The notes under the pieces: generated by a model
Databases searched by the model: none
Told to the model about the DNA's origin: nothing
The model's input: the letters and a program-made list of their open reading frames with translations, nothing else
In this document: one piece after another, positions 1-64,000 of the stretch
Position numbering within the stretch: position 1 is the stretch's first letter
How the letters are laid out: every line of letters begins with the position of its first letter
Program-made: the position numbers and the translations under genes
Assembly: GCA_938031185.1 (NCBI GenBank)
Contig: CALHGX010000002.1
Location: 16,010-80,009, forward strand
DNA from: an uncultured bacterium
GTDB lineage: Bacteria; Verrucomicrobiota; Kiritimatiellia; CAIKKV01; CALHGX01
Length of the DNA: 64,000 bases
Direction: 5' to 3'

Positions 1-9
1 ATTCGATGC

Positions 10-38
10 TTACTTTATGCCTACCGCCGGGATAGTAT
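10..38 (+). promoter_or_regulatory. Candidate sigma70-type promoter for the small LTXXQ gene unit
   Basis: TTACTT (10-15), a 17-nt spacer, then TAGTAT (33-38). It sits about 40 nt upstream of the strong SD/ATG at 81. Confidence 0.35.
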
Positions 39-80
39 TTAGAAATCAGGGTGGAAGGTAGAACAAAGAAGGAGGAGGGA

Positions 81-194
81 ATGATGAAGATAGTTGCATT
101 GGGTTTGTTAGCCGCTTTGGCGGTGGGCTCGCTGTCGGCCGTGGCAGGCGAGAAATGTTGCGGCGAGAAGAAGGCGGCCATGGAAAAAAGGTGA
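81..194 (+). CDS. 37-aa signal-peptide ORF ending at an in-frame TGA; probable 5' part of the LTXXQ gene
   Basis: The ATG at 81 is preceded by GAAGGAGGAGGGA. The product is MMKIVALGLLAALAVGSLSAVAGEKCCGEKKAAMEKR, which looks like a Sec signal peptide. The stop TGA at 192-194 is in the same frame as ORF 210..437. Confidence 0.45.
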   Translation: MMKIVALGLLAALAVGSLSAVAGEKCCGEKKAAMEKR

Positions 195-209
195 TCCACG
201 GCCTGGTGC

Positions 210-437
210 GTGCGGAAAGTCACGAACCTCACCGCCGAGCAGAAGGCCGCCATCGAAGCCGCCCAGGCGGAATGCCTCAAGGGTGGGTGCACGAAGGAAT
301 GTACCGATAAGTGCTTAGAGGCCATCAAGAAGGTCCTGACGCCCGAGCAGCAGGAAGAACTGGCCGCGGCCTGCAAGGCCAAAGAGGCCAAGATGGAGGC
401 CAAGGCCGCCACCTGCGGGGCCGGAACCAAAGAATAA
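210..437 (+). CDS. Cys-rich LTXXQ-motif protein (Spy/CpxP/ZraP-like periplasmic family)
   Basis: ORF-track entry with a GTG start and no SD. It has two LTXXQ motifs (LTAEQ, LTPEQ) and a C-x5-C-x3-C-x3-C cluster. It has no signal peptide of its own. Confidence 0.55.
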   Translation: MRKVTNLTAEQKAAIEAAQAECLKGGCTKECTDKCLEAIKKVLTPEQQEELAAACKAKEAKMEAKAATCGAGTKE

Positions 438-468
438 GCGACAGGCTGAATAGCCTGCGAAAGCCGAA

Positions 469-499
469 AGCCCGGCGACGATGCGTTGCCGGGCTTTTT
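469..499 (+). terminator. Rho-independent terminator after the LTXXQ gene
   Basis: An 8-bp stem pairs AGCCCGGC (469-476) with GCCGGGCT (488-495), with an 11-nt loop and a T-run through 499. A second small hairpin (CAGGCT gaat AGCCTG) lies at 442-457. Confidence 0.7.
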
Positions 500-603
500 A
501 TCGCCGTGGATCTGACAGATCCGTCCGATTTGCCTGATCCTTCCGATCCGCCGCATTGCGCCAACCCGCGCCCTGTTTCCAAACGGTTGTCATTCCCCTC
601 TCA

Positions 604-1458
604 ATGCCGTATGTTCCCGCCATGACGCCCACGGAACCATTGCCATGGAAACTGGATCGGCCGATGGCCATCCTCGACATCGAGTCCACGGGCATCAACC
701 CGCGTCAGGATCGAATCGTTGAGCTGGCCATCATAAAACTGCACCCGGACGGACGCCGCGAAACCCGCGTCCAGCGCTTCAATCCGGAAATGCCCATCCC
801 CCCCGAAGTGGCGGCCATTCATGGCATCCGCGACGAAGACGTGGTTTCCTGCCCCACCTTCAAAGCTGTCGCCGCTGATTTGTTCCGGTTCCTGCACGGT
901 TGCGATCTCGCCGGCTACAACATCATCCGTTTCGACCTGCCCATGCTGATCGAGGAATTCGAGCGGGCCAGCCTGCATCTGAACCTGGACGGGGTCCGGG
1001 TGGTGGACGCCCAGCGCATCTTCCACAAACGCGAACCGCGCGACCTGAAGGCCGCGCTAGCCTTCTACTGCAACGAACTGCATCTGGGGGCGCACGGCGC
1101 CGAGGCGGACGCTCTGGCCACGCTTCGAGTCTTGGAAGGCCAAATGCAGCGATACTCTGACCTCCCTCGGGACGTGGAGGGACTGGATCGTTACTGCAGC
1201 CTGCGCGACAAGTCCTGGGCCGATCGGGAAGGGCGATTGAAGTGGGTCAACGGGGAAGTGACGATCAACTTCGGCCGCAAGAAAGGCGAATTCGTTCGGA
1301 CGCTGGCCAAGGAAGACCCCGGCTTTCTCAAGTGGATGTTGCGCGGCGATTTTCCCAGCGACACGAAGGACATGGTGCGGCAGATATTGGAGGGGCGCAC
1401 ACCCCACCCCATCAGCGCGGCGTTGAGCGATCAGCTTTCCGGCGCGGAGCCGGAGTGA
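604..1458 (+). CDS. DEDD-family 3'-5' exonuclease (DnaQ / Pol III epsilon-like) with a C-terminal extension
   Basis: Exo I motif AILDIESTGINP, plus IIRFDLPML and HGAEADA motifs. The listed ORF start at 556 is TTG. ATG candidates are at 604 and 622. Confidence 0.8.
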   Translation: MPYVPAMTPTEPLPWKLDRPMAILDIESTGINPRQDRIVELAIIKLHPDGRRETRVQRFNPEMPIPPEVAAIHGIRDEDVVSCPTFKAVAADLFRFLHGCDLAGYNIIRFDLPMLIEEFERASLHLNLDGVRVVDAQRIFHKREPRDLKAALAFYCNELHLGAHGAEADALATLRVLEGQMQRYSDLPRDVEGLDRYCSLRDKSWADREGRLKWVNGEVTINFGRKKGEFVRTLAKEDPGFLKWMLRGDFPSDTKDMVRQILEGRTPHPISAALSDQLSGAEPE

Positions 1459-2413
1459 CGGGGCGCTGTGGTGGTGCCGCCGGCTCGGCAAGCCGGTTCA
1501 AAACCCCAATCATCACCCGCCCCACCGTGAGCAGGCTTTCCGCGCTGAGTTTGTCCATGCGGTCCGCCGGCGTGTGCCAGTAGTCGTTGAGTCCCGGGCG
1601 CGAGCCATATTCGAAATCAATCAGCGCCAGAGCCGGGATGCCGCACCGCAGAAAAGGCTCGTGATCGTCCAGCAGCGTCCCGTCCATCAATCCAAAACGA
1701 TCCCGCACCCCCTCGTCCCGCGCTGCCTGAAACACCAAATGCGCCAGATTCGGCGACGTGTTCCGGGGAATCTTCACCGTCAAATCGCGGTCGCCAATCA
1801 TGTCCAGGATGAAAACCGCAGCCACGCCGCTGCTTTCCCCCGATTCTTTAAGGCGTCGCGCCAACCTTCGGCTGCCGTGCAAACCGTCCGTTTCGGAATA
1901 ACGCGCTGCCGCTTCTTCACCGTCAAAAAAAGCCATCCATATTTCCGGACCGGACCACGACGAAACCGCCAGCGCGCGGGCCAGTTCCAGCAGCGCCCCC
2001 ACACCGGATCCCGAATCGTTCGCCCCCTCAAAGTCATCCGCGATGCCCCCCTTGGTGTCGTAGTGCGCCCCGAGTATGATCAACCCAGGCCGTTCGCCGC
2101 TCAAAACTCCGATGACATTGCGGAAAATGTTCGAGCCGCCCGGCGCGACATCGAGGAATTCGTCCGTTTCGGCCCGCCACCCCAACGATTCCAGTCGCCC
2201 TTGAAGATAGGCCGCAGCCTGCCGGGCGCCCTCCGTTCCGGCCACTCGTGGAATGTGATTGGTGACGAAAGCCGCGGTTTCAGCCAGGGCGCGCGCGCCG
2301 TCAAATGCTTCGGGAGAAACCGGATGGAAACGCCGGGCTTCCGCGTCAGCCGCCGCCAGGCTCAGCAAAGCGACCGCAGCCGGCACACACGCCCTGAAGC
2401 CATCACAAATCAC
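1412..2413 (-). CDS. M28-family metallopeptidase (aminopeptidase / glutaminyl-cyclase-like), secreted
   Basis: Intact M28 motifs: GAHYDT, ANDSGSGVGALLELAR, FFDGEEA, LDMIGD. The N-terminus is hydrophobic and signal-like. The GTG start overlaps the parB stop. Confidence 0.85.
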   Translation of the reverse strand: MICDGFRACVPAAVALLSLAAADAEARRFHPVSPEAFDGARALAETAAFVTNHIPRVAGTEGARQAAAYLQGRLESLGWRAETDEFLDVAPGGSNIFRNVIGVLSGERPGLIILGAHYDTKGGIADDFEGANDSGSGVGALLELARALAVSSWSGPEIWMAFFDGEEAAARYSETDGLHGSRRLARRLKESGESSGVAAVFILDMIGDRDLTVKIPRNTSPNLAHLVFQAARDEGVRDRFGLMDGTLLDDHEPFLRCGIPALALIDFEYGSRPGLNDYWHTPADRMDKLSAESLLTVGRVMIGVLNRLAEPAAPPQRPVTPAPRRKADRSTPR

Positions 2414-3299
2414 CGCTCACGCCCAGCAATCCAAGCACCCGATCCAGGTCCTCGTTGGAATAGTAGTCAATCTGGATGGAGCCCTTGATCTTCTTGCCGT
2501 TGGCCAGCGTGCGGCAGGGTTCGACGCGCACGGCTGTGCCGAACCGCTGATGCAACGCCTCGGACAGACGGTTCAGATGATTGGCAGGAATGTCCGACCG
2601 CGACTCGCGGGGTTTGCGGGGTGCTCGCTTGATGCGGGCCACGATCCGCTCCAGTTCCCGCACTGACATGCCGTCCCGCACCGCCTGCTCCGCCAGCCGG
2701 CACTGTTCGGCCTCGATTTCCAAAGAGAGCAACGCCTTTGCATGGCCGGACGTGAGCAAGCCCTCGCTAAGAAACTGCCGAACGGACACCGGCAGATTCA
2801 AAAGCCGCAGGCTATTGGCCACCGAGGCGCGCGCCTTGCCCACCCGCCGGGCAATGTCCTCCTGCGTCAATCCGAACTTCTCGGCCAGGGCGCGGTAGCC
2901 TTCCGCTTCCTCGATCACGTTCAGGTCCTGGCGTTGCAGGTTCTCGACCAGCGCCAGTTCCAACGCCTCATGGTCAGTGGCCTCCATGAGAATCACCGGC
3001 ACTTCGCTGAGTCCCGCCTCCGCGGCAGCCCTAAAACGACGCTCGCCCGCAATCAGCTCATAGCCCTCGCCGACCCGACGAACGAGCAATGGTTGCAACA
3101 CCCCTCGCTCCCGTATGGAATCGGCCAGTTCCGCCAGCGCGTCTGCGGCGAACCGCCGCCGAGGCTGCCAGGGGCTCGGCCGAATACGCGCCAGCGGCAC
3201 GCGAACCACGCCGGCGGTGGTCTCCTTTGGCGACTCCGTTGGGGGTGTGTCCTGAATCAGCGCCCCCAAGCCTCGTCCCAGACCATGTTTCGCGCTCAC
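2403..3299 (-). CDS. parB: Chromosome partitioning protein ParB/Spo0J
   Basis: GLGRGLGALI, the box motifs IRPSPWQPRRRF and LIAGERRFRAA, and an HTH region. GTG start with a GGAAGG SD. Confidence 0.9.
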   Translation of the reverse strand: MSAKHGLGRGLGALIQDTPPTESPKETTAGVVRVPLARIRPSPWQPRRRFAADALAELADSIRERGVLQPLLVRRVGEGYELIAGERRFRAAAEAGLSEVPVILMEATDHEALELALVENLQRQDLNVIEEAEGYRALAEKFGLTQEDIARRVGKARASVANSLRLLNLPVSVRQFLSEGLLTSGHAKALLSLEIEAEQCRLAEQAVRDGMSVRELERIVARIKRAPRKPRESRSDIPANHLNRLSEALHQRFGTAVRVEPCRTLANGKKIKGSIQIDYYSNEDLDRVLGLLGVSGDL

Positions 3300-3328
3300 G
3301 ACGCGCCTTCCTTTTTCGTCGGGTTATC

Positions 3329-3802
3329 TCATTTGCGGCCGAACAGCGGGCTCGCCTTCATACGATCGTCACGCGTAATGGGTCGTGCCGCGCGCGCCGC
3401 GTCCAACTCTTCGCCACGCATGGCCTCATCCGCGTCCGCCGGGCCTTCGCCGAAACCGGTCTCGCCCGCGCCGACCGTATCGCCTGATCCGATCTCCGTC
3501 TTGCCGGTCAGCATGACGCCGTCTTCCACCACCAGACGCTTGGCGCGCAGGTCGCCCACCACTCGAGCGTTCGATTTCAATTCGATGCGCTCCCGCACAC
3601 TGATATTGCCTTGCACCTGGCCCAGGACCACCGCCGAATTGCCCGTGACATTCCCTTTGATCATGGCCGTCTTTTCGATGACCACGTCGCCCTGGGTGAC
3701 AAGGTCTCCCTGCAAGCGGCCTGCCATCTGAACGGACGCCGAGCACTTGATGGACCCGGTGATATCCACATCTTCCGTCAGCACGGTTTTCATTTCATCC
3801 AT
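3329..3802 (-). CDS. Bactofilin (polymer-forming cytoskeletal protein)
   Basis: Repetitive beta-helix pattern (ITGSIKCSASVQMAGRLQGDLVTQGDVVIEKTAMIKGNVTGNSAVVLGQVQGNI...). The ATG at 3802 is preceded by GGAGGAG. Confidence 0.85.
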   Translation of the reverse strand: MDEMKTVLTEDVDITGSIKCSASVQMAGRLQGDLVTQGDVVIEKTAMIKGNVTGNSAVVLGQVQGNISVRERIELKSNARVVGDLRAKRLVVEDGVMLTGKTEIGSGDTVGAGETGFGEGPADADEAMRGEELDAARAARPITRDDRMKASPLFGRK

Positions 3803-3857
3803 GGCCTCTCCTCCCTTTCGGTTTGTTTTGTCGAACTCCTTACGCCCCACCTCTTCG

Positions 3858-4916
3858 TCACGGATACTGGCCCGCCCGACGCAGACCGGCGGTTTCCGGC
3901 AATCCGAAAAGCAGATTCATGTTCTGCAGCGCAGAACCGGCCTGGCCCTTCACCAGATTGTCAATGTGGGAGACCACGCGCAGCTTGCGCGTGCGCTCAT
4001 CCACATCCACGATCAGGTTGCAGTAGTTCGTGCCCCGCACATGCATCGAACCGATGGCGGCCGACCGATCGAACAGCCGCACAAATGGCGAGTCGGCATA
4101 GAAGGCGCGGTACATCGCCAACACCTCGTCCGCGGCGATTGGTCGCGTCAGCTGTCCATAGAGACAGGAGAGGATGCCCCGACAAACAGGGACCACCTGC
4201 GCGGTGAACGTCACGCGCACTTCGGCGCCGGCAAGCAGCCCCAGTTCGCGCTCGATTTCGCAGACGTGCTGGTGCCCCGCCAGTTTGTAGGCGTTCATAT
4301 GGTCATAGCGGGCCGGATAGTGGAACCCCGGATTCGGCTTCTTGCCCGCGCCCGACACGCCGGTCTTGCAGTCGCAAATCACGCTCCAAGGCTCTACCAG
4401 ACCGTGCCGCATCGCCGGAGCCAACCCCAGAAGGCAGCTCACAGCAAAGCATCCGGGATTACCCACCAAACGCCGGCCGGGATGAATCTCGGCGCGATGG
4501 AGCTCGGGTAGTCCATACACCGTCTCCGGCAGGAGGTCCGGCGCGGCATGAACCGGGTCCCGTCCGATGCGGCGGGCATACTCGGCATAGCTTTCCGCGC
4601 TGTTGAATCGGAAATCGCCGCTGTAGTCCACCACCTTGACGCCGCGCTCCAAATAGGCGCGCGCCAATTTCATGCCCACGCCATCCGGCGTCGCCATGAA
4701 AACCACATCCGCCTCCTTCTGCGCCTCCGGATCCGACGGATCCAGCAGCGGCAGGTCGCAGAAACCGGCCAAATGAGGATAGAGACGGCTGATCGGCGTC
4801 CCAACGTCTGCGACATCCACCAGACAAGCGATTTCCGCCTGCGGATGCTCCAGCAGCAGCTCCACGATTCCGACGCCGCCATATCCGCCGGCGCCAATGA
4901 CTTTTGCTCTCACCAT
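3858..4916 (-). CDS. argC: N-acetyl-gamma-glutamyl-phosphate reductase
   Basis: The N-terminal VIGAGGYGG Rossmann motif and the active-site GNPGCFAVS motif. ATG at 4916; the upstream GTG at 4928 is an alternative. Confidence 0.9.
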   Translation of the reverse strand: MVRAKVIGAGGYGGVGIVELLLEHPQAEIACLVDVADVGTPISRLYPHLAGFCDLPLLDPSDPEAQKEADVVFMATPDGVGMKLARAYLERGVKVVDYSGDFRFNSAESYAEYARRIGRDPVHAAPDLLPETVYGLPELHRAEIHPGRRLVGNPGCFAVSCLLGLAPAMRHGLVEPWSVICDCKTGVSGAGKKPNPGFHYPARYDHMNAYKLAGHQHVCEIERELGLLAGAEVRVTFTAQVVPVCRGILSCLYGQLTRPIAADEVLAMYRAFYADSPFVRLFDRSAAIGSMHVRGTNYCNLIVDVDERTRKLRVVSHIDNLVKGQAGSALQNMNLLFGLPETAGLRRAGQYP

Positions 4917-4965
4917 GTGAAGGTCCACCCTTGAAAATGTGTTGGCGGAATATGCGCCCCGTCCT

Positions 4966-5718
4966 TCAGCGTGTCAAGCCGCGCCCATTCCATCCAGGCT
5001 CTGTGGCCGCGCGTTCCACCGTCCGCCGCCGTTTTTCCCGCCGATACTTCCGCAGCATTCGAATGAAACGAACCGTGTCCTTGGCCGGATGAATCTTGCT
5101 GCGCTCATCCCGGTAAATGGTCCGCACCGGCACCGAGGCCAATGGCACGCCGTTCTCGGCCAACTGCAGCAGAATCTCCGATTCCGAATCGTACCGGCAA
5201 GACATCGTCCCTTCCGGCGGCAACACGTCGCACCGATATAGTCGGTAACCGCACTGCGTGTCCGGCACACACTGCCCCATCTCCCGACTCAGCAGCCCGC
5301 TGAGAAACCGGTTGGTCCAGCGACGCGGCAGCGGCATCGTGCGCACATCGTCCATCCGGTTTCCGATCAGGACCGGCGCCCGCGCGCGGCCATACGCCTC
5401 GAGAAAACGCGGTAGGTCCGCCGGATCGTGCTGCCCGTCCGCATCCATCGTGATGACGAACTCAAACCCCTTTTCCCGAGCCCACTGAAAGCCGGTTTGC
5501 AGCGCAGCCCCCTTGCCCCGGTTGGTCGGATGCCGAATAACCTCTGCCCCCGCCGCCGCCGCGGCCTCCGCCGTCTCATCCGGCGACCCGTCGTCCACCA
5601 CCAGCACCCGCGGCACATGCGCCCGCGCGGCCCGCACCACTCCGCCCACCCGCTCGGCTTCCCGGAAGGCCGGTATCACCACACAGCCCTTCTGCGCCAC
5701 TTCACCAAGTTCGTTCAT
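4966..5718 (-). CDS. Family 2 glycosyltransferase (polyprenol-phosphate sugar transferase-like)
   Basis: VVIPAFRE...VVDDGSPDETA...NRGKGAAL...TMDADGQHDP (DxD). Its ATG overlaps the upstream stop (ATGA at 5715-5718). Confidence 0.85.
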   Translation of the reverse strand: MNELGEVAQKGCVVIPAFREAERVGGVVRAARAHVPRVLVVDDGSPDETAEAAAAAGAEVIRHPTNRGKGAALQTGFQWAREKGFEFVITMDADGQHDPADLPRFLEAYGRARAPVLIGNRMDDVRTMPLPRRWTNRFLSGLLSREMGQCVPDTQCGYRLYRCDVLPPEGTMSCRYDSESEILLQLAENGVPLASVPVRTIYRDERSKIHPAKDTVRFIRMLRKYRREKRRRTVERAATEPGWNGRGLTR

Positions 5719-6590
5719 CCGGCTTCCTTTCCCGTCGCGTTATTCCACAGCGGCTGAAAGACGAACCACTGACAAGGCTCGCGGCTGATTTCCTCCTCCA
5801 GCACGGATGCGATGGCCCGCTGGATGTCGTGCCGCGACTGGCCGTTCGGTCGGATCGGAGAATGGAAGCGGAGGCGAAACGTGTCGTTCTCCGTCCGCAG
5901 CATAAACCCCGGCACCACCGGGGCGCCGGTCTTCTCGCTCAGCCAGCTCGGTCCCCGGGGCAGCGCCGCCGGCGCACCGAACAAGTCTGACACTTCGTTG
6001 TGTCCGCTGAAATCGCGATCCGCTAGCAGGCCGACCATTTGATTCTGCGAAAGCAAACGCACGAGCGTTCGCGCCGCTCCGCCGAATGGCAGTATGTGCA
6101 GGCCGCGCTGCTGGCGGTGCCGCTGAAAGAACTCGTTCAGTTTCGCCGAGGGCATCGTCAGGGCCACAGCGTGCATCTCATAGCCCAGCCCTGCCAGCGC
6201 CGCGCCCCCCAGCTCCCAGTTGCCGAGATGCGCCGTCACCAATAAAACCCCCCGCCCCATTTGGCGGGCCTCCTCCAGATAATTCAGGTTTTCCACGGTC
6301 ACCAATTGTCGGATGTCCTGTTCGGTCAACCGCGAGAATCGGAAAAAATCCACCAGGTACCTCGCAAAATGCTGAAAAGTGCGGCGGGCCATCCGCTGCA
6401 GTTCCGCAGGCGAGACATCCTGCCCACGATAGGCCAGCACGTGGCGGAGGTTCGCCTCAACCGCCCGGCGGCCCTGGCGATCGAAGAAGTAGTAGCCGTC
6501 GGCCAACCGCAGGCTCAACCAGTAGGCAAACCGCCGCGAACCGGTGTTGCTCAAGAAGGCTGCCAGACGATAGGAAAGATAGTCGCTCAT
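5715..6590 (-). CDS. Lysophospholipid / lipid A-type acyltransferase (HtrB/LpxL-like LPLAT family)
   Basis: Family-typical layout with VTAHLGNWELGG. ATGA overlaps link it to lipA upstream and to the GT2 gene downstream. Confidence 0.8.
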   Translation of the reverse strand: MSDYLSYRLAAFLSNTGSRRFAYWLSLRLADGYYFFDRQGRRAVEANLRHVLAYRGQDVSPAELQRMARRTFQHFARYLVDFFRFSRLTEQDIRQLVTVENLNYLEEARQMGRGVLLVTAHLGNWELGGAALAGLGYEMHAVALTMPSAKLNEFFQRHRQQRGLHILPFGGAARTLVRLLSQNQMVGLLADRDFSGHNEVSDLFGAPAALPRGPSWLSEKTGAPVVPGFMLRTENDTFRLRFHSPIRPNGQSRHDIQRAIASVLEEEISREPCQWFVFQPLWNNATGKEAG

Positions 6591-7471
6591 GATCGCCGGC
6601 AGGCCTCAAAGAGTTCCCGCGCCTTGTAGGAAGACCGAACCAGCGGTCCGGCCGCCACAGCCCGGAAGCCCATCGCCCGGGCCCGCCGTTCATAATCCAG
6701 AAACTCTTCCGGCGGAATGTAACGGGCCAGAGGATGGTGCCGGGGCGATGGGGGGAGATACTGGCCGAGTGTCACCGCTTCACAGCCGACTTCGCGCAAA
6801 TGCCGCAGCGCCAGCTCCAACTCCGCATCCGTTTCGCCGAGGCCGCAGAGCAAGCCCGACTTCACGACCATCCCGCCGCGCTCGGTCGCCTGCTGCAAGA
6901 CTCTCAACGAACGGCCGTAGCCGGCTTGGGGGCGCACCAACGGTTGAAGTCGTTCCACTGTCTCCAGATTATGATTGAACACTTCCGGCAGGGCCGTCAG
7001 CACGGTATCCACGTCTCCGCCGCGACCACCAAAATCGGGCGTCAGCACTTCCACGCCAACACCGGTGTTTGCGCGCCGAACTTCACGAATGACGGCGGCA
7101 AACATCGCCGCGCCGCCATCCGGCAGGTCATCGCGGGTCACGCTGGTCACCACCACGTGGCGTAACCCCAGCGCAGCAGCGGCGGCGGCCACCTTTTCCG
7201 GCTCACCCGCATCCGGCGGTGGCGGCGTGCCGCCCGGCACCGCACAAAAAGCGCACCGGCGCGTGCACACATCCCCCAGGATCATGAACGTCGCCACCCC
7301 GCGGTGAAAGCACTCGGACCGGTTTGGACATGCCGCTCCGTCACACACCGTGTGCAGACGGCGGGCCGCCAGCGCCGCCGTCACTTCGGCGCCACGTCCA
7401 CCACACGGCATCCGCACACGTAGCCATGGCGGCTTGATGCGCGGCGCCGGTTCCATCACGGCTGTACTCAT
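6587..7471 (-). CDS. lipA: Lipoyl synthase
   Basis: HTVCDGAACPNRSECF and the radical SAM motif CTRRCAFCAV. Start taken at ATG 7471; the longer ORF start at 7588 would overlap the divergent gene. Confidence 0.9.
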   Translation of the reverse strand: MSTAVMEPAPRIKPPWLRVRMPCGGRGAEVTAALAARRLHTVCDGAACPNRSECFHRGVATFMILGDVCTRRCAFCAVPGGTPPPPDAGEPEKVAAAAAALGLRHVVVTSVTRDDLPDGGAAMFAAVIREVRRANTGVGVEVLTPDFGGRGGDVDTVLTALPEVFNHNLETVERLQPLVRPQAGYGRSLRVLQQATERGGMVVKSGLLCGLGETDAELELALRHLREVGCEAVTLGQYLPPSPRHHPLARYIPPEEFLDYERRARAMGFRAVAAGPLVRSSYKARELFEACRRS

Positions 7472-7499
7472 CGCGTCGAATTGTGGTATGCTACGCGAT

Positions 7500-8636
7500 A
7501 TGAGCAGGCTTGACAAACATCTTGTCTCGCGGCGCCGATTCCTCCGCCAGACGACGGTGGCGGCGGCGGGCTGCGTGCTAGCCCCCATGGCCCTCCCCCG
7601 GGAACGTCACGGCTTGTCAGAAGCCAACCTCATGGAAGCCCGGTTTTACGAACGGCTTCCCTCCAACATCGTCCGTTGCCGGCTCTGCCCTCGCGGGTGC
7701 GTCGTGCCACCGGGACGGCGCGGCTACTGCCGCGTCCGCGAGAACCGTGCGGGCCGTTACGTGGCGCTATCCTACGGCCGCCCCTGCGCCGCCAATGTGG
7801 ACCCCGTGGAAAAGAAGCCGTTCTTCCATGTATATCCCGGCACCACCTCCTATTCCATCGCCACCGTCGGCTGCAACATCCACTGCCGCTTCTGTCAAAA
7901 CTGGGACATCTCCCAAGCCGCGCCGGAGGACACCCCCGTCCCCTATCGCGCGCCGGCCGCCATCGCCGCGGCAGCCCGCTCCGCCAATTGCCGCACGATC
8001 TCCTACACGTACAGCGAGCCGACGGTGTTCTATGAATACATGGCCGACTGCGCCGCCGCCGGCAACGAACTGGGGCTCGCCAGTATCGTGGTCAGCAACG
8101 GATACATCACGGCCGAGGCGCACAAGGCGCTGCTGCCGCTGGTCAAAGCGGTGAAAACGGACCTCAAGGCCTTCACCGAGTCGTTCTACCGGGACATCTG
8201 CGACGGCACGCTGGCGCCGGTACTGGAAACCATCGAGCGCCTGGCGAAGTCCGGAGTCTGGCACGAAATCGTTGTGCTGCTGATTCCCACGCTCAACGAC
8301 AACCTCGACGACCTGCGCCGCATGAGCGACTGGATCGTCAAGAAGGCCGGACCGGATGTGCCGGTCCATTTCAGCCGCTACCATCCCACCTACCGGCTGC
8401 GCAATCTGCCGCCAACGCCGGCCGCCACGCTGCTGGCGGCGCGCGCGATCGCGATGGAGGCGGGGCTCCGTTACGTCTATATCGGCAACATCCCCGGCAG
8501 CGAGGGACAGGATACCATCTGCCCGTCCTGCAAGGGGACCGTCGTCAAGCGCTACGGGTACCGCATCCTCGAAAACCATTTGACCGAGGGATGTTGCCGT
8601 TTTTGCGGAACGGCCATTCCCGGCCTGTGGGCGTAG
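7500..8636 (+). CDS. AmmeMemoRadiSam-type radical SAM enzyme (PFL-activase-like) with an N-terminal twin-arginine signal
   Basis: VRCRLCPRGC, DPVEKKPFFH, GCNIHCRFCQNWDIS (CX3CX2C) and a C-terminal CPSC...CRFC. The N-terminus MSRLDKHLVSRRRFLRQTTVAAAGCVLAP matches the Tat SRRxFL consensus. Confidence 0.85.
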   Translation: MSRLDKHLVSRRRFLRQTTVAAAGCVLAPMALPRERHGLSEANLMEARFYERLPSNIVRCRLCPRGCVVPPGRRGYCRVRENRAGRYVALSYGRPCAANVDPVEKKPFFHVYPGTTSYSIATVGCNIHCRFCQNWDISQAAPEDTPVPYRAPAAIAAAARSANCRTISYTYSEPTVFYEYMADCAAAGNELGLASIVVSNGYITAEAHKALLPLVKAVKTDLKAFTESFYRDICDGTLAPVLETIERLAKSGVWHEIVVLLIPTLNDNLDDLRRMSDWIVKKAGPDVPVHFSRYHPTYRLRNLPPTPAATLLAARAIAMEAGLRYVYIGNIPGSEGQDTICPSCKGTVVKRYGYRILENHLTEGCCRFCGTAIPGLWA

Positions 8637-8638
8637 CC

Positions 8639-10999
8639 TCACCCGCGCACAGATTCGCCGGCCGTCAACGGCGCGGCCCGTCGGCCCGAGAAAAGACACA
8701 TCAGCGCCAAGATGCCCAGCAGCGCCACGAGCCGGCAAGCGTCCGTCACGCCCAAGGCGGGGATTAACAATGCCCCGCCTGTCATCGCGCCCAGCATGGA
8801 GCCAAGATGGTCGGCTGCATCCACCACGCCGCCTGTTCGAGCGAAATCCGCCTGGGTTAGACGATAGAGCCGACTAACGGCCGCGAATTGAAAGCCCGCC
8901 TGCGCGCCGATGGCGATCATCAGGCCGCCCATGATCGAGCCAAGCCAATGAGCCTCGCGGTCAACCGCTTCTTCCAGGTGTTCGACGCCCAACGCCATCA
9001 GCAAGGCCAACGCGGCGCCCCCCAGCCCGGCCAGGGCGGCGGCTCGCCAAACATCGGACGCAGGACGGACCGCGAGCCTGCCGCCGGCCATGGCGCCGCT
9101 GGCCGCTCCCAACATGAATAACGCGACCAACAGTCCCATCCGCGCATACAGGTGGCCGAACTCGTTCTGAAACACATACATGAGCGCCACCTCCAGCGTC
9201 AGCGCCCCCCAGCCGGTCGCCGCCATGGCTAATCCCAACATGCTTCGCATCCAGACGCGGCTGACGTTCTTTGTCCACCAACCCGTCCTTTTGAGCGCCG
9301 ATCCGATGCCCATCATCAGCGCCGCCAGCACGGCAACGGTGATCGCAAACAAAACAAGAGAAACGGACGAGGCCTTCCGCGCCAACCGTCCGATGGCGGG
9401 CGCGGTGTACCGGCTCCACATCAAGAGGGCGTAATGGCTCGCAATAGGCCGGGCTCCGCGATTGATATCCGCGCCGGAGGCGGCCAAACGACGTTCCACC
9501 TCCGCCACCTTGCGCGGTTCGAGTTCATCGGCCACCAGAAAATACTCCGGTCGAAAGAAAAGAGCCGGCGGGCCTTCCGCCGCCCTGCGATACAGCGCTT
9601 CGCGGTCGAACGTGATGGCCGCGTCCGCAAGGCCCGCCACAAACTGCGTTGGCTCGCCCGCGGTCGTCCGCACCACGGGAAAAACCGCTCGCAGCGCGGC
9701 GTGCACCGAGGCCGCCAGTTGCGCCGCCTCGCGTTCAAGGCGTTCCGACGCGCCAATGCGCGTGAACACGATGCCGCCGGGACGTAACCGCCGTTGCAGC
9801 CGCCGATAGAATTCCACGGTGTAATACCGGTTCATGGTGATCGTGGTGGACGCGCCGCTCAGGACCAAAACCACGTCAAACTGCTCCTGGGTTTGCCGAA
9901 CGAATAGCGGTCCGTCATTGATCTCAATGCGCATGCGCTCGGCGCCGGCGATCTTGTCGTACCATGGTCCTGCCACCTCTTCCAGCAAGCCGGCCAGTCC
10001 CGGGTCGGATGATACGTAGACCACCTGATCCAACGGATAGGCCAGCAAAGGCGGCAGCAACCCCAGCGGATTCCCGCCGAGCAGAAGCACCCGACGAGGG
10101 CGCTCATGCTGCGTCATCACAAATCGCACCAACAACTCATCCGCCGCCACGTCCGGAAAAGAGAACAGCACCTCCCCATTCCCGTAAATCACGTATAGCC
10201 CAGCCATTTCGACCAGCGTCAGGTGCTGGTAGGGCGTGTCCCGCCAAGCCACCAAGCGGGCCGGGGGCATTCCCCCATCGGTCTTGTGGTGCGGCAGCAC
10301 CCCGGCATCCTGCCAGCGCCGCGCCATGGAGCTCCGCTCCAACGGCGTCAACAGTCGGGGAGACAACACAGGGAGCCAGCACACCGCCGCCAACGCAAAA
10401 AGAACGCCCCGTTGCCGGACGGAACATGGACCCGCCGCCATGCACGCCGCGGCCGCCACACAAAGGGCCGCCGCCAGCGCGAGCGACCGCCAGGGGATGA
10501 ACACCCCCACCAGCACGAAAACAAACAGCAAGCTGCCAACCAGACTGCCCAGCGACTCCACGAAATAGACGCGCGTGATGACCCGAGAATCCCTTGCCGA
10601 TCCGGCATGGCAGGCCACGGGAAACAGGCCGCCCAACAGCATGCAAAAAGGCGCCAACACGAGCCATGTCCCGGTCACGATTTGGCCGGCCGAGAGATAT
10701 TCTCCCGGCGTTGCGCCCCACAGCCCTCGGAGCGCCCGGGCGACCCAAAGCTGCAGCGGAAGCGCAGCCGCCATCCCCAGCAGGAGGCCGGCCGCCCAGA
10801 AACCGGCCCGACGAACCGTCATTCGCGCACCGACCTTCCGCCCACCCCAAGCGCCAAGGCCCACGCAGGCCAGCCAACCGGACAACACAAGGGCCACCGC
10901 CATTTCGTGGCCTTGCGCCGCCACAAACAACTCCCGCGCCAGCACCATCTGCGCCAGCAACGACGCCACGCCCACGAGAAACATGCCGGTTAAGATCAC
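8639..10999 (-). CDS. Polytopic membrane protein fused to a spermidine-synthase-like domain
   Basis: Many hydrophobic segments flank a central SpeE-like fold (RVLLLGGNPLG..., FDVVLVLSGAST...YYTVEFYRRL...PGGIV). Start chosen at GTG 10999 (GGAGG 5 nt upstream). ATG 10984 is an alternative. The full ORF to 11167 would overlap the upstream gene. Confidence 0.75.
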   Translation of the reverse strand: MILTGMFLVGVASLLAQMVLARELFVAAQGHEMAVALVLSGWLACVGLGAWGGRKVGARMTVRRAGFWAAGLLLGMAAALPLQLWVARALRGLWGATPGEYLSAGQIVTGTWLVLAPFCMLLGGLFPVACHAGSARDSRVITRVYFVESLGSLVGSLLFVFVLVGVFIPWRSLALAAALCVAAAACMAAGPCSVRQRGVLFALAAVCWLPVLSPRLLTPLERSSMARRWQDAGVLPHHKTDGGMPPARLVAWRDTPYQHLTLVEMAGLYVIYGNGEVLFSFPDVAADELLVRFVMTQHERPRRVLLLGGNPLGLLPPLLAYPLDQVVYVSSDPGLAGLLEEVAGPWYDKIAGAERMRIEINDGPLFVRQTQEQFDVVLVLSGASTTITMNRYYTVEFYRRLQRRLRPGGIVFTRIGASERLEREAAQLAASVHAALRAVFPVVRTTAGEPTQFVAGLADAAITFDREALYRRAAEGPPALFFRPEYFLVADELEPRKVAEVERRLAASGADINRGARPIASHYALLMWSRYTAPAIGRLARKASSVSLVLFAITVAVLAALMMGIGSALKRTGWWTKNVSRVWMRSMLGLAMAATGWGALTLEVALMYVFQNEFGHLYARMGLLVALFMLGAASGAMAGGRLAVRPASDVWRAAALAGLGGAALALLMALGVEHLEEAVDREAHWLGSIMGGLMIAIGAQAGFQFAAVSRLYRLTQADFARTGGVVDAADHLGSMLGAMTGGALLIPALGVTDACRLVALLGILALMCLFSGRRAAPLTAGESVRG

Positions 11000-11064
11000 A
11001 AAGACCTCCGCACCCTGCCTCGCAGAGGGACCATGCAAGCGCCCCCCGTCTTCATCGCCGGACA

Positions 11065-12369
11065 CTACGAACTTTGGGCCTCCTGCAGCGAGGTGAAGAC
11101 CGAAAAAAAACCGTTGCGGAGCTGCCGACGCATCGTATCGGCAATGACGCGCGACTCCGCGGCCCATAGTTCCTGTTGGGCCAGGGTCTCAAGCATCGCT
11201 CCCAAAATCTCATCCTTGGTGGAGGCGCTCATGGGCGGTCGCACTCGGTAAGGAGTGGCGGCCATCTGAAACATTCCGCGCAGCTTGATGGTGTTGGCCT
11301 CCAACGGCACAACAGGGACGCCCGCCACAAGCGCCATGATCGCGCCGTGGAACCGATCCGTAACAACCAGATCGAACCAGCCAAAAGATGAAATTAGGGC
11401 GGCAAGAGGCAGCGTCGTCGGCAGCAGTTGCGCTCCGCTTTCGGCCGCGATCTTTCGAGCGACTGGCGCATCCTGCGACGGACAAGTTTGGATCAAGGCC
11501 ACAGGTCTCCCGGCTGCCCGCAAATTTCGCGCCACCTGCACCCACCCGTCAACATGCACTGCACGATCCCCACGTATCGCCAGTCCCACCCCGTTCCGCA
11601 GCCGGTTGCGCCACTGGCCGAGGGCATCCTGCGAAGAGTTAGCCGGGACTTCCCAGGCCCAGGCAAAATCCGGCAGCACATGAATCCGTTCCGGGGGCAC
11701 CCCCAGTTCGATCAACCGCTGTTCAGAAAGCGGTTCCCGTACCAAGTGCACATCCACCGCCGGCAGGACGACAGCCGCCACTTCTCGCGCCAAGGGATCC
11801 GTGACAGTGAAAGAATAGCTGGCGACAATGGTTCGGCATCCCAGCCGTTGAGCCAGATACAGTTCAAACAAGAAGCTCGGAAGATAGGTCAGCAAATGGT
11901 CGGCCAGAATGCCCCCGCCCAGCCATAGCGCCACATCGGCATCACGCAGGCGGGTGACCACTTCCGCCGCCAACGCCTTGCGAAGCAGAGTCACTCGCAT
12001 CCTTTCAAACAATCCGACCCCATGTCGCCGTTGCCATCTCTTTTCCATAGCCGCCAACGGACGGAAAGCCTCCGCTCTTTTCAGCACCCGACTTGCCTTG
12101 CTCTCAACCGCCTGCGCCAAACCCGGCTGAGCGCGAGCCGTTACCTCCTGCACCCAGTCGTTCAAAATTTCCTCGGATGACCGTCGCCGTAAATTCTCTT
12201 TGTAAGCCCCCATACGGAAATACGGAAACGGTTTCCAAGGAGAGCTGCTGCATCTTGCGCCCGAGATTTCGGTCAGCAGTCGGTGCAAGGCCACCACCAT
12301 CATCTCGTCACCACGATTAAAAAACTCACGCCGGCCGATTGGTCGGTCGTCCAGAACCAAGATATTCAT
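11065..12369 (-). CDS. Polysaccharide pyruvyl transferase family protein
   Basis: C-terminal VTDRFHGAIMALVAGVPVVPL motif typical of the CsaB/WcaK-like family. ATG at 12369 (MNILVLDD...). Confidence 0.75.
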   Translation of the reverse strand: MNILVLDDRPIGRREFFNRGDEMMVVALHRLLTEISGARCSSSPWKPFPYFRMGAYKENLRRRSSEEILNDWVQEVTARAQPGLAQAVESKASRVLKRAEAFRPLAAMEKRWQRRHGVGLFERMRVTLLRKALAAEVVTRLRDADVALWLGGGILADHLLTYLPSFLFELYLAQRLGCRTIVASYSFTVTDPLAREVAAVVLPAVDVHLVREPLSEQRLIELGVPPERIHVLPDFAWAWEVPANSSQDALGQWRNRLRNGVGLAIRGDRAVHVDGWVQVARNLRAAGRPVALIQTCPSQDAPVARKIAAESGAQLLPTTLPLAALISSFGWFDLVVTDRFHGAIMALVAGVPVVPLEANTIKLRGMFQMAATPYRVRPPMSASTKDEILGAMLETLAQQELWAAESRVIADTMRRQLRNGFFSVFTSLQEAQSS

Positions 12370-12397
12370 GCCCTTGCCGCCTTGCCTATTTCCGTCC

Positions 12398-13492
12398 CTA
12401 ACGGCTGTCCTCCCCCAACAGCATCTCATACAGGCGCAGATGCTGCTGTATCGCCGTTTCGGCCTCGTAGTATGTCCGCACATATTCCCGCCCCCGCTGG
12501 CCTTGGGTTCGCCAAAGGTCGTCCGTCAACAAACGTCTCAGACCGCCCGCGAAGCCGCCATCTGCCACATGAGCGCCAAACGAGGAGGCAAAGCCATCGG
12601 GGTCCACGGCACTAAGAATGGCACATCCATGCGCTGCCGCCTCGAGAAAAGCGTTCGGCAGCCCCTCCCGAGCCGCGGTATTCACAAAGACCCAACTTTG
12701 ATTCAGGAGCCGGAAAAGGCGATCATCGCGAAACTGATCCACAAAGCCCCACATTTCAACATTCGGTAGCGATCGGGCCATTTCCCGCAACCGGTTCCCC
12801 CAGGCACGATTCTGTGCCTGGCCGACCAGAACAAACCGCACGGATGGAAACTGCGGAGCTAAGGCGAGAATTTTCTGCGGTTGTTTGCGCCGGTCCAGTC
12901 GGCCGACATAACAGACGAGGGGAGTGGCGCTTTTCTCCACCCTTGGGGGAATCTCCACGGGGGTCGGTAACAGCATCGGCATCTGGCGCAACCCGTACAG
13001 CCGCTGCGCCCGCTGCCCCACGACGCAAGCCGCACAGCAAAGAACGTCGGCCTGATGCACCGCCCAACCGTTCCACGGCCCCGCTTCGTAAACACAAGAC
13101 AGAAAGGTCTCAAGGCGCGACCGCGACGGCAGTCGCAACTCCGTAAGCCAATCGGCAAGGCCTCGAGGATCCCGAAAAGTAATAACGTGCCGGGCCTTCG
13201 GAGCCGTTTGGCTGGCCAGCCAGCCTGCCAACGAAGGTTCTTGCGAATGATAAATATCGGCCTTGCCGTCGCGAAAAAAACGGTTCGCGATCCAAGGCGC
13301 ATAGCGGGGAAAGCCGAAGACCTTGATGCCGTCCATATCTTCTTCGGCCCTCTGCCCCTGGCGGCGCGGAACAACCGCCATGACTTCCACGCCGTGCCGA
13401 AGGAGCCCCCGGCCAATCACCCGTGTGGCTCGTCCGAAGCCCCCGTACTTGCCCCACGCGAAAAACTCGCCGCTGATCAGGCAAACGCGCAC
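12398..13492 (-). CDS. GT4/GT1-family glycosyltransferase
   Basis: VGRLDRRKQP...VFVNTAAREGLPNAFLEAAAHGCAIL (E-x7-E region). Start uncertain: GTG 13492 (VRVCLISGEF, GGAGA upstream) or ATG 13600. Confidence 0.8.
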   Translation of the reverse strand: MRVCLISGEFFAWGKYGGFGRATRVIGRGLLRHGVEVMAVVPRRQGQRAEEDMDGIKVFGFPRYAPWIANRFFRDGKADIYHSQEPSLAGWLASQTAPKARHVITFRDPRGLADWLTELRLPSRSRLETFLSCVYEAGPWNGWAVHQADVLCCAACVVGQRAQRLYGLRQMPMLLPTPVEIPPRVEKSATPLVCYVGRLDRRKQPQKILALAPQFPSVRFVLVGQAQNRAWGNRLREMARSLPNVEMWGFVDQFRDDRLFRLLNQSWVFVNTAAREGLPNAFLEAAAHGCAILSAVDPDGFASSFGAHVADGGFAGGLRRLLTDDLWRTQGQRGREYVRTYYEAETAIQQHLRLYEMLLGEDSR

Positions 13493-13651
13493 GCAGCCAA
13501 TTTCTCCATCCTGTACTACTCGAGGGTCGGCATAGTCGAGCGCAGTGCCTCGGCGTCGCCGGAGACAAACGGACGTCGCGCTGAGTGCTTTGGACCCCAT
13601 TGCGTGACGACATCCGTCATGATAGCTTTTTTGCCTTTTGGAGCAACCACG

Positions 13652-14959
13652 ATGAGTGTGCGTGTGCGATTTGCCCCGAGTCCAACGGGGCATGTTCATA
13701 TCGGCAATATTCGGGCAGCCATTTTCAATTGGCTGTTCGCCCGGCACCATGGCGGCCGCTTTCTGCTGCGTATCGAAGACACGGACCGCGAACGCTCCAC
13801 CCCGGAGGCCGTTCAGACGGTTATTGACGCGCTAGAGTGGCTCCGTCTCGACTGGGATGAGCCGCCCGTCTACCAGTCCGCCCAGCGCGACCGACATCTC
13901 GCCGCCGCCGAAGAGCTGTTGCGGAAACAGCTCGCCTACCGGGAAGACAAGGGGCAGGAAGGGCGCGGGGAATGTATCGTCTTTCGCATGCCGAAGCGAG
14001 ACATCTCCTTTAACGATGCAGTCAAAGGGCTCCTTAGAAAGAATGCCGAAGACTTGAAGGATTTCGTCATTGTGCGCTCCGACGGCACGCCGGTTTTTCA
14101 CCTCGCCAACGTGGTGGACGACATCGCGATGGGCATCACCCACATCATCCGCGGCGACGATCATGTGGAGAACACCTTCCGGCATATCGCGCTTTTTGAG
14201 GCGCTGGAGGCGCCAGCCCCCCGCTACGCACACCTGCCGATGATCGTCAACGCACAGGGCAAGCCCTACTCGAAACGCGATGGGGCCGCTTATGTGGGGG
14301 AGTTCCGGGAAAAGGGCTACTGGCCGGAGGCCCTCCTCAATTATCTGGCCCTGCTCGGGTGGTCGCCGGGCGGCGACCGAGAAAAAATGAGCCGCGAAGA
14401 AATGATCTCCCTTTTTTCTCTCGACCGGGTGAAAAGCAGCCCCGCCCAGATGGACCTGCGCAAGTTAACCCACTTGAACAGCCTGTATGTCGCCGAAATG
14501 CCCCTCGAAACTTTCATCCGGCACATGCGTGAATACACCCGTCGGCATGAATGGGCGCAAAAGGCCGATCCGACGCTCTTTGAACGAGTGGCCGGGCTCC
14601 TCCAAACACGCACGCCGGTCTTCTCGCAGACCGAGGCATGGGAGCATTTCTTTCGGGACGATATCACTTACGACGAAAAGGCCGTTCGCAAAACATTGGG
14701 GCAGCCCGGCATGCGCAGAGTGCTCGAAACGGCTCGCGCCTGCTTGACGGAGAGCGATTTCTCGGTGGCCGGCTTGGAAGCGGCAGTCCGTCGCGCCGCC
14801 GCTGCTTCCAACCTGGAGCCTGGCCGACTCAATCAGCCCTTGCGCGTCGCCGTGACCGGCTCGGCTACCGGGGCCGGGATTTTCGAGACGATGGCGGTGC
14901 TGGGACGCGAAAAGACATTGACGCGGCTTCAAAAGGCCGCCACGTTATGCGCCGAATGA
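13652..14959 (+). CDS. gltX: Glutamate--tRNA ligase
   Basis: [21 protein letters not shown] (HIGH motif), LLRIEDTD and KPYSKRDG (KMSKS-like). ATG at 13652 with GGAG upstream. Confidence 0.9.
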
Positions 14960-14991
14960 GCGCCTCGCGCCGCAGGGACGAACACATCAAG

Positions 14992-16689
14992 ATGACAGCC
15001 CCCATTCCAGAAGCGCCCAGCGATTTCATCCGTGAAATAGTCCAGGAGGATCTCCGCAACGGACGGTACGGAGGCCGCGTAGTCACCCGCTTTCCGCCCG
15101 AGCCCAACGGCTACCTCCACATCGGTCACGCCAAGGCGGTGTGCGTAGATTTCGGCGTCGCGATGGAATTCGGCGGCGTTTGCCATCTCCGCATGGACGA
15201 TACCAATCCCGCCAAGGAATCCATGGAATTCGTGGAGGCCATTCGGCGGGATGTCCGCTGGCTGGGATTCGACTGGGGGCCGCACTTCTATTTTTCGGCC
15301 GACTACTTCGAGCGGATGTACGAATGTGCCGTCCAGCTCATCCGCAAGCGTCTCGCGTATGTGTGCGACGTGCCGCAGGAGGAATGGAAGCACTATCGGG
15401 GCATCCCCACGCAACCCGGCAAGCCCAGCCCCTACCGCAATCGCTCCGTGGAGGAAAACCTCGACCTGTTCGCCCGGATGCGGGCCGGCGAATTCCCCGA
15501 TGGCGCCCGCTGCCTGCGCGCGCTCATTGACATGGCCTCGCCCAATCTTCATCTGCGCGATCCGGTCCTGTACCGCATCCTGCGCATGCCGCATTACCGC
15601 ACCGGCGATCGGTGGTGCATCTATCCCACCTACGATTTCGCGCATCCGCTCGAAGATGCGTTTGAAGGCATTACGCACTCCCTTTGCACCTTGGAATTCG
15701 AAGTTCACCGTCCCCTTTACGATTGGCTTCTGCAGGCCCTCGAATTTCCAGAACCGCCCCGCCAGATCGAGTTTGCCCGCCTGAACGTCTCTTACACGGT
15801 GCTCAGCAAGCGCCGGCTGCTGGAGCTTGTTCAGGGGGGCTTCGTAAACGGCTGGGATGATCCCCGCCTTCCCACCATCGCCGGCCTTCGCCGCCGCGGC
15901 TATACCCCCAGCGCCATTCGCGAGTTTTGCCGCCGTGTGGGTGTCACCAAGTTTGACGGGCTGACCGACATGGCCCTGCTGGATTTCTGCATTCGCGACG
16001 AGCTCAACATGACCGCCCCGCGCGCCATGGCCGTATTGGATCCCGTCCGCTTGGTCATTGAAAACTACCCGGACGGCCAGGTAGAGGAATTCGAGGCGGT
16101 CAACAACCCTGAAGACGCCTCCATGGGAGTCCGGCCCGTGCCTTTCTGCAAGACCCTGTACGTGGAACGCGAGGATTTCGAAGAACATCCGCCAAAGAAT
16201 TTCTTTCGGCTGGTGCCCGGCCGCGAAGTGCGGCTGCGTTATGCCTACCTCGTCACCTGCACCGGCTTTGAGCGCGATCCGGCAACCGGACGCGTTTGTG
16301 AAATCCGGTGCCGCTATGATCCGGCCAGCCGCGGCGGCAATGCGCCGGATGGTCGGCGCGTCAAAGGAACCATTCACTGGGTCTCCGCGCCGCACGCCCT
16401 CGAGGCGGAAATCCGTTTGTATGATCGGCTTTTTCTCGTCGAGGAGCCCGACAATGTGCCCGATGGGGTTGATTTCAAGAGCACGCTGAATCCGGAATCG
16501 CTGAAAACTCTTCGCGCGATGGTGGAGCCCTCCCTGGCCAGCGCCGCCCCCGGGAGCCGATACCAATTCGAGCGCAAAGGTTATTTCTTCGCGGATCCGA
16601 TAGATTCGCGCCCCGGACGGCCGGTTTTCAACCGCATCGTGCCGCTTCGGGATTCCTGGGCGAAACAAGCAAGAAACGCTAACGACTGA
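14992..16689 (+). CDS. glnS: Glutamine--tRNA ligase
   Basis: [12 protein letters not shown]...[18 protein letters not shown] aligns with the GlnRS N-terminus, and VLSKRRL is the KMSKS region. The alternative ATG at 14956 overlaps the gltX stop (ATGA). Confidence 0.9.
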
Positions 16690-16723
16690 ACCCGTCCTGA
16701 CGGCGAAACAGTCGTCGCGCATA

Positions 16724-16752
16724 TTGACCTTTCGCCAGATCGTGCTAGTAAT
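16724..16752 (+). promoter_or_regulatory. Candidate sigma70-type promoter for the Rrf2 gene
   Basis: TTGACC (16724-16729), 16-17 nt spacer, then TAGTAAT (16746-16752). A GGGAG SD precedes the ATG at 16783. Confidence 0.3.
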
Positions 16753-16782
16753 AGACCACCGGGAAGCAGGCGGGAGCTTAAC

Positions 16783-17226
16783 ATGAAAATTGGAACCAAG
16801 GGGCGCTACGGACTTCGCGTGCTGCTGGATGTGGCCCAGCACCAAGACAAGGGACCGGTGGCGCTGGGGGATATTGCGCAACGGCAAGGGCTCTCGCAGA
16901 AATACCTTTGGCAGGTGGTAAACCCGCTGAAGGCTGCCGGTGTTCTGCGCGCGGTCCGTGGGGCCCGCGGCGGGTTCGCGCTGGCCCGCCCGGCGGAAGC
17001 CGTCACGCTGGGAGACATCGTTGACATTCTCGAAGGATCCCTGCGTCTCGCCCCCTGCACGAGCAATGGGGCCGTCTGCCCCCGCATTGCCACCTGTTCG
17101 GCCGGTGATGTCTGGAGGGAAGTCGAATCGCAGTTCGCCTTCGTCCTGAACAAGTATAACCTGCATCAAATGCTAAAGCGCCAGCAGGAAAAAGAGGCTC
17201 AGCCGGGCGCGGTTTTCGATATCTGA
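16783..17226 (+). CDS. Rrf2-family transcriptional regulator, probably Fe-S cluster-binding (IscR/NsrR-like)
   Basis: MKIGTKGRYGLRVLLDVA... winged HTH. Three Cys in C-x6-C-x5-C spacing (CTSNGAVCPRIATC). Confidence 0.85.
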   Translation: MKIGTKGRYGLRVLLDVAQHQDKGPVALGDIAQRQGLSQKYLWQVVNPLKAAGVLRAVRGARGGFALARPAEAVTLGDIVDILEGSLRLAPCTSNGAVCPRIATCSAGDVWREVESQFAFVLNKYNLHQMLKRQQEKEAQPGAVFDI

Positions 17227-17263
17227 CAGTGTTTTCGGCGCGGCGCAGTTGTCCGCCTATCTT

Positions 17264-18316
17264 TCAAACAGCCCCCGATCTTGCGCCAACAGGCCAGGTC
17301 ATGGCCCGTCCGTCTGCGGGACGAGCGAACAATCGCTCGCCTTGCCGCGGCCCCAGCTCGCGAAAACGAGGTCTGCTCAATTCCGCCTCGATCGCTTCAC
17401 CGCTAGCCGTCGGTCTGAGCACGATGCGCACGATGGCGCCGATCGGCTGAACGCATTCCACAAGCGCCTCCACCGCCCCCGCGACATCCCCTGTTCGGAA
17501 TAGCTCGACATCGTGAGGCCGCACCAACGCCCATCCCGCTTTCTGCGAGGGCGGCTGCTCCATCGCTTCCCCGGCGGGGCCCCGCATCGGAAAAACGGCG
17601 GCGCCTCCCAAAAAGCGGAAAACGAATGGCGAGGCGGGCTGCTCATATACCTCATCCGGACGGCCAACCTGCTCGACCCGGCCGCCGCGCATGACCACGA
17701 TCCGATCCGCCACCTCGAGCGCTTCTTCCACATCATGCGTCACGAACACACTGGTCACGTGCAATTCGTCGTGCAGCCGCCGAAGCCAGCGGCGCAACTC
17801 CTTGCGCACATTGGCGTCGAGCGCGCCAAAGGGCTCATCGAGCAGCAGCGCCCTCGGCTCCACCGCCAGCGCGCGAGCCAGCGCCACCCGCTGACGCTGG
17901 CCGCCGGAAAGCTGCGCGGGATACCGGTCGGCCAGATTTTCCATCTTGATGAGGCCCAGCAACCGATTCACGCGGCCGGCGATCTCCATCCGCGCAAGCC
18001 GGTGGCCCCGCCGCGCGCGAAGTCCGAACGCGATGTTCTCAAACACTGTCATATGGCGGAACAGGGCATAGTGTTGAAAGACGAAGCCGACGCGCCGGCC
18101 GCCCACGGTCTCCCCTGCGGCATCCACCCCATCAAGCAATATCGAGCCGGCATCCGCAAACTCCAACCCCGAAAGAATCCGAAGCAACGTCGTTTTGCCG
18201 CATCCCGATGGGCCCAGCAACGCCACGAGCTCGCCAGAGGCTACCTCGAGCGTGACATTGTCCAGCGCCACGAAACGGCCAAAACGTTTGGTGATGCCCC
18301 GCACCTCGATCTTCAT
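17264..18316 (-). CDS. cysA: Sulfate/thiosulfate ABC transporter ATP-binding protein
   Basis: Walker [10 protein letters not shown], signature [15 protein letters not shown], Walker B LLLDEP, and a C-terminal regulatory domain. The ATG at 18316 overlaps the cysW stop (ATGA). Confidence 0.9.
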
Positions 18317-19236
18317 CACGCCTCCTCTTTCCCCTGCGCTTCGGCCGAACGGTCGTCCGCCCGGGCCGTCCGCCATTCGATCACACTCTTGGCCGCCAAG
18401 GTCAGCAGGGCCAGAAGACTCAGCAGCGAGGCGACGGCGAACGCCGCCGTGCCTTGATATTCGTTGTACAGAATCTCCACGTGCAGAGTCATGGTGTTGG
18501 TCACGCCGCGAATGTGCCCCGAAACCACCGACACGGCTCCGAACTCTCCCATGGCGCGCGCCGCGCAAAGGACGGCGCCATACAGAAGTCCCCATCGAAT
18601 GTTGGGCAGCGTCACCCGCCGAAACGTCGTCCACCCGTCCGCGCCCAACGTGATAGCCGCCTCCTCTTCTTCCGTGCCCTGCTCCCGCATCAGTGGAATG
18701 AGTTCTCGCGCCACGAACGGCAGCGTCACAAAGATGGTGGCCAGGATGATGCCCGGCGTGGCGAATATGATCCGAAGACCGTGTGCCTCCAGCCAGCCGC
18801 CCAGCCAGCCCTGGCGCCCGAACACCAGCACATACATCAGCCCCGCCACGACGGGGGAAACGGAGAATGGCACCTCGATGAGCGTGGTCAGCACTTCGCG
18901 GCCGTGAAAGCGGAATTTCCCGATCGCCCACGCCGCCGCCAACCCGAAGGCCACGTTCAACGGCACAGCCACCGCCGCCACCGTCAGGGTCAGCCGAATC
19001 GCCGCCCGCGCAACAGGATCGGTGATCGCCTGCATATAGCTGCGAACACCTTCCCGCAAGGCGCCCGAAAAAACCACCACAAGCGGCAGCACCAGAAACA
19101 GCCCCAGAAAAGACATCGCGGTACTGATCAGTACGGCTTGAACCCAGCGCGGCTCGGTTACGGCCGCCGCCGCGATACCACGGTTGGCCGCTCGCCGATC
19201 GGTTGTCCCCTTCGTGCTCGCCGTCTTCTCAAGCAT
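18316..19236 (-). CDS. cysW: Sulfate ABC transporter permease CysW
   Basis: Six-TM permease with the EAA-type loop ([22 protein letters not shown]). Lies in cysPTWA order. Confidence 0.9.
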
Positions 19237-20053
19237 GACGCCGCCGCCCCCACCACTGCAGCAAATTGATCAGGAACAGGAGCACGAATGAGATGGCCAG
19301 CATGGCTACCGCCAGCGCCGTGGCGCCGGCATAGTCGTACTGCTCGAGTTTCGTAACAATCAGCAAAGGCGTGATTTCGGTTTTCATCGGCATGTTCCCG
19401 GAAATGAACACGACCGACCCGTATTCCCCGACCGCCCGTGCGAAGGCCAGCGCAAAGCCTGTCAGCAGGGCAGGCCAAAGCCCTGGCAAGATCGCCCCCC
19501 AGAATGTCATCCACCGGCCGGCCCCCAACGCTGCCGCCGCTTCTTCGATTTCAGGGTCCAAATCAGCCAGGACGGGCTGCAGCATACGCACCGTGAACGG
19601 TATTCCAATAAACACCAGCGCCACGAGCACGCCGAGTGGTGTAAAGGCTATACGCACCCCCGCCGGTTCCAACAGTCGACCGATCCATCCGGTCGGAGAG
19701 TAGAGGCCCGTAAGAGCAATGCCCGCCACGGACGTCGGCAGCGCAAACGGCAGGTCAACCAGCGCATCGGCCAGGCGCCGACCTGGGAACCTGTATCGCA
19801 CCAGCACCCACGCCACCAGGAGGCCGAAAATCGCGTTGATCAGGGCCGCGGCCAGAGACAGACCAAAGCTCAGGCGGTAGGAGGCCACCGCCCGCGGGGA
19901 CGAGACCGTCCGCCAGAATTCGGCCCAGCTCATCGTGCTGGCCCTGAGCAAGGTGGCAGACAGCGGGAGCGCCACCAGAAGGCCGAGATACGCCAGCGTG
20001 ACGCCCATCGCCAGTCCGAACCCCGGCAATACGCTGTGTTCCCGAAACCGCAT
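19229..20053 (-). CDS. cysT: Sulfate ABC transporter permease CysT
   Basis: EAA loop EIEEAAAALGAGRWMTFWGAILP. Start taken at ATG 20053 (MRFREHSVLPGFG...). The upstream extension of the ORF looks non-coding. Confidence 0.9.
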   Translation of the reverse strand: MRFREHSVLPGFGLAMGVTLAYLGLLVALPLSATLLRASTMSWAEFWRTVSSPRAVASYRLSFGLSLAAALINAIFGLLVAWVLVRYRFPGRRLADALVDLPFALPTSVAGIALTGLYSPTGWIGRLLEPAGVRIAFTPLGVLVALVFIGIPFTVRMLQPVLADLDPEIEEAAAALGAGRWMTFWGAILPGLWPALLTGFALAFARAVGEYGSVVFISGNMPMKTEITPLLIVTKLEQYDYAGATALAVAMLAISFVLLFLINLLQWWGRRRHA

Positions 20054-20075
20054 AAGCGCTCCCTGACGATGACCG

Positions 20076-21080
20076 TCAACGCTGGTACATTCGATCGAAC
20101 TCGCCGCCTTCGGCGAAATGCACCGCGTGGGCCTTCTTCCAGCCCCCAAAGACCTCCTGTACCGTGAAGAGCGTTCGCCGGGGAAACTGCTCAGCATGCC
20201 GGGCGGCAGCGGACTCATCTGTGGGGCGGTAGAAATGCTTGCCGGCAAGATCCTGGCCTTCAGGAGAATACAGGTATTGGAGATACGCTTCCGCAACCCG
20301 CCGTGTTCCGCGACGATCCACCACCTGGTCCACCACCGCCACCGCCGGCTCGGCCAGAATGCTCACCGACGGCAAAATGATCTCGAAGGCGCCGGGGTGA
20401 AGTTTACGGGTCACCAGCAACAACTCGTTTTCCCAGTTGATCAGCACGTCGCCAATCCCGCGTTCAATGAAGGTGGTGGTCGCCCCGCGCGCCCCCGAAT
20501 CCAACACTGGAACGTTGCGATACAAGGCGGCCACAAAGGCCCGTGCCTGTGCCTCATCCCCTCCATGTGCCCGCAAGGCGTATCCCCACGCGGCGAGATA
20601 ATTCCAGCGGGCCGCGCCGGAGGTCTTCGGGTTCGGCGTGATCACGGATATGCCGGGCCGCGCCAGATCGGGCCAATCCTGGATACCCTTGGGATTCCCC
20701 CTCCGCACAAGAAACGCAACGGTCGAAACATACGGAGCACTGTTGTTTGGAAGGCGTTGCTGCCAGTCCCGCGCCACCAGTCCGCCTTGTTCCGCGATGG
20801 CGTCAATGTCAAACCCTAGCGCCAGGCTCACAACGTCCGCCGGAAGGCCATCAATTACAGCCCGCGCCTGCTTGCCGGAGCCGCCGTGCGATTGATTCAC
20901 GCGCACGATTTCGCCGGTCTGCTCCTTCCAATATCGTGCGAAAGCCACGTTGAATTCCTGGTAGAACTCGCGGGTCGGATCGTATGAAGCATTCAGCAGC
21001 GTCACCTCCGCCGTCATGCCTTGCCATCCCAGGCCAAGAAAAAGAACAACGACCATCCGCCCAAGTATGTCTTTCGTCAT
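20076..21080 (-). CDS. Sulfate ABC transporter substrate-binding protein
   Basis: [17 protein letters not shown]...[17 protein letters not shown], typical of Sbp/CysP. Has a signal peptide and an AGGAGG SD. Confidence 0.9.
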
Positions 21081-21160
21081 GTGCCGATGTCCTCCTGCGT
21101 TCTTTTGGGCACAATTTGCCCCTCATGAAATCATGGGTTTCGTTCGCTCCCCCCCATGCT

Positions 21161-21562
21161 TCAAAGCACGTCCGCCAGCGTGGCGCCTTCCATTCGCGCC
21201 GCCACTAGGTCACGAATCTCGCGCAGCAAGCCCAACAACTTTTTTTCCCTCTCTATGGGAGTGGGGCCATAGAAGAAACGGCTGACCGACTCGGTAGGGG
21301 CCAACGGGCCGTCAAGCGCCCTCACGACGTCGGCCAGGGATACGGTCGAACAGGGGCGAGCCAGCCTGAATCCGCCATTCCGCCCCTTCCGGCTGCGCAC
21401 GTATCCCGCGCGTTTCAGCACGAGCAAAATCTGCTCGAGAAAATGGCCCGGGATGTTCTGCGCCCCGGCGATTTCTGAAACCGAAACGAATCCCCGCTTT
21501 TCGTTTCTCGCAAGAAAAACCAGCGCTAAGAGCCCGTATTCACTTCGCAGCGTCAGCCGCAT
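21161..21562 (-). CDS. Rrf2-family regulator without a Cys cluster (CymR-like candidate)
   Basis: MRLTLRSEYGLLALVFLA...SRKGRNGGFRLARP. Lies directly upstream of the sulfate transporter and divergent from the tcdA/metY/cysK cluster. Confidence 0.85.
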   Translation of the reverse strand: MRLTLRSEYGLLALVFLARNEKRGFVSVSEIAGAQNIPGHFLEQILLVLKRAGYVRSRKGRNGGFRLARPCSTVSLADVVRALDGPLAPTESVSRFFYGPTPIEREKKLLGLLREIRDLVAARMEGATLADVL

Positions 21563-21595
21563 GGCTTCGCCCTTTGTTTCTCCATTTCGCCAACA

Positions 21596-21637
21596 ATATA
21601 TGACCTATATAATCATATATATCCTATTTAAAGTCAA
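21596..21637 (-). promoter_or_regulatory. AT-rich promoter/operator of the Rrf2 gene
   Basis: On the minus strand: TTGACT (21632-21637), 17 nt, GATTAT (21609-21614). A perfect inverted repeat, ATATATGA (21596-21603) - 9 nt - TCATATAT (21613-21620), overlaps the -10 element. Confidence 0.5.
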
Positions 21638-21710
21638 GCGCCTTTTCCCTCGCCTTCCCCGCACTCTTCTTGACAGCCGCTGCAAGCCGTTTCACCCTTT
21701 CGCGTGACTG

Positions 21711-23938
<2,228 letters not shown>

Positions 23939-23949
23939 GGCGCAGGGTT

Positions 23950-24150
23950 ATGGACGTGACGGTCAACGGAGAAAGGATGAGCCTTCCGGAGGGGACAACC
24001 GTGGCGGCTCTTCTGGAAAAGCTCAATGCCGTCGGCACGAGGGTGGCGGTTTTGCTCAACGAGACGGTCATTCCCTCCCCCGACCAGCCTCAGCGTCGTC
24101 TGGAGGAAGGCGATCGGGTGGAAGTGCTCACCATGGCGGGCGGCGGTTGA
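23950..24150 (+). CDS. ThiS/MoaD-family sulfur-carrier protein
   Basis: 66 aa with a beta-grasp-like sequence (VTVNGE...[14 protein letters not shown]...GDRVEVL). The C-terminus ends ...AGGG. Confidence 0.8.
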
Positions 24151-24218
24151 ATCTCCAGGAACATCTTTGTTTCATCGAAAGACATTCTGCAGGGACAAAT
24201 AGAAACGGGAGATCTGAA

Positions 24219-25175
24219 ATGAGTCGAATTTTCACCGATAATTCGGAATCCATCGGCCGAACGCCCCTGGTTCGCTTGAACCGTCTAACGGAAGGGCTTC
24301 GCGCAACCGTGCTGGGAAAAATCGAAGGGCGCAATCCCGCCTATTCGGTCAAGTGCCGGATCGGCGCGGCCATGATCTGGGATGCGGAAAAACGCGGGGT
24401 ACTGAAGCCGGGCAAGGAGATTATCGAACCCACCAGCGGCAATACGGGCATCGCGCTGGCCTACGTGGCCGCTGCGCGCGGATACCGGCTCACCCTCACA
24501 ATGCCGGAAACCATGAGCATCGAGCGCCGCCGTGTGCTGGCCGCTTTCGGCGCCCAGCTTGTGCTCACGCCTGGCAATGAAGGCATGCGCGGCGCGGTTC
24601 GAAAGGCCGAGGAGATGGTGGCATCGGATCCCGACCGTTACTTCATGCCTCAACAGTTCAAGAACCCGGCCAATCCGGCCATCCACGAGAAAACAACCGG
24701 ACCCGAAATATGGGATGACACCGATGGCACCATTGACGTGCTGGTCGCCGGTGTCGGCACCGGCGGCACGATCACCGGCGTGTCGCGTTTCATCAAGCAC
24801 ACGAAGGGCAAGCAAATCCTTTCCGTTGCCGTGGAACCCCGGGAAAGCCCGGTGATTTCCCAGAAGCTCGCCGGACAGGAAATCAAACCGGGTCTTCACA
24901 AAATCCAAGGTATAGGAGCAGGCTTCCTGCCTGATACGCTTGACCTTTCGATCGTGGATCGAGTCGAGCAGGTGGATAGCACCGAAGCCGTCGAGACCGC
25001 GCGGCGTCTGATCCGCGAAGAGGGGTTGCTGGTCGGAATTTCATGTGGAGCGGCCACGGCGGCCGCTTTGCGGCTGGCCCGCCAACCGGAGTTTGCCGGA
25101 AAGACGATCGTGGTCATCCTGCCCGATGCCGGCGAACGGTATCTTTCTACTGTCCTTTTCGAAGGCATCGGATAA
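24219..25175 (+). CDS. cysK: Cysteine synthase A (O-acetylserine sulfhydrylase)
   Basis: [12 protein letters not shown]...[14 protein letters not shown] (PLP Lys), [12 protein letters not shown] and [10 protein letters not shown]. Confidence 0.9.
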
Positions 25176-25262
25176 TCTTCCTTCGCGCCCAAGGGCCCAC
25201 GGGCGAGACCTGCTCTTCTTGAGCCGGGTTGGAGTTTTTCGCCGAAAAAGAAATATATCCAC

Positions 25263-26129
25263 ATGAGCGCCATGCGAGCCATGCCGGAATGCATTGTCTG
25301 TGCCTACCGTCAGGCCCTGAACACAACACGCATCGTCACCGATGACGAGGCCACGCAGCTTGGTGTGTTGTCCCGGGTTGCCCAATCACTTCAGAATGCC
25401 TCCCTTGACCAGACGCCGGCGGCCCTTTCGCAGCCGGTTTACGCCATCGTCTCAGAAGTGACCGGCGTCCCCGACCCCTATGTCCAAGCCAAGGCGGAAA
25501 CGAATCGGCAAGCTATGGCCCTTCTCCCGAAGCTGGAAGCACTGGTGCGATCTTCCGACGATCCCCTTCATGCGGCGCTCCGACTGGCCGTCGCCGGCAA
25601 CATCATTGATCTTGGAATCGGCCATGCGTTCGACCTGGAGCGCGACGTCGCCGCCCTCATGCTGCAACCGTTTGCCGTGGACGACTATCCGGCCTTCCGG
25701 GCGGCGTTGCGCCCCGGCTGCCGCATACTCTATCTGGGCGACAACGCCGGGGAAATCGTCTTCGATCGCGTGCTGGTCGAACTTCTTGTCGAGGCCGGAG
25801 CCGAGGTGATCTTTACGGTCAAGTCGGGGCCAATTATCAACGATGCCACGATGGAGGATGCCCGGTTTTGCGGCCTGACGAATTTGGTTCATGTCATCTG
25901 CACCGGCTCCAACGATATCGGCGTGAACTGGGCGCATGTGTCCGACGAGTTCCTGCGCCACTACAAGAACGCCGATCTGATCATCGGCAAGGGGCATGGA
26001 AATTTCGAAACCTGCACGGGGCAGCCCGGCCGTTTCTTCTTTCTGCTCAAGGCCAAGTGCCCGGTGGTCGCGGACAAACTCGGCGTGCCCCTCGGCGCCA
26101 CCGCGCTCCGCCACGAAAACAACCTCTGA
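25263..26129 (+). CDS. DUF89 / ARMT1-like damage-control phosphatase family protein
   Basis: PECIVCAYRQ, LYLGDNAGEIVFD and IGKGHGNFE motifs typical of DUF89. Confidence 0.7.
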   Translation: MSAMRAMPECIVCAYRQALNTTRIVTDDEATQLGVLSRVAQSLQNASLDQTPAALSQPVYAIVSEVTGVPDPYVQAKAETNRQAMALLPKLEALVRSSDDPLHAALRLAVAGNIIDLGIGHAFDLERDVAALMLQPFAVDDYPAFRAALRPGCRILYLGDNAGEIVFDRVLVELLVEAGAEVIFTVKSGPIINDATMEDARFCGLTNLVHVICTGSNDIGVNWAHVSDEFLRHYKNADLIIGKGHGNFETCTGQPGRFFFLLKAKCPVVADKLGVPLGATALRHENNL

Positions 26130-26245
26130 ACGAACGTCGGCCCATGGCCAGCCGAGGCGTTGTCCGGACCGGTGCAAGGGGGCTGGCGTATTCCCATCCG
26201 GAATCGGTTGCCTTTTGCCGCCCCCTTGAATCAGGACCTCAAGGT

Positions 26246-27256
26246 TCAAGCCACGCCGAAGGCCCGCTTCACCAGCACATCGTTCGAAAACGGCAGGGCA
26301 GGTTCGATGCCGTGCACATTCTTGAAATAGAGCGCCGACAGGAGGATTTCCAATTGCGGGTGCTGACGGGGAATATCAATTTCCATGGCCCCCCGAACGA
26401 TGCCGCTGACGGGCCGGGCTTTTTCCCGTACGATCCGAAAAACCTCCCGGAAAGGCGTCTCAATTTCCGGGTCCGCAGCGCAGACAAAGCCGCTATAGAG
26501 CCCGGTGCCAATTTCTGCTTTGTTGCTCCAGATATCCCGATCCGGGCGGTACTTTGCACCGCCGTGCAACTTGTCGAACGCTGCAATTCGCGCCTTGATA
26601 TGGAAGAAATCGCCGATTAGATGCGCGTAGCGCTCAAACACCTCAAGATAGTGCGATCCCATGCCATGGCAGTGGCCGGTGTCCGGCCCCCAGCGCAGAT
26701 TCGGGCTGTTCGTTTTCTGGATCTCCTCAAGGCACAGCTCCACCTGGTCGGCCGTTTCAGCATTCGTGTCGAAGTGATTATGAAAACAAAGCTGAAAGCC
26801 TTTTTTCTCGCGGTCGGCCATTTGAGCCAATTCCGCAAAGGTATGCACCATCTCGCGGATACAGTCAGGATCTTTGAGTTCCGGAGCGGCGGGATGCAGC
26901 ATGGCGTAGCACATATCCGGGAAGTTTTCGACGAGCAGGGCAATGGTTCTTCTCTGCTGCGCCAGATACGCCTTGTTGTCCCGCCCAAGTTGGGCGGGCC
27001 CCAGGTAGGTGCCGATCACCTTCGTTTCTTTCGGCAAGCGAGCCTTCATCTCCGCCACGGCCTCTCGGTCAATGCCCACCTCGGCGCACCGACCGAAGGG
27101 GTCAAGGACGCCCTGCGGAATTTCCACCTCTGAAACGCCGCAGGCCAAATAGCGTTTCGCCATCTCCTGCATCGGACGCGGGCTGAAATCGAAAAGGCGG
27201 TCGGTGGCGTAATTGGTCGAAGTAATGGCCTGCCCCGTCAATTGCACTTTGTTCAT
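26246..27256 (-). CDS. Sugar phosphate isomerase/epimerase (xylose-isomerase-like TIM barrel)
   Basis: FHNHFDT...WGPDTGHC...FHIKA pattern of metal-binding His/Asp/Glu on barrel strands. ATG at 27256 (MNKVQLTG...). The longer ORF to 27769 looks non-coding. Confidence 0.6.
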   Translation of the reverse strand: MNKVQLTGQAITSTNYATDRLFDFSPRPMQEMAKRYLACGVSEVEIPQGVLDPFGRCAEVGIDREAVAEMKARLPKETKVIGTYLGPAQLGRDNKAYLAQQRRTIALLVENFPDMCYAMLHPAAPELKDPDCIREMVHTFAELAQMADREKKGFQLCFHNHFDTNAETADQVELCLEEIQKTNSPNLRWGPDTGHCHGMGSHYLEVFERYAHLIGDFFHIKARIAAFDKLHGGAKYRPDRDIWSNKAEIGTGLYSGFVCAADPEIETPFREVFRIVREKARPVSGIVRGAMEIDIPRQHPQLEILLSALYFKNVHGIEPALPFSNDVLVKRAFGVA

Positions 27257-27503
27257 CCTCGGTCCTTTCTGTTCCGGCGGAAAAAAAGCCCCGGCAGACG
27301 TGCCGCCGGCCACAACGCTAGTTCTGGAATGGGGCCCTCGTATCAAAGGAAACCTCTTTCCACAAGAGCTATTCCGATTCCCGTTTGTCGCGGACGGATC
27401 CGCGGACACAAGTCGCTTGGCCGCGCGGGGGAGGCATGATAGGCTGTGAGCACGCGGAGGGGATCGGAATGCGCCCTCGGGCGAACCAAAGAAATTGCAG
27501 TCC

Positions 27504-29249
27504 ATGACCGAGACGGACAAGCAGGAGCCGACGCAAGGCAAGCGGGAGCTGTCCCGCACCATGCGCATAGACATTGAGCCGGAATCGAAGCCCGGCTCAT
27601 CGTCGCTGGCCGCCACTGCTGCGCGGCCCCGGCGCCCTTTTATACGCATCACCAAGCCAAAAACCCCGGCCAGCGTCATTGGCGATTCGGATTTCCAGCA
27701 GCTCTTCCAGAACGTGTACGATGGTGCGATCATTACGGACTTGTCCGGCCGCATTGTGGATGTCAACACCCGCCTGTGTCACTTCGTCAATCAGGAGCGG
27801 GACGCGCTTTGCCAAATGAGCATCGTGGATCTCATTTCCGGCGCCGAAGAAACCCTGATTCCCATGATTCGGGAGAACCTTGCCGCCACATCCTTCATTC
27901 TGTTACAGGCTTATTTCGTCCGGCGCGACCGTTCGCAGTTTCCAACCGAAACAGCCATCAACCGCCTGTATCTTTCCGGGCAAGAGTACCTGTGCTTTTT
28001 TGTGCGAGACATCACGCTACGCCGCAACGCCGAGGAACGGCTGCGCACCGAACACACCGCCATTCAGAACGCCGCCAGCGGCATCGCCATTACGGACTTG
28101 GACGCCCGCCTGACCTATGTCAATCCGGCCATCGTCCGCCTGTGGGGCTACGGGGGCCCGGAGGAACTGCACGAACGAGAGCTTTCCGATCTCTTCGTGG
28201 AGCCGGGAACCGCCGCCGCCATGGTGGAAGCGGTGGCCTCTGGCCGAACCTGGCAGGGGGAGGCCCTGTCGCGGCGAGCCAATGGGTCGCGCTTTCATGT
28301 GCAGGTGTCCGCCCGCGTCAACCTCGACGCCGAAGACCAGCCGGTCGGCATGGTGATCTCGTTCAATGACATCACCGAACGCAAGGAGGCGGAGGCCAAG
28401 CTGGCGCAGTATGCGGAACAGTTGCGCATCCGCAACGCCGAGATGCTCGACGACCTGAACATGGCGCGCGAGGTCCAGCTTTCCCTGCTGCCTCGTCAAT
28501 TTCCGTCCTTTCCCGCCTTCGCCTCCGCCGAACAAAGCGCGCTGCAGTTCGCGCATCTCTATCGGCCCAGCGCATTGTTGGGCGGCGACTTCTTCCACGT
28601 GCTGCCGCTGTCGGATACCAGCGCCGGCATGTTCATCTGCGACGTGATGGGGCACGGCATGCGGGCTGCCCTGATCACCGCCGTGGTGCGCGGCTTGCTT
28701 GAAGAACTCCGCATTCTGGCCGACGAGCCAGGCGCCTTCATGACCAGCCTGAACCATGCCTTCATCGGCATGCTGCGCGAGGCCGGCGACTGCTTGTTTG
28801 CCTCCGCCATCTATCTCGTGCTGCGACTCGACACCGGCCTCTTGTCCTACACGGAAGCGGGGCATCCCCCGGCCTTGCTCTTAAGAAGATCCAACCAGTT
28901 GGTGCAGCCGCTGCGCAAAGGGCTACGCCCCTCCGGGCCCGCCGTGGGCCTGCAGGATCATCAGGTCTACACGACGCAGAACGAAATGCTGGTCCCGGGC
29001 GATCGGTTGCTGCTCTATACTGACGGAATTTGCGAAGTGGAAGGCCCGGGTCGCGAACTTTACGGCGATGAGCGCCTAGCGGAAAGCGCCCGCCGCCACA
29101 TCGCCGAGCCTATGCCGCAACTGCTTCGCTCTCTCGAATCGGAGGCGGAGGCGTTTTCCGGCGGCGCAGGCTTCATGGACGACGTGTGCCTGCTGGCGGC
29201 GGAACTTGTCCGCGTCGGGACCGGCGCCCCCGCGGCACACCCGGAGTAG
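27504..29249 (+). CDS. PAS-domain sensor fused to a PP2C/SpoIIE-type serine phosphatase (RsbU-like)
   Basis: Two PAS-like segments (FQNVYDGAIITDLSGRIVDVN...; IQNAASGIAITDLDARLTYVNPA...). A C-terminal PP2C follows (GGDFFHV...ICDVMGHG...LLLYTDGI...DDVCLL). Confidence 0.8.
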   Translation: MTETDKQEPTQGKRELSRTMRIDIEPESKPGSSSLAATAARPRRPFIRITKPKTPASVIGDSDFQQLFQNVYDGAIITDLSGRIVDVNTRLCHFVNQERDALCQMSIVDLISGAEETLIPMIRENLAATSFILLQAYFVRRDRSQFPTETAINRLYLSGQEYLCFFVRDITLRRNAEERLRTEHTAIQNAASGIAITDLDARLTYVNPAIVRLWGYGGPEELHERELSDLFVEPGTAAAMVEAVASGRTWQGEALSRRANGSRFHVQVSARVNLDAEDQPVGMVISFNDITERKEAEAKLAQYAEQLRIRNAEMLDDLNMAREVQLSLLPRQFPSFPAFASAEQSALQFAHLYRPSALLGGDFFHVLPLSDTSAGMFICDVMGHGMRAALITAVVRGLLEELRILADEPGAFMTSLNHAFIGMLREAGDCLFASAIYLVLRLDTGLLSYTEAGHPPALLLRRSNQLVQPLRKGLRPSGPAVGLQDHQVYTTQNEMLVPGDRLLLYTDGICEVEGPGRELYGDERLAESARRHIAEPMPQLLRSLESEAEAFSGGAGFMDDVCLLAAELVRVGTGAPAAHPE

Positions 29250-29253
29250 TTTC

Positions 29254-30390
29254 ATGCAATACGCACCGCTGGGCAAGACAGGTCTGAGAGTTTCGCGTCT
29301 GGGGTTCGGCGCTATGCGCCTGCCGATGACGGGCGACGGCGATCAGGCCACAGTGGACACGGATGTCGCCATTGCGATGATTCATCGCGCCTTCGCCGCC
29401 GGCGTCAACTACATAGACACCGCCGTGGGATACTGCAACGGCGACAGCCAGCGCGTCGTAGGCGAGGCGGTTCGTACATGGGGTCGCCCTATCGTTGTGT
29501 CCACCAAGAACCCCTGTTTCACGCGCGACGAATCGGAATGGTGGCGCACATTGGAGCAAAGCCTCGAACGCCTCGGCCTGCCCCGCATAGACGTCTATCA
29601 CCATCATGCCGTAAACGGCGTATCGTTCGACGAGTTCGTGCTGCCGCACATGGCCGCATGGATGCGAAAGGCCAAAGATCAAGGGCTGATCAAACACATC
29701 GCCTGTTCTTTTCACGACACCAACGATGTGCTCCGTCGCATCGTAGATTCCGGCTACCCCGAAGTGATCACCGTACAATACAACCTGCTGGATCGGCGGC
29801 TGGAAGACGGCATCGCCTATGCCCACGAGCGCGGCATCGGCGTTGTGGTCATGGGGCCGGTTGGCGGCGGACGACTCGGCGTGGCTGATAGCGCCGCCTT
29901 GCTCTCCGCGGCGCCGTCTGCGGCCCGACGGGTGCCGGAACTGGCGCTGCGATTTGTGTTGAGCAACCCGGCCGTTGACGTCGCGCTTTCCGGCATGAGC
30001 GCCATGGCGCACGTGGAGGAAAATGTCTGCGTAGCTTCCGATGCCCGGCTGCTTACCCCAGAAGAGCAACAAGCTATTTGCGGCCAATTGGAACGTTTGC
30101 GGAAAATGTCCGAGCTGTATTGCACCGGATGCGGCTATTGCCTTCCCTGCCCAAAAGGCGTGGCCATTCCGAAAATTTTCGAGCGGTACAATCTTGGCCG
30201 TGTCTGGGGCCTTTGGGGACCGGCGCGCCAAGCCTATCGGAACCTCGGCACATTGGCATGGGATCCCGGAAGCCGAGCGGATGCTTGTTCCGATTGCGGC
30301 CTGTGCGAATCGAAGTGCCCGCAGAAGATTCCTATTCGCCGCCAACTCAAAGAGGCCCACGAGGCCCTTTTGGACAGCAAAAACACATAA
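29254..30390 (+). CDS. Aldo/keto reductase with a C-terminal 4Fe-4S ferredoxin-like extension
   Basis: LGKTGLRVSRLGFGAMRL, YIDTAVGY and C-terminal CTGCGYCLPCP...CSDCGLCESKCP. The start is 4 nt after the phosphatase stop. Confidence 0.85.
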   Translation: MQYAPLGKTGLRVSRLGFGAMRLPMTGDGDQATVDTDVAIAMIHRAFAAGVNYIDTAVGYCNGDSQRVVGEAVRTWGRPIVVSTKNPCFTRDESEWWRTLEQSLERLGLPRIDVYHHHAVNGVSFDEFVLPHMAAWMRKAKDQGLIKHIACSFHDTNDVLRRIVDSGYPEVITVQYNLLDRRLEDGIAYAHERGIGVVVMGPVGGGRLGVADSAALLSAAPSAARRVPELALRFVLSNPAVDVALSGMSAMAHVEENVCVASDARLLTPEEQQAICGQLERLRKMSELYCTGCGYCLPCPKGVAIPKIFERYNLGRVWGLWGPARQAYRNLGTLAWDPGSRADACSDCGLCESKCPQKIPIRRQLKEAHEALLDSKNT

Positions 30391-30573
30391 CAGGCCATAT
30401 TCACACAACCTGCGCACAACGGAAATGATCTGCAGCAAATGCTCGTTCGCTGTTTGTTTTCAATGAGTTCCAAACGCCCCGCCGCAGCCGAGACCACTCG
30501 CTCTCGGTTCACCCTTTGAATAACCACCCGCGACGCAACTGTTGACGTCCTTTCTTCTGCAAGCAGCACCAAT

Positions 30574-30589
30574 TGGCACGTAGATTGCT
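30574..30589 (+). promoter_or_regulatory. Candidate sigma54 (-24/-12) promoter
   Basis: TGGCAC gtaga TTGCT matches TGGCAC-N5-TTGCW exactly. The -12 element is 26 nt upstream of the ATG at 30615. Confidence 0.5.
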
Positions 30590-30614
30590 AATCTATCCGC
30601 CGCGAGGTGCATGC

Positions 30615-32171
30615 ATGAGTGCCAAAAGAAAGCTGCTGTTTATCGGATTAACTCTTGTGACGGAAATCATCGCGGCCAGAGGAGCCGATTGGCCCCAGTT
30701 GCAATGCGATGCCCAAAAGAGCGGGTTCCAGCCGCATGAACGAATTACCACTGGGGGGCGTCACCAAAATACGACGGAGACGGGTGGCTACGGCCCCGAG
30801 CTGTGGGCGTTCACCAACACTTTTTTGGCCGGGCAACCCGTTGTCGCAGAAGGTTTAGTCGTCATTCCTTCATTGAAAGGCATGGTATATGCCCTCTCCG
30901 AAACGAACGGGGCGTTGCGATGGCGTGTGGATGTTCAGGCACCGGTGTTAAATTCCTGCGCCATCTATTCTGGGCGTGTCGTGGTTGCAACCCAGGCCGG
31001 GCGTCTCCTGGGCCTATCTCTAACAAACGGAGCTGCGATATGGAGTTATGACGGCGCCCGTAAGGGCTATGCTGCAGCGCCGACAATTGCCGACGGCACC
31101 GTCTACATTGGCTCCAAGGATGGCCGTTTCCACGCCGTGGACGCGCTAACGGGTGCCCCAAGATGGATGTTTGAGGTGGGGGGCGCCAGTGACACGGGCG
31201 TCTTACGCACTGCCATTCTCTGTTCGGCAGCGGTGCTGGGCCCCCGGGTGTTTTTTGGCGCAGAAAACACATACGCCTATGCTCTCGATCGACAGACAGG
31301 TGCGAGGCTCTGGCGCCGTCGCTTGACTGGACAATCCTTCGTCTTTGGCGCAGAAGTCGGTTCAAGTGACGAACGAGGAGGCGTCTCGGTTTCCGCCGGC
31401 TGGCCTGTGGCTTCGGCCCAAAATGCCGGAGTGATCATTTTCCGAACTCAGCCCGTTTATGATTCCGTGAGCATGTTGGGCTTCGGTGAAGCCATTCTCG
31501 AATCTGCAACTGGCACCAATTGGCATGGGAACCCTCTCGGAAACACCAACGCCTGGCGCATCGAGCAGCGGGGCGTTAGCGCGGCGCTCACCAGCAACGA
31601 ATATCTCCGAACGTTCTGGGAGTTGGATCCCACCACCGGTGCTGACAAATACAACAGACCAATGCCCGTCTTGTGGACCAGTGGATCCGGGAATACCCCG
31701 GCGCCCCCCGTCGTGGATGACACCAGCAATCGGGCATGGGTGATATTGCGTTCCGTGTATTCCCGCCTGGATCATGCCGGTATCGTCCGACCGTACGGAG
31801 AGCTGGCAAAACTGCACTTGGATTTCAACCCGGCAATATACACAAACCCCGCGCAAGGACGTCTGGCATATACGTTTTTCGATTGTGAAAACTGGCCAGC
31901 CGAGTCCTGCGTTTTTGCATACGGTGACATTCACAAGGTGTCCGATGAGGGGGAGCACCTGACCGGCTGCCAGAACGCCATCATTTCCACCACCTGGGTC
32001 AGTGATGGAGGCTGGGATACGGAACAAGAACGAACCTTCAACATACGTTACTACAGCGCCGCAGATTTGGGAGAAGCGCCTGTTTACGGTGGTGCCGCCG
32101 GGGCCGTAATCGCAAACGGACGAATCATCCTGCGCGATACACAGGGAGTGAAAAGCTATGCGGCTCAATAG
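30615..32171 (+). CDS. Secreted PQQ-like / BamB-like beta-propeller repeat protein
   Basis: Signal peptide (MSAKRKLLFIGLTLV...). Repeated G-x-V/L-Y-A-L/V-D-x-x-T/N-G-x-x-x-W blades (MVYALSETNGALRWR, RFHAVDALTGAPRWM, YAYALDRQTGARLWR). Confidence 0.75.
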   Translation: MSAKRKLLFIGLTLVTEIIAARGADWPQLQCDAQKSGFQPHERITTGGRHQNTTETGGYGPELWAFTNTFLAGQPVVAEGLVVIPSLKGMVYALSETNGALRWRVDVQAPVLNSCAIYSGRVVVATQAGRLLGLSLTNGAAIWSYDGARKGYAAAPTIADGTVYIGSKDGRFHAVDALTGAPRWMFEVGGASDTGVLRTAILCSAAVLGPRVFFGAENTYAYALDRQTGARLWRRRLTGQSFVFGAEVGSSDERGGVSVSAGWPVASAQNAGVIIFRTQPVYDSVSMLGFGEAILESATGTNWHGNPLGNTNAWRIEQRGVSAALTSNEYLRTFWELDPTTGADKYNRPMPVLWTSGSGNTPAPPVVDDTSNRAWVILRSVYSRLDHAGIVRPYGELAKLHLDFNPAIYTNPAQGRLAYTFFDCENWPAESCVFAYGDIHKVSDEGEHLTGCQNAIISTTWVSDGGWDTEQERTFNIRYYSAADLGEAPVYGGAAGAVIANGRIILRDTQGVKSYAAQ

Positions 32172-33639
32172 AACCACAACGTTGCTCCTGCTGACCGGCG
32201 TTCTCAGCACCGGCGGGAGCCCCCATGCCATGGCGGCGATAAACACGAACGACGTCATGCGATACATACGAGAGAAAAGATGGATCACAAAACCGTGGCA
32301 CCCGCGAAGCGCCGATTTGAGGGAAGAGCTAAACGCGGAAATAACTCGTCTGCTGGATCTCTACGATGACGGAGGGCATGTGGAACCCGCTTACTTCTCC
32401 ATCGGCATCACGGGAAGTTGGATACTCTACGGCTATCCCGGCGAACAGGCCTACGTATTGGCTGATGCTCTTCCGTTCCTGCCTTCCAATACGCAAGCTC
32501 GACTCAAGGCCTATCTGTATCAAGAAATCCGGGAGTATGATCCAACACTCATGGGATTCGAGCATTGTGACGGCGGATGGGGGAGCTGCGAGATGACAGG
32601 CAATCGCCGTGAGTATTTCCGTCTGCCCGCCTCTCCAAACCCGGAACCCATCGTTCCCAATCTCTGGCCGCCGCCAACCGTCCCTCCCGAAGCACTTTAC
32701 ATGATCTGGCGTTACTGCAACGCAAGCGGGGACTGGGGCTTCATTTCCTCAAATGCTCCCCCCACCGGTGAGCGGTGGGACCGCTTGGTAACTCTTTTCC
32801 ATAGCATTTCGAATCCGCCCGTCCGATACGGGCATATCGCGGCGGCGATTGGTTTTGCGCGGCTATTGGATCATTACGGCATGACCAACAGCTCCCTTTT
32901 CACGTCCGCCGTGGCCCGCGTGTATGCCGGCATGGTTGCAGGAACCAACTTCAATCTTTTCCTTGAGCGGTCATATGACGCCTTCCTTCAGGGACCCCAC
33001 GATTGGGGTTGGACGCCCTTCCATTACCTCCGCCATCAGAACGCAGTGGGCGCGATGATCGCCCCCGAAATTGGTCGCTTCCTGCGAGAATATGCCCTGA
33101 CCAACGTCTATCGGCGCGTGACATACAACCCGAATGAAGGACAGCCGGGTGAAAATTACGCCATCGAATCGGTGTGGCAGGGCTGGTACCTGACCCGCGG
33201 GCATTACATCCCCTTGATCCCCATCGCGGGCTACTACGGCGAAAACCACATGGTGACGCCAGATACCCCTTGGGCGTTGTTCATGACGCATGCCTGGATC
33301 TACAACGAAAGCGGTGACGAGTTGAGACGATGGCTTGATGTGCCGTACTGCATTGGCGACCTCTTCCACATTCAAAAGCTTACGGCAACCATTAGCGCAT
33401 ACGGGCAGCCGGTTTGGAGCCAATGGCAGCCGCCGGAAGTTCATATTGGAGCCATCGAGAATGGCAGTGTGAAGGTCACCGTTCGCGGACAAGCGGGCGC
33501 CCGCTACGTACTGGAGCGTTCAACAGATCTTCGGATCGCGCCATGGCTTCCGCTGATTACCAATACAGGCCCAACCTTTCTATGGCTCCCACAGCCTGAC
33601 ATGAGACAAGAGATCTACCGCGCCATAACCGTTGATTGA
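32158..33639 (+). CDS. Secreted hypothetical protein
   Basis: Signal peptide MRLNRTTTLLLLTGVLSTGGSPHAMA and a 14-nt overlap with the upstream gene. The C-terminal module (ARYVLERSTDL...W...EIYRAITVD) is shared with other secreted proteins in the window. No family recognised. Confidence 0.6.
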   Translation: MRLNRTTTLLLLTGVLSTGGSPHAMAAINTNDVMRYIREKRWITKPWHPRSADLREELNAEITRLLDLYDDGGHVEPAYFSIGITGSWILYGYPGEQAYVLADALPFLPSNTQARLKAYLYQEIREYDPTLMGFEHCDGGWGSCEMTGNRREYFRLPASPNPEPIVPNLWPPPTVPPEALYMIWRYCNASGDWGFISSNAPPTGERWDRLVTLFHSISNPPVRYGHIAAAIGFARLLDHYGMTNSSLFTSAVARVYAGMVAGTNFNLFLERSYDAFLQGPHDWGWTPFHYLRHQNAVGAMIAPEIGRFLREYALTNVYRRVTYNPNEGQPGENYAIESVWQGWYLTRGHYIPLIPIAGYYGENHMVTPDTPWALFMTHAWIYNESGDELRRWLDVPYCIGDLFHIQKLTATISAYGQPVWSQWQPPEVHIGAIENGSVKVTVRGQAGARYVLERSTDLRIAPWLPLITNTGPTFLWLPQPDMRQEIYRAITVD

Positions 33640-34394
33640 CCCCCTCGAGCAAGAGGTGGCCAAGAAGACCAGCACCCCATTCTGTGTAATCCCCCGCGCT
33701 AGAGTTTTCCTGGACATCGAATTGGAGCCGACAGAGAGGAAAATGGCACCGCAAGGTATGGGCCCGGCTGGGCGTGAACGGCCTCCGCCGGCTCCTGCGC
33801 GAGAACGGCCCCCTGGTCCCCATGTGCGCGGCCCCTGCGCATGGGCCGAAGGCGCGCGAGCGGACGATTACCACTCAGCGATCCGACGAGATGTGGGGCT
33901 CGGACATGACGACCACGGTGAGGCCGGCGCAGGGCAACGCGGCGGTGTTCGTGGCCGTGGATCACGCTTCGGCTGAATGTGTCGGCATTGACGCGGCGAA
34001 CTCCGGAAATCGTTTCGAAGCCTTGGAGCCGATCCGCCAGGGCATACGGGCGCGCGGCGGCGCCTGCACCGCCCAGGTAGCCGCGGGCTTTTCGGTGCGC
34101 CACGATCATGGCAGCGCGTATCTCTCGGAGGGCTTCCCGAACGAACGGCGCTGCCTGGGGGCGAAAAGATCTTCGGCCTTTGTTCGGGAGGTAGGGGGCA
34201 ACGGCTGCGCCGAACGGTTCATGCGCGCGCTCAAAGAGAACTTGCTCTGGGTGCGTTCCTGCTCGACGGTCGAGGAACTCCGCCCGGCGCTTCCGGCCTT
34301 CAAGGATCTCTACAATCGCACCTGGCTGATCGAACGCCATGGCTTCCTGCCCCCCTCTGAGGCTCGTCCATCGCTGGGGCAGGCGGCCGCATGA
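33636..34394 (+). mobile_element. 5'-truncated IS3-family-type transposase (DDE/rve integrase core) remnant
   Basis: ...RKVWARLGVNGLRRLLRENGPL...MWGSDMTT...FVAVDHASAECVG...VRHDHGSAYLS...NGCAERFMRALKENL...YNRTWLIERHGF. The reading frame opens right after the previous gene's stop. The OrfA/HTH part is missing, and I could not identify terminal inverted repeats. Confidence 0.75.
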
Positions 34395-34637
34395 CCACAG
34401 CCTCCGTGGTGTGTCCAAAAAATCCTGGCGCGCTACCCTCACAACAAACACGAAGGCTGCGACCGGAAACATTTCGCCGTTCTGTGACCAACGTCTACCG
34501 CAAGTTCCGGATCAAGCTTTACCCTTGAAACAAACCGGTCAGTCTCTTACCCCACGAAAGAGGCTCGTTAGAACGTTGCTTTCGCAAGCTCATGAGATCG
34601 GCGGAAATGCGCCACCGCTGCCGACGCAAAAGAGGCT

Positions 34638-35945
34638 TCAACGCCCTGTGCGACGAAAACGGGCAATAAACATGCCCGTTCCCGGCCCTTCCCAAGGAGG
34701 AATCGCCAGGAAGCCGTTTGTCGGCTTCCCATTCAATGGATTCTCAAACGGTTCCAGCACATAATCGGTCCGCTTCGCCAAGAACTTCATCACGACTTCC
34801 TCGTTCTCACGCCGGGTTAACGTGCATGTGGCGTAGACTAGGCGTCCATCCTGCCGGACTGAACCAGCGACACACTCCAGCAAGCCCGCCTGACGAGCGG
34901 CGGCGTGAGCGATGTCCTCCCGCCGCAACCGCCAGCGCGCATCGGGATTGCGCGCCCATGTGCCAATCCCCGAACATGGCGCATCCACCAAGACGCCATC
35001 CGCAGTCCATTCGGGCCGACGGCCGTTAGACACGTCCCATGCCAGCACGCGCGTGTTGGTCAGGCCCGCCCTGCGCACTCTGCGGCGCAGTTCCTCCAAT
35101 GCGACGAACCGGGTATCCGTCGCCAACACCCGTCCTTGAGATCCCGTCAGGTCAGCCAGATGCAGCGTCTTTCCGCCTGCCCCCGCGCAGACATCCCACC
35201 AAGTTTCTCCCACTGACGGAGCACACACCCACCCCACTGCTTGCGAACCGACATCTTAAATCTGATAGCGGACTCGACCTGCCACTCGATGAAGGTCCGT
35301 CCCGGCCGGAACCACGAATGCTCCCGGCAGCCGGGCATGTCGCTCCACCGCCACCCCCGCGGTCTGTAGCACCTCGCACAGTCCTTCTTCGTCACTAGGC
35401 GCAACCCGCAGCCAGGTTGGCGGCCGAACTTGAAAGGACTCCACCATCCGGCGAAACCAGGCCTTGCCATCGCCGGTTTCGGGATACATCAGTTCCTTCT
35501 CCAGCCACGCGGGAACGAGGCTTTGCCATGACGGCGGCTCACCGCCGATGGCAGAGGCAAGAGCCTTGGCTTTTTCTTCAAGGGGAAAAGACGCCATCGG
35601 TGTAATCCCTTGAGGGGTCCAGCCGGCATCGGCCGCCATGCGTGCAACAACCGGATGCGATTCCGTTGCATCCAGGTAATAGGCGATCAGTGCCGCCCTC
35701 TCATCCATCCGAGGAAGAATAAGCTCCGTCCAACCTTTCCATCGAAAAAAGGAAAACACCACTGCGCCGATGAACCGCCGGTCGCGTCCGCCCCATTCTC
35801 TATGGCGTCGGAATAGCGCCGCCAACGCCGCGTCGGCCGGTTCGCGCTCCGCTACGCGCCCCATGACTTCGCAAAGCGCCTGCCGCGTGGCTGCCGCCAA
35901 CGCTGCCACCGCACGGTTTGGAAAACCCGGATGCGAGGAAACCAT
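34638..35945 (-). pseudogene. RsmB/NOL1/NOP2/Sun-type rRNA cytosine-C5 methyltransferase interrupted by one in-frame TAA
   Basis: ORFs 35256..35945 and 34638..35237 are in the same frame. Reading through gives ...GRVRYQI*DVGSQAVGWVCAPSVGETWWDVCAGAGGKT...DAPCSGIGT...YATCT. The TAA (35256-35258) sits where the family has the conserved Gln of the (V/I)QD motif. Confidence 0.8.
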
Positions 35946-36292
35946 AATGCCACAACAATGGCGTCAACCCGCTCACAGTTGCAACATGGTTTTGAATCAT
36001 ATCCCTCCCCTCTCGAAACGCCAGCATTCGATCTTCTTGTCAGCCTCACCCATTAGGCGGGCGGCAAGCATTTCGCACCAGCAGCCCGACGGAGGCTGCC
36101 ATTGACTTGATGAAGGCTTGTGATAGGTTCGCCGCGGTAATCGGGATGGCATATTTTAGGTTGAAGGAAGCTGTTGGCTGCTGAGAAGCGCAACCGGACA
36201 CGAGGAAAGACGAACCCCGTCAAAAACGGCCAGGCTTATTTGACAGTCCAACGCTTAAGCCCAGCAAGAATGCTTGATTGAGGCAAGGGAGA

Positions 36293-37498
36293 ATGACCTT
36301 CGCTTCACAGGGTCCGGCGCCATCGAAAGCCCCGCGCTGGCTAAATCGGACGGTGGTCGGGATCGGTCTGGCCAGCCTGTTCAGCGACTGGTCTCATGAG
36401 ATTGCCACCACCGTGATGCCGGCGTTTCTTGCGACGATGGGTGCGGCGGCGGCGTGGCTCGGTCTGATCGAGGGCGTTTCCGACGGCCTCTCCAGCTTCG
36501 CCAAGATGGGGTCGGGATACTTCACCGATCAGATGCGGCGGCGCAAGCCGATCGCCGTCATCGGCTACCTCGTGACGGCCATCGGTACGGCGGGGATCGG
36601 CCTGGCGACGAACGCCTGGCACGTGCTGATCTGCCGGGCCGGCGCATGGCTGGGGCGCGGCGTTCGGACGCCAGTCCGCAAGGCTCTGTTGGCCGCCGCG
36701 GCCACCCCCGAAACATACGGCCGCGCCTTCGGGCTGGAGCGCATGATGGATACGCTGGGCGCCATTGCCGGACCGGCCACGGCGACGGCCCTCCTGGTGG
36801 CACTCCGTCACAACTATGCGCATATCCTTTTGCTAACCCTTGTTCCGGGCCTGCTCGCGGCAGGCGTCATCGCCTTTCTCGTGAAAGAAAGTGAGCGGGC
36901 GAGCGTGCCGCATGTTTCCTTTGGAGAACGGTTGAACACCCTCCCCGCTTCCTTCCGGCGTTTTCTGCTGGCCGTGGGGCTGTTCGGCGCGGGCGATTTC
37001 GCGCACACGATGCTGATCCTGCTCGCGACCCAGCGCCTGACGCCGCTATACGGCGCGGCGCGCGCCGCAACGTACGCCGTGTCGCTCTATATGCTGCACA
37101 ACGTGCTCTACGCCGGTTTTGCGTTCATCGCAGGCTGGATGGCCGACCGTTTCGACAAGCGTCGGCTACTGGCCGGCGGCTACGCGCTGGCGGCCGTGAC
37201 AGGAGCGCTCCTGGTCTTCGCGCCGATGAATCTGCCCATGCTGGTTGTGGTCTTCACGCTGGCCGGCGTCTATGTGGCAATCGAGGAAACCCTTGAGGAT
37301 GCACTTGCGGCGGAACTAGTGCACCGGGACCACCATGGGATGGGCTTCGGCGCCCTGGCCACGGTCAACGGCGTGGGCGATTTTTTGAGCAGCATCGTGG
37401 TGGGCCTCCTTTGGACGGCCGTGGGGCCGTCTCTCGCCTTTGCCTACAGCACAGCGCTTTTCATCACCGGCGCGGCCCTGGTGTGGCGTCTCAAGTAG
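36293..37498 (+). CDS. MFS transporter
   Basis: About 12 hydrophobic segments and an MFS-type loop (GYFTDQMRRRKPI). ATG at 36293; the listed start at 36278 is TTG. Confidence 0.8.
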   Translation: MTFASQGPAPSKAPRWLNRTVVGIGLASLFSDWSHEIATTVMPAFLATMGAAAAWLGLIEGVSDGLSSFAKMGSGYFTDQMRRRKPIAVIGYLVTAIGTAGIGLATNAWHVLICRAGAWLGRGVRTPVRKALLAAAATPETYGRAFGLERMMDTLGAIAGPATATALLVALRHNYAHILLLTLVPGLLAAGVIAFLVKESERASVPHVSFGERLNTLPASFRRFLLAVGLFGAGDFAHTMLILLATQRLTPLYGAARAATYAVSLYMLHNVLYAGFAFIAGWMADRFDKRRLLAGGYALAAVTGALLVFAPMNLPMLVVVFTLAGVYVAIEETLEDALAAELVHRDHHGMGFGALATVNGVGDFLSSIVVGLLWTAVGPSLAFAYSTALFITGAALVWRLK

Positions 37499-37539
37499 GC
37501 CGGGGTTCCGGGGAAACAGAGGTCTTTGGCCGTCGTCAA

Positions 37540-38916
37540 CTACACACGGAGCGTCCCCAGCCGGTTCAGGAACATAGCCGTGTAGAGAAACCCCTGTCGG
37601 AACTGCTCGATGGAGTAAGACTCATCCGGCGCATGAATCCGATCCTCCTCGCGACCGAAACCGACCAGCACGGGTTCCGCCCCAACCAGCGCGGGTAGCG
37701 CCGACAGAATCGGCACCGACGCGCCCTCCCACAGGAAGACCGTCGGCCCCCCGAATAGTTCATCCAGCGCTTGCCGCGCCAGCGCGACATAACGCGAAGA
37801 CGGATCCACGCGCAATGCAGGACCGCCGATTCCGCGTTCGGTGATTTCCAGCCGAAGTCCGGCCGGCACATGCGCCTGCAAGTGCCGAACGAGCACGTCC
37901 AAGACTCGCTCCGGGTTCTGGCCAGCGGCTAGTCGTGCCGACAGTTTCGCCACCGCAGAGGCGGGGATAATCGTCTTGCTGCCTGGGCCGCCATAACCGC
38001 TATGCACCCCATTGATGTCCAAGCAGGGCCGGAACCCAACACGCTCCGACACTGAAAGTCCTCGCTCTCCCCCCAGCGGTGGCACACCAGTCAGTTTTGC
38101 GTATTCCATGGGGTCGAACGGCACGGCATTGGCGAGGCGACGCTCCTGTTCACTTGGCTCCTTGAACCCATCATAGAAGCCGGCCACGGCCACGCGGCCG
38201 TCTTCGTCGTGAAGCGTAGCCAACAAGCGAGCCATGCCCGTCGCGGGGTTTGGCGCCGCTCCGCCATGCACGCCCGAATGCAGATCGTTCTTCGGGCCGC
38301 GCAGTTGACAGGTCAGATGCACGATCCCGCGCAGGCCGAGAGTAATGGCCGGCGCGCCCGAAGGGGCGCACAGCGTGTCGGCGGCCATCAGCACATCGGC
38401 CCTCACTCGTTCCCGCATTCCGCGCAACGCATCCAATGCCATCAACCCGCCGGACTCTTCATCTCCTTCGATCACGATGCGAATTCCACATCGCAACGCG
38501 TCGAGTTGCAGCAACGCCTCCAAGCCCTTCAGCGCCGAGAAAAATTGCCCCTTGTTGTCCTGCGCGCCGCGCGCTCTTAGCCTCTCTCCTGCCCAAGTCG
38601 GTTCGAACGGGGGCGATGTCCACTGATCCAGCGGGTCCGGCGGTTGCACGTCGTAGTGCCCGTAAAACAACACCACTGGGCAACCGGGCGCTCCTTCCCG
38701 CGAAGCCAGCACCAGCGGATGACCGGCGGTTTCCACTTGTTCGGTTCGCAGCCCTATGCCGCGCAGGTGTCTTTCCAGCCAACCGGCGCAAGCGCGACAA
38801 TCCGCCGCGCGCGCCGGATCGGCGCTCACGGACGCAAACCGCAACAATTCCCGCCACTCGACAAGCCAGCGCTCACGGCGGGCTTCAAACAGTTTCTCCA
38901 ACGGCTTCGGTTCCAT
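37540..38916 (-). CDS. M20-family dipeptidase / peptidase (ArgE/DapE/ACY1 family)
   Basis: LFYGHYDVQPPDPLDQWTSPPFEP, RGAQDNKGQ and EGDEESGG motifs. Confidence 0.85.
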   Translation of the reverse strand: MEPKPLEKLFEARRERWLVEWRELLRFASVSADPARAADCRACAGWLERHLRGIGLRTEQVETAGHPLVLASREGAPGCPVVLFYGHYDVQPPDPLDQWTSPPFEPTWAGERLRARGAQDNKGQFFSALKGLEALLQLDALRCGIRIVIEGDEESGGLMALDALRGMRERVRADVLMAADTLCAPSGAPAITLGLRGIVHLTCQLRGPKNDLHSGVHGGAAPNPATGMARLLATLHDEDGRVAVAGFYDGFKEPSEQERRLANAVPFDPMEYAKLTGVPPLGGERGLSVSERVGFRPCLDINGVHSGYGGPGSKTIIPASAVAKLSARLAAGQNPERVLDVLVRHLQAHVPAGLRLEITERGIGGPALRVDPSSRYVALARQALDELFGGPTVFLWEGASVPILSALPALVGAEPVLVGFGREEDRIHAPDESYSIEQFRQGFLYTAMFLNRLGTLRV

Positions 38917-39002
38917 AGCGTCCTTGTGTCTTGCCGGCGGCGACCGAGCGTTCTCGCGGGAGGAGCGATTGGTGGCGCCGTTGATCTTGCCCCAGAGCTT
39001 GC

Positions 39003-40310
39003 CTACAAGAGATCAGCGGCCAACGCCGCCAATGCGCTGCGTTCGCTCTTGACCAGCGTAACGTGGCCATGCACGGCTTCTTTCTTCATGCGTTCCACGG
39101 CATAGGCCAGTCCGTTGCTGCTGGAGTCCAGATACGGGTTGTCAATCTGGTACGGGTCTCCGGTCAGCACCATTTTGGTTCCCTCCCCGGCCCGGCTAAC
39201 GATCGTCTTGATTTCGTGCGGGGTCAGGTTTTGGGCCTCATCCACAATCACGTACTGTCGCGGAATGGACCGTCCGCGAATGTATGTCAATGCCTCCATC
39301 TCCAGCACCTGTTCGCGCTGCAGCCGTTCGATCTTCTCCCGCAGGGAATGGCGATGGTCGCCGTTCGGGCTCTTGAGCATGAGATACGTCAGATTGTCGA
39401 AAATCGGCAACATCCAGTTGGCCAGTTTTTCTTCTTTGTCCCCGGGCAGATACCCAATGTCCCGCCCGAACGGCATGATCGGCCGCGAGACAAGCATGCG
39501 ATCGTAGCGTTTCTGGTTGATGCTCTTCTCGAGCGCCGCGGCCAGCGCCAGCAGCGTCTTGCCGGTCCCGGCCGGCCCCATGAGCGTCACCAGCGCCACG
39601 GAATCGTCCAGCAGCAACTCGAGCGCCATGCGTTGCTCACGGTTGCGCGGCTTGACATGCCAGGCAGAGTCCGATTCCGGCCGCAGCGGTCGGAGCGTGC
39701 CATCGGCGCCCGCCCGAACCAGCACGGTTCGGTGTGCCCCCTCCTCGGACCGGAGCAAAACGAACTCATTCGGAAAAAACATCGCGTCGGACAGCCGAAC
39801 CGACCGATTGGCTTCAAAAGCGTCCATTGTTTCCGGCGGCACAAGCCATTCCCGGAATCCGCTAAAGAGTTCGTCGAAGTTGACCTTTTGTTTCTCGAAA
39901 TCCATCACCTCAATGCCCAAGGCATCGGCCTTGATACGGGCGTGGATGTCCTTCGAAACGAAAATGACGCGGTGCCCCTCCTGCGCAAGCAGGTGGGCCG
40001 CCCCGATAATTCGGTTGTCGGGGACGTCATCGTGCAGGCCCGCCGCTTGAGGCGAACGGTTATGGGTAATCCGCAATTCCCCGCCGTTGTCGAGCGGCAC
40101 CCCTTCGCCCAACCGTCCACGCAGGCGCAGAATATCCAGCCGGCGAATCGCCCAGCGCGCATTGCGGCCGAGTTCGTTGTTCTGGGTCTTGAAGCGGTCC
40201 AGCTCCTCGATCACCGCCATGGGCAGCACCACGATGTTGTCAGCGAACGATTCGATCGCGGAGGGGTCGTGCAGGATGACGTTGGTATCGAGGACAAAAT
40301 ATTTTCTCAT
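39003..40310 (-). CDS. PhoH2-type protein (N-terminal PIN domain fused to a PhoH ATPase)
   Basis: MRKYFVLDTNVILHDP (PIN), Walker A GPAGTGKTLLALAAAL and Walker B VIVDEAQN. The ATG is 12 nt after the upstream stop, with a GGGGGA SD. Confidence 0.9.
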   Translation of the reverse strand: MRKYFVLDTNVILHDPSAIESFADNIVVLPMAVIEELDRFKTQNNELGRNARWAIRRLDILRLRGRLGEGVPLDNGGELRITHNRSPQAAGLHDDVPDNRIIGAAHLLAQEGHRVIFVSKDIHARIKADALGIEVMDFEKQKVNFDELFSGFREWLVPPETMDAFEANRSVRLSDAMFFPNEFVLLRSEEGAHRTVLVRAGADGTLRPLRPESDSAWHVKPRNREQRMALELLLDDSVALVTLMGPAGTGKTLLALAAALEKSINQKRYDRMLVSRPIMPFGRDIGYLPGDKEEKLANWMLPIFDNLTYLMLKSPNGDHRHSLREKIERLQREQVLEMEALTYIRGRSIPRQYVIVDEAQNLTPHEIKTIVSRAGEGTKMVLTGDPYQIDNPYLDSSSNGLAYAVERMKKEAVHGHVTLVKSERSALAALAADLL

Positions 40311-40322
40311 GCGTCCCCCGGC

Positions 40323-42380
40323 TCACCCCGGCATCACGGCGAAGGGCTTTGGTATCTGGCCCGTCACGAAGTAGTAGACGAAACCGACGAGTATGGGAAT
40401 GATTCCGCCAAGCATGTCGCCGGCGATCAGCCCGAACATAAACGGTTTGAGCTTCTGGTAGCCTGCGGCGCCGCCATACTTGGTCACCAGCGTCTTGATG
40501 AGCCACCCAGCGAAGAACGAAGCGGCGAACACATGGGCGAAGTAGGTGCTCCATAGCAGGAAGATGACCGGATGCAGCGGCCATTTCGGAAAGCGCAAAC
40601 GTCCCGCCGTGAACAGCAGGAACAACCCGAGGCCGACCGCAAAGTATAAGCCATATTTCGCGTCAGGAGACGCCATCTTGAATCGGGCCAAACCAGTGGC
40701 CGTTCCGGCCAGTTCAAGCGCATCCTGGGCCGCCAAACGCTGGCGCTGCAGCATGACTTCCTTGAACGGCTCGCGCGCCATCCAGTACGTGGCCCAGCCG
40801 TCCGCCATGTTGGCTCCCCGATTGTATTGGAAATACAGCTGCACCGGCAGGGCGACGGCGAGACCCACGATCACCGCCAACACGCATAGAATGGCCACAC
40901 GGCCGACGCGATTGCCGAACATCTCGTTGAGCTTCAGCGAATTGACCACAAACGGCATGAGCGATTCGCGAGGATCCACCATCAGGATCACGGAAACAAG
41001 CAGCATGATCATCATTGAACGAGGATCGGCCGCCAATGGCCCCAAGAACCCGAGCAGGATGGCGCAAGGGAAAACGAACGGCTGAATGAGAAAGAGCCCC
41101 GTCTCCGCCATGATGCGGCTCATCCCAAGAAAGATCATCACGGTGCCCAAGGAGAACAGCAGCGCCAGTGGCCAGTCCAGGCCCACCAGCACGAGGTTGG
41201 CGACCATGAGCACCAGAGCGACCACAAACGCCCGAGCGCCCCAAACAGCTGCCGGCTCCGGCTCCTCGGCACTCGGCAGGAAAAAGGCGCGGCGAAGGAC
41301 GAGGCTGTAGTAATGCCGGCCAGTGTAGGCAATGACCAGGAACAGCCCAAAATAGGCCCCGAAATTGAGGAACGAAATCACATTGGGGGCCATGTAACCG
41401 GAACCGCCTGTGCTGATGCCGTACTGCAGCAACACCGCCGCAATGTAGGAATAGATCCAGGGGCCGAGGAAAAGCGACACGGACACATCCGTCGCGAGAA
41501 AGTAAGCGAACGCAATAACCGTGAAAAAGAACTTCGGATTGTAGAGCACCGCCACCCATCCCAACTGATCGGGCCAGAGCCGTTCGAAAACCGGCACCAG
41601 CTTGCTGAGCGGCAGAAAGTTGAAGGAGAGCGGCACCTTGACCATCACAGCCGGAAACCACTGGCAGGCATAATTGTTCAGATGAATAGCCAGCACGAAA
41701 GCCGCGCCGATCCAGAACGGCCGGCTGTGCAGCACACGCCCCATCGCGGCTCCCGCGGTCTGCGGCAGCAGCGCGCTCGCGAACTGCGCGATGGGATACG
41801 GCAACTGCTCATGCCGCGCCCACTGGCGGTGCACCACCAGCGAAAGGCCGGTCAGGGCCACCCACACGGACAGCAGTAGCGGCACCCAGAATGCCAGCGT
41901 CCGCGTCCAAGCAAACCAGGGGATCTGCGACAAGCCGATTCGTTTTTGACCCACCCCAAGCCCCTGAATGAACCCGTTGAGCGTCGTCGCCTCCTCCCGG
42001 CTGATGTCCGCCAGCATGCGAGCCGGCACCAGCTCCAGCACCTTCTGCTCCTGCCATCCGGGATCCAACCGGGCGTAGTGGTGCGGCAGAATCAGCGACG
42101 TGGTGAAATAGCGCATCAGCCCGGACCCTGGAATGCAGCAGGCAGCCAGCGTGATACCCATTGCCAGGGCCAGTTCCGAACCCGAGAAATCCCAGCGGCG
42201 GCCCAAGCGCGCCAGCAAAGAATTGACCAGCAGCACGAACAGGATGAGGCCGCCATACACCGCAATCGGCATGTTGTTGCCGACGAGGAAGGTCTGACGC
42301 ATGACGGCATCGTTGAAATACGAAAAGCCGCAAATCAGCCCCACCCCAATCAAGCCCAGCCCTATCGCCCTGCGCGTCAT
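40323..42380 (-). CDS. 685-aa polytopic membrane protein, family not recognised
   Basis: Hydrophobic segments run throughout (LICGFSYFNDAVMRQTFLVGNNMPIAVYGGLILFVLLV...). The ATG is 17 nt after the ABC ATPase stop. Confidence 0.7.
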   Translation of the reverse strand: MTRRAIGLGLIGVGLICGFSYFNDAVMRQTFLVGNNMPIAVYGGLILFVLLVNSLLARLGRRWDFSGSELALAMGITLAACCIPGSGLMRYFTTSLILPHHYARLDPGWQEQKVLELVPARMLADISREEATTLNGFIQGLGVGQKRIGLSQIPWFAWTRTLAFWVPLLLSVWVALTGLSLVVHRQWARHEQLPYPIAQFASALLPQTAGAAMGRVLHSRPFWIGAAFVLAIHLNNYACQWFPAVMVKVPLSFNFLPLSKLVPVFERLWPDQLGWVAVLYNPKFFFTVIAFAYFLATDVSVSLFLGPWIYSYIAAVLLQYGISTGGSGYMAPNVISFLNFGAYFGLFLVIAYTGRHYYSLVLRRAFFLPSAEEPEPAAVWGARAFVVALVLMVANLVLVGLDWPLALLFSLGTVMIFLGMSRIMAETGLFLIQPFVFPCAILLGFLGPLAADPRSMMIMLLVSVILMVDPRESLMPFVVNSLKLNEMFGNRVGRVAILCVLAVIVGLAVALPVQLYFQYNRGANMADGWATYWMAREPFKEVMLQRQRLAAQDALELAGTATGLARFKMASPDAKYGLYFAVGLGLFLLFTAGRLRFPKWPLHPVIFLLWSTYFAHVFAASFFAGWLIKTLVTKYGGAAGYQKLKPFMFGLIAGDMLGGIIPILVGFVYYFVTGQIPKPFAVMPG

Positions 42381-42397
42381 CCCTTACCCCTTTCGCG

Positions 42398-43132
42398 TCA
42401 CTTCACCGTGCCGATCCGGATGTCCACGTCGGCCCGCCGCTGGAGTTTCTCGATCGCACCGTCGCGAATCCAGAGGATCCGATCCGACACGTCGAGCATC
42501 TTGTGATCGTGCGTGGCCGTGATCACCGTCACCCCTCGCTCCTTGCTCAGCCGATGCAGCAGATGAATGATCTCTTCGCCGGTATGCAGGTCGAGATTCC
42601 CGGTCGGTTCGTCGGCCAGAATGATCGCCGGATCGTTGGCAAGCGCCCGCGCGATGGCTACGCGCTGCTGCTGCCCGCCGGAGAGCTCGTCCGGCCGGTG
42701 CGTCAGGCGATGCCCCAAGCCAACAGAGGCAAGCACCTCCCGAGCCCGTTTCAGGGCGTCGTCGTACCGCACGCCGCCGAAAACCAGCGGCAGCGCCACG
42801 TTGTTGACGGCGTCATAGGCGGGGATCAGGTTGAACGTCTGAAATACGTACCCGATGTGGTTGCCGCGAAAATACGCCAGCTGCCGGCTCGTGAGCGCGG
42901 TCAGCCGAACGCCCGCCACGGTCACCTCGCCGGCGGTAGGCCGGTCCAGCGCGCCGATCATGTTGAAGAGCGTGCTCTTGCCCGACCCAGACGGCCCCAT
43001 AATCGAAAGGTACTCGCCCCGGTAAATATCCATGGAGACCTCCCGCAGGGCCTGCACCAACGTCTTGCGGCCCAGCCGGAACTGCTTGCTGAGGTTCCGC
43101 ACCTGGATCAAAACTTCCGGGTCTGTTGCCAT
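42398..43132 (-). CDS. ABC transporter ATP-binding protein, MacB/LolD class (copy 2)
   Basis: Walker [16 protein letters not shown], signature [15 protein letters not shown], Walker [13 protein letters not shown]. Confidence 0.9.
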
Positions 43133-43145
43133 GGACGCTCCACCA

Positions 43146-45134
43146 TCAGAACGGCAGGTGAATCACCGCCTTGCTGAGAAACGTGATTCCGACTCCGATC
43201 GTCGTGACCAACCCCTGCCCGCAGGCAAAACCGGCGGCCACAACGGGAATATACTGCCGCCAGTTCAACCCGACGCGCTTCTGGAAATAGTACCGCCCGA
43301 GCAGCGCGCCGATGAACTGCGGCAGCACGCTATGCGGGAGCGTCTGACCGAGGCCGCGCACGATGCCGTAAACCATAAACACCGGCGCCCCGAGCGACGC
43401 CATACCGCCGATGAGGCCGAGCCCGAACAGCATGCCGGCGCCAAGATAAAGCGCGTTAAACGCCTGTTCAAAAATCGAATATTCCCCGAGTGTCGCCGAG
43501 TACATGATCGAGTTGTTGGCCGCCTGCAGTTCCCACATCTGCTGAGCGAAGGGATAGACCGCCGAGGGCAGTTCCGCGAGCCCCCAGATGAAGTTGGCAA
43601 AGAAGATCGAGCTGAAAATCACGATCGGATACAGGACGAGCTGCGACTTCCAGATGCTGGAGAAGCGCGTCCCGGTCAGCTCGCACTGCCGGTAGAACAC
43701 CGTCATCTGGCCGTAGTTGCCCATCGGGATCGGCAGGAACCAGCAGGCCACGCCTTTGTAGCCGCTAAAAATTAATGCCGCTTCGCGGATCATCGGGATT
43801 TCCACCACCTGGCCGACCATGCCCTCCAACCGCGCGGTCACGTAGCTGATGAGCGGCGTATACACGAACCCCAGGATGACCATCACCGTCATCACGCCCC
43901 GATGCCAGTTGATGAGGAACCCGGACATGACAATATAAATGGTCGTCACCACGAAATAGCACAGCAGGATGGCCCACAGGCGGATGTCGCCCCGGCCCGA
44001 CGGCGGACCGCCGCCCTGCACCGCTGCCGCCAGCGGCGCCTGCTTCTTCCGTTCCCGCAGACTGCGGACGACCTGCACGATGCCCGCGACGGCGATCGCC
44101 AGCGAAATGCCGATCGTGAAGCTGAAATAGAAGTCCACGTTGTTCTTGAACATGGTGGCAATGGTGTCGTCGCCGCGCGACCATGACGTCAGGATTTTGA
44201 AGTGGTACAGAAAGGGATTGGCCACCATGGTCATCACCAGACCGATGAAACTGCCCAGCATTCCAAAGAAGGGGAAGACCATCCCGAAAATAAGATTGCC
44301 CAAATCCCACGAAATGCCGGTGGCCACGGCCGGCAACAGGGCCTGCGTTTTCGTCGTGAAGTCGCTGAAGGGAATCGGAAAGATCATGATCGGCGAGCCG
44401 GTCAGCGCGCCCGTCAGGGTGGGCAGCAGCAGGTAGACGGAACCAAACGCCAGTCCGAGCGCGCCGCCGATCGAGAAAATCCGCCAGCGCCAGTTCTTCT
44501 GCCGCGCCTCGGCATCCTTTTCCTCCACATCCTCGGCCAGCGCGAGCACGCCCTGCGCCCCGATGGGGGCCATAGGGAACGGGAGCTTCTCAATGTCGCT
44601 GGCGATGCGGAACAGGCCGTAGCCCAGCACCACGTTCTTGAGGTTGCCGAAGAAGGTGGAAAACACGATCAAGCCGATGGCCGGCAGCCAGTCACGATGG
44701 AAGAAGGTGCGCCGCACGTAGGAGGGCGAATCGGCGAACGGCGCATACCACGAGGGCAACCACTCGCTGATGCCATAGGCCGTGGCCGCTTCGCTGCGAG
44801 GATAAAACTGCTGCCAGAGCAGCCCCGAAAACGGCATCCCCATCGCCGCGCCGGCCATGAAGAAGAGCACGAATATCTCCGCCTTCTTCAGTTGGCGCTG
44901 CGCGCGGCGCGCCACCTCGATAAAAAGGATCACCGTCACCCATTGCGCCGCGGGGCCGATGCCCTGGCCGGCCAGCAACCCCATGTAGAGCGCACCCGGC
45001 ACCATCAGGACGGCGATGAAGAGCGCGCCGACAAGCGATGCCCAGTTGAAGCCCTCCTCGAAAGTCGAGGGCACCTGCATGATATTGCGGAACTCTTCGA
45101 GCTCCCGATCCGTTTTTCTCGGTCGTGTGTTCAT
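43146..45134 (-). CDS. ~662-aa polytopic membrane protein, family not recognised
   Basis: Hydrophobic throughout (FNWASLVGALFIAVLMVPGALYMGLLAGQGIGPAAQWVTVILFIEV...). The ATG at 45134 overlaps the stop of the giant upstream gene (ATGA). Confidence 0.7.
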   Translation of the reverse strand: MNTRPRKTDRELEEFRNIMQVPSTFEEGFNWASLVGALFIAVLMVPGALYMGLLAGQGIGPAAQWVTVILFIEVARRAQRQLKKAEIFVLFFMAGAAMGMPFSGLLWQQFYPRSEAATAYGISEWLPSWYAPFADSPSYVRRTFFHRDWLPAIGLIVFSTFFGNLKNVVLGYGLFRIASDIEKLPFPMAPIGAQGVLALAEDVEEKDAEARQKNWRWRIFSIGGALGLAFGSVYLLLPTLTGALTGSPIMIFPIPFSDFTTKTQALLPAVATGISWDLGNLIFGMVFPFFGMLGSFIGLVMTMVANPFLYHFKILTSWSRGDDTIATMFKNNVDFYFSFTIGISLAIAVAGIVQVVRSLRERKKQAPLAAAVQGGGPPSGRGDIRLWAILLCYFVVTTIYIVMSGFLINWHRGVMTVMVILGFVYTPLISYVTARLEGMVGQVVEIPMIREAALIFSGYKGVACWFLPIPMGNYGQMTVFYRQCELTGTRFSSIWKSQLVLYPIVIFSSIFFANFIWGLAELPSAVYPFAQQMWELQAANNSIMYSATLGEYSIFEQAFNALYLGAGMLFGLGLIGGMASLGAPVFMVYGIVRGLGQTLPHSVLPQFIGALLGRYYFQKRVGLNWRQYIPVVAAGFACGQGLVTTIGVGITFLSKAVIHLPF

Positions 45135-48100
45135 GACGGCTGCCCCGACATCGCCTCGCCCGCCCGGGCGCCACCCCATTCCGCCAGCGTGCGTTCCCGG
45201 TATATTTCCATCGTTTCGCGCGGCAGCGAACGCCAGATGAGAAACTGGCGCCGCAGGTCATCCAACAGCACCTTGTTCAGCCGCTGCCAGTCCTTCGGCT
45301 GTCCCGATTGCCGCTCGATGCGAATCCCGACTTCGTCAATGCCGGCAATTTCGCTCGGGCGGCTGAACAGACGGAAGGACTGAGTGACGCCCAGATCAAA
45401 CGGCGCCAGCGCCACGTGGGCCTCCAATCCCGCGCCGGCCTCCGGGCGGGCCAGCCGCACGTCCTGGGCGATGAAAAGTCCGAGCCCCGTGTCGCGATGA
45501 TTCTCAAAATGCTCACGAAGGAAGCTGACCACGCCGGTGATGTCGTATTGCGAAACCGTGAAGGGAAACGTGATCTCGAACACGTCGCCTTTCGGCGGCG
45601 GCAGGCGCCAGGATCGCAGCAGCCCGGGATTCGCGCTCCGCGAGGCCTTGATCGCCGGATAGATCGCCGAAACCAGTACGGTGCCCATGACGATCAGAAT
45701 TGTGATGATCGAATTCATGGAGGAATAGTTCATCTCCGGCACAGGCGCCAAACCCATCGCGGCCAACCCGCTCAGCGCTTTCATCACCGCCTGCGCCAGC
45801 AGATAGCCGCCCATGCCGCCAATCACGGAATAAACCATGGCCTCCGCGAAGAAGAGACCGGCCACATGCTGCGGCGCCAGCCCGAGCGCGCTGAACGTGT
45901 ATATTTCCCGTTCCCGATCCGCCACCGAGCCCAGCATGGTGCCGAAGATCACGAGACCGCCGAGGAGAATGGGGAAGAGCAGGTCCTTCGCGCCGCTCGC
46001 CTGCACCAGCGCGTCCAGCACATGGCGATAGACGCCGTCCTCGCGCGTCGCCGCCACGGGAATTTCAAGGGCGCGAGCCAGGTCTTCGCCAATCTGCGTC
46101 GCGTCTCCGTGGTTCGCGGTATAGAAGGTCATCGCGTGAACGCGCGCGCCGAGCTGCTCCGCCGTCCGGTCGGACACCACCAGCACGGAGTCCGCCGGCA
46201 GCACGGTCCAGTTCTCCTGCTGCTCCGCGGCGCCCTTGACCGGCGGAATCCCCAACTGCTGTTGCAGGTTCTGGTTCTCCGTGAAATCCACCGGCAACAC
46301 CTGGCTGGCGTCCATGTCTTTGATGGCCATCAACATCGCGGGATTGAGCAGCCGCCCCACATGCAGCCGCACACCGCGCAGCATCACCTCGTCGCCGGGT
46401 CCGACGCCCACACGCTGCGCCACCGCCGGCGTGACCCAAACGGTTTCATCCAACGAAACACCGTCCACCGGCTGCAGAAGCTCGGCCAAATCGGGGCGGA
46501 ACCGCCGTTCTTCCTCCGCCACACCCAGGAGCCCCCGCATGGCCGCCGGGCGACTGCCGTCCGGTTGGGACAGCAGCAACCCTTCGCCCTGCTGCGTCGT
46601 GGGCGAAACCCAGCGGCGGACGCAGAGCGTTCCCTGCCCGCGCCATCGCCCCGAGATGATCAACGGCAACTCGGCCGGCAACGCGCTCCAGTTCACCTGG
46701 CGCACCTGGACGCCCGTGTAACCAGGCGACGGCCGGACAAACTGCCGCACCACACCCAGCCGCTTGTCGAACGACGCAAAGCACAAGATGGTAAATGTGA
46801 GCAGGATGATGGTGGTCGCCGTCAGCGCCGTGCGCAGCGGCCGCCGCCGCATCGTGGAAATGCCCATGCTCATGGCGGCCAGAATCGTGCTCATCCGGGA
46901 CACATCGGCCGCATGCACCGTCGAAGTCAGCCCCTGAATCACCTTCAATTCCACCTCGAACTTCTGCATGATGATGGCAATCACCAGCCCTGAAAGCACC
47001 ACTACCGCGAACCCCAAAAAGATGATGACTGGCGTCTTGGATATGGCGAACGCCGGATGAGTGAAGAAGAGTATCAGGAACGTGGCCAGGAAAATGCCCG
47101 CGAACCAGGCAATCTGCCGATACACGTTGGTTGAACCCACCAGCAGCCGCTCAGCCGCGAAGGCGAACGGAATGCACAGCGCCAGCAACACCAACACCGC
47201 CCGCACCAAGTCGTCCAGCGTAGCGCGCACACTGTCATAGACGGGCTTTTCGCCCATCAGCGCAAACGCCGCCAGCGCCTGCGCCCGCTCAGCGGGCGCC
47301 CCGGCGGCATCGCCAATCATGTCCTCGTCTCGCCCGTGCAGCTCTTCCAAGGAGGAATTGAGAATGCCCCGCTCCCGAAGGATATCCATTCGACTCTCAT
47401 TCAACCGCCACAGATCCGCCGCGCTGCGCCGGGTCACCGCCGGAACCGTCCAATAGTCCGTCAGCGGGAACCCGACCCCCTCGGGCGCAAACGCATCGCC
47501 GCCCCGAAGCGTATCCTCCGGGCCGTTGACCAAGCCGACGGCCGAGTTGACGCCAAAGAGCTTGACGGACGTCACGCGTTCATCCGCAAACCAAGCCACC
47601 ACGCCATCCATCGTCGCATAGAAAGCCTTGGAATCCGGCAGCACCGCGTTCACCGGCGCGTCCAGCACTTGCGCGGTGCCCTGCCGGAGCAGCGGCGGAA
47701 GGATGATGGCGCCACCCCGGCACTGATGCACAGCCAGCCGTTCATACACCTTTCCGGCAGAGGCATTCGCCGAAGCGTAAGCCACCCGCCCCCGCTCGTC
47801 AAAAGCGGCCGCAAAGCCGTTGACACGCCAGTGATCGGGATCCGGCGGAACCGGTCCATACCCGTACGAACCGGCGCCGTCACACACAATTACCGGACAG
47901 ACATCAAAGGCCCTAATCTTCTGCTCCTGATGGCCCGCGCCGGGCATTGCGTTGTGTAATTGAATTTGAACCACCGCGCCCGCCATGGGCAGGTTGGCCA
48001 AGGTGCTGCCCCGGGTCCGACCCATGACCATCGGACCCTCCACGCGATAATCCTTCGTGAAAAGCCGGGACACGTATTCCCTGTCGCGCTGGATCGAGCT

Positions 48101-49945
48101 GGGCTGGGAAAGCCCCTCTTGGTCTGCCACCGCGCCGATCAGTCGCGCCATTTCGTGCATTTGCGCCTCCAGACGCGTTAGGTCCAGCCGATCCAGGGTG
48201 TCGTCCGGCGTGCCTTCTCTCCGCAGGGGTTCCTGTGCCGTTCCTAACACCAGATTGTAGAGGCCGAGCCGTCCGGCAATCTCGCCGCTATGCGTTAAAT
48301 GCGGCGCGCCGCGCAGCACGTCCTGCGGAATCAAGGTGCCGTCTGCCGTGGCCGTTTCAAATCCCCCCAGCTTGACCCCGCCCTTCTCCAATTCAGCCGC
48401 CGCCGCCATGAAAGACGCCTGAATGCGCCCATAAAGACCGGGGCGATCCTTGTCGGACCGGATCGGCGAGTGGCCTCCGATCAGCAGGCCCCACCGCGGC
48501 GAGGCATCGCCCAGCAACAGGGAGATGTGCAGCTTGATCTGCGCATCCCCTAGCACCGCCCGCACTTTTTCATCCGACGCCAGCGCGATGGCTTCGAAAT
48601 CGAGCTCCTCCCGCCGCCGCTCCAATGCCGCTTTGACTTCGCGCAGCACGTCGCCCATTTCCGGTGCATCCGCCCTCAACAAGGCGTCTTGCCCGCCGGC
48701 GAATGCACGCGCCGCCCGCCCCAAGGCCCGCCGTAAATCGTTCCATCTGGCTTTGCGCTCCTCCATCTCCCGGATGCGTTGCCGCAGGATGTCTTGATCC
48801 GTTGCCGAATCAGCTGCCGCCAAGGCCCGCCGCAAATCGTAGAGCCGGGCCATGGCGTCATAGGTGCGCACCAGAGCGCGCTCCTGCAGCCGACTGATCA
48901 GCTCCCGGCGAACCGCCACGTCCCGCGCCAGCGGTTCGGAACGCGCCGTGGCCTCCAGCATGGCGGAAAGAAAATCTTTCTCCCGCGCCAGCGACTCGCG
49001 TTGCTTCGCCGGATCCAAATCCAGTGCCCGGTAAAACTCGGCCGCCCCGGCATGCGAGCGGGCCTGTCCATCCAGAAACGCCAGCAGCACATGCCGTCGC
49101 GGCGGGTGCCGCTTGAAATGCTCCGCCATCTGCAACAACGCCGCCACATTGGCGGCCCCGCGCGCGCCGGGCGATAATTCAGGCGCCTCCCCGTAACTAT
49201 CCAGCGGCACGGCCACGACCACCAGTTCCTCCTTCTCCATCTGGAAGACCGGCCCAGTGCCTCGGACAAGTCCAAACACGTTGCGACACGGCGCGCGTTC
49301 CCATCGGGCGGCGCTGCGAATCGTTGCCGTCGCGCCGGCCGGCAGATCAGCGCGCGGGCCGTTGTATAAATATCGGGGCAGATTGGCCGGCGCCATGGTG
49401 TAGTGACTGTACGCGCCATCGCATTCGCCTTCGCGCACGAAAACCACGGCCGCTGCGCCCAGGCGAAACGCCTCCATCCAGCCCCGGCTATTGTTGTAAT
49501 CAAGCACTACAATGGCGTTCGCTGGCAATCCCGCGCCGAAATTTGCGGGAGATCCGGCGCCGGCGTGAACCACCGGCCCCGTCAGTCCTTCGGGCGGCGT
49601 CACCGGCGGCACGACGCCGTTGGGTCGCATAAGCACTAGCTCGCGCGTCACCGCCGGTCCGGTGGCATTCGAAATCGTGATGTCGCAGGCCAGTGTGCGA
49701 AGCCGTGCGCCGACGAAATCCTGGACAAAAACCTCGTCGACTCCAATCTGCTTCAGACGGCTCTCAACGTAGTCGGCCGCGCGCCGTCCAGCTTCCGTTC
49801 CAGCCAGTCGGTGCGGATCGCTCGTCAACGCGAGACTGTCTTCGCGCAGGGTCGCCACGTCGGCCGCCGCCAGCCGCGCGCCGATCGCCGCGGCCGCCAG
49901 CGCCGGCCGCCATGCCCCGCCCCATCTGTTTTTCCGCCCCGTCAT
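45131..49945 (-). CDS. ~1,604-aa fusion: degenerate PA/M28-like ectodomain + long helical region + TM bundle + FtsX/MacB-type permease + C-terminal domain
   Basis: The N-terminal anchor is followed by M28-like LAGTEAGRRAADYVESRL. A PA-like AIVVLDYNNSRGWMEAFRLGAAAVVFV follows. The FtsX module runs from RRRPLRTALTATTIILL (~46.85 kb) to ILIVMGTVLVSAIYPAIKASR (~45.65 kb). About 170 further aa have no recognised family. Start taken at ATG 49945. Confidence 0.75.
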   Translation of the reverse strand: MTGRKNRWGGAWRPALAAAAIGARLAAADVATLREDSLALTSDPHRLAGTEAGRRAADYVESRLKQIGVDEVFVQDFVGARLRTLACDITISNATGPAVTRELVLMRPNGVVPPVTPPEGLTGPVVHAGAGSPANFGAGLPANAIVVLDYNNSRGWMEAFRLGAAAVVFVREGECDGAYSHYTMAPANLPRYLYNGPRADLPAGATATIRSAARWERAPCRNVFGLVRGTGPVFQMEKEELVVVAVPLDSYGEAPELSPGARGAANVAALLQMAEHFKRHPPRRHVLLAFLDGQARSHAGAAEFYRALDLDPAKQRESLAREKDFLSAMLEATARSEPLARDVAVRRELISRLQERALVRTYDAMARLYDLRRALAAADSATDQDILRQRIREMEERKARWNDLRRALGRAARAFAGGQDALLRADAPEMGDVLREVKAALERRREELDFEAIALASDEKVRAVLGDAQIKLHISLLLGDASPRWGLLIGGHSPIRSDKDRPGLYGRIQASFMAAAAELEKGGVKLGGFETATADGTLIPQDVLRGAPHLTHSGEIAGRLGLYNLVLGTAQEPLRREGTPDDTLDRLDLTRLEAQMHEMARLIGAVADQEGLSQPSSIQRDREYVSRLFTKDYRVEGPMVMGRTRGSTLANLPMAGAVVQIQLHNAMPGAGHQEQKIRAFDVCPVIVCDGAGSYGYGPVPPDPDHWRVNGFAAAFDERGRVAYASANASAGKVYERLAVHQCRGGAIILPPLLRQGTAQVLDAPVNAVLPDSKAFYATMDGVVAWFADERVTSVKLFGVNSAVGLVNGPEDTLRGGDAFAPEGVGFPLTDYWTVPAVTRRSAADLWRLNESRMDILRERGILNSSLEELHGRDEDMIGDAAGAPAERAQALAAFALMGEKPVYDSVRATLDDLVRAVLVLLALCIPFAFAAERLLVGSTNVYRQIAWFAGIFLATFLILFFTHPAFAISKTPVIIFLGFAVVVLSGLVIAIIMQKFEVELKVIQGLTSTVHAADVSRMSTILAAMSMGISTMRRRPLRTALTATTIILLTFTILCFASFDKRLGVVRQFVRPSPGYTGVQVRQVNWSALPAELPLIISGRWRGQGTLCVRRWVSPTTQQGEGLLLSQPDGSRPAAMRGLLGVAEEERRFRPDLAELLQPVDGVSLDETVWVTPAVAQRVGVGPGDEVMLRGVRLHVGRLLNPAMLMAIKDMDASQVLPVDFTENQNLQQQLGIPPVKGAAEQQENWTVLPADSVLVVSDRTAEQLGARVHAMTFYTANHGDATQIGEDLARALEIPVAATREDGVYRHVLDALVQASGAKDLLFPILLGGLVIFGTMLGSVADREREIYTFSALGLAPQHVAGLFFAEAMVYSVIGGMGGYLLAQAVMKALSGLAAMGLAPVPEMNYSSMNSIITILIVMGTVLVSAIYPAIKASRSANPGLLRSWRLPPPKGDVFEITFPFTVSQYDITGVVSFLREHFENHRDTGLGLFIAQDVRLARPEAGAGLEAHVALAPFDLGVTQSFRLFSRPSEIAGIDEVGIRIERQSGQPKDWQRLNKVLLDDLRRQFLIWRSLPRETMEIYRERTLAEWGGARAGEAMSGQPS

Positions 49946-49958
49946 CTTCGCTCGCCTT

Positions 49959-50741
49959 TCACGCCGTGACGCCGCCGATGGCGCCGACCTCGATATGCAC
50001 CTCATCCCGACGCGCAACACGTTCGATGCGCCCGTCGCGAATCCACATCAAACGGTCGCAAATATCCAGCATGCGGTGATCGTGAGTGGCGCATATGATC
50101 GTCACGCCCCGCTTGCTGTTCAATTCGCGCAGAATCTCCAGTATTTCGCGGCCCGTGTGCAAATCAAGATTGGCCGTCGGTTCGTCACAGAGCAGGATGC
50201 TGGGCTGGTTCGCCATGGCCCTGGCGATGGCCACGCGCTGCTGTTGTCCCCCCGACATCTCGATCGGCCGGTGGTGCCAGCGATCCTTCAAGCCCACGAT
50301 TTCCAGCAGGTCCATGCCCCGCCGCCGCGCCTCATCGGGCTCGACACCGGCAAAGGCCATCGGCGTCGTCACGTTCTCCAGCGCTGTCTGGTACTGAATG
50401 AGGTTGTACGTCTGGAAGATGTAGCCGATCTTGCGGCAGCGCAGAAAAGCGATTTCCACCGCCGTCAACTGCGCCACGTCCACCTCGTCTATGAAGACCC
50501 GCCCGCTGCTCGGACTGTCGAGCCCGCCGATCATGTTGAAATAGGTGCTCTTGCCTGACCCCGATGGGCCCATCACCGAAATGAACTCGCCGGTATAGAT
50601 TTCGGAATCCACGCCCCGCAGCGCTTCCGTGACGACGTTCTTCCTCACGTACTGCTTCTTCAGCGCCAGCGTTCGTATAATCACCCGCCGCCCGGCCCTG
50701 GCGGTCTCTGCCGCCGCCGGCTCTATTTGCTGCGCGTTCAT
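49959..50741 (-). CDS. ABC transporter ATP-binding protein, MacB/LolD class (copy 1)
   Basis: Walker [16 protein letters not shown], signature [15 protein letters not shown], Walker B ILLCDEPTANLD. ATG at 50741. Confidence 0.9.
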   Translation of the reverse strand: MNAQQIEPAAAETARAGRRVIIRTLALKKQYVRKNVVTEALRGVDSEIYTGEFISVMGPSGSGKSTYFNMIGGLDSPSSGRVFIDEVDVAQLTAVEIAFLRCRKIGYIFQTYNLIQYQTALENVTTPMAFAGVEPDEARRRGMDLLEIVGLKDRWHHRPIEMSGGQQQRVAIARAMANQPSILLCDEPTANLDLHTGREILEILRELNSKRGVTIICATHDHRMLDICDRLMWIRDGRIERVARRDEVHIEVGAIGGVTA

Positions 50742-50766
50742 GAGGCTTTGCACATCGGCTCCAAGG

Positions 50767-52245
50767 CTACTCGATCCGCATGGCCTCCATCGGTGCCAAT
50801 CGGGCCGCTTTCCAGGAAGGATACAGCGAAGCCAGCGCCGCCAGGCCAACACCCACCACCACGGAGGCCGCCACGGCTAGGGCCAGCGCGGCCCACGGCG
50901 TGGCGACCAGCGCCGGCCAGCCCAGGCTCGACCACATGCGCCCGACCGCAATCACCGCGCCGACCGCGCCACCGATGAAGCCGCCCACCACCCCCAGCAT
51001 GCAGGCCTCCAACACAAACACCAGCATGATGAATCCGTCCAGCGCTCCAAGGCACTTCAGCGTGGCAATTTCCCGAAAACGCTCCGTGACGGACATCAAC
51101 ATCGCGTTGGCAATGCCGACCACGCAGACGACCAGCGACACCAGCACCAACCACCCCATTCGTTCGCCCACCCCCATGAAACCGCCGCCCATTCCGGCGC
51201 TCATCACCCAAATTCGTTCGAGCTGCCGCTCCCGTCTCTTGTGCTCCGCCAGGCCAACAATGTCCGCTGCCGTGAGGTTGGCGCCGGGCAACTTCAGTTC
51301 GCGCAAGAGGCCCGCATACCAATCCGCAGAAGCGGCATCGCCCAACATTCTCCATAACCGTTCCGAACTGACCTGGGCCGGAAGCATGTTGAGCCGCCGC
51401 GCCACAGCCCGCCGCATCTCGGCCACGCTGAAACTCTCTTCGATCATGCGGGTCGCGACGCTACGGCGAGCTTGCTCCGCAACGACTTTCGCCGTGGCCG
51501 GATCCATCCGGAAACCTGCCGCCACGATGGCGCGGACGAATTCGCCGTTGTTTTCGCCCAATCGTTCAATCACCGCTTGGTCGCCCCGGGCCGCCGCTAC
51601 AGCAGCCACCGCCCGGCTGCGTCCCTCGCATACTCGCAAAGCCCATTGCTTCGTCTGCTGCCAATCTCGGACAAAAGCCTGTTCCTCTTCCTCCTTCAGC
51701 GGCCAGCGCAGCGACCGCAACGCATCCCGTTCCCGCTGATAACGCGCCTGCTCCTCCGCGGTTTGCAGGCGGTCAAACAACTCCGTTCCGGCCGCCGTGT
51801 GCGCCAGGCGCCGCTGCCGCGCGTAGTCGAGACCCGCCACAAAATCAAGCCAGCGCACAGCGATCAACGCCTGCTCATGAAAACGCCTCATTTCATCCGC
51901 TGTGAGCCCCCCCTGCGCCTGAATTTCCTCCCACATCGGATCGCCGGGCTGGCTCGCGCCCAGATCCCGCAGCGTCTGCTCCACCGTGCCTGCCATCGCC
52001 AGCCGTGAGGCCCAAACCGCCGCCTGGCGAAGCTCTGCGATGTCACGGGCCGCGCGCCGGGCCAGCGCGCCCTTGATCAGCCCCTCGCCCACCACATTCA
52101 TCATGAAGGCGATGGCCACGGCCACGACCACGACGGTGACAAGGGATCGAAACAGGCGGTAGCGGATGCCGTGCAGCATCAGCTCAAAGGTGCGCGCCAA
52201 CCCCAATTTCGGCTGATCCCGAATGTCAATCGGCCGTGTTGTCAT
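50767..52245 (-). CDS. FtsX/MacB-type ABC permease with an atypical Ala/Arg/Glu-rich extracytoplasmic domain
   Basis: TM1 is RSLVTVVVVAVAIAFMMNVV. About 330 aa of helix-biased sequence follow. The FtsX core is ERFREIATLKCLGALDGFIMLVFVLEA...YPSWKAARLAPMEAMR. ATG at 52245. Confidence 0.8.
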   Translation of the reverse strand: MTTRPIDIRDQPKLGLARTFELMLHGIRYRLFRSLVTVVVVAVAIAFMMNVVGEGLIKGALARRAARDIAELRQAAVWASRLAMAGTVEQTLRDLGASQPGDPMWEEIQAQGGLTADEMRRFHEQALIAVRWLDFVAGLDYARQRRLAHTAAGTELFDRLQTAEEQARYQRERDALRSLRWPLKEEEEQAFVRDWQQTKQWALRVCEGRSRAVAAVAAARGDQAVIERLGENNGEFVRAIVAAGFRMDPATAKVVAEQARRSVATRMIEESFSVAEMRRAVARRLNMLPAQVSSERLWRMLGDAASADWYAGLLRELKLPGANLTAADIVGLAEHKRRERQLERIWVMSAGMGGGFMGVGERMGWLVLVSLVVCVVGIANAMLMSVTERFREIATLKCLGALDGFIMLVFVLEACMLGVVGGFIGGAVGAVIAVGRMWSSLGWPALVATPWAALALAVAASVVVGVGLAALASLYPSWKAARLAPMEAMRIE

Positions 52246-52636
52246 ATGCCACTGCCACAATGCCCCGCTGCACCAGCGAACGAAGGTAGGAAGATACCGA
52301 CGCCCGCGCCTCGTGAAAAGTCAATTTGTGTCGTTCGGCAAAAGTTTCGATCATCTCCTCCACCCGCCGCCCATCGCACAAGCCCCACACCTCGGCGCCC
52401 AGCCGGTCCAGCGTAAACGGCTTGGCTTGTTTCGGTCGGATGATCCATCGCAAGGCGCCGGTCATCCACGGCAACGGCTGGGTTCGAACCGTCACGCGAA
52501 CCGTCCCGTCGGCCCGTGTTTCGGCCGACGCCGCGGCGTTCCGAATCGCCTTCGCCTCCAACATGCGCCGCCAGGATCCGTCTGGAACGCCTTCCACCTC
52601 CTGCCGTGGCCGCTTGCGCCCTTTTCTCACGCTCAA
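52226..52636 (-). CDS. PqqD-family (RiPP-recognition-element-like) protein
   Basis: FTLDRLGAEVWGLCDGRRVEEMIETFAERHKLTFHEARASVSSYLRSLVQRGIV matches the PqqD pattern. Start uncertain: TTG 52636 (overlaps the upstream TGA), GTG 52630 or ATG 52564. Confidence 0.7.
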   Translation of the reverse strand: MSVRKGRKRPRQEVEGVPDGSWRRMLEAKAIRNAAASAETRADGTVRVTVRTQPLPWMTGALRWIIRPKQAKPFTLDRLGAEVWGLCDGRRVEEMIETFAERHKLTFHEARASVSSYLRSLVQRGIVAVAYDNTAD

Positions 52637-53520
52637 AGACCTCTATGAGCCCGCAGCGGAAAGTCGCCGCAGCAGGACAAACGCCCTCCCGCCAAATCGG
52701 CGGCGCGCGGCGCGGCGTGGCGCTCGACCGATATGCAATAAAGCCGCCCGTCCCGCGGACACATCCAAGCGGCCGCCCGATACACCTCGCGCCGTCCGCG
52801 CAAGCGCCCCAGCCCCCTTACGGGACGATCGCCCTCCACCCATTCCACGGAATGACCCGCCGATGCGAAAACATCCCGGCGGCGAATGGAAACATCCGCC
52901 GGTTTCTGCAGCGCCAGCCAATCCCTCACCGTTCCTTTCAGCCATTCCGGAACCAGTCCCAGCCTCACGAAAGTCTCCCTTTGTCGCGGCGGCTTTCCCT
53001 TGCAAAACGTGATGTGCGTTGAAGCAGGCTGTACGCGGCACTCCGCGGGGCCTTCCCCGCCGGATACCAGCCAGTCCATGCCAAACGCCCGCCAGCGGCG
53101 CAAGTCCTCCCCCCATGGCGGCTCCGGTTGCATGCCTTCCAGGATGGCCCTCTGCAACGCCACATCCGGATCCCCCGGCCATATGAAGACGGCTTCCACC
53201 AAACACGCCTCCCGTTCGAAATACGCGCCAAGCCGGGATATCCATCGGCCGCCTTGCTTTCCCCGCAAACCGCGCCAGACACCTCTTTTCTCCGGCTGGG
53301 GGTCCGTGAGCCCCCCGGCCGTGGTCAGGCGCGCTTGATAGTCGGACAACATGCGTTCGAAGTCCGGGCGCCCCGGCACCTGCCGCCAGTTGAACTCGAA
53401 CCGATACTGATACCGGTCCGCAAAAACGCAGCGTCCCGCCGCCGGATCTCGAGAGAGCTGCAGCATTTCCCAATCCGCCGGCAGCTCCATCCGGAAATGA
53501 CGCCATACCCATAATCTCAT
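52633..53520 (-). CDS. Hypothetical protein, first gene of the operon
   Basis: The open frame runs 52633..53664, but that start is TTG. ATG candidates are 53571, 53520 (MRLWVWRHFRMELPADWEML...) and 53490. No family recognised. Confidence 0.5.
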   Translation of the reverse strand: MRLWVWRHFRMELPADWEMLQLSRDPAAGRCVFADRYQYRFEFNWRQVPGRPDFERMLSDYQARLTTAGGLTDPQPEKRGVWRGLRGKQGGRWISRLGAYFEREACLVEAVFIWPGDPDVALQRAILEGMQPEPPWGEDLRRWRAFGMDWLVSGGEGPAECRVQPASTHITFCKGKPPRQRETFVRLGLVPEWLKGTVRDWLALQKPADVSIRRRDVFASAGHSVEWVEGDRPVRGLGRLRGRREVYRAAAWMCPRDGRLYCISVERHAAPRAADLAGGRLSCCGDFPLRAHRGL

Positions 53521-53730
53521 GTCCACACCATGCCACCACAAAAACAGCAGCGAAGTTTCAGCAACTCCCATGCCAGACAAAGCCGACCGCGAATGGGCTC
53601 TTGGATTCCAAGGGAGAAAAGCAGGTTGGCCCTGTTTCGATTTTCTGAAGCCGCCCTGCGCCAATGACTATCGTGCACAGTATTCCGCGATTTGTGCAGG
53701 ACAGTATACACAATGCCCGGTTTTTTCGAA

Positions 53731-54438
53731 TCAACCCGTCGAGCTTTTCGAGCGGGTGTCCGAAGGCGAAAGCGCTTGGACCGGACAAACCGCCGCGCAT
53801 TCCATGCACTGGATGCAATCCCGTTCCAGGACGGTGCCGGTTTTTTTCCATGACACGATGGGAAGCCCCATGGGGCATACACGCTCACAAACCTTGCACT
53901 CCTTGCATTTCGCCCCGTCGAATTGAAGCGGATGTCGGAGCAGACCTACGATGTTTTGCATCGTGCCGCCTGGACAGAAGAAACACCATGCGCGTGGCCG
54001 CAAGAAAAAGCCGAGTATCACGCCCACGGCTGTGGTCACCAGGCACATGCCCCAGAAAACCCGGCCCCAATGCCGCCAATCAGCCGGATTCTGGAGTATT
54101 CGATAGAGCATGAACCCCATCAGAATGATCAACAGCGGCCACCGAAAAGCACGCTGTCTAAGAAACAAGGGGGTTCGCCCCATTCTGCTAATGGGCGCAA
54201 TAACACGATCAAAAAAGGCGCCGCGCGGGCACAGATTGCCGCATACATACCGTCCCCGGAAAACGGCCCCTATCAGCCCCATCAGCATAACCACCGGCAC
54301 GGCAAAACCTAGAATCGGATAACGCCATCCCAAGCCGATGACGATCGGAACGACAGGAACAAGTATCCACTGCACCTGTCTTCGCCGGCGAACACTAGCC
54401 TGCCACTCATTGTCTCGCTTCCTGATGTTTCCGTTCAT
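53731..54438 (-). CDS. Membrane-bound 4Fe-4S-binding protein (NapH/MauN/NosR-like)
   Basis: TM segments with CGNLCPRG and CFFCPGG motifs. The C-terminus has two ferredoxin motifs, CKECKVCERVCP and CIQCMECAAVCP. Confidence 0.8.
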   Translation of the reverse strand: MNGNIRKRDNEWQASVRRRRQVQWILVPVVPIVIGLGWRYPILGFAVPVVMLMGLIGAVFRGRYVCGNLCPRGAFFDRVIAPISRMGRTPLFLRQRAFRWPLLIILMGFMLYRILQNPADWRHWGRVFWGMCLVTTAVGVILGFFLRPRAWCFFCPGGTMQNIVGLLRHPLQFDGAKCKECKVCERVCPMGLPIVSWKKTGTVLERDCIQCMECAAVCPVQALSPSDTRSKSSTG

Positions 54439-54960
54439 AAACAAAGAATAACCCGTAAAGCGCTTCCTTTTCTATCATGATTGAGCGCGCATGGCCCGGC
54501 GAGAATGCCCGGCTTCCCCTGCGGCCCCTCGTCACTTCGCGCCTTTTTCCATTCCTTCACGTCCAATCGCGGCCGGTCGCGCAGCGCCATTCGGCGAGCG
54601 GCCCAATGCGTCCGAAGAAACGAAGACGCGCCTTCACGTCCCCCATGTTGCACAGCCAGGCGGCCATGCGCCTTTCACATCTTTTTGTCGCCATCTCTCG
54701 CCTGTTCATTCCAACGCCAAGCGGCAGCCGTTGCTCGCTTCAGCCGTCGAACGGATTCAATGGCATTCGCGATGCAGCCACAGCGCAATGTATCAAGCCC
54801 CCTCTTTCTTCAACCGGTTCTTCACGAAACATGGCTTGAAGAAAAGAAAGAATACGTCGTCGAGCAACTGAAGGATGGAGCCCCGCACCCCGGCGGGCCA
54901 AGAAAGATGGGGCTCGCCGTCCGATCTGCCAAGACCCGGAGCAAAGCGCGTGGGCACGGC

Positions 54961-55848
54961 TTACGGGGCAATGGAAACCGTCGTTGTGATGCTCTGGCTC
55001 TGGCCGTTGATGTCGCCGGTGCGGCCGCCTTTTTCGATCCACGTGCCGGTCACCGTGCGTTGACTCAACGTCACCACTGTTCCATTCACGATGCTGACGG
55101 CCGCTTGGAACGTGCCGACCATTTCCACTTCATACCCGGCGGCGCTTACGCCCCAGGCATGGAAATCGGCAATAATCATGTCCCCCGCGTTCGGCACCGC
55201 GTTCGGATAGCGATCTTGGTCCACGTTGCCCGTGGATTGCACACTGCCAAACCGGCCCTGATAAATGCGGCCGTTGTTGTCCGTAAACTGCAGAACGTTC
55301 CCCTCGTGATGTACGGTAAAGGAGTAAATAACCTTCCCGGTTGTGCCCGAGCCGCCGGCTCCAATCGTGCCACCGCCCAAATAGGAATAACTGGCTGTGA
55401 TGGGCGTGCCCGCGGCGGGCGGCACATCGAACACCACACCCCATCCGCCGGAACCGTAGTTGATGGTCCCGCTGGCCCCTGGTGTGCTTGAGACCAGATT
55501 GCCTGCCCCGTCATCCGCCAAAACAAACCCGCCCACCGTGATGATGGCAGAGCCCGGAATGATATTTCCGGAAATCAGCGAACCGGAAAACGTAGCCGCG
55601 GAGCCATTGCAGGTCCCCAACGTTTGGGAGCTCACATTGTTGGTGGAGCCGGCCGTTCCGCCGGAGACACTGTAGTCGCTAATGAGCACGCCACCGCCCG
55701 AACCGCGATAGACGCCGCTGAAATTGACCCAGTTGTAGCGGTCGCTCCAGCCTTCCCCTTCCCCGCTACCTTCCCATTCACAACCAACCAGAGCCGCCAT
55801 TACTGCAGAAAAAACGAGGAGCTGGAAACACTTGGTCATGCTCTTCAT
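54961..55848 (-). CDS. Gly/Ser/Thr-rich lipoprotein, function unknown
   Basis: MKSMTKCFQLLVFSAVMAALVGC carries a lipobox (LVGC). Lies 147 nt downstream of the giant gene. Confidence 0.65.
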   Translation of the reverse strand: MKSMTKCFQLLVFSAVMAALVGCEWEGSGEGEGWSDRYNWVNFSGVYRGSGGGVLISDYSVSGGTAGSTNNVSSQTLGTCNGSAATFSGSLISGNIIPGSAIITVGGFVLADDGAGNLVSSTPGASGTINYGSGGWGVVFDVPPAAGTPITASYSYLGGGTIGAGGSGTTGKVIYSFTVHHEGNVLQFTDNNGRIYQGRFGSVQSTGNVDQDRYPNAVPNAGDMIIADFHAWGVSAAGYEVEMVGTFQAAVSIVNGTVVTLSQRTVTGTWIEKGGRTGDINGQSQSITTTVSIAP

Positions 55849-55995
55849 CGGATCTACCCTTTCTCTTTCAAAGAGGCCGTTGGTTTCAACGGTGCTTTTG
55901 TCGCCTTTTCCGTGCGTAAGGTCAAGCCTTTGCAAAGCCTTGAACCTTCGTCACTCCACCCCAACGGCAAAGCGTTTCCGCTTGAAAACACCACC

Positions 55996-58900
55996 CTAGA
56001 ACTGCCAGAACACACGCAGCCGATAGAAGCCAACCGGACGCAATTGGCCTTCCCGGAAGCGGAATTCGCCCTTGTTGGGATCGAAGTCCACTGGACTTTG
56101 GTCGCTCACGTCCTCCCATGTCTTCAGGTCAGCGCTTCGCTGCACCTGGAAGCGCAGCGTCACACCGTCTCGCACGATAGTGCCGAGGCCCTTCGGCAAT
56201 CCATAGGCGTAGCCGTTGGTCGGACTCAACCATTTCACCACCGGCCCGCTGGAGCCCGCGGCGATGTCGTTGATCTCGAAGAGCATCCAGTCGCCTGCGC
56301 TCAATCCGAACGCGGCCTTAACGCGATACGGCACGCCATCCGGCCCGATACCTGGAGGTGCAATGGGGCTCATGTTCAGCGGCGACGCAGCATAGGACTC
56401 ATAATCGTTCGTCCCGTCGCCATTGCTGTCCGTATACCCCCGCACCGGCCCCGGTCCAGCCGTGGTCAGGTTCGTGAAGTACCGGTACTCCCAGTCGTCC
56501 GCGATCTTGTCGTTGTCCGTGTCGGCGAACATCACGAACACCTGCTGATTGCTCGCATTGGGCGGGAGCGTCAGCGCTTTCGGATCATACGCGTTGAGGC
56601 TCAAGAGCCCCTTGGATTCCCATGCATCGGGTCTGCGGTTGTTGTTCTGATCCAGGAACGCGCGGACGTAGTAGGTGCCCGGCCGCAGCCCTTTAAGCGC
56701 GAACGGAATCCAGTTCAGCGGCCATTGATTGGACGACACCACATTCGGCACCGTCACCTGCGCTTCCGGCCACCCGCCGCAGCCAACGGATGTGAAGGCC
56801 TGTACCAGATAGGAGCTGTTTGTGACCTTGCCGGGATAGACGACATGGCCGTACACCGAGTACGGCCCGAGCGGATTGTCCGTCAGGTCCAACGTAAAGG
56901 CGGAGAACACCGACGGCGTGCTGTTGACGCGCGGGTTTAGCCCCTGCACCTGCCAGTAATAGACGCCGTTCGTGAACGCGCCATCCCCCGCCAGGATAGG
57001 CAGCCGATACTCGTACGCGCCGTTCGCTTCACGGAATGGCGCCAGATCCACACGATCTAGGACGACAGGCCCGTTGGTTGCCCCACGGCGGATGGTAAGG
57101 CGGAACTGGACGGCATTGGTGTCCATCGCCCACTTGAAGGCGTTCTTCGCATAGCGCAACGTCGCGCCCACCGGTTCGATCGGGGTCGGCCGCGAATGGG
57201 TCGCCCCATAGACCACGTTGAAGGTGCCCGTCGAATAGGTCGTGCCATCGTTCCGATAGACGACCCAGCGGTAGGTCGCCATGCTGAAGTTGGTGATGCC
57301 CGCGTAGAGGGCATCGCCTTCATGGAACCATGTGCGCGGCGCCCGCATGACCCGGCTGACCACCTGCGGCCCGCCCGTAACGCTCATGTTGAAGATCGCA
57401 AGATTGTATGCGTTGTAATCCGGAAGCGCCGGCCACGAGAAGCGGCCAAAGCCGGGCAGCGAATCGGTCAACCCGATGGTAACTTCCACCGATCCGCGCC
57501 GCACATCAATCGGCTGGCCATAGGCAATGCCCGCCGGCTCGCCTTCATCCCAGATGGCATTCCCGTTGCGATCGATGAAGGCAAAGAAGTAGTTGTCGCC
57601 TTCCCGCAGATACCCCTGCGCCACTTGAGTGAACGTCAGGCGCATCGGATAATCGGTGATCGTCATCCGATAACGGTAAGCGGCCGAGACGGCGTATCCC
57701 ATCCCCACCGGATTGGTGTAGGTCAACGTCCATGCCCCACTGGCATAGTCTATTGTGCCGGCGCCACGGAGCATACCGACCAGACCGCCGCTGCCGTTGT
57801 CCAGGAAGGTGTTGTCGTCCGCCGTGTTAATCTGGACGGTGCCGGGCACCACATCGCCGTGCGAGAGGGTGCCCACCAAAGCGGACGGTAGTTCCTCGGA
57901 CGCCCCCAGCGACGGCTGATCCTGCAAGGTAAAGACGGCATCCGGCATCCCGTCCATGGCAGCTGAAGAATATGCCAGAATCCGCAGATTGCCTGCCGTT
58001 CTCAAGCCGGTATATTTCAGATTGAAAGTGATTTCCGGCACAGGATGATCCGTGCGGGAGAAGGGAGATGTCTTTTCCTGGAACTCGCTAACGTTGCTCC
58101 AACCATCGCCATCGCTGTCCAAGTGGGCATCGTAGAGACGCGGATCAAGACCGTTCGCAAGCTCCCAAACGTCCTCCATCCCATCAAAGTCGGTATAGAT
58201 TTCTCCGAAAATGCGGTACACGTTCCCCGACCAGTTGTAGAAATCGGAGAAACCAGCCTCGAATGTGTCGTACATGACCGGGCTGGTGCCCGCCTGTCGC
58301 TCAGCGACATTGGACAGTCCGTCCATGTCCGGATCCCCGTATGTGCCGTTCTCACCGGTCGGATCAAGCGGGTCAAGACCGTAGAGCTCCTCCCACCAAT
58401 CGGGCAATCCGTCTCCATCCGAGTCAAAGTCATCCTGCGAAGGAACACCACCGCCATCCCACATTTCCACGTCCGCGTCTGCCACGGCCCACCGCAACGG
58501 CATAAGGTCTGCCAAGACGCCAATACGCGCACGCGATGAGGGGCCGACCAGCGAAAATTTTCCTTCGAACGGGTGCTCCTGGTACTGAAAATCTACATCG
58601 GTACGATATACCATGGCATACGAATTGGCTGGATTACGGAACCGCAAGCCGCCAGGCTCATTCGTCGTGGACAACCATTCGGGGTCACCCACATCGAGCG
58701 GATGGTCAAATGGCACATGCGCTGCCGTGTTCTCAATCCAAGGAATATACTGGTAGTCAGTGTATTGCAGTGACTTGTCATTCGCATTAGCCCACCACGG
58801 AATCGCCGGCCAGTCAAGAGGCGCAATCCCGGACATAACCATTGGGAACGTCGGCGGCGACATGCCGTCGTGGTCGGGATCAGGCAGGTCATCGAATGTG

Positions 58901-61900
58901 CAAAGATAGTAGAGTTCCGCGCTTGTTCCACGGGAGGCCAATACATCCGCTCTTTTCATCCGCCGGCTCATGTTCGCCTGCACCTGCGCGGGTGTTCGCG
59001 CCCCATCCCACACGCGCACCTCGTCAATCCAACCTTCAAAGAAGTCGTACGGCATGGGCTGTTCGGGCAATGCCGCGTAGCCGTTGACAATGCCCGGGGG
59101 ATTGGCGTCGGCCGCGCCCACCACCAGCGGCGCTCCAAATGTGACAATCTCTTTGTTGCTCAGTCCAAAGCGTCCGTTGGCGGGTACGACGCCGCTGTCC
59201 ACAATACGGGCCACCTGCCCGTTCACAAAGAGCGTTAGGCGCCCCTGAGAATTGGAAAGGGTGCTCACGCTATACGTTGCAGCCAAGTGAGTCCATTGAT
59301 CGGACGGAATCGGGCCCCCCGCTTTGGCACTCGCGCTAGAAAAACCGTACGCCGTACCCGCCCCATCATATTCCACATAGGGGCGGCCATCCGGATCAAG
59401 AGCCAGCCGGAAATTCGCCCGAATACCCGGTGCGAGATTCAGCGGGTTGCCCTGCGGCAGCAGGAACGGCCGCTCCATCACAATTTGCCTGCGCCCCATG
59501 GCTGCTTGCGCTGGACGCACCCAGGCTTCGATCGTGAAACTGCGGAGCGCTTCCAGATTGTACCAATAGGTCGGCATCGTGCGGGCATACCCCTCACGAC
59601 CGGGCGGTAAAAGGAGAGCGCGTCGCCGTACGGGGCGCTCCGCGTCGAGCGGATCGGTAAGCGTAACGTTCAGTTCCATGTAGTCACCGAAATTGTCGTT
59701 GTCTGTATCGAACCCTTCATTGATCTCAAAATCAAAGATATAGGTGGGTTCGAAGGCCGATAAATCGGCGATGCCCGGCACCCAGTACCAAATTTCCCAC
59801 CAGGGCCGGTAATAGAGGTTAACCCAACTATTCGCATAGCCAGGATCCGTGATCCAGAACGGCGTGGGATCCGTATGATGGCCCGGCGCCCGTTCTGGAA
59901 GCACCTTTGGACCAAGCGCTTCCTCCTGATTCGGCAGCCCGTCGCCATCCGAATCCATATAGACCGTGCCGTTAACAAACGGCCACACGCGCGGATCGGC
60001 TACTGCGGGGGAGTATTGAGATGGAACTTCTGCATAGTCCCCGCCAAAAATCCGGGTCAACACGAGGTCATAGTGCCCATAAACCGGATTAAGGCCATGG
60101 AATACCTCGTAGTAGTCATCCATTCCGTCTTCATCTGAATCCGCATCGCCGGGGTCGGTCGAGGAATAGGGGTGTTCTCCGGGCCCGCTAAGGAACGGAA
60201 CATAGAAGTAGGGCAAGTCGTAAAGTTCCGTGTACCAATCCCAGTGCTTGGGCACACCGACATAGAAATCGGCAGGGTGATAGTACGCCTGACCGGGCGG
60301 CCAGAAATCGTATTGCCAATGATACACGGAAAGCGTGAGATATTCCTGATAGTTCTTGAGGCCGTCGCCATCCGGATCGGCGGCAATATCGGATGCCGTG
60401 CCGTTGGCCGGTCCTTCGTACGTGGCTTCCCATGGGTCAGGCAACCCATCGTTATCCGTATCCGCGGAGCAGGGATTCAGTCCGCCGCCGGTATAGCACT
60501 TGCCGCCCCACGTGGCGTTTGTGGTCACGACGGCGACAAAATCGTTGCTGATGGTGTTATAAACCAGATTGGTGAGTATCCCTTCGGGCACGTTATTAAA
60601 GTGGCCCCGCTCGCGACTATCAGAGAGACCGTCGCCATCGGTGTCTTCCGCGTTTGGATCCGTGGGGAAAATTTTGTTCATCCAGCTAACCAGCGGCATC
60701 AGTTCGTTGCGATTTGTAGAGGACGTCACAAAAGAAAGGAACTCATCCAGATTGTTCAGGCCGTCGCCGTCGCCATCGGCCGCCGCATCCGATGCTCCAC
60801 CCGACGCGGAGTTCGGATTGAGTCCCACATAAGCTTCCCAGCCGTCCCACATGCCGTCGCCATCGGAATCGTGATGATAAGACTTAGTAGCGTCCTCGGT
60901 CATCGTGGTGATGCCCAGCGGCTCGTAAACCAGCGCACCATCCGGGCCGCGGGATTCCTCCACGTTGTTATACGGCCTGGTATTCGGCGCCTCAGACCCG
61001 CCCGGCCCGGGCATCGCGCCGGGAGTGGGATAGAACTGTCCCCAACCCGTCCGCGGATCGAAACCATACAGGACATACACTTCGTTGTGGCGATTCGTAC
61101 CGTCAAAGGCCATGAAGTCGCCATCCGGATTGGCCGCGCCGTCGGGAATAGTCGCGCCCGGCGAAATCCGGGCCCATGGATCGTATCCGAATATGACTTC
61201 CCACCCATCCGGGAGGCCGTCCTGATCCACGTCAATCAGGAACGGATGAGACGAGCGTTTTCGGTTGGGGTAGAAATCGCGGCGGATGGTCTTCGGCGCC
61301 TCCGCTATGTCGGGGCTGAAGGCGCCTTCCTGCCAGGCGGTGTATTCACGCACATCGCTGTACCAATACCCGGATACGCCGCCGGAGGCGTAGTCATAAA
61401 GCACGTCGCCCTCCTGGCGGTCAAGCCCCGGCATGTCGGGGTGCTGAACGGCCGGATTGAACCGCCGCTGGGCCGGCCACGGCGGAATGGTATTGGTGAT
61501 CGTCGCGCCATGAGGTCCGACCTCGAACACCTCGTTGCTGCCGGCATGAGCCTGATGCCACCGATCCCAGGAGTACTCGTACCCGTCATCAAAGGTGTCT
61601 TCATCGCTGTCGGTGTTGTTGCCACGGCTCTGGTCACGGGTATCCGAAGAATTCGTGTACGCAATACGGACAAAATCAGGACGATTGCCGGCCGCGTTCA
61701 TGGGGAAAGGATAGTCCGGATGACCGAAAGAAATGTTCGAGTACACCAGCGGGACAATCCCGTCAGGGCCGGTCCATTCCTCGATGTTCGTCAGCGGCAC
61801 ACGGATGCGAGGCGATTCGTTGTAGCCCTCATAGCCGTCCGTGGTGCTCCATTTCCAGTCGCCGTCGGGATTGCCGTTGGGTCCGTTTTCAACTCGGTAT

Positions 61901-63279
61901 CGCCCATCGTCGAGCCCCGGAGGAATGAACTCGCCAACGACAACGCCCTGCATGTTCGTGGGACCGATGTAAAATTTCTCGTAAAAATCATCCATTTCGT
62001 CGCCGTCGGTGTCCGCATTGACGGGGCTCGAATAAGAAGGGTTGATGTTCGTGTTGGAAATGAGGAACTCATTGAAGTTGTTCAAACCGTCGCGATCCGG
62101 GTCGCCCACAGGCCCATTGACGCCCGAGGGATTGAGCGGATCGAGTCCAAACAACTGCTCCCACCAGTCCGGCAGGCCGTCGTTATCCGAGTCCCCCGTC
62201 AGCTCGGTGAAGTTGGCGCGCACGCTCCATGGGCGGTTCATGACGAGCGTCAAGGAGCCAACGGCGTTGGTGTCACCCGTCCACCCGGTGAAGCGGTATC
62301 CGGAAAGAGGGCTGGCGGTGAGCACAACAATCTGACCATCGTCGTAGTAATGCGTCACCCCGGCTTCGGGCGTCACTATGCCGCCTGGTGACTGGGAAAT
62401 GTTCAAGCCGTACTGGCGTATCCACGTCCAACGGTTACTGGAAGATTGCGTAACAACAAAAGGCCCATAGGAGAGCGTAACCCCGGAAGAAAGAATATCA
62501 CCGCTGCCGTCCGTCCAGCCGGTGCAGCGATAGCGGAAATTGGTGGTGGTCTGAACAAACTCGCTGGGCACCGCCACGGTGAACTCGGCGCCCTGCGGCA
62601 CATTGGTTGAGGTCGGCGCGCTGCCGGGGCCGCGCGGCTGATACTGCGTGATGGTCCAGAGCTTCCTGAATCGCGCAATCACCGTCTTGTTGTTGTCCAC
62701 AACGATGCGCGTGGACGCTTTGGTGGGATCTTCAACGCCAGCGGCGCCGTCCCAGCGATCAAAAACATAGCCGGGCGGCGGATTGGTGCTGGGAAAAGCG
62801 GCAATGGTCTTGAGCGTTCCTGACGGAATGTCCGTTTCTGTTCCCGAAGGTGCTGTGGTCCCATTCCCGTCGTTCGTCACGGTCAGGCTGTATTTGGCCA
62901 GCGTGCTCTCGAACACCGCGGTGATGTAATAGTCGTTGCTCATCACGACGGTGGTGATGTTGCTGAAAATATTAGCCACTGTGGTCACGTCCCCCTGCCA
63001 GGAGACAAACCGATAGCCGTTGTTGGCGTAAGCCTGAATCTGGCGCACCTGGCCCGTGCTGAGGCCAAGCACCGTGGACGGAATGACCGTCCCGCTGCCG
63101 GGCGGCGCGGCAAAAAGGTAGAGGTCCAGCGCTTGAGCGGAGGGAATAGCCCCCACCAGTAGCAAGCACACGGCCCATGCGCCAAACAGGCCAATCCGCT
63201 GACGGCGGCTCATAAGCGGGCTGCCTTTTGCCTGGCAATCCGGCGTCTGTTTGAAAAGGAATGTTCTGATATCCTTCAT
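55996..63279 (-). CDS. 2,427-aa secreted protein with N-terminal bacterial repeat domains, ~16 thrombospondin type-3-like Ca-binding repeats and a LamG/ConA-like domain
   Basis: Repeated D-x-D-x-D-G-(L/M)-x-D/N-x-x-E units (DSDNDGLPDWWE, DTDGDGLSDSRE, DPDGDGLKNYQE and others). LamG region FTIEAWVRP...GWIDEVRVWDGARTP (~58.99-59.56 kb). GYRFVSWQGD-type N-terminal repeats. ATG 63279 overlaps the upstream stop (ATGA); ATG 63213 gives a classical signal peptide (MSRRQRIGLFGAWAVCLLLVGAIPSAQA). Confidence 0.85.
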   Translation of the reverse strand: MKDIRTFLFKQTPDCQAKGSPLMSRRQRIGLFGAWAVCLLLVGAIPSAQALDLYLFAAPPGSGTVIPSTVLGLSTGQVRQIQAYANNGYRFVSWQGDVTTVANIFSNITTVVMSNDYYITAVFESTLAKYSLTVTNDGNGTTAPSGTETDIPSGTLKTIAAFPSTNPPPGYVFDRWDGAAGVEDPTKASTRIVVDNNKTVIARFRKLWTITQYQPRGPGSAPTSTNVPQGAEFTVAVPSEFVQTTTNFRYRCTGWTDGSGDILSSGVTLSYGPFVVTQSSSNRWTWIRQYGLNISQSPGGIVTPEAGVTHYYDDGQIVVLTASPLSGYRFTGWTGDTNAVGSLTLVMNRPWSVRANFTELTGDSDNDGLPDWWEQLFGLDPLNPSGVNGPVGDPDRDGLNNFNEFLISNTNINPSYSSPVNADTDGDEMDDFYEKFYIGPTNMQGVVVGEFIPPGLDDGRYRVENGPNGNPDGDWKWSTTDGYEGYNESPRIRVPLTNIEEWTGPDGIVPLVYSNISFGHPDYPFPMNAAGNRPDFVRIAYTNSSDTRDQSRGNNTDSDEDTFDDGYEYSWDRWHQAHAGSNEVFEVGPHGATITNTIPPWPAQRRFNPAVQHPDMPGLDRQEGDVLYDYASGGVSGYWYSDVREYTAWQEGAFSPDIAEAPKTIRRDFYPNRKRSSHPFLIDVDQDGLPDGWEVIFGYDPWARISPGATIPDGAANPDGDFMAFDGTNRHNEVYVLYGFDPRTGWGQFYPTPGAMPGPGGSEAPNTRPYNNVEESRGPDGALVYEPLGITTMTEDATKSYHHDSDGDGMWDGWEAYVGLNPNSASGGASDAAADGDGDGLNNLDEFLSFVTSSTNRNELMPLVSWMNKIFPTDPNAEDTDGDGLSDSRERGHFNNVPEGILTNLVYNTISNDFVAVVTTNATWGGKCYTGGGLNPCSADTDNDGLPDPWEATYEGPANGTASDIAADPDGDGLKNYQEYLTLSVYHWQYDFWPPGQAYYHPADFYVGVPKHWDWYTELYDLPYFYVPFLSGPGEHPYSSTDPGDADSDEDGMDDYYEVFHGLNPVYGHYDLVLTRIFGGDYAEVPSQYSPAVADPRVWPFVNGTVYMDSDGDGLPNQEEALGPKVLPERAPGHHTDPTPFWITDPGYANSWVNLYYRPWWEIWYWVPGIADLSAFEPTYIFDFEINEGFDTDNDNFGDYMELNVTLTDPLDAERPVRRRALLLPPGREGYARTMPTYWYNLEALRSFTIEAWVRPAQAAMGRRQIVMERPFLLPQGNPLNLAPGIRANFRLALDPDGRPYVEYDGAGTAYGFSSASAKAGGPIPSDQWTHLAATYSVSTLSNSQGRLTLFVNGQVARIVDSGVVPANGRFGLSNKEIVTFGAPLVVGAADANPPGIVNGYAALPEQPMPYDFFEGWIDEVRVWDGARTPAQVQANMSRRMKRADVLASRGTSAELYYLCTFDDLPDPDHDGMSPPTFPMVMSGIAPLDWPAIPWWANANDKSLQYTDYQYIPWIENTAAHVPFDHPLDVGDPEWLSTTNEPGGLRFRNPANSYAMVYRTDVDFQYQEHPFEGKFSLVGPSSRARIGVLADLMPLRWAVADADVEMWDGGGVPSQDDFDSDGDGLPDWWEELYGLDPLDPTGENGTYGDPDMDGLSNVAERQAGTSPVMYDTFEAGFSDFYNWSGNVYRIFGEIYTDFDGMEDVWELANGLDPRLYDAHLDSDGDGWSNVSEFQEKTSPFSRTDHPVPEITFNLKYTGLRTAGNLRILAYSSAAMDGMPDAVFTLQDQPSLGASEELPSALVGTLSHGDVVPGTVQINTADDNTFLDNGSGGLVGMLRGAGTIDYASGAWTLTYTNPVGMGYAVSAAYRYRMTITDYPMRLTFTQVAQGYLREGDNYFFAFIDRNGNAIWDEGEPAGIAYGQPIDVRRGSVEVTIGLTDSLPGFGRFSWPALPDYNAYNLAIFNMSVTGGPQVVSRVMRAPRTWFHEGDALYAGITNFSMATYRWVVYRNDGTTYSTGTFNVVYGATHSRPTPIEPVGATLRYAKNAFKWAMDTNAVQFRLTIRRGATNGPVVLDRVDLAPFREANGAYEYRLPILAGDGAFTNGVYYWQVQGLNPRVNSTPSVFSAFTLDLTDNPLGPYSVYGHVVYPGKVTNSSYLVQAFTSVGCGGWPEAQVTVPNVVSSNQWPLNWIPFALKGLRPGTYYVRAFLDQNNNRRPDAWESKGLLSLNAYDPKALTLPPNASNQQVFVMFADTDNDKIADDWEYRYFTNLTTAGPGPVRGYTDSNGDGTNDYESYAASPLNMSPIAPPGIGPDGVPYRVKAAFGLSAGDWMLFEINDIAAGSSGPVVKWLSPTNGYAYGLPKGLGTIVRDGVTLRFQVQRSADLKTWEDVSDQSPVDFDPNKGEFRFREGQLRPVGFYRLRVFWQF

Positions 63280-63812
63280 GGCGTTTTCCTTTCCTGCCCG
63301 ATCCGGTCAAGACGCTTCGAGAGCGCCTTGTGTTCTTCCTGCAATTCCAGCCTGCGCGCGTTGAGCGCCTGATACTCCTCCACCCGCGCCAACTGTTCGT
63401 CGTAGGCCTGCCGCGAGGCGATCATCGCTTCGTACGCGCGACTCAATTCAGGTTGTTCCCTGCGGGCGCGGGTTTCGGCCGCATGAATTTGCTCCGCAAG
63501 ACCAACCATCTCTTTTTCCAAATCCGCTATCCGCTCGGCAATCATTTCCGCGCCAAACGCTGCAGCTCGTTCGATCCCTGGCGGCATCCCGGCGCTTGGA
63601 CGGTCCGCAAGCCGATCCAATGCTTTCGGTTGCGGCTGAGGCGCCGCCACGATTTCTGGCGCAGGCGATGCTATCTCCTCTTCTTGCCGGGACGCTGCTT
63701 CAGGCGGCAATGCCTCCTTTGGAGCTTCTTTCTTGCCGCATCCAAGCAGGCAGCCTACCACCACCGCCCCACCAAGCCGCCATATCCATCTTTGGCCACC
63801 CATACCGCTCAC
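63276..63812 (-). CDS. Coiled-coil lipoprotein
   Basis: WRLGGAVVVGCLLGCGKKE carries a lipobox (LLGC), followed by a Pro-rich linker and then heptad-like helical sequence. GTG 63812 follows GAGGAG; ATG 63803 is an alternative. Confidence 0.6.
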   Translation of the reverse strand: MSGMGGQRWIWRLGGAVVVGCLLGCGKKEAPKEALPPEAASRQEEEIASPAPEIVAAPQPQPKALDRLADRPSAGMPPGIERAAAFGAEMIAERIADLEKEMVGLAEQIHAAETRARREQPELSRAYEAMIASRQAYDEQLARVEEYQALNARRLELQEEHKALSKRLDRIGQERKTP

Positions 63813-63889
63813 CTTCTCCTCGATTCCATGCTACGCGCCCACCCACACCCCATCAACGGAGAAATTGTCAAAGGCACGTCAATAGCTCG

Positions 63890-64000
63890 TCATGGATTCA
63901 ACCAGCGTAGCCGGAAGAAACGCGTATTGTTCGTACCCAGCGGCAGGTTTGTCCACACGATCTCCCCCTGCACAGCCGATGTCACAGTCACCCCGCTATT
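63890..64000 (-). CDS. 3' end of a gene truncated by the window edge (secreted-protein C-terminal module)
   Basis: The minus strand reads ...NSGVTVTSAVQGEIVWTNLPLGTNNTRFFRLRWLNP*, with TGA at 63890-63892. The ending resembles the ...GFYRLRVFWQF terminus of the giant protein. Confidence 0.4.
   Translation of the reverse strand, partial: NSGVTVTSAVQGEIVWTNLPLGTNNTRFFRLRWLNP

Follow-up and report, generated by a model that had tools for sequence, protein, structure and literature searches.

Gene content and layout of the cluster

The window, a 64,000-nucleotide stretch of a Kiritimatiellia contig, carries on its minus strand a conserved unit of eight genes (g1–g8; positions 40323–53520). The nine open reading frames of the initial annotation all lie on this strand and are free of internal stops; that annotation spoke of ten genes, but listed nine, of which eight belong to the conserved unit. 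Comparison with homologs moves the first gene's start from the initially proposed 53571 to 53520, giving a 295-aa protein that begins MRLWVW. The ninth listed gene (39003–40310, minus strand) does match PIN and PhoH profiles, as had been suggested, but its proposed membership of the operon does not hold: a PhoH2 gene accompanies the cluster in 0 of 49 well-flanked loci.

From g1 to the PIN-PhoH gene, the junctions measure −4, −20, 25, 13, −4, 13, 17 and 12 nt. The overlaps lie precisely where they had been reported—between g1 and g2 (4 nt, TTGA at 52633–52636), g2 and g3 (20 nt, 52226–52245), and g5 and g6 (4 nt, ATGA at 45131–45134)—and the remaining gaps are 25, 13, 13, 17 and 12 nt, within the reported range of 12–25 nt. 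Such junctions suggest that the genes may be read as a single transcript and their products made in stoichiometric amounts.

Folds and domains of the encoded proteins

The first two genes are predicted to encode a cytoplasmic pair. The 295-aa g1 protein (52633–53520) has no sequence match in Pfam, NCBIfam or the PDB. Five natural fusions of g1 to the PqqD protein are known among its homologs, and the AF2 model of one of these (P0309; pLDDT 86.6) retrieved, by Foldseek, PsbP (E = 5e-5 to 5e-4) and, at about E = 5e-3, Mog1, DcrB, EagT6 and SciW. By this model, g1 is a tandem binding module made up of two alpha/beta sandwiches of the PsbP/Mog1/DcrB/Eag (DUF1795) fold, with conserved Cys and His residues; it differs from the known members in its lack of sequence similarity to any family, in its tandem arrangement, and in being coupled or fused to a RiPP-recognition element (RRE). 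Chaperones of the Eag type share this fold; in the cytoplasm they hold T6SS effectors by their transmembrane segments. The 136-aa g2 protein (52226–52636) is an RRE-like, peptide-binding winged-helix protein of the PqqD family (PF05402, E = 8.1e-11), whose scores against the GeoRSP, lasso and SCM PqqD models fall far below the cut-offs. In the fusion model, the PqqD portion can be overlaid on the RRE of the lasso B1 protein TbiB1 with its bound leader peptide (5v1u, TM 0.76). Unlike described RREs, g2 is embedded in a transporter operon that contains neither a precursor gene nor a maturation enzyme, and structural comparison of the fusion model found no enzyme fold in its partner.

The g3 protein (50767–52245; 492 aa) is an FtsX-type permease (PF02687, E = 1.3e-14) consisting of TM1, an Ala/Arg/Glu-rich helical extracytoplasmic domain of ~310 aa, and TM2–4 (segments 40–58, 371–389, 411–429 and 458–476 in the numbering of a 497-aa ORF). 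Its family profile matches the Spr0694-type permease, MacB, LolF, YtrF and LolC/E over TM2–4 only, and no family could be assigned to the extracytoplasmic domain. The two ABC ATPases of the MacB/LolD/FtsE type, g4 (49959–50741; 260 aa; PF00005, E = 3e-31) and g7 (42398–43132; 244 aa; E = 2e-34), are 54% identical. Both have canonical Walker A, signature, Walker B and H-loop motifs, and so by sequence are intact paralogs. Their best matches are LolD, MacB, FtsE and DevA models, with LolD scores of 214.7 (g4) and 231.5 bits (g7) against a cut-off of 307.75.

The giant of the cluster, g5 (45131–49945; 1604 aa), comprises, in order, a signal peptide, a large periplasmic ectodomain (~30–905), three TM helices, an FtsX-type TM1, a MacB_PCD-like periplasmic domain of ~260 aa, TM2–4, and a C-terminal domain of 165 aa (TM segments placed by hydropathy). 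Full-length homologs, ~50% identical, occur in several phyla. A signal-peptide-like N-terminus in 48 of 63 homologs, together with the predicted topology, would put the ectodomain in the periplasm. Among 30 homologs searched against Pfam, FtsX is found in all 30, M28 in 14, MacB_PCD in five and Nicastrin in three; the FtsX domain of g5 itself lies at residues 1325–1436 and is 33% identical to that of g3.

Residues ~24–350 of g5 (48896–49876) form a PA plus M28 aminopeptidase-like domain, the PA-inserted fold of nicastrin, transferrin receptor and GCPII. The N-terminal family profile matches aminopeptidase 2ek8 (E = 2.6e-10), YwaD (1.2e-6) and, more modestly, nicastrin (2.2e-5). Across the 63 homologs the zinc-ligand and catalytic columns are substituted: the His column reads N29/P17/H5, Arg262 stands in place of the bridging Asp in 62 of 63, and the Glu-Glu pair has become Gln/Ala. 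The domain is thus, as judged from its alignment columns, a nicastrin-like one that has lost its zinc ligands family-wide. Since a conserved Arg/Asp/Gln/His pocket is kept at the pseudo-active site, ligand binding rather than cleavage is predicted, and the loss of metal ligands seen also in nicastrin and transferrin receptor argues for a receptor in place of an enzyme. Unlike nicastrin, g5 is bacterial and fused to an ABC permease, and no presenilin-type partner was recognised.

Residues ~913–1436 (45638–47209) make up a seven-TM 'LolE_TM' module, i.e., a three-TM bundle followed by a MacB-type four-TM unit with its periplasmic domain. The PADLOC model PDLC01991 ('CARF_m8--CARF_LolE_TM') matches g5 with E = 5.7e-56 (residues 914–1483, profile positions 74–598 of 810) and its homologs in the same way; profile positions 600–810 are never matched. 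The cytoplasmic C-terminal domain (~1440–1604; 45134–45628) is highly conserved, being dense in invariant columns, and has no assigned fold and no Pfam or PADLOC match.

The two remaining proteins are polytopic. The g6 protein (43146–45134; 662 aa) has no Pfam match (OPT, E = 2.7), and PF03169 is listed, weakly, for most of its homologs. Its AF2 model, of low confidence (pLDDT 58), superposes on barley YS1 (HvYS1, 7wst; E = 5e-8, TM 0.58–0.63), while the next-best fold reaches TM 0.12; no match to YS1 was found at the sequence level. On the strength of this model, g6 has the OPT (PF03169, TC 2.A.67)/Yellow-Stripe-1 fold. The g8 protein (40323–42380; 685 aa), with 14 hydropathy segments, carries DUF6785 and DUF6784 (PF20581, E = 7.5e-75; PF20580, 6.2e-20). 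An hhalign comparison of the g8 and g6 profiles gave E = 3.9e-4 and a probability of 35% over 420 collinear columns, including a (K/H)E.LP(F/Y)P motif. The profiles are only suggestive of g6–g8 homology; g8 is probably a remote member of the OPT superfamily.

The initial annotation had read much of this from the sequence. Its PqqD-like, FtsX (492 and 1604 aa), paired LolD/MacB-type ATPase and PA/M28 pseudo-peptidase calls all find backing in the profile matches and, for the giant, in the substituted ligand columns; its OPT guess for the 662-aa protein agrees with the AF2 model, and the 685-aa membrane protein is a real ORF.

Conservation of the cluster across genomes

Conservation was assessed in 80 genome loci, drawn from at least 587 matching loci in species-representative genomes. 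Carriers belong to the Kiritimatiellia, Lentisphaeria, Verrucomicrobiota, Planctomycetota, Fibrobacterota, Omnitrophota and Armatimonadota. Practically every locus of adequate length in the 80 genomes, across several phyla, shows the order g1-g2-FtsX-ABC-giant-OPT-like-ABC; g1 to g7 stand in this order in 36 of 49 well-flanked loci, and most of the other 13 end at a contig end or at the edge of the 10-kb flank. Short junctions are likewise conserved: the median g1-to-g2 gap is −4 nt (36 loci; the two genes are non-adjacent in a few) and the median g6-to-g7 gap 30 nt. In addition, g3 is directly followed by g4, and g6 sits between g5 and g7 in 73 of 82 loci, the exceptions being mostly contigs that end just after g6. 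This arrangement is far beyond chance. The proposal of one tightly coupled unit is therefore upheld by the very comparison of neighbourhoods that could have overturned it.

The eighth gene is more mobile. It lies inside 29 of the 49 well-flanked loci (ahead of g1, in the g2–g3 interval, or following g7) and is missing from the retrieved span in ~40% of loci, while distant DUF6785 homologs occur alone, adjoining glycosidase or TldD genes; g8 may thus be a looser partner. That it shifts position between genomes, or sits elsewhere, tempers the suggestion of a single transcript and stoichiometric co-production.

Around the unit, an M20 gene occurs in none of the 49 well-flanked loci, and no other conserved neighbour, precursor peptide or conserved small ORF was found in the loci compared. 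In agreement with what had been noted for this locus, none of the 80 loci holds a membrane-fusion adaptor or outer-membrane factor; none holds a linked hydrolase gene. Flanks are ordinary and variable.

Median identity to orthologs in other phyla falls from 77% (g4) and 71% (g7) through 66% for g6, the most conserved membrane component, to 48% (g5), 45% (g8), 41% (g3 and g2) and 36% (g1). This gradient suggests that the divergence is old, and that the ATPases and g6 are under strong constraint.

A candidate asymmetric envelope machine

The combination appears to be undescribed so far. No published description was found in the literature, and the cluster proteins stay below the thresholds of the Lol, MacB, FtsEX, Dev and Bce models; the initial view that this is none of these systems, nor a known RiPP system, stands. 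What, then, could it be? FtsEX-EnvC, a type VII ABC mechanotransmission complex that controls amidases, offers one parallel. Both it and the cluster combine an FtsX-type four-TM permease with an FtsE/LolD-like ATPase, both are without a substrate channel, adaptor or outer-membrane factor, and in both the predicted output element is a periplasmic coiled coil plus a catalytically dead metallopeptidase domain (PMC7668044). The cluster might accordingly be a signalling device, in which the ATP-gated ectodomain—a cis analogue of EnvC with its coiled coil—switches on or brings in a periplasmic hydrolase encoded elsewhere, so as to remodel the cell wall or envelope, and the OPT-fold proteins recycle the released peptides. 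FtsE is among the best models for the ATPases, and the pseudo-active-site pocket is conserved. We nevertheless consider this explanation unlikely: scores for the FtsE and FtsX equivalogs are far below cut-off, the 80 loci offer no linked hydrolase, and the dead domain is PA/M28 rather than LytM/M23 and is joined to the permease with three additional TM helices in between. The cytoplasmic RRE/PsbP-like pair, the two OPT-like polytopic partners, and the presence of two distinct permeases and two distinct ATPases are further departures from FtsEX-EnvC, and the explanation accounts neither for that pair nor for the need for two ATPases. It is rather unlikely, too, that the cluster keeps together two distinct transport modules: a hetero- or homodimeric MacB-type exporter (g3–g4, with g5) and an unprecedented ATP-driven OPT-fold transporter, g7 energising g6, possibly with g8. 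The g6–g7 succession in almost every locus, the g3–g4 succession, and a conservation of g6 on par with the ATPases all fit. However, proteins of the OPT/YS1 kind are proton-coupled secondary carriers (PMC9691689); g4 and g7 are close paralogs with typical MacB/LolD-type nucleotide-binding domains, for whose docking FtsX coupling helices are a better fit than an OPT fold; and no g6–g7 fusion is seen among 120 g6 homologs. YS1 is a homodimeric proton symporter of the elevator type (PMC9691689), and its dimer is matched in the cluster by two OPT-like proteins. Known OPTs are stand-alone proton symporters, whereas g6 has a fixed place between the giant permease and an ABC ATPase.

The cluster shares its nucleotide-binding domain type with LolCDE and MacAB-TolC, and the PDB profile matches are to MacB, LolC/E/F, YtrF and Spr0694. 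It differs from them in having no MacA-like adaptor, TolC or LolA, in its two ATPase paralogs instead of one, in the helical g3 domain that belongs to no family, and in missing every equivalog cut-off. Both ATPases have LolD as their highest-ranking NCBIfam model, the permease matches include LolC/E, LolF and DevC, the two unlike FtsX permeases recall the LolC/LolE heterodimer, and all carrier lineages are diderm; hence a Lol-like or Hrt/Dev-like extractor deserves mention, one that would pull a lipoprotein, glycolipid, lipopeptide or other lipid-anchored or membrane-embedded molecule out of the inner membrane. It is improbable in view of the wide margin by which every Lol and Dev equivalog cut-off is missed and the lack of a linked LolA- or DevB-like partner. 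Moreover, the periplasmic domains are unlike the Sabre/Porter arrangement of LolC/E—save a weak MacB_PCD signal, shared with MacAB-TolC, in five of 30 giants—and the OPT-fold, RRE and pseudo-peptidase parts go unexplained. More improbable still is a RiPP or bacteriocin export or immunity cluster, or an anti-phage defence module akin to CARF_m8 membrane effectors. A PqqD/RRE protein is present, peptide export and resistance are common roles of MacB-type ABC modules, and the CARF_m8 models (PDLC01991, PDLC01990) match the seven-TM module of g5 strongly. Yet there is no precursor ORF or modifying enzyme, and the RRE partner is a non-enzymatic PsbP-like fold; g1, g2, g6 and g8 have no PADLOC matches; and the model beyond position ~600, presumably its CARF domain, is never matched by g5, which has its own C-terminal domain and M28-like ectodomain. 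The variable, ordinary flanks provide no CRISPR or defence context, and the very high cross-phylum conservation is unlike that of RiPP or defence loci. As for a chance juxtaposition of unrelated transport genes in one genome, only the heterogeneity of the parts speaks for it; the same gene order, seen in 80 of 80 examined loci of several phyla with conserved short junctions, refutes it.

The reading that we tentatively favour, as plausible if somewhat short of probable, is that g1–g8 are subunits of one asymmetric type VII (MacB/FtsX-type) ABC mechanotransducer with OPT-fold conduits, acting on a peptide-like client. The client class is proposed from a shared theme (the OPT fold, aminopeptidase-like pocket, RRE and Eag-like chaperone fold all point to peptides); no client gene was found in the cluster, so that 'peptide' reflects family themes. 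Relatives of the seven-TM module bear other ecto- or cytoplasmic domains (beta-galactosidase-like or, by the PADLOC model name, CARF), and it may therefore serve as an all-purpose transducer with no tie to peptides. Other observations also run counter to the favoured reading: g8 varies in place and presence, the strict g6–g7 adjacency could mean that ATPase g7 serves g6, and g1 and g2 stand apart in a few loci.

In the favoured mechanotransducer, the unlike permeases g3 and g5 would form the membrane heterodimer, and g4 and g7, catalytically intact by their motifs, the cytoplasmic motor, with g6 and g8 as a membrane conduit beside it. The g1–g2 pair would be a cytoplasmic adaptor that binds peptides or segments. 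By way of the TM1/TM2 stalks, as in MacB, LolCDE and FtsEX, ATP binding and hydrolysis would set in motion the periplasmic parts (the MacB_PCD-like domain, the 310-aa helical domain and the ~875-aa ectodomain), while the PA/M28 pocket would bind ligand, much like a cis version of EnvC, the dead-peptidase activator on FtsEX. In the hundreds of uncultured bacteria, of the PVC group or related to it, that keep this cluster, a peptide-like client would be captured and passed, in an ATP-gated manner, between periplasm and OPT-fold conduit, with export of a cytoplasmically presented client slightly favoured over import.

Organization and conservation of the gene cluster

The cluster lies within a continuous series of open reading frames, free of internal stops, on the minus strand (39003–53664). 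With starts adjusted to homologs, successive junctions measure −4, −20, 25, 13, −4, 13, 17, 12 and 86 nt, and the overlaps reported in the initial annotation (TTGA at 52633–52636, 20 nt at 52226–52245, and ATGA at 45131–45134) are all present. We refer to the genes, in order of transcription, as g1 (295 aa), g2 (PqqD-like), g3 (492-aa FtsX permease), g4 (ABC ATPase), g5 (a 1604-aa giant), g6 (662-aa membrane protein), g7 (second ABC ATPase) and g8 (685 aa). Most of the domains that had been assigned from the sequence alone were recovered in profile searches: PqqD in g2 (PF05402, E = 8e-11), FtsX (PF02687) in both g3 and g5, LolD/MacB-type ATPases in g4 and g7 (best NCBIfam models LolD, MacB, FtsE and DevA, all below their equivalog cut-offs), and PIN plus PhoH2 in the gene that follows g8. 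An M20 dipeptidase gene, also identified by profile search, lies downstream.

With each GTDB species represented by a single genome, the scan gave at least 587 matching loci; gene order was then read, by tblastn of the window proteins, in the best 80 of them, taken together with 10-kb flanks. Among these 80, the order g1-g2-g3-g4-g5-g6-g7 is found wherever the contig or fetched span is long enough, a result that refutes chance juxtaposition of the genes, the fortuitous outcome against which the initial annotation had proposed a neighbourhood check. Of 49 well-flanked loci, 36 contain all seven genes, and most of the others stop where the contig or the fetched span does; a few loci lack an adjacent g1-g2 pair or g3. 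The eighth gene varies in position: g8 occurs in 29 of the 49, where it precedes g1, separates g2 from g3, or comes behind g7. Median gaps are −4 nt for g1 to g2 and 10–44 nt for the other junctions. The same neighbourhood was also found on two metagenomic contigs.

While the initial annotation was right to see a conserved gene set, the nine or ten genes that it proposed overestimate its extent. Neither PhoH2 nor M20 occurs in any of the 49 well-flanked loci, and PhoH2 was accordingly rejected as a ninth operon subunit. All-against-all clustering of flank open reading frames from the best 80 of at least 587 loci revealed no ninth conserved family, and hence no linked adaptor, outer-membrane factor, hydrolase or regulator. 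Gene order, junctions and flanks together define a unit of eight genes (40323–53520), which PhoH2 merely follows in this genome. Conserved small or precursor-like open reading frames were not found in 82 loci (shadow frames only), promoter and terminator scans gave counts no different from shuffle level, and tblastn of g6 against plasmids gave zero matches.

Several observations concern the surroundings of the unit. The PIN-PhoH2 gene (39003–40310, minus strand), of RNA helicase/nuclease type, begins 12 nt after g8 and is probably co-transcribed with it in this genome; it scores 293 bits against a cut-off of 680 for NF053827. Directly upstream of the cluster is a gene for a membrane-anchored 4Fe-4S dicluster protein (53731–54444, minus strand; Fer4_5 and ferredoxin motifs, ~4 TM segments), which is not kept beside the cluster elsewhere; the ~210 nt between it and g1 presumably hold the promoter. 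Further away, positions 55996–63279 (minus strand) encode a 2427-aa predicted secreted giant with InlB B-repeat-like (Flg_new_2), LamG (Laminin_G_3) and bacterial TSP3 repeats, a make-up typical of PVC-group surface proteins; after it comes a 324-aa protein that matches no family (54961–55935). The 842-aa product of an open reading frame at 8639–11167 (minus strand) has a spermine/spermidine synthase domain at its centre (PF01564, E = 4e-12) and is far longer than ordinary spermidine synthases.

The taxon labels of carriers are those of metagenome-assembled genomes. More than 2000 relatives of g6 were found, and the top 120 (67–77% identity) belong to Kiritimatiellia, Verrucomicrobiota, Planctomycetota/Phycisphaerae and Armatimonadota. 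Full-length g5 homologs, ~50% identical, occur in the same groups and in Lentisphaerae, Sumerlaeia and Brocadiia. Median identity to orthologs falls from g4 (77%) through g7 (71%), g6 (66%), g5 (48%), g8 (45%), and g2 and g3 (both 41%) to g1 (36%). The gradient shows ancient divergence; the constraint on g6 is exceptional, in keeping with a protein that is buried within a complex. The g5-g6-g7 segment is found twice, on different contigs, in one Phycisphaeraceae genome (ARS65; loci L010 and L032), and likewise on separate contigs of the Phycisphaerae SM23_33 genome (L066 and L079); these pairs may reflect duplication of the system in some genomes, or mixed bins.

Composition of the encoded proteins

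The giant, g5, begins with a signal-peptide-like N-terminus in 48 of 63 homologs. The profile of residues ~24–350 matches PA-domain M28 aminopeptidases (2ek8, E = 2.6e-10; YwaD, 1.2e-6) and nicastrin (E = 2.2e-5), and Pfam searches of 30 homologs detected M28 (PF04389) in 14 and Nicastrin in three. We compared three motif positions of the M28 ligand set across the 63 homologs: the His position is occupied by another residue (Asn, Pro, other) in 58, the bridging Asp position is Arg in 62, and the Glu-Glu pair has become Gln/Ala. The two-zinc set (His, Asp, Glu, Asp/Glu, His) and catalytic Glu are thus not kept at the three positions checked, while the pocket residues D249, R262, D292, Q294 and H298 are conserved. 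Together, replaced ligand columns and a conserved pocket identify the N-terminal domain, on sequence grounds, as a pseudo-peptidase with a putative selected binding pocket.

The pseudo-peptidase is followed by a coiled-coil-like stretch (judged by composition only), ~400 residues of unrecognised fold, and then—by hydropathy—three TM segments, FtsX TM1, a periplasmic domain of ~260 aa, and TM2–4, giving seven TM segments and one FtsX domain in total (PF02687, E = 9.6e-11). FtsX is detected in 30 of 30 homologs and MacB_PCD in five of 30. The protein ends in a very conserved, predicted cytoplasmic domain of 165 aa that matches no family. Residues 914–1483, spanning the seven-TM module, align with positions 74–598 of the PADLOC profile PDLC01991, "CARF_m8--CARF_LolE_TM" (E = 5.7e-56). 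The last ~210 positions of this profile (~600–810) are unaligned in the window protein and in three homologs, and the C-terminal domain alone has no PADLOC match; g5 therefore shares the CARF_m8 membrane module without the presumed CARF part. The module (45638–47209, minus strand) is of the same family as "CARF_LolE_TM" and "CARF_Beta-galactosidase_LolE_TM" (PDLC01991 and PDLC01990), a kinship indicating that other lineages combine the LolE_TM membrane module with ectodomains and cytoplasmic domains of other kinds.

The second permease, g3, has four TM segments (PF02687, E = 1.3e-14). Its ~310-aa extracytoplasmic domain, placed between TM1 and TM2 by topology prediction only, is helical, rich in Ala, Arg and Glu, and matches no family. 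In the PDB, the g3 and g5 profiles match MacB, LolC/E/F and YtrF. The two ATPases, g4 and g7, are 54% identical and retain intact Walker A/B, signature and H-loop motifs; sequence comparison places them as paralogs, nearer to each other than to anything else. They score 214.7 and 231.5 bits with the LolD model (cut-off 307.75), and 197 and 212 bits with the FtsE model (cut-off 264.85).

No family was found for g1 (52633–53520) in Pfam or NCBIfam, and a g1 profile search recovered five natural g1-PqqD fusions. The structure of one, P0309, was modelled with high confidence (pLDDT 86.6, pTM 0.81). In the model, g1 folds into a pair of sandwiches of the PsbP/Mog1/DcrB/Eag(DUF1795) type, PqqD can be superposed on the leader-bound lasso-peptide RRE TbiB1, and no enzyme fold is seen. 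A lasso-peptide split B1/B2 arrangement was rejected for g2-g1, as g1 is without a transglutaminase-like fold and there is no cyclase. Cys and His residues are near-invariant across g1 and its homologs (alignments A4 and A5): a GRC motif, H223, WxCPxDxRLY, and a C-terminal CC. These residues sit in a PsbP-like fold that is not enzymatic, and may form a metal site.

No Pfam or NCBIfam family was found for g6 either. Its score with the OPT family PF03169 is 7 bits (E = 2.7), below the gathering cut-off of 25.8; precomputed PF03169 matches exist in g6 homologs, weak where a strength is given. An AlphaFold2 model of g6, with a pLDDT of only 58, matched barley Yellow Stripe 1 in Foldseek (7wst, E = 5e-8; 7wsr, 2e-7; TM 0.58–0.63, probability 1.0), with the next fold at TM 0.12. 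This low-confidence model thus assigns g6 a predicted OPT/Yellow-Stripe fold, with no match to Yellow Stripe 1 at the sequence level. Yellow Stripe 1 is an OPT transporter of the elevator type that acts as a homodimer and is coupled to protons (PMC9691689). PDB sequence and profile searches returned nothing for g1, g6 or g8.

The profile search proposed for the 685-aa g8 detected DUF6785 (PF20581, 252.8 bits, cut-off 25) and DUF6784 (PF20580, 71.7 bits, cut-off 26.4), both uncharacterised and with no mention found in the literature. The g8 family comprises 2954 representative clusters at E ≤ 1e-3. Aligning narrow profiles of g6 and g8 with hhalign gave no significant match (E = 0.03), while a diverse g8 profile (A6) aligned with the g6 profile (A1) over 420 collinear columns (probability 35%, E = 3.9e-4), taking in a (K/H)E-x-L-P-(F/Y)-P motif. 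This similarity is suggestive, but not proof, of g8 membership of the OPT superfamily. Distant stand-alone DUF6785/DUF6784 genes (loci L085–L089) adjoin GH42-like, GH123-like, rhamnosidase or TldD/PmbA genes, hinting that the DUF6785 family is a general nutrient carrier; one tandem DUF6785 pair (L088) is in the same genome as a cluster without g8 (L076). Many DUF6785 proteins, among them variants of 800–1000 aa (P0315, P0318, P0341, P0394 and others), have a 130–330-aa insert after residues ~112–150 that recalls the helical periplasmic regions in g3 and g5; Pfam searches of these inserts gave only coiled-coil-type noise.

Comparison with known systems and proposed mechanism

Type VII ABC systems (MacB, LolCDE, FtsEX, BceAB and HrtBA) are a small, mechanistically unusual set that works outside the cytoplasmic membrane. 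The cluster carries their defining features: (i) a four-TM FtsX permease, (ii) a large predicted extracytoplasmic domain between TM1 and TM2, and (iii) an NBD of MacB/LolD/FtsE type. In these systems, cytoplasmic ATP binding and hydrolysis move periplasmic domains, a process termed mechanotransmission (reviewed in PMC5985334) and illustrated by FtsEX-EnvC (PMC7668044). Membership tests placed it in none of the individual systems with which we compared it. Unlike MacAB-TolC, it is without a linked MacA-like adaptor or outer-membrane factor in the flanks of the best 80 of at least 587 loci. BceAB has a 10-TM permease and a two-component system, whereas the giant has seven TM segments and no conserved kinase or regulator nearby. 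A Lol- or Dev-like extractor would account for the type of ATPase and permease, but every equivalog cut-off is missed (42.5 bits with the lolCE model, cut-off 362.45; LolD likewise) and no partner is linked. The cluster could instead be purely an FtsEX-like regulator of an unlinked hydrolase. EnvC, the FtsEX partner, combines a coiled-coil with a dead metallopeptidase, and g5 carries an analogous dead M28-like domain in cis; this likeness extends to a coiled-coil seen by sequence composition only, with no linked hydrolase in the flanks, and the FtsX models reach 21–28.5 bits against cut-offs of 225–255 (the FtsE cut-off is also missed).

The giant shares PA/M28 similarity with active M28 peptidases, but its three checked ligand/catalytic positions are replaced; it shares the LolE_TM module with CARF_m8, but not the CARF sensor part. 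A nicastrin-like ectodomain is common to g5 and gamma-secretase, but profile searches found no presenilin/SPP match in any cluster protein, and a gamma-secretase analogue was rejected for want of a presenilin-like protein. The RRE/PqqD-like domain of g2 (PF05402, TbiB1 fold) is shared with RiPP clusters and might point to RiPP export or, given the CARF-associated membrane module, to anti-phage defence. Against these readings, no precursor gene was found in 82 loci, the RRE partner g1 is PsbP-like rather than an enzyme, the CARF domain and a defence context are absent, and conservation is too high; PADLOC assigned the cluster to no defence system, and its hits were limited to the LolE_TM module and non-specific ATPase noise. 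Searches of the literature gave no account of the cluster or of this combination of parts.

The duplicated parts—two FtsX proteins, paralogous ATPases, two OPT-like proteins, and a coupled or fused g1-g2—suggest a single pseudo-symmetric complex, which we infer as the most economical model. In such a complex, g3 and g5 would form the membrane heterodimer, g4 and g7 the motor, and g6, with or without g8, the conduit, while g1-g2 would dock at the cytoplasmic face. ATP-driven motion would make the pseudo-peptidase pocket open, close or shift, and the domain would be a counterpart in cis to EnvC's dead LytM domain. Alternatively, the genes may make up two modules, in one of which g7 powers g6; the strict adjacency of these two genes argues for this, but the close paralogy of g4 and g7, both of LolD/MacB type, argues against it. 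For the single complex, the shared peptide theme (OPT fold, aminopeptidase-like pocket, RRE and Eag-like chaperone fold) leads us to propose a peptide-like client; we slightly favour export, of a client presented from the cytoplasm, over import. Composition, conservation, folds, the loss of catalytic residues and predicted topology come from the comparisons above, and assembly, subunit pairing, client and direction are inferred from them. The most far-reaching form of the proposal is a categorically new envelope translocon, a hybrid whose type VII ABC mechanotransducer would drive or gate, by physical contact, an OPT-fold elevator heterodimer of g6 and g8, and in which the nicastrin-like pseudo-peptidase and RRE/Eag-like chaperone would serve as periplasmic and cytoplasmic client receptors, respectively. 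We consider this version unlikely.

Significance

The cluster would bring a new architecture, with two permeases and two ATPases, to the type VII ABC systems. Also without precedent would be a nicastrin-like receptor domain as an integral part, OPT-fold proteins as obligate partners (to our knowledge, OPT proteins are otherwise known solely as stand-alone proton symporters), and an RRE adaptor that is cytoplasmic and belongs to no RiPP pathway. Predicted folds are now available for two "hypothetical" families, g1 and g6, and a suggestive one for DUF6785/6784. With at least 587 loci in species-representative genomes, the cluster is widespread, and it is very strongly constrained in Kiritimatiellia, Lentisphaeria, Phycisphaerae and Verrucomicrobiota, groups which, though poorly studied, abound in sediments, guts and bioreactors. 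If its parts do form one complex, they would offer a tractable test of mechanotransmission coupled to an elevator-type carrier; and, were the translocon proposal true, PVC-group bacteria would possess an ATP-powered OPT machine that carries peptides, or segments of proteins, across their inner membrane.

Follow-up and report, generated by a model that had tools for sequence, protein, structure and literature searches.

A giant FtsX-type ABC permease with a peptidase-like ectodomain that has lost its catalytic residues, encoded in a conserved operon of Planctomycetes, Verrucomicrobia and Lentisphaerae

Type VII ABC systems are a small and intensively studied class, and each new member has revealed a new function of the cell envelope (efflux, lipoprotein extraction, amidase control, lipid hydrolysis). 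They are characterized by mechanotransmission, an ATP-driven conformational change over a long range in which no substrate passes through the membrane. Active M28 peptidases, whose fold is also of concern here, carry a di-zinc site with the ligands His, Asp (bridging), Glu, Asp and His, and the first Glu of a Glu-Glu pair acts as the general base. Two described type VII systems serve as precedents for the protein reported below: FtsEX-EnvC, in which a catalytically dead M23/LytM domain is driven through a coiled coil (PMC7668044), and YbbAP, which presents substrate to a bound hydrolase (PMC12646458). The protein is encoded in the window, i.e., the whole stretch of 64,000 nucleotides that was analyzed, and combines a degenerate M28 ectodomain containing a protease-associated (PA) domain with an FtsX permease unit. 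We consider that it probably serves as the large permease subunit in an ABC mechanotransducer of the MacB/FtsX/LolCE (type VII) class, the working end of which is a non-catalytic, peptidase-like receptor.

The giant gene occupies 45131..49945 on the minus strand, to which all coordinates given below refer. It encodes 1604 amino acids (aa) and a stop codon in an uninterrupted open reading frame, which extends over 45131..50020 if counted from an upstream GTG; the ATG at 49945 stands 13 nt past the stop of the upstream ABC-ATPase gene. The database protein P0001 has the same length (1604 aa) and the same sequence. A previous, sequence-only reading of this DNA had named as a possible flaw the merging of two genes by a sequencing error. 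The unusual length is the sole point in favor of such an artefact of sequencing or assembly, in which a secreted M28-like gene and an FtsX permease gene would have been joined. Against it stand the unbroken frame and the recurrence of the same collinear architecture of ~1600 aa in 189 database clusters from independent assemblies, with 97-100% coverage, in the cultured strain Oligosphaera ethanolica DSM 24202 and in at least 313 species genomes, again full-length and collinear. The merger is refuted by this distribution, and we regard its probability as negligible. The membrane parts of the protein are 70-88% identical across phyla.

Synteny, determined by tblastn over ~80 loci from several phyla, placed the giant gene in a strictly conserved seven-gene operon shared by Planctomycetes, Verrucomicrobia, Lentisphaerae and allied phyla, with the conserved order orphan 295-aa protein, small FtsX paralogue, MacB-type ATPase, giant protein, OPT-like permease, second ATPase and DUF6785/6784 protein. 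In the window, the cluster is headed by the orphan, a soluble protein of ~295 aa (52633..53520), and continues with a small FtsX-type permease of ~492 aa (50767..52245), which has a helical-looking extracytoplasmic domain of ~310 aa with no known match and whose profile matched PDB sequences in TM2-4 only. ABC ATPase 1 (49959..50741, start codon inferred) is of the MacB/LolD/FtsE type and ABC ATPase 2 (42398..43132) of the MacB/LolD type; Walker A/B, Q-loop, signature and H-loop are kept in both, so that all motifs are intact. A polytopic membrane protein of the OPT superfamily (43146..45134), 65-70% identical across phyla, begins at an ATG that overlaps the TGA of the giant gene (ATGA) and is translationally coupled to it, and a polytopic DUF6785+DUF6784 membrane protein (40323..42380) closes the cluster. 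The OPT assignment is a remote one made from sequence profiles: 24 of 26 orthologues matched Pfam OPT at E<=0.1 (best 7.8e-12), and the window's own protein reached 15.5 bits against a cut-off of 25.8 bits. A profile-profile comparison of the OPT-like and DUF6785 proteins reached no better than E 0.054, with a common E-x-LP[FY]P motif, and kinship between the two is unproven. No PDB sequence was matched by the profiles of the orphan, OPT-like or DUF6785 proteins, and unbiased clustering of the flanking ORFs at 82 loci revealed no further conserved neighbor. We found no literature on the giant architecture, on any operon component or on DUF6785.

Pfam and NCBIfam searches with the giant protein alone returned FtsX as the only significant match, so that its N-terminal half had to be interpreted with a family profile and a structure model. 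With these tools, aa 34-608 (~575 aa) were recognized as a PA-containing M28 aminopeptidase fold, in agreement with the sequence-only reading. The family profile matched the PDB sequences of 2ek8 (1.3e-13), YwaD (9e-9), nicastrin (1.5e-5, aa 200-351) and TfR1 (5e-4), and Foldseek on an AF2 model of aa 1-1010 (pLDDT 87.8, pTM 0.84) recovered 2ek8 at 2.7e-17, with BSAP, PaAP, TfR1 and GCPII also matching. The Pfam M28 score of the giant protein alone (15.6 bits) is below the cut-off of 21.3, which homologues pass with up to 37 bits, and the Pfam PA cut-off is passed in homologue P0076.

The chain begins with a putative Sec-type signal peptide (aa 1-33, 49847..49945), which consists of a basic n-region, an Ala-rich h-region and the residues AAA before an Asp at the presumed cleavage site; homologues have short h-regions and AxA sites. 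An alternative in which the N-terminal helix is an uncleaved TM1 is less likely, given that the N-termini of homologues resemble ordinary signal peptides. The N-terminal part of the M28-like fold follows (aa 34-100, 49646..49846), as indicated by the model and by alignment to 2ek8, TfR1 and the N-terminal helix of another M28 peptidase in the window. The PA (apical) domain is inserted in the fold at aa 101-225 (49271..49645); it was aligned to the PA regions of 2ek8 and YwaD, includes the PA-like stretch AIVVLDYNNSRGWMEAFRLGAAAVVFV (49435..49516), and is skipped in the HMM alignment to the window's other M28 protein, which is PA-less. Core segment 1 of M28 (aa 226-309, 49019..49270), defined by profile alignments, holds the HxD, Asp-loop and Glu-Glu motifs in degenerate form (P247/D249, R262/G263, Q294/A295), and the PA domain therefore precedes these motifs rather than following them as had been proposed. 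Four long helices (312-334, 346-377, 381-413 and 427-465 in the model) make up aa 310-466 (48548..49018) and separate the 'Glu-Glu' strand from the core strand that comes after it. Core segment 2 (aa 467-608, 48122..48547) contains LHISLLLGD (with D480), HSGE...GxYN and REGTPDD (with Gly578), and is spanned by the Foldseek alignments of 610-680 columns. After the M28 fold, the model has a beta-rich periplasmic domain of no recognized family (aa 609-835, 47441..48121) and membrane-proximal helices (aa 836-905, 47231..47440), of which the helix 885-935 continues as a stalk into the first TM segment. The earlier map is corrected in this respect: the M28 fold extends to ~aa 608, and the beta-rich domain and helical stalk come next. 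Neither the helical insert nor the beta-rich domain has a credible Pfam match at E<=10.

The ectodomain had been likened to the transferrin receptor (TfR)/PSMA branch of M28. The match to TfR1 and GCPII and the presence of a PA domain are consistent with this, but it is most closely related to bacterial M28 aminopeptidases that contain a PA domain. Likewise, the long helical stretch does exist and does follow the motifs, but it is an internal insertion in the M28 fold and not a C-terminal TFR_dimer domain; the Pfam TFR_dimer model was not detected in the giant protein or in five homologues. As for topology, the protein has seven hydrophobic segments by hydropathy, the loops assigned to the cytoplasm are basic, and homologues carry signal peptides, from which we infer that the ectodomain is periplasmic, as the earlier placement of the M28-like part outside the cytoplasm had predicted.

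The fate of the active site can be judged against the window's own M28 peptidase at 1412..2413 (Pfam 1.2e-32), which has GAHYDT, ANDSGSG and FFDGEEA intact. Its gene is on the minus strand, a correction to the earlier description. The giant protein has AVPLDS (49196..49213), PGARGAANVAALLQMAE (49121..49171) and AFLDGQA (49061..49081) instead, each where it had been reported, and the by-eye pairing of these motifs was matched by the family HMM, in which ivlaAnlDsfGevPrlspGARgA.AncAaLL...ffDaqa is aligned to IILGAHYDTKGGIADDFEGANDSgSGVGALL...FFDGEE, and in the same way by alignment of the family profile to the M28 structures 2ek8 and YwaD. The first ligand His is replaced by Pro247, the general-base Glu by Gln294 and the ligand Glu by Ala295. 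The single point to be corrected is the column of the bridging Asp, which corresponds to Gly263, or to Arg262 depending on the placement of a one-residue gap; neither is acidic. The last ligand His is most probably replaced by Gly578, a placement made from a weak local alignment and a motif match, and the fourth ligand Asp is possibly retained as D480; both of these ligands were located by motif and secondary-structure order, with no significant alignment. With a HMMER profile of aa 462-612, which cover the second half of the M28 fold, nothing meaningful was found among PDB sequences, and alignment of this half to the window's M28 gave a weak TPxD match alone.

The replacements hold across the family. 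In 120 close relatives, position 247 is Asn in 55, His in 18 and Pro in 15; 262 is Arg in 118; 263 is Gly in 89, Ala in 14 and Ser in 8; 294 is Gln in 93 and Glu in 13; 295 is Ala in 95 and Ser in 15; and 578 is Gly in 117. The full ligand set was present in none of 210 family members (the 120 close relatives and 90 divergent ones), and profile alignment recovered no zinc ligands offset from the first by-eye alignment. The structural core motifs of M28 are kept despite ligand replacement, and polar residues are conserved at D249, R262, N266, D292, H298, H473, D480, H552, E555, E572, E577 and D582. Many invariant His, Asp and Glu residues in the two core segments, together with the possible retention of D480 and the occurrence of Asp at 263 or His at 579 in some divergent subfamilies, would fit a rebuilt site (H473, D480, H552, E555, E572 and E577, with R262) that binds metal or catalyzes another reaction. 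We consider such an enzyme quite improbable: nearly all of the 210 members have non-functional residues (Pro/Asn, Gly/Arg, Gln, Ala, Gly) in four or more of the six canonical catalytic positions, H552 and D249 match conserved structural, non-ligand positions in a by-eye comparison with the window's M28, and pseudo-M28 proteins of the same fold are well established (TfR, nicastrin).

Conservation is unevenly distributed over the ectodomain. Of the periplasmic segments, the motif region in core segment 1 is conserved best (60% identity, 21% of columns >=95% conserved), and the helical insert has the lowest conservation of the whole protein (31% identity, 4% invariant columns). The latter value bears on the possibility that the protein is an EnvC-like regulator, in which the dead M28/PA domain would recruit and allosterically activate a separate periplasmic hydrolase (e.g., a cell-wall enzyme) with no small ligand involved; the helical insertion would then be a 'restraining arm' released by ATP, with FtsX and EnvC united in one chain. 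The FtsEX-EnvC type VII complex indeed drives a coiled coil and a dead LytM domain with a groove that a long helix blocks (PMC7668044), the dead fold described here has a 155-aa insertion with helices of 23-39 residues adjoining the former active-site strands, and YbbAP-TesA demonstrates that type VII systems are able to dock hydrolases (PMC12646458). However, we found no hydrolase gene conserved in or beside the operon, the poor conservation of the insertion is unexpected for a regulatory arm, and the reading does not account for the OPT-like and DUF6785 membrane proteins, which invariably accompany the giant protein, so that we think this regulator unlikely.

The C-terminal half contains a TM bundle and a complete FtsX domain, as the sequence-only reading had stated. 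Three extra TM helices (~914-932, 946-965 and 972-995) lie within aa 906-1000 (46946..47230), are supported by hydropathy and the model, and are 71% conserved; a basic cytoplasmic linker with RRRP at its end (aa 1001-1036, 46838..46945) connects them to a complete four-TM FtsX unit. This unit comprises TM1 (aa 1037-1060, 46766..46837; hydropathy and model, 88% conserved), a second periplasmic domain of the alpha/beta type resembling those of MacB and LolCE (aa 1061-1315, 46001..46765; model pLDDT 85-96, Foldseek) and TM2-4 (aa 1316-1436, 45638..46000). Pfam FtsX matched aa 1325-1436 at 9.4e-11 over profile positions 7-117 of 120, and Foldseek with the permease part retrieved MacB (1.4e-12) as well as LolCDE, Spr0694/5, HrtBA, YtrEF, YbbAP and FtsEX, with alignments to MacB, LolE and Spr0695 of 450-490 columns; the TM part of the model is of low confidence (pLDDT 56-72). 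MacB_PCD was sub-threshold in homologue P0082 (Pfam). NCBIfam gave no membership in a named type VII subfamily (MacB, LolC/E, FtsX, DevC, ADOP), the scores being far under all cut-offs (ADOP 31.9 against 622 bits, DevC 19 against 290, MacB 10 against 966). A duplicated permease like ADOP, YbbP or BceB, in which the first three TM helices would be a degenerate FtsX TM2-4, was unsupported (hhalign E 0.35). The tail of about 170 aa that had been called unrecognized is a conserved cytoplasmic alpha/beta domain of 168 aa (aa 1437-1604, 45134..45637) with no Pfam match at E<=10; it has 67% identity and 36% of columns >=95% conserved, and in the model it is weakly similar to Bet v1/START folds, a marginal Foldseek match (E ~1e-3, TM-score 0.3-0.44).

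The best structural matches of this half (MacB, LolCDE, HrtBA and YbbAP) are also what would be seen in a machine for extraction or efflux comparable to Lol, MacAB, YbbAP or HrtBA, in which a lipid, lipoprotein or hydrophobic compound is pulled from the inner membrane and the M28/PA domain serves as a cap or periplasm-spanning scaffold. TM segments conserved at 71-88% are expected with a substrate or partners in the membrane, and Bet v1/START folds bind hydrophobic ligands. On the other hand, the latter match is marginal, no membrane-fusion protein, TolC-like or LolA-like carrier gene is conserved in the cluster, and the high conservation of the former active-site region argues for a specific binding site over a passive scaffold. 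We therefore hold this interpretation to be doubtful.

In the receptor-bearing mechanotransducer that we favor, the giant and small FtsX proteins and the two ATPases would assemble into a single heteromeric complex. ATP binding and hydrolysis on the cytoplasmic side would be relayed by the helices of the membrane and the stalk, in the manner of MacB, FtsEX and YbbAP, and may open, close or reposition the former active-site cleft of the pseudo-peptidase, which would thereby capture, release or hand over a periplasmic ligand. As for the ligand, our guess, and the least certain step, is a peptide or an envelope molecule bearing one that passes to or from the OPT-like/DUF6785 proteins, because the aminopeptidase fold binds N-termini and, of the partners, the best conserved is assigned to the oligopeptide-transporter superfamily. 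Composition of the complex, direction of transfer and ligand are what we infer from the fold and the order of the genes. The suggestion first made from the sequence, ATP-driven manipulation of an envelope ligand, is plausible in this light and is strengthened by an operon with two MacB-type ATPases and a second FtsX permease. Several points count against this reading: the ectodomain precedes the additional TM helices, whereas that of MacB or FtsX lies between TM1 and TM2; known type VII ABC systems export, extract or signal, and none is known to feed an importer; the OPT assignment is remote; the TM part of the model is of low confidence; and the fourth ligand Asp may be retained as D480. More speculatively, and with rather low probability in our estimation, the system may be a hitherto unrecognized envelope machine of the PVC bacteria in which a nicastrin/TfR-like pseudo-peptidase receptor on a heteromeric type VII motor captures periplasmic peptides or protein termini and feeds or gates OPT-superfamily channels. 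If true, the machine would be without precedent both as an ABC-OPT hybrid and as a type VII system working in uptake, and would be a bacterial analogue of a dead peptidase acting as substrate receptor on a membrane machine.

The giant family adds a fifth type VII architecture, in which the permease is covalently fused to an M28/PA domain that is dead throughout the family, has three additional TM helices and a conserved domain in the cytoplasm, and is accompanied by OPT-like and DUF6785 proteins as obligatory partners. Its breadth (at least 313 species genomes) and the 70-88% membrane identity point to a core envelope function, and its hosts (Planctomycetota, Verrucomicrobiota, Kiritimatiellia, Lentisphaeria) are groups whose envelope biology is poorly understood. 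DUF6785, DUF6784 and one orphan family gain a functional context, and the design of TfR and nicastrin, in which an aminopeptidase was turned into a receptor, gains an independent bacterial case. The system is open to experiment in the cultured host Oligosphaera ethanolica DSM 24202.

Among known proteins, the best profile and fold matches of the ectodomain are the bacterial PA-domain M28 aminopeptidases 2ek8 (Aneurinibacillus AM-1 aminopeptidase), BSAP/YwaD (6hc6, B. subtilis) and PaAP (8ac7, P. aeruginosa), with Foldseek values of 2.7e-17 to 1e-15, TM-scores on the target of 0.46-0.59 and the PA domain at the same position of the M28 fold. These are soluble, secreted di-zinc enzymes of ~410-490 aa, whereas the M28 fold of the giant protein has other residues in place of the ligands and the catalytic Glu, contains a helical insertion of 155 aa and is tethered to a seven-TM ABC permease. 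TfR1 and GCPII (PSMA; M28B) share the combination of a protease-like and an apical (PA) domain on a membrane anchor, and TfR, to which the giant protein is likened, is a non-catalytic, ligand-binding M28 derivative. Their TM-scores on the target (~0.35; Foldseek 8e-16 for TfR1 and 1e-13 for GCPII) are below those of the bacterial aminopeptidases; the giant protein differs in having no detected TFR_dimer, in its helical element being an internal insertion, and in its anchor, which is C-terminal and polytopic behind an N-terminal signal peptide, in contrast to the N-terminal type II TM of TfR and GCPII. Nicastrin, a part of gamma-secretase, also places a pseudo-M28 ectodomain without metal ligands atop a polytopic membrane machine, for substrate recognition or gating, and homologue P0067 scored 24.7 bits with Pfam Nicastrin against a cut-off of 25 bits. 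Nicastrin, however, is a eukaryotic protein with one TM and has an intramembrane protease as its partner, whereas the giant protein has seven TM segments and belongs with ABC ATPases; no presenilin-like neighbor gene was found.

FtsEX-EnvC is alike in that an FtsX-type permease and a MacB-type ATPase exert mechanical control over a dead metallopeptidase-fold domain via long helices (PMC7668044). EnvC is a separate protein of the M23 rather than the M28 fold and binds between two FtsX periplasmic domains, whereas the dead peptidase of the giant protein is covalently fused and has no evident amidase partner. With MacB, LolCDE, YbbAP and Spr0694-0695, the giant protein shares the four-TM FtsX unit, the periplasmic alpha/beta domain between TM1 and TM2 and an adjacent MacB/LolD-type ATPase, and two different FtsX proteins are encoded together as in LolC/LolE. 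It departs from these permeases in its N-terminal ectodomain of 870 aa, three extra TM helices and cytoplasmic C-terminal domain of 168 aa, and its operon, which lacks an MFP, OMF and LolA, encodes two different ATPases together with OPT-like and DUF6785 partners.

The giant gene (45131..49945, minus strand) is a single unbroken ORF, 45131..50020 when counted from an upstream GTG; its ATG lies at 49945, 13 nt beyond the stop codon of the ABC-ATPase gene upstream. The 1604-aa product has the same length and sequence as the database protein P0001, and the coordinates proposed in the sequence-only reading were exact; the four peptides quoted there were all found where it had placed them. A word-indexed search returned relatives in 189 clusters, and the 120 listed were 1500-1950 aa long with 47-58% identity and, in nearly all, 93-100% coverage, which fell to 73-84% in a few relatives with insertions. 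Exhaustive HMMER searching with the ectodomain (E<=1e-30) yielded 160 representatives at fifty-percent identity, with full-length members extending down to about 30% identity. When one genome per species was scanned, relatives were present in 313 of 185,579 species, mostly Planctomycetota, Verrucomicrobiota (including Kiritimatiellia and Opitutales), Lentisphaeria/Victivallales and Omnitrophota; Sumerlaeia and Armatimonadota were further hosts, and one host, Oligosphaera ethanolica DSM 24202, is a cultured strain. A merger of two genes, the concern raised with the sequence-only reading, is excluded.

Pfam detected only FtsX in the giant protein by itself, the M28 match being sub-threshold at 15.6 bits; its homologues clear the M28 gathering score, and one clears PA. 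A family profile built from 104 members matched, among PDB sequences, the PA-containing aminopeptidase 2ek8 (E 1.3e-13, query aa 28-308), YwaD/BSAP (6hc6; 9e-9, aa 40-311), nicastrin (8kco/5a63; 1.5e-5, aa 200-351) and TfR1 (3s9l/1de4; 5e-4, aa 28-141). A confident AlphaFold2 model of aa 1-1010 (pLDDT 87.8, pTM 0.84) was matched by Foldseek to 2ek8 (2.7e-17), BSAP, PaAP, TfR1 (8e-16) and GCPII (1e-13), in alignments of 610-680 columns that therefore cover the query to about aa 610. The two matches to 2ek8 bear out the proposed M28/PA-like ectodomain, and the region has an M28/PA fold. The order of secondary structure in the model agrees with canonical M28 topology: strand 239-247 and helix 261-279, strand 285-291 and helix 299-309, four long helices (312-465), strand 469-477, a later strand (563-569) and a terminal helix (589-606). 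A PA domain is inserted early in the fold (about aa 101-225), and a 155-aa helical bundle splits it after the 'Glu-Glu' strand/helix, ahead of the core strand that comes next.

The comparison gene at 1412..2413, for which the sequence-only reading gave no strand, lies on the minus strand and encodes a genuine M28 peptidase (Pfam 1.2e-32); it shares 11 nt with the 3' end of a ParB-like gene (2403..3299, same strand). Ligand positions were mapped with the family HMM against this peptidase and with the family profile against 2ek8 and YwaD, which concurred, and residues were counted in 120 close relatives. The first His ligand (GAHYD in the intact peptidase) corresponds to Pro247 (Asn in 55 relatives, His in 18, Pro in 15, Asp in 9, Ala in 8), and the helper Asp of HxD is kept as Asp249 (Asp in 118). 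Depending on a one-residue gap, the bridging Asp (GANDS) falls on Gly263 (Gly 89, Ala 14, Ser 8) or Arg262 (Arg 118); in FFDGEE, the general-base Glu becomes Gln294 (Gln 93, Glu 13) and the ligand Glu becomes Ala295 (Ala 95, Ser 15). HMMER gave no usable alignment for the second half of the fold; there, REGTPDD pairs by motif with the canonical YWHTPAD, the HMM alignment being weak, which places invariant Gly578 at the last-His position. Asp480 of LHISLLLGD may be a retained fourth ligand. A full ligand set was found in none of the 120 close members and 90 divergent members (at least 1400 aa), and the metal-ligand loss claimed by eye thus survives proper profile alignment, with replacement throughout the family. 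Asp263 alone or His579 alone is present in some subfamilies; divergent ones, including those of the database proteins P0160, P0189 and P0164, carry 'GARD' (Asp at 263) or 'DGHPADT' (His at 579), which is partial retention or re-acquisition and never a complete set. Set beside these counts, a rebuilt catalytic site in the giant ectodomain seems very improbable. Structural motifs were retained (D249, FxD292G, the G300 region, H552 of the 'DH.pF...G' motif, and TPxD), and the polar residues D249, R262, N266, D292, H298, H473, D480, H552, E555, E572, E577 and D582 are invariant. Within the periplasmic part, conservation peaks in the segment that bears the motifs (aa 226-309), with 60% identity and at least 95% conservation in 21% of columns. 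This conservation, together with the specific replacement of ligands amid preserved motifs, is the signature of a pseudo-enzyme; judged from sequence, the former active site appears to be still under selection, and functionally the giant protein appears not to be an M28 peptidase, the fold being present and the defining catalytic features absent.

Beyond the M28-like module, a beta-rich domain (aa 609-835) is followed by helices 837-882 and, in the model, by a 51-residue helix (aa 885-935) that starts in the periplasm and extends into the first TM segment. Hydropathy places TM helices at about 914-932, 946-965 and 972-995, with no detectable relationship to FtsX TM2-4; a basic linker ending in RRRP then leads to the FtsX unit, which comprises TM1 (1040-1060), an alpha/beta domain of 255 aa and TM2-4 (1320-1432). 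Since homologues carry ordinary signal peptides, the TM helices ahead of FtsX TM1, which must begin in the cytoplasm, are odd in number, and basic loops follow TM-A and TM-C, we infer that the M28-like module is extracytoplasmic. The model of aa 900-1604 (pLDDT 72 overall, 85-96 in the second periplasmic domain) matched MacB (1.4e-12), Spr0694/5, LolCDE, HrtBA, YtrEF, YbbAP and FtsEX, and the MacB match and the Pfam FtsX hit substantiate the FtsX/MacB-type permease assigned to the C-terminal half. The last 168 aa (aa 1437-1604; 45134..45637, minus strand), described earlier as about 170 aa of unrecognised sequence, indeed lack a Pfam match; they form a cytoplasmic alpha/beta domain with weak, marginal similarity to the Bet v1/PYL/START fold (E about 1e-3) and count among its best conserved stretches (67% identity, 36% of columns at least 95% conserved). 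The TM segments reach 71-88% identity, far above the periplasmic domains, which suggests that conserved partners or substrates sit within the membrane.

The giant gene lies in the middle of a compact minus-strand operon that runs from an orphan protein of about 295 aa (52633..53520) through a small FtsX permease (50767..52245), MacB/LolD-type ATPase 1 (49959..50741), the giant gene, an OPT-like polytopic protein (43146..45134, its ATG overlapping the giant gene's TGA as ATGA) and MacB/LolD-type ATPase 2 (42398..43132) to a DUF6785+DUF6784 polytopic protein (40323..42380). Both ATPases have Walker A/B, Q-loop, signature and H-loop. By tblastn of the operon proteins against 82 related loci, counted where the contig was long enough, the order orphan, small FtsX, ATPase 1, giant, OPT-like, ATPase 2 was conserved across phyla, preceded by DUF6785, a constant member in one or two copies. 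Clustering of all remaining flanking ORFs at these loci revealed no other conserved neighbour, and genes for a membrane-fusion protein, an outer-membrane factor, a carrier or a hydrolase were not among the conserved companions of the operon. The OPT-like protein keeps 65-70% identity between phyla, far above the giant ectodomain; 24 of 26 orthologues match Pfam OPT (best 7.8e-12), and a search by sequence found no solved relative. An E-x-LP[FY]P motif is common to it and the DUF6785+DUF6784 protein, and their profile-profile comparison was not significant (E 0.054). The orphan is a soluble protein with W/C/R-rich conserved motifs and no match in Pfam or PDB; more than 44 loci, spread over several phyla, have it at the head of the operon. 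In the small FtsX, TM2-4 are normal and MacB/LolC-like, and the extracytoplasmic domain (about 310 aa) is Arg/Glu/Ala-rich, apparently all-helical and without known match; it is a candidate partner of the giant protein's helical insertion. Nearby genes include a PIN-PhoH fusion (39003..40310, minus strand), 12 nt downstream of the DUF6785 gene, and then an M20 peptidase (37540..38916, minus strand), neither of which is a conserved neighbour of the operon elsewhere. Just upstream of the operon, 53731..54444 (minus strand) encodes a ferredoxin-type 4Fe-4S protein that bears a membrane-associated Fer4_5 motif and is likewise not conserved with it. The gene at 55996..63279 (minus strand), also outside the conserved operon, has a 2427-aa product that combines InlB B-repeat (Flg_new_2), Laminin_G_3 and bacterial TSP3 repeats and is probably an adhesin or other large protein of the cell surface.

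By analogy with MacB, FtsEX-EnvC (PMC7668044) and YbbAP-TesA (PMC12646458), the small and giant FtsX proteins and the two ATPases may constitute one type VII ABC mechanotransducer, in which ATP-driven motion of the TM helices and stalk would alter access to, or the position of, the former active-site cleft. The weakest step is the ligand: our guess is a peptide or peptide-bearing molecule, passed to or from the OPT-like/DUF6785 proteins, because the fold has N-terminus-binding ancestry and the OPT-superfamily partner is translationally coupled. The matches to LolCDE and YbbAP also bring to mind an extractor of the Lol/YbbAP kind, whose M28 module would serve as a scaffold; with no carrier gene conserved at the related loci, we regard this as unlikely. 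Equally doubtful is an EnvC-like activator of a hydrolase, which would have to be encoded elsewhere, no hydrolase gene being conserved with the operon.

Both the architecture of the giant protein and its operon are solid and unexpected. Public annotations call family members hypothetical protein, 'FtsX-like permease family protein' or 'M28 family peptidase', and searches of the literature turned up no work about this architecture or DUF6785. The giant protein belongs to the type VII ABC superfamily by fold and Pfam domain, probably works alike, and fits none of its named subfamilies. The suggested kinship with the TfR/PSMA branch stood in part: the likeness to TfR and nicastrin is that of a receptor-type, non-catalytic pseudo-M28, with Foldseek matches to TfR1 and GCPII, whereas the TFR_dimer domain and type II anchor of TfR are absent and the nicastrin profile is failed. 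The nearest conceptual precedent is EnvC, a catalytically dead metallopeptidase-fold domain under FtsEX control via long helices (PMC7668044); unlike in EnvC, the dead peptidase of the giant protein has an M28 rather than an M23 fold and is fused in cis.
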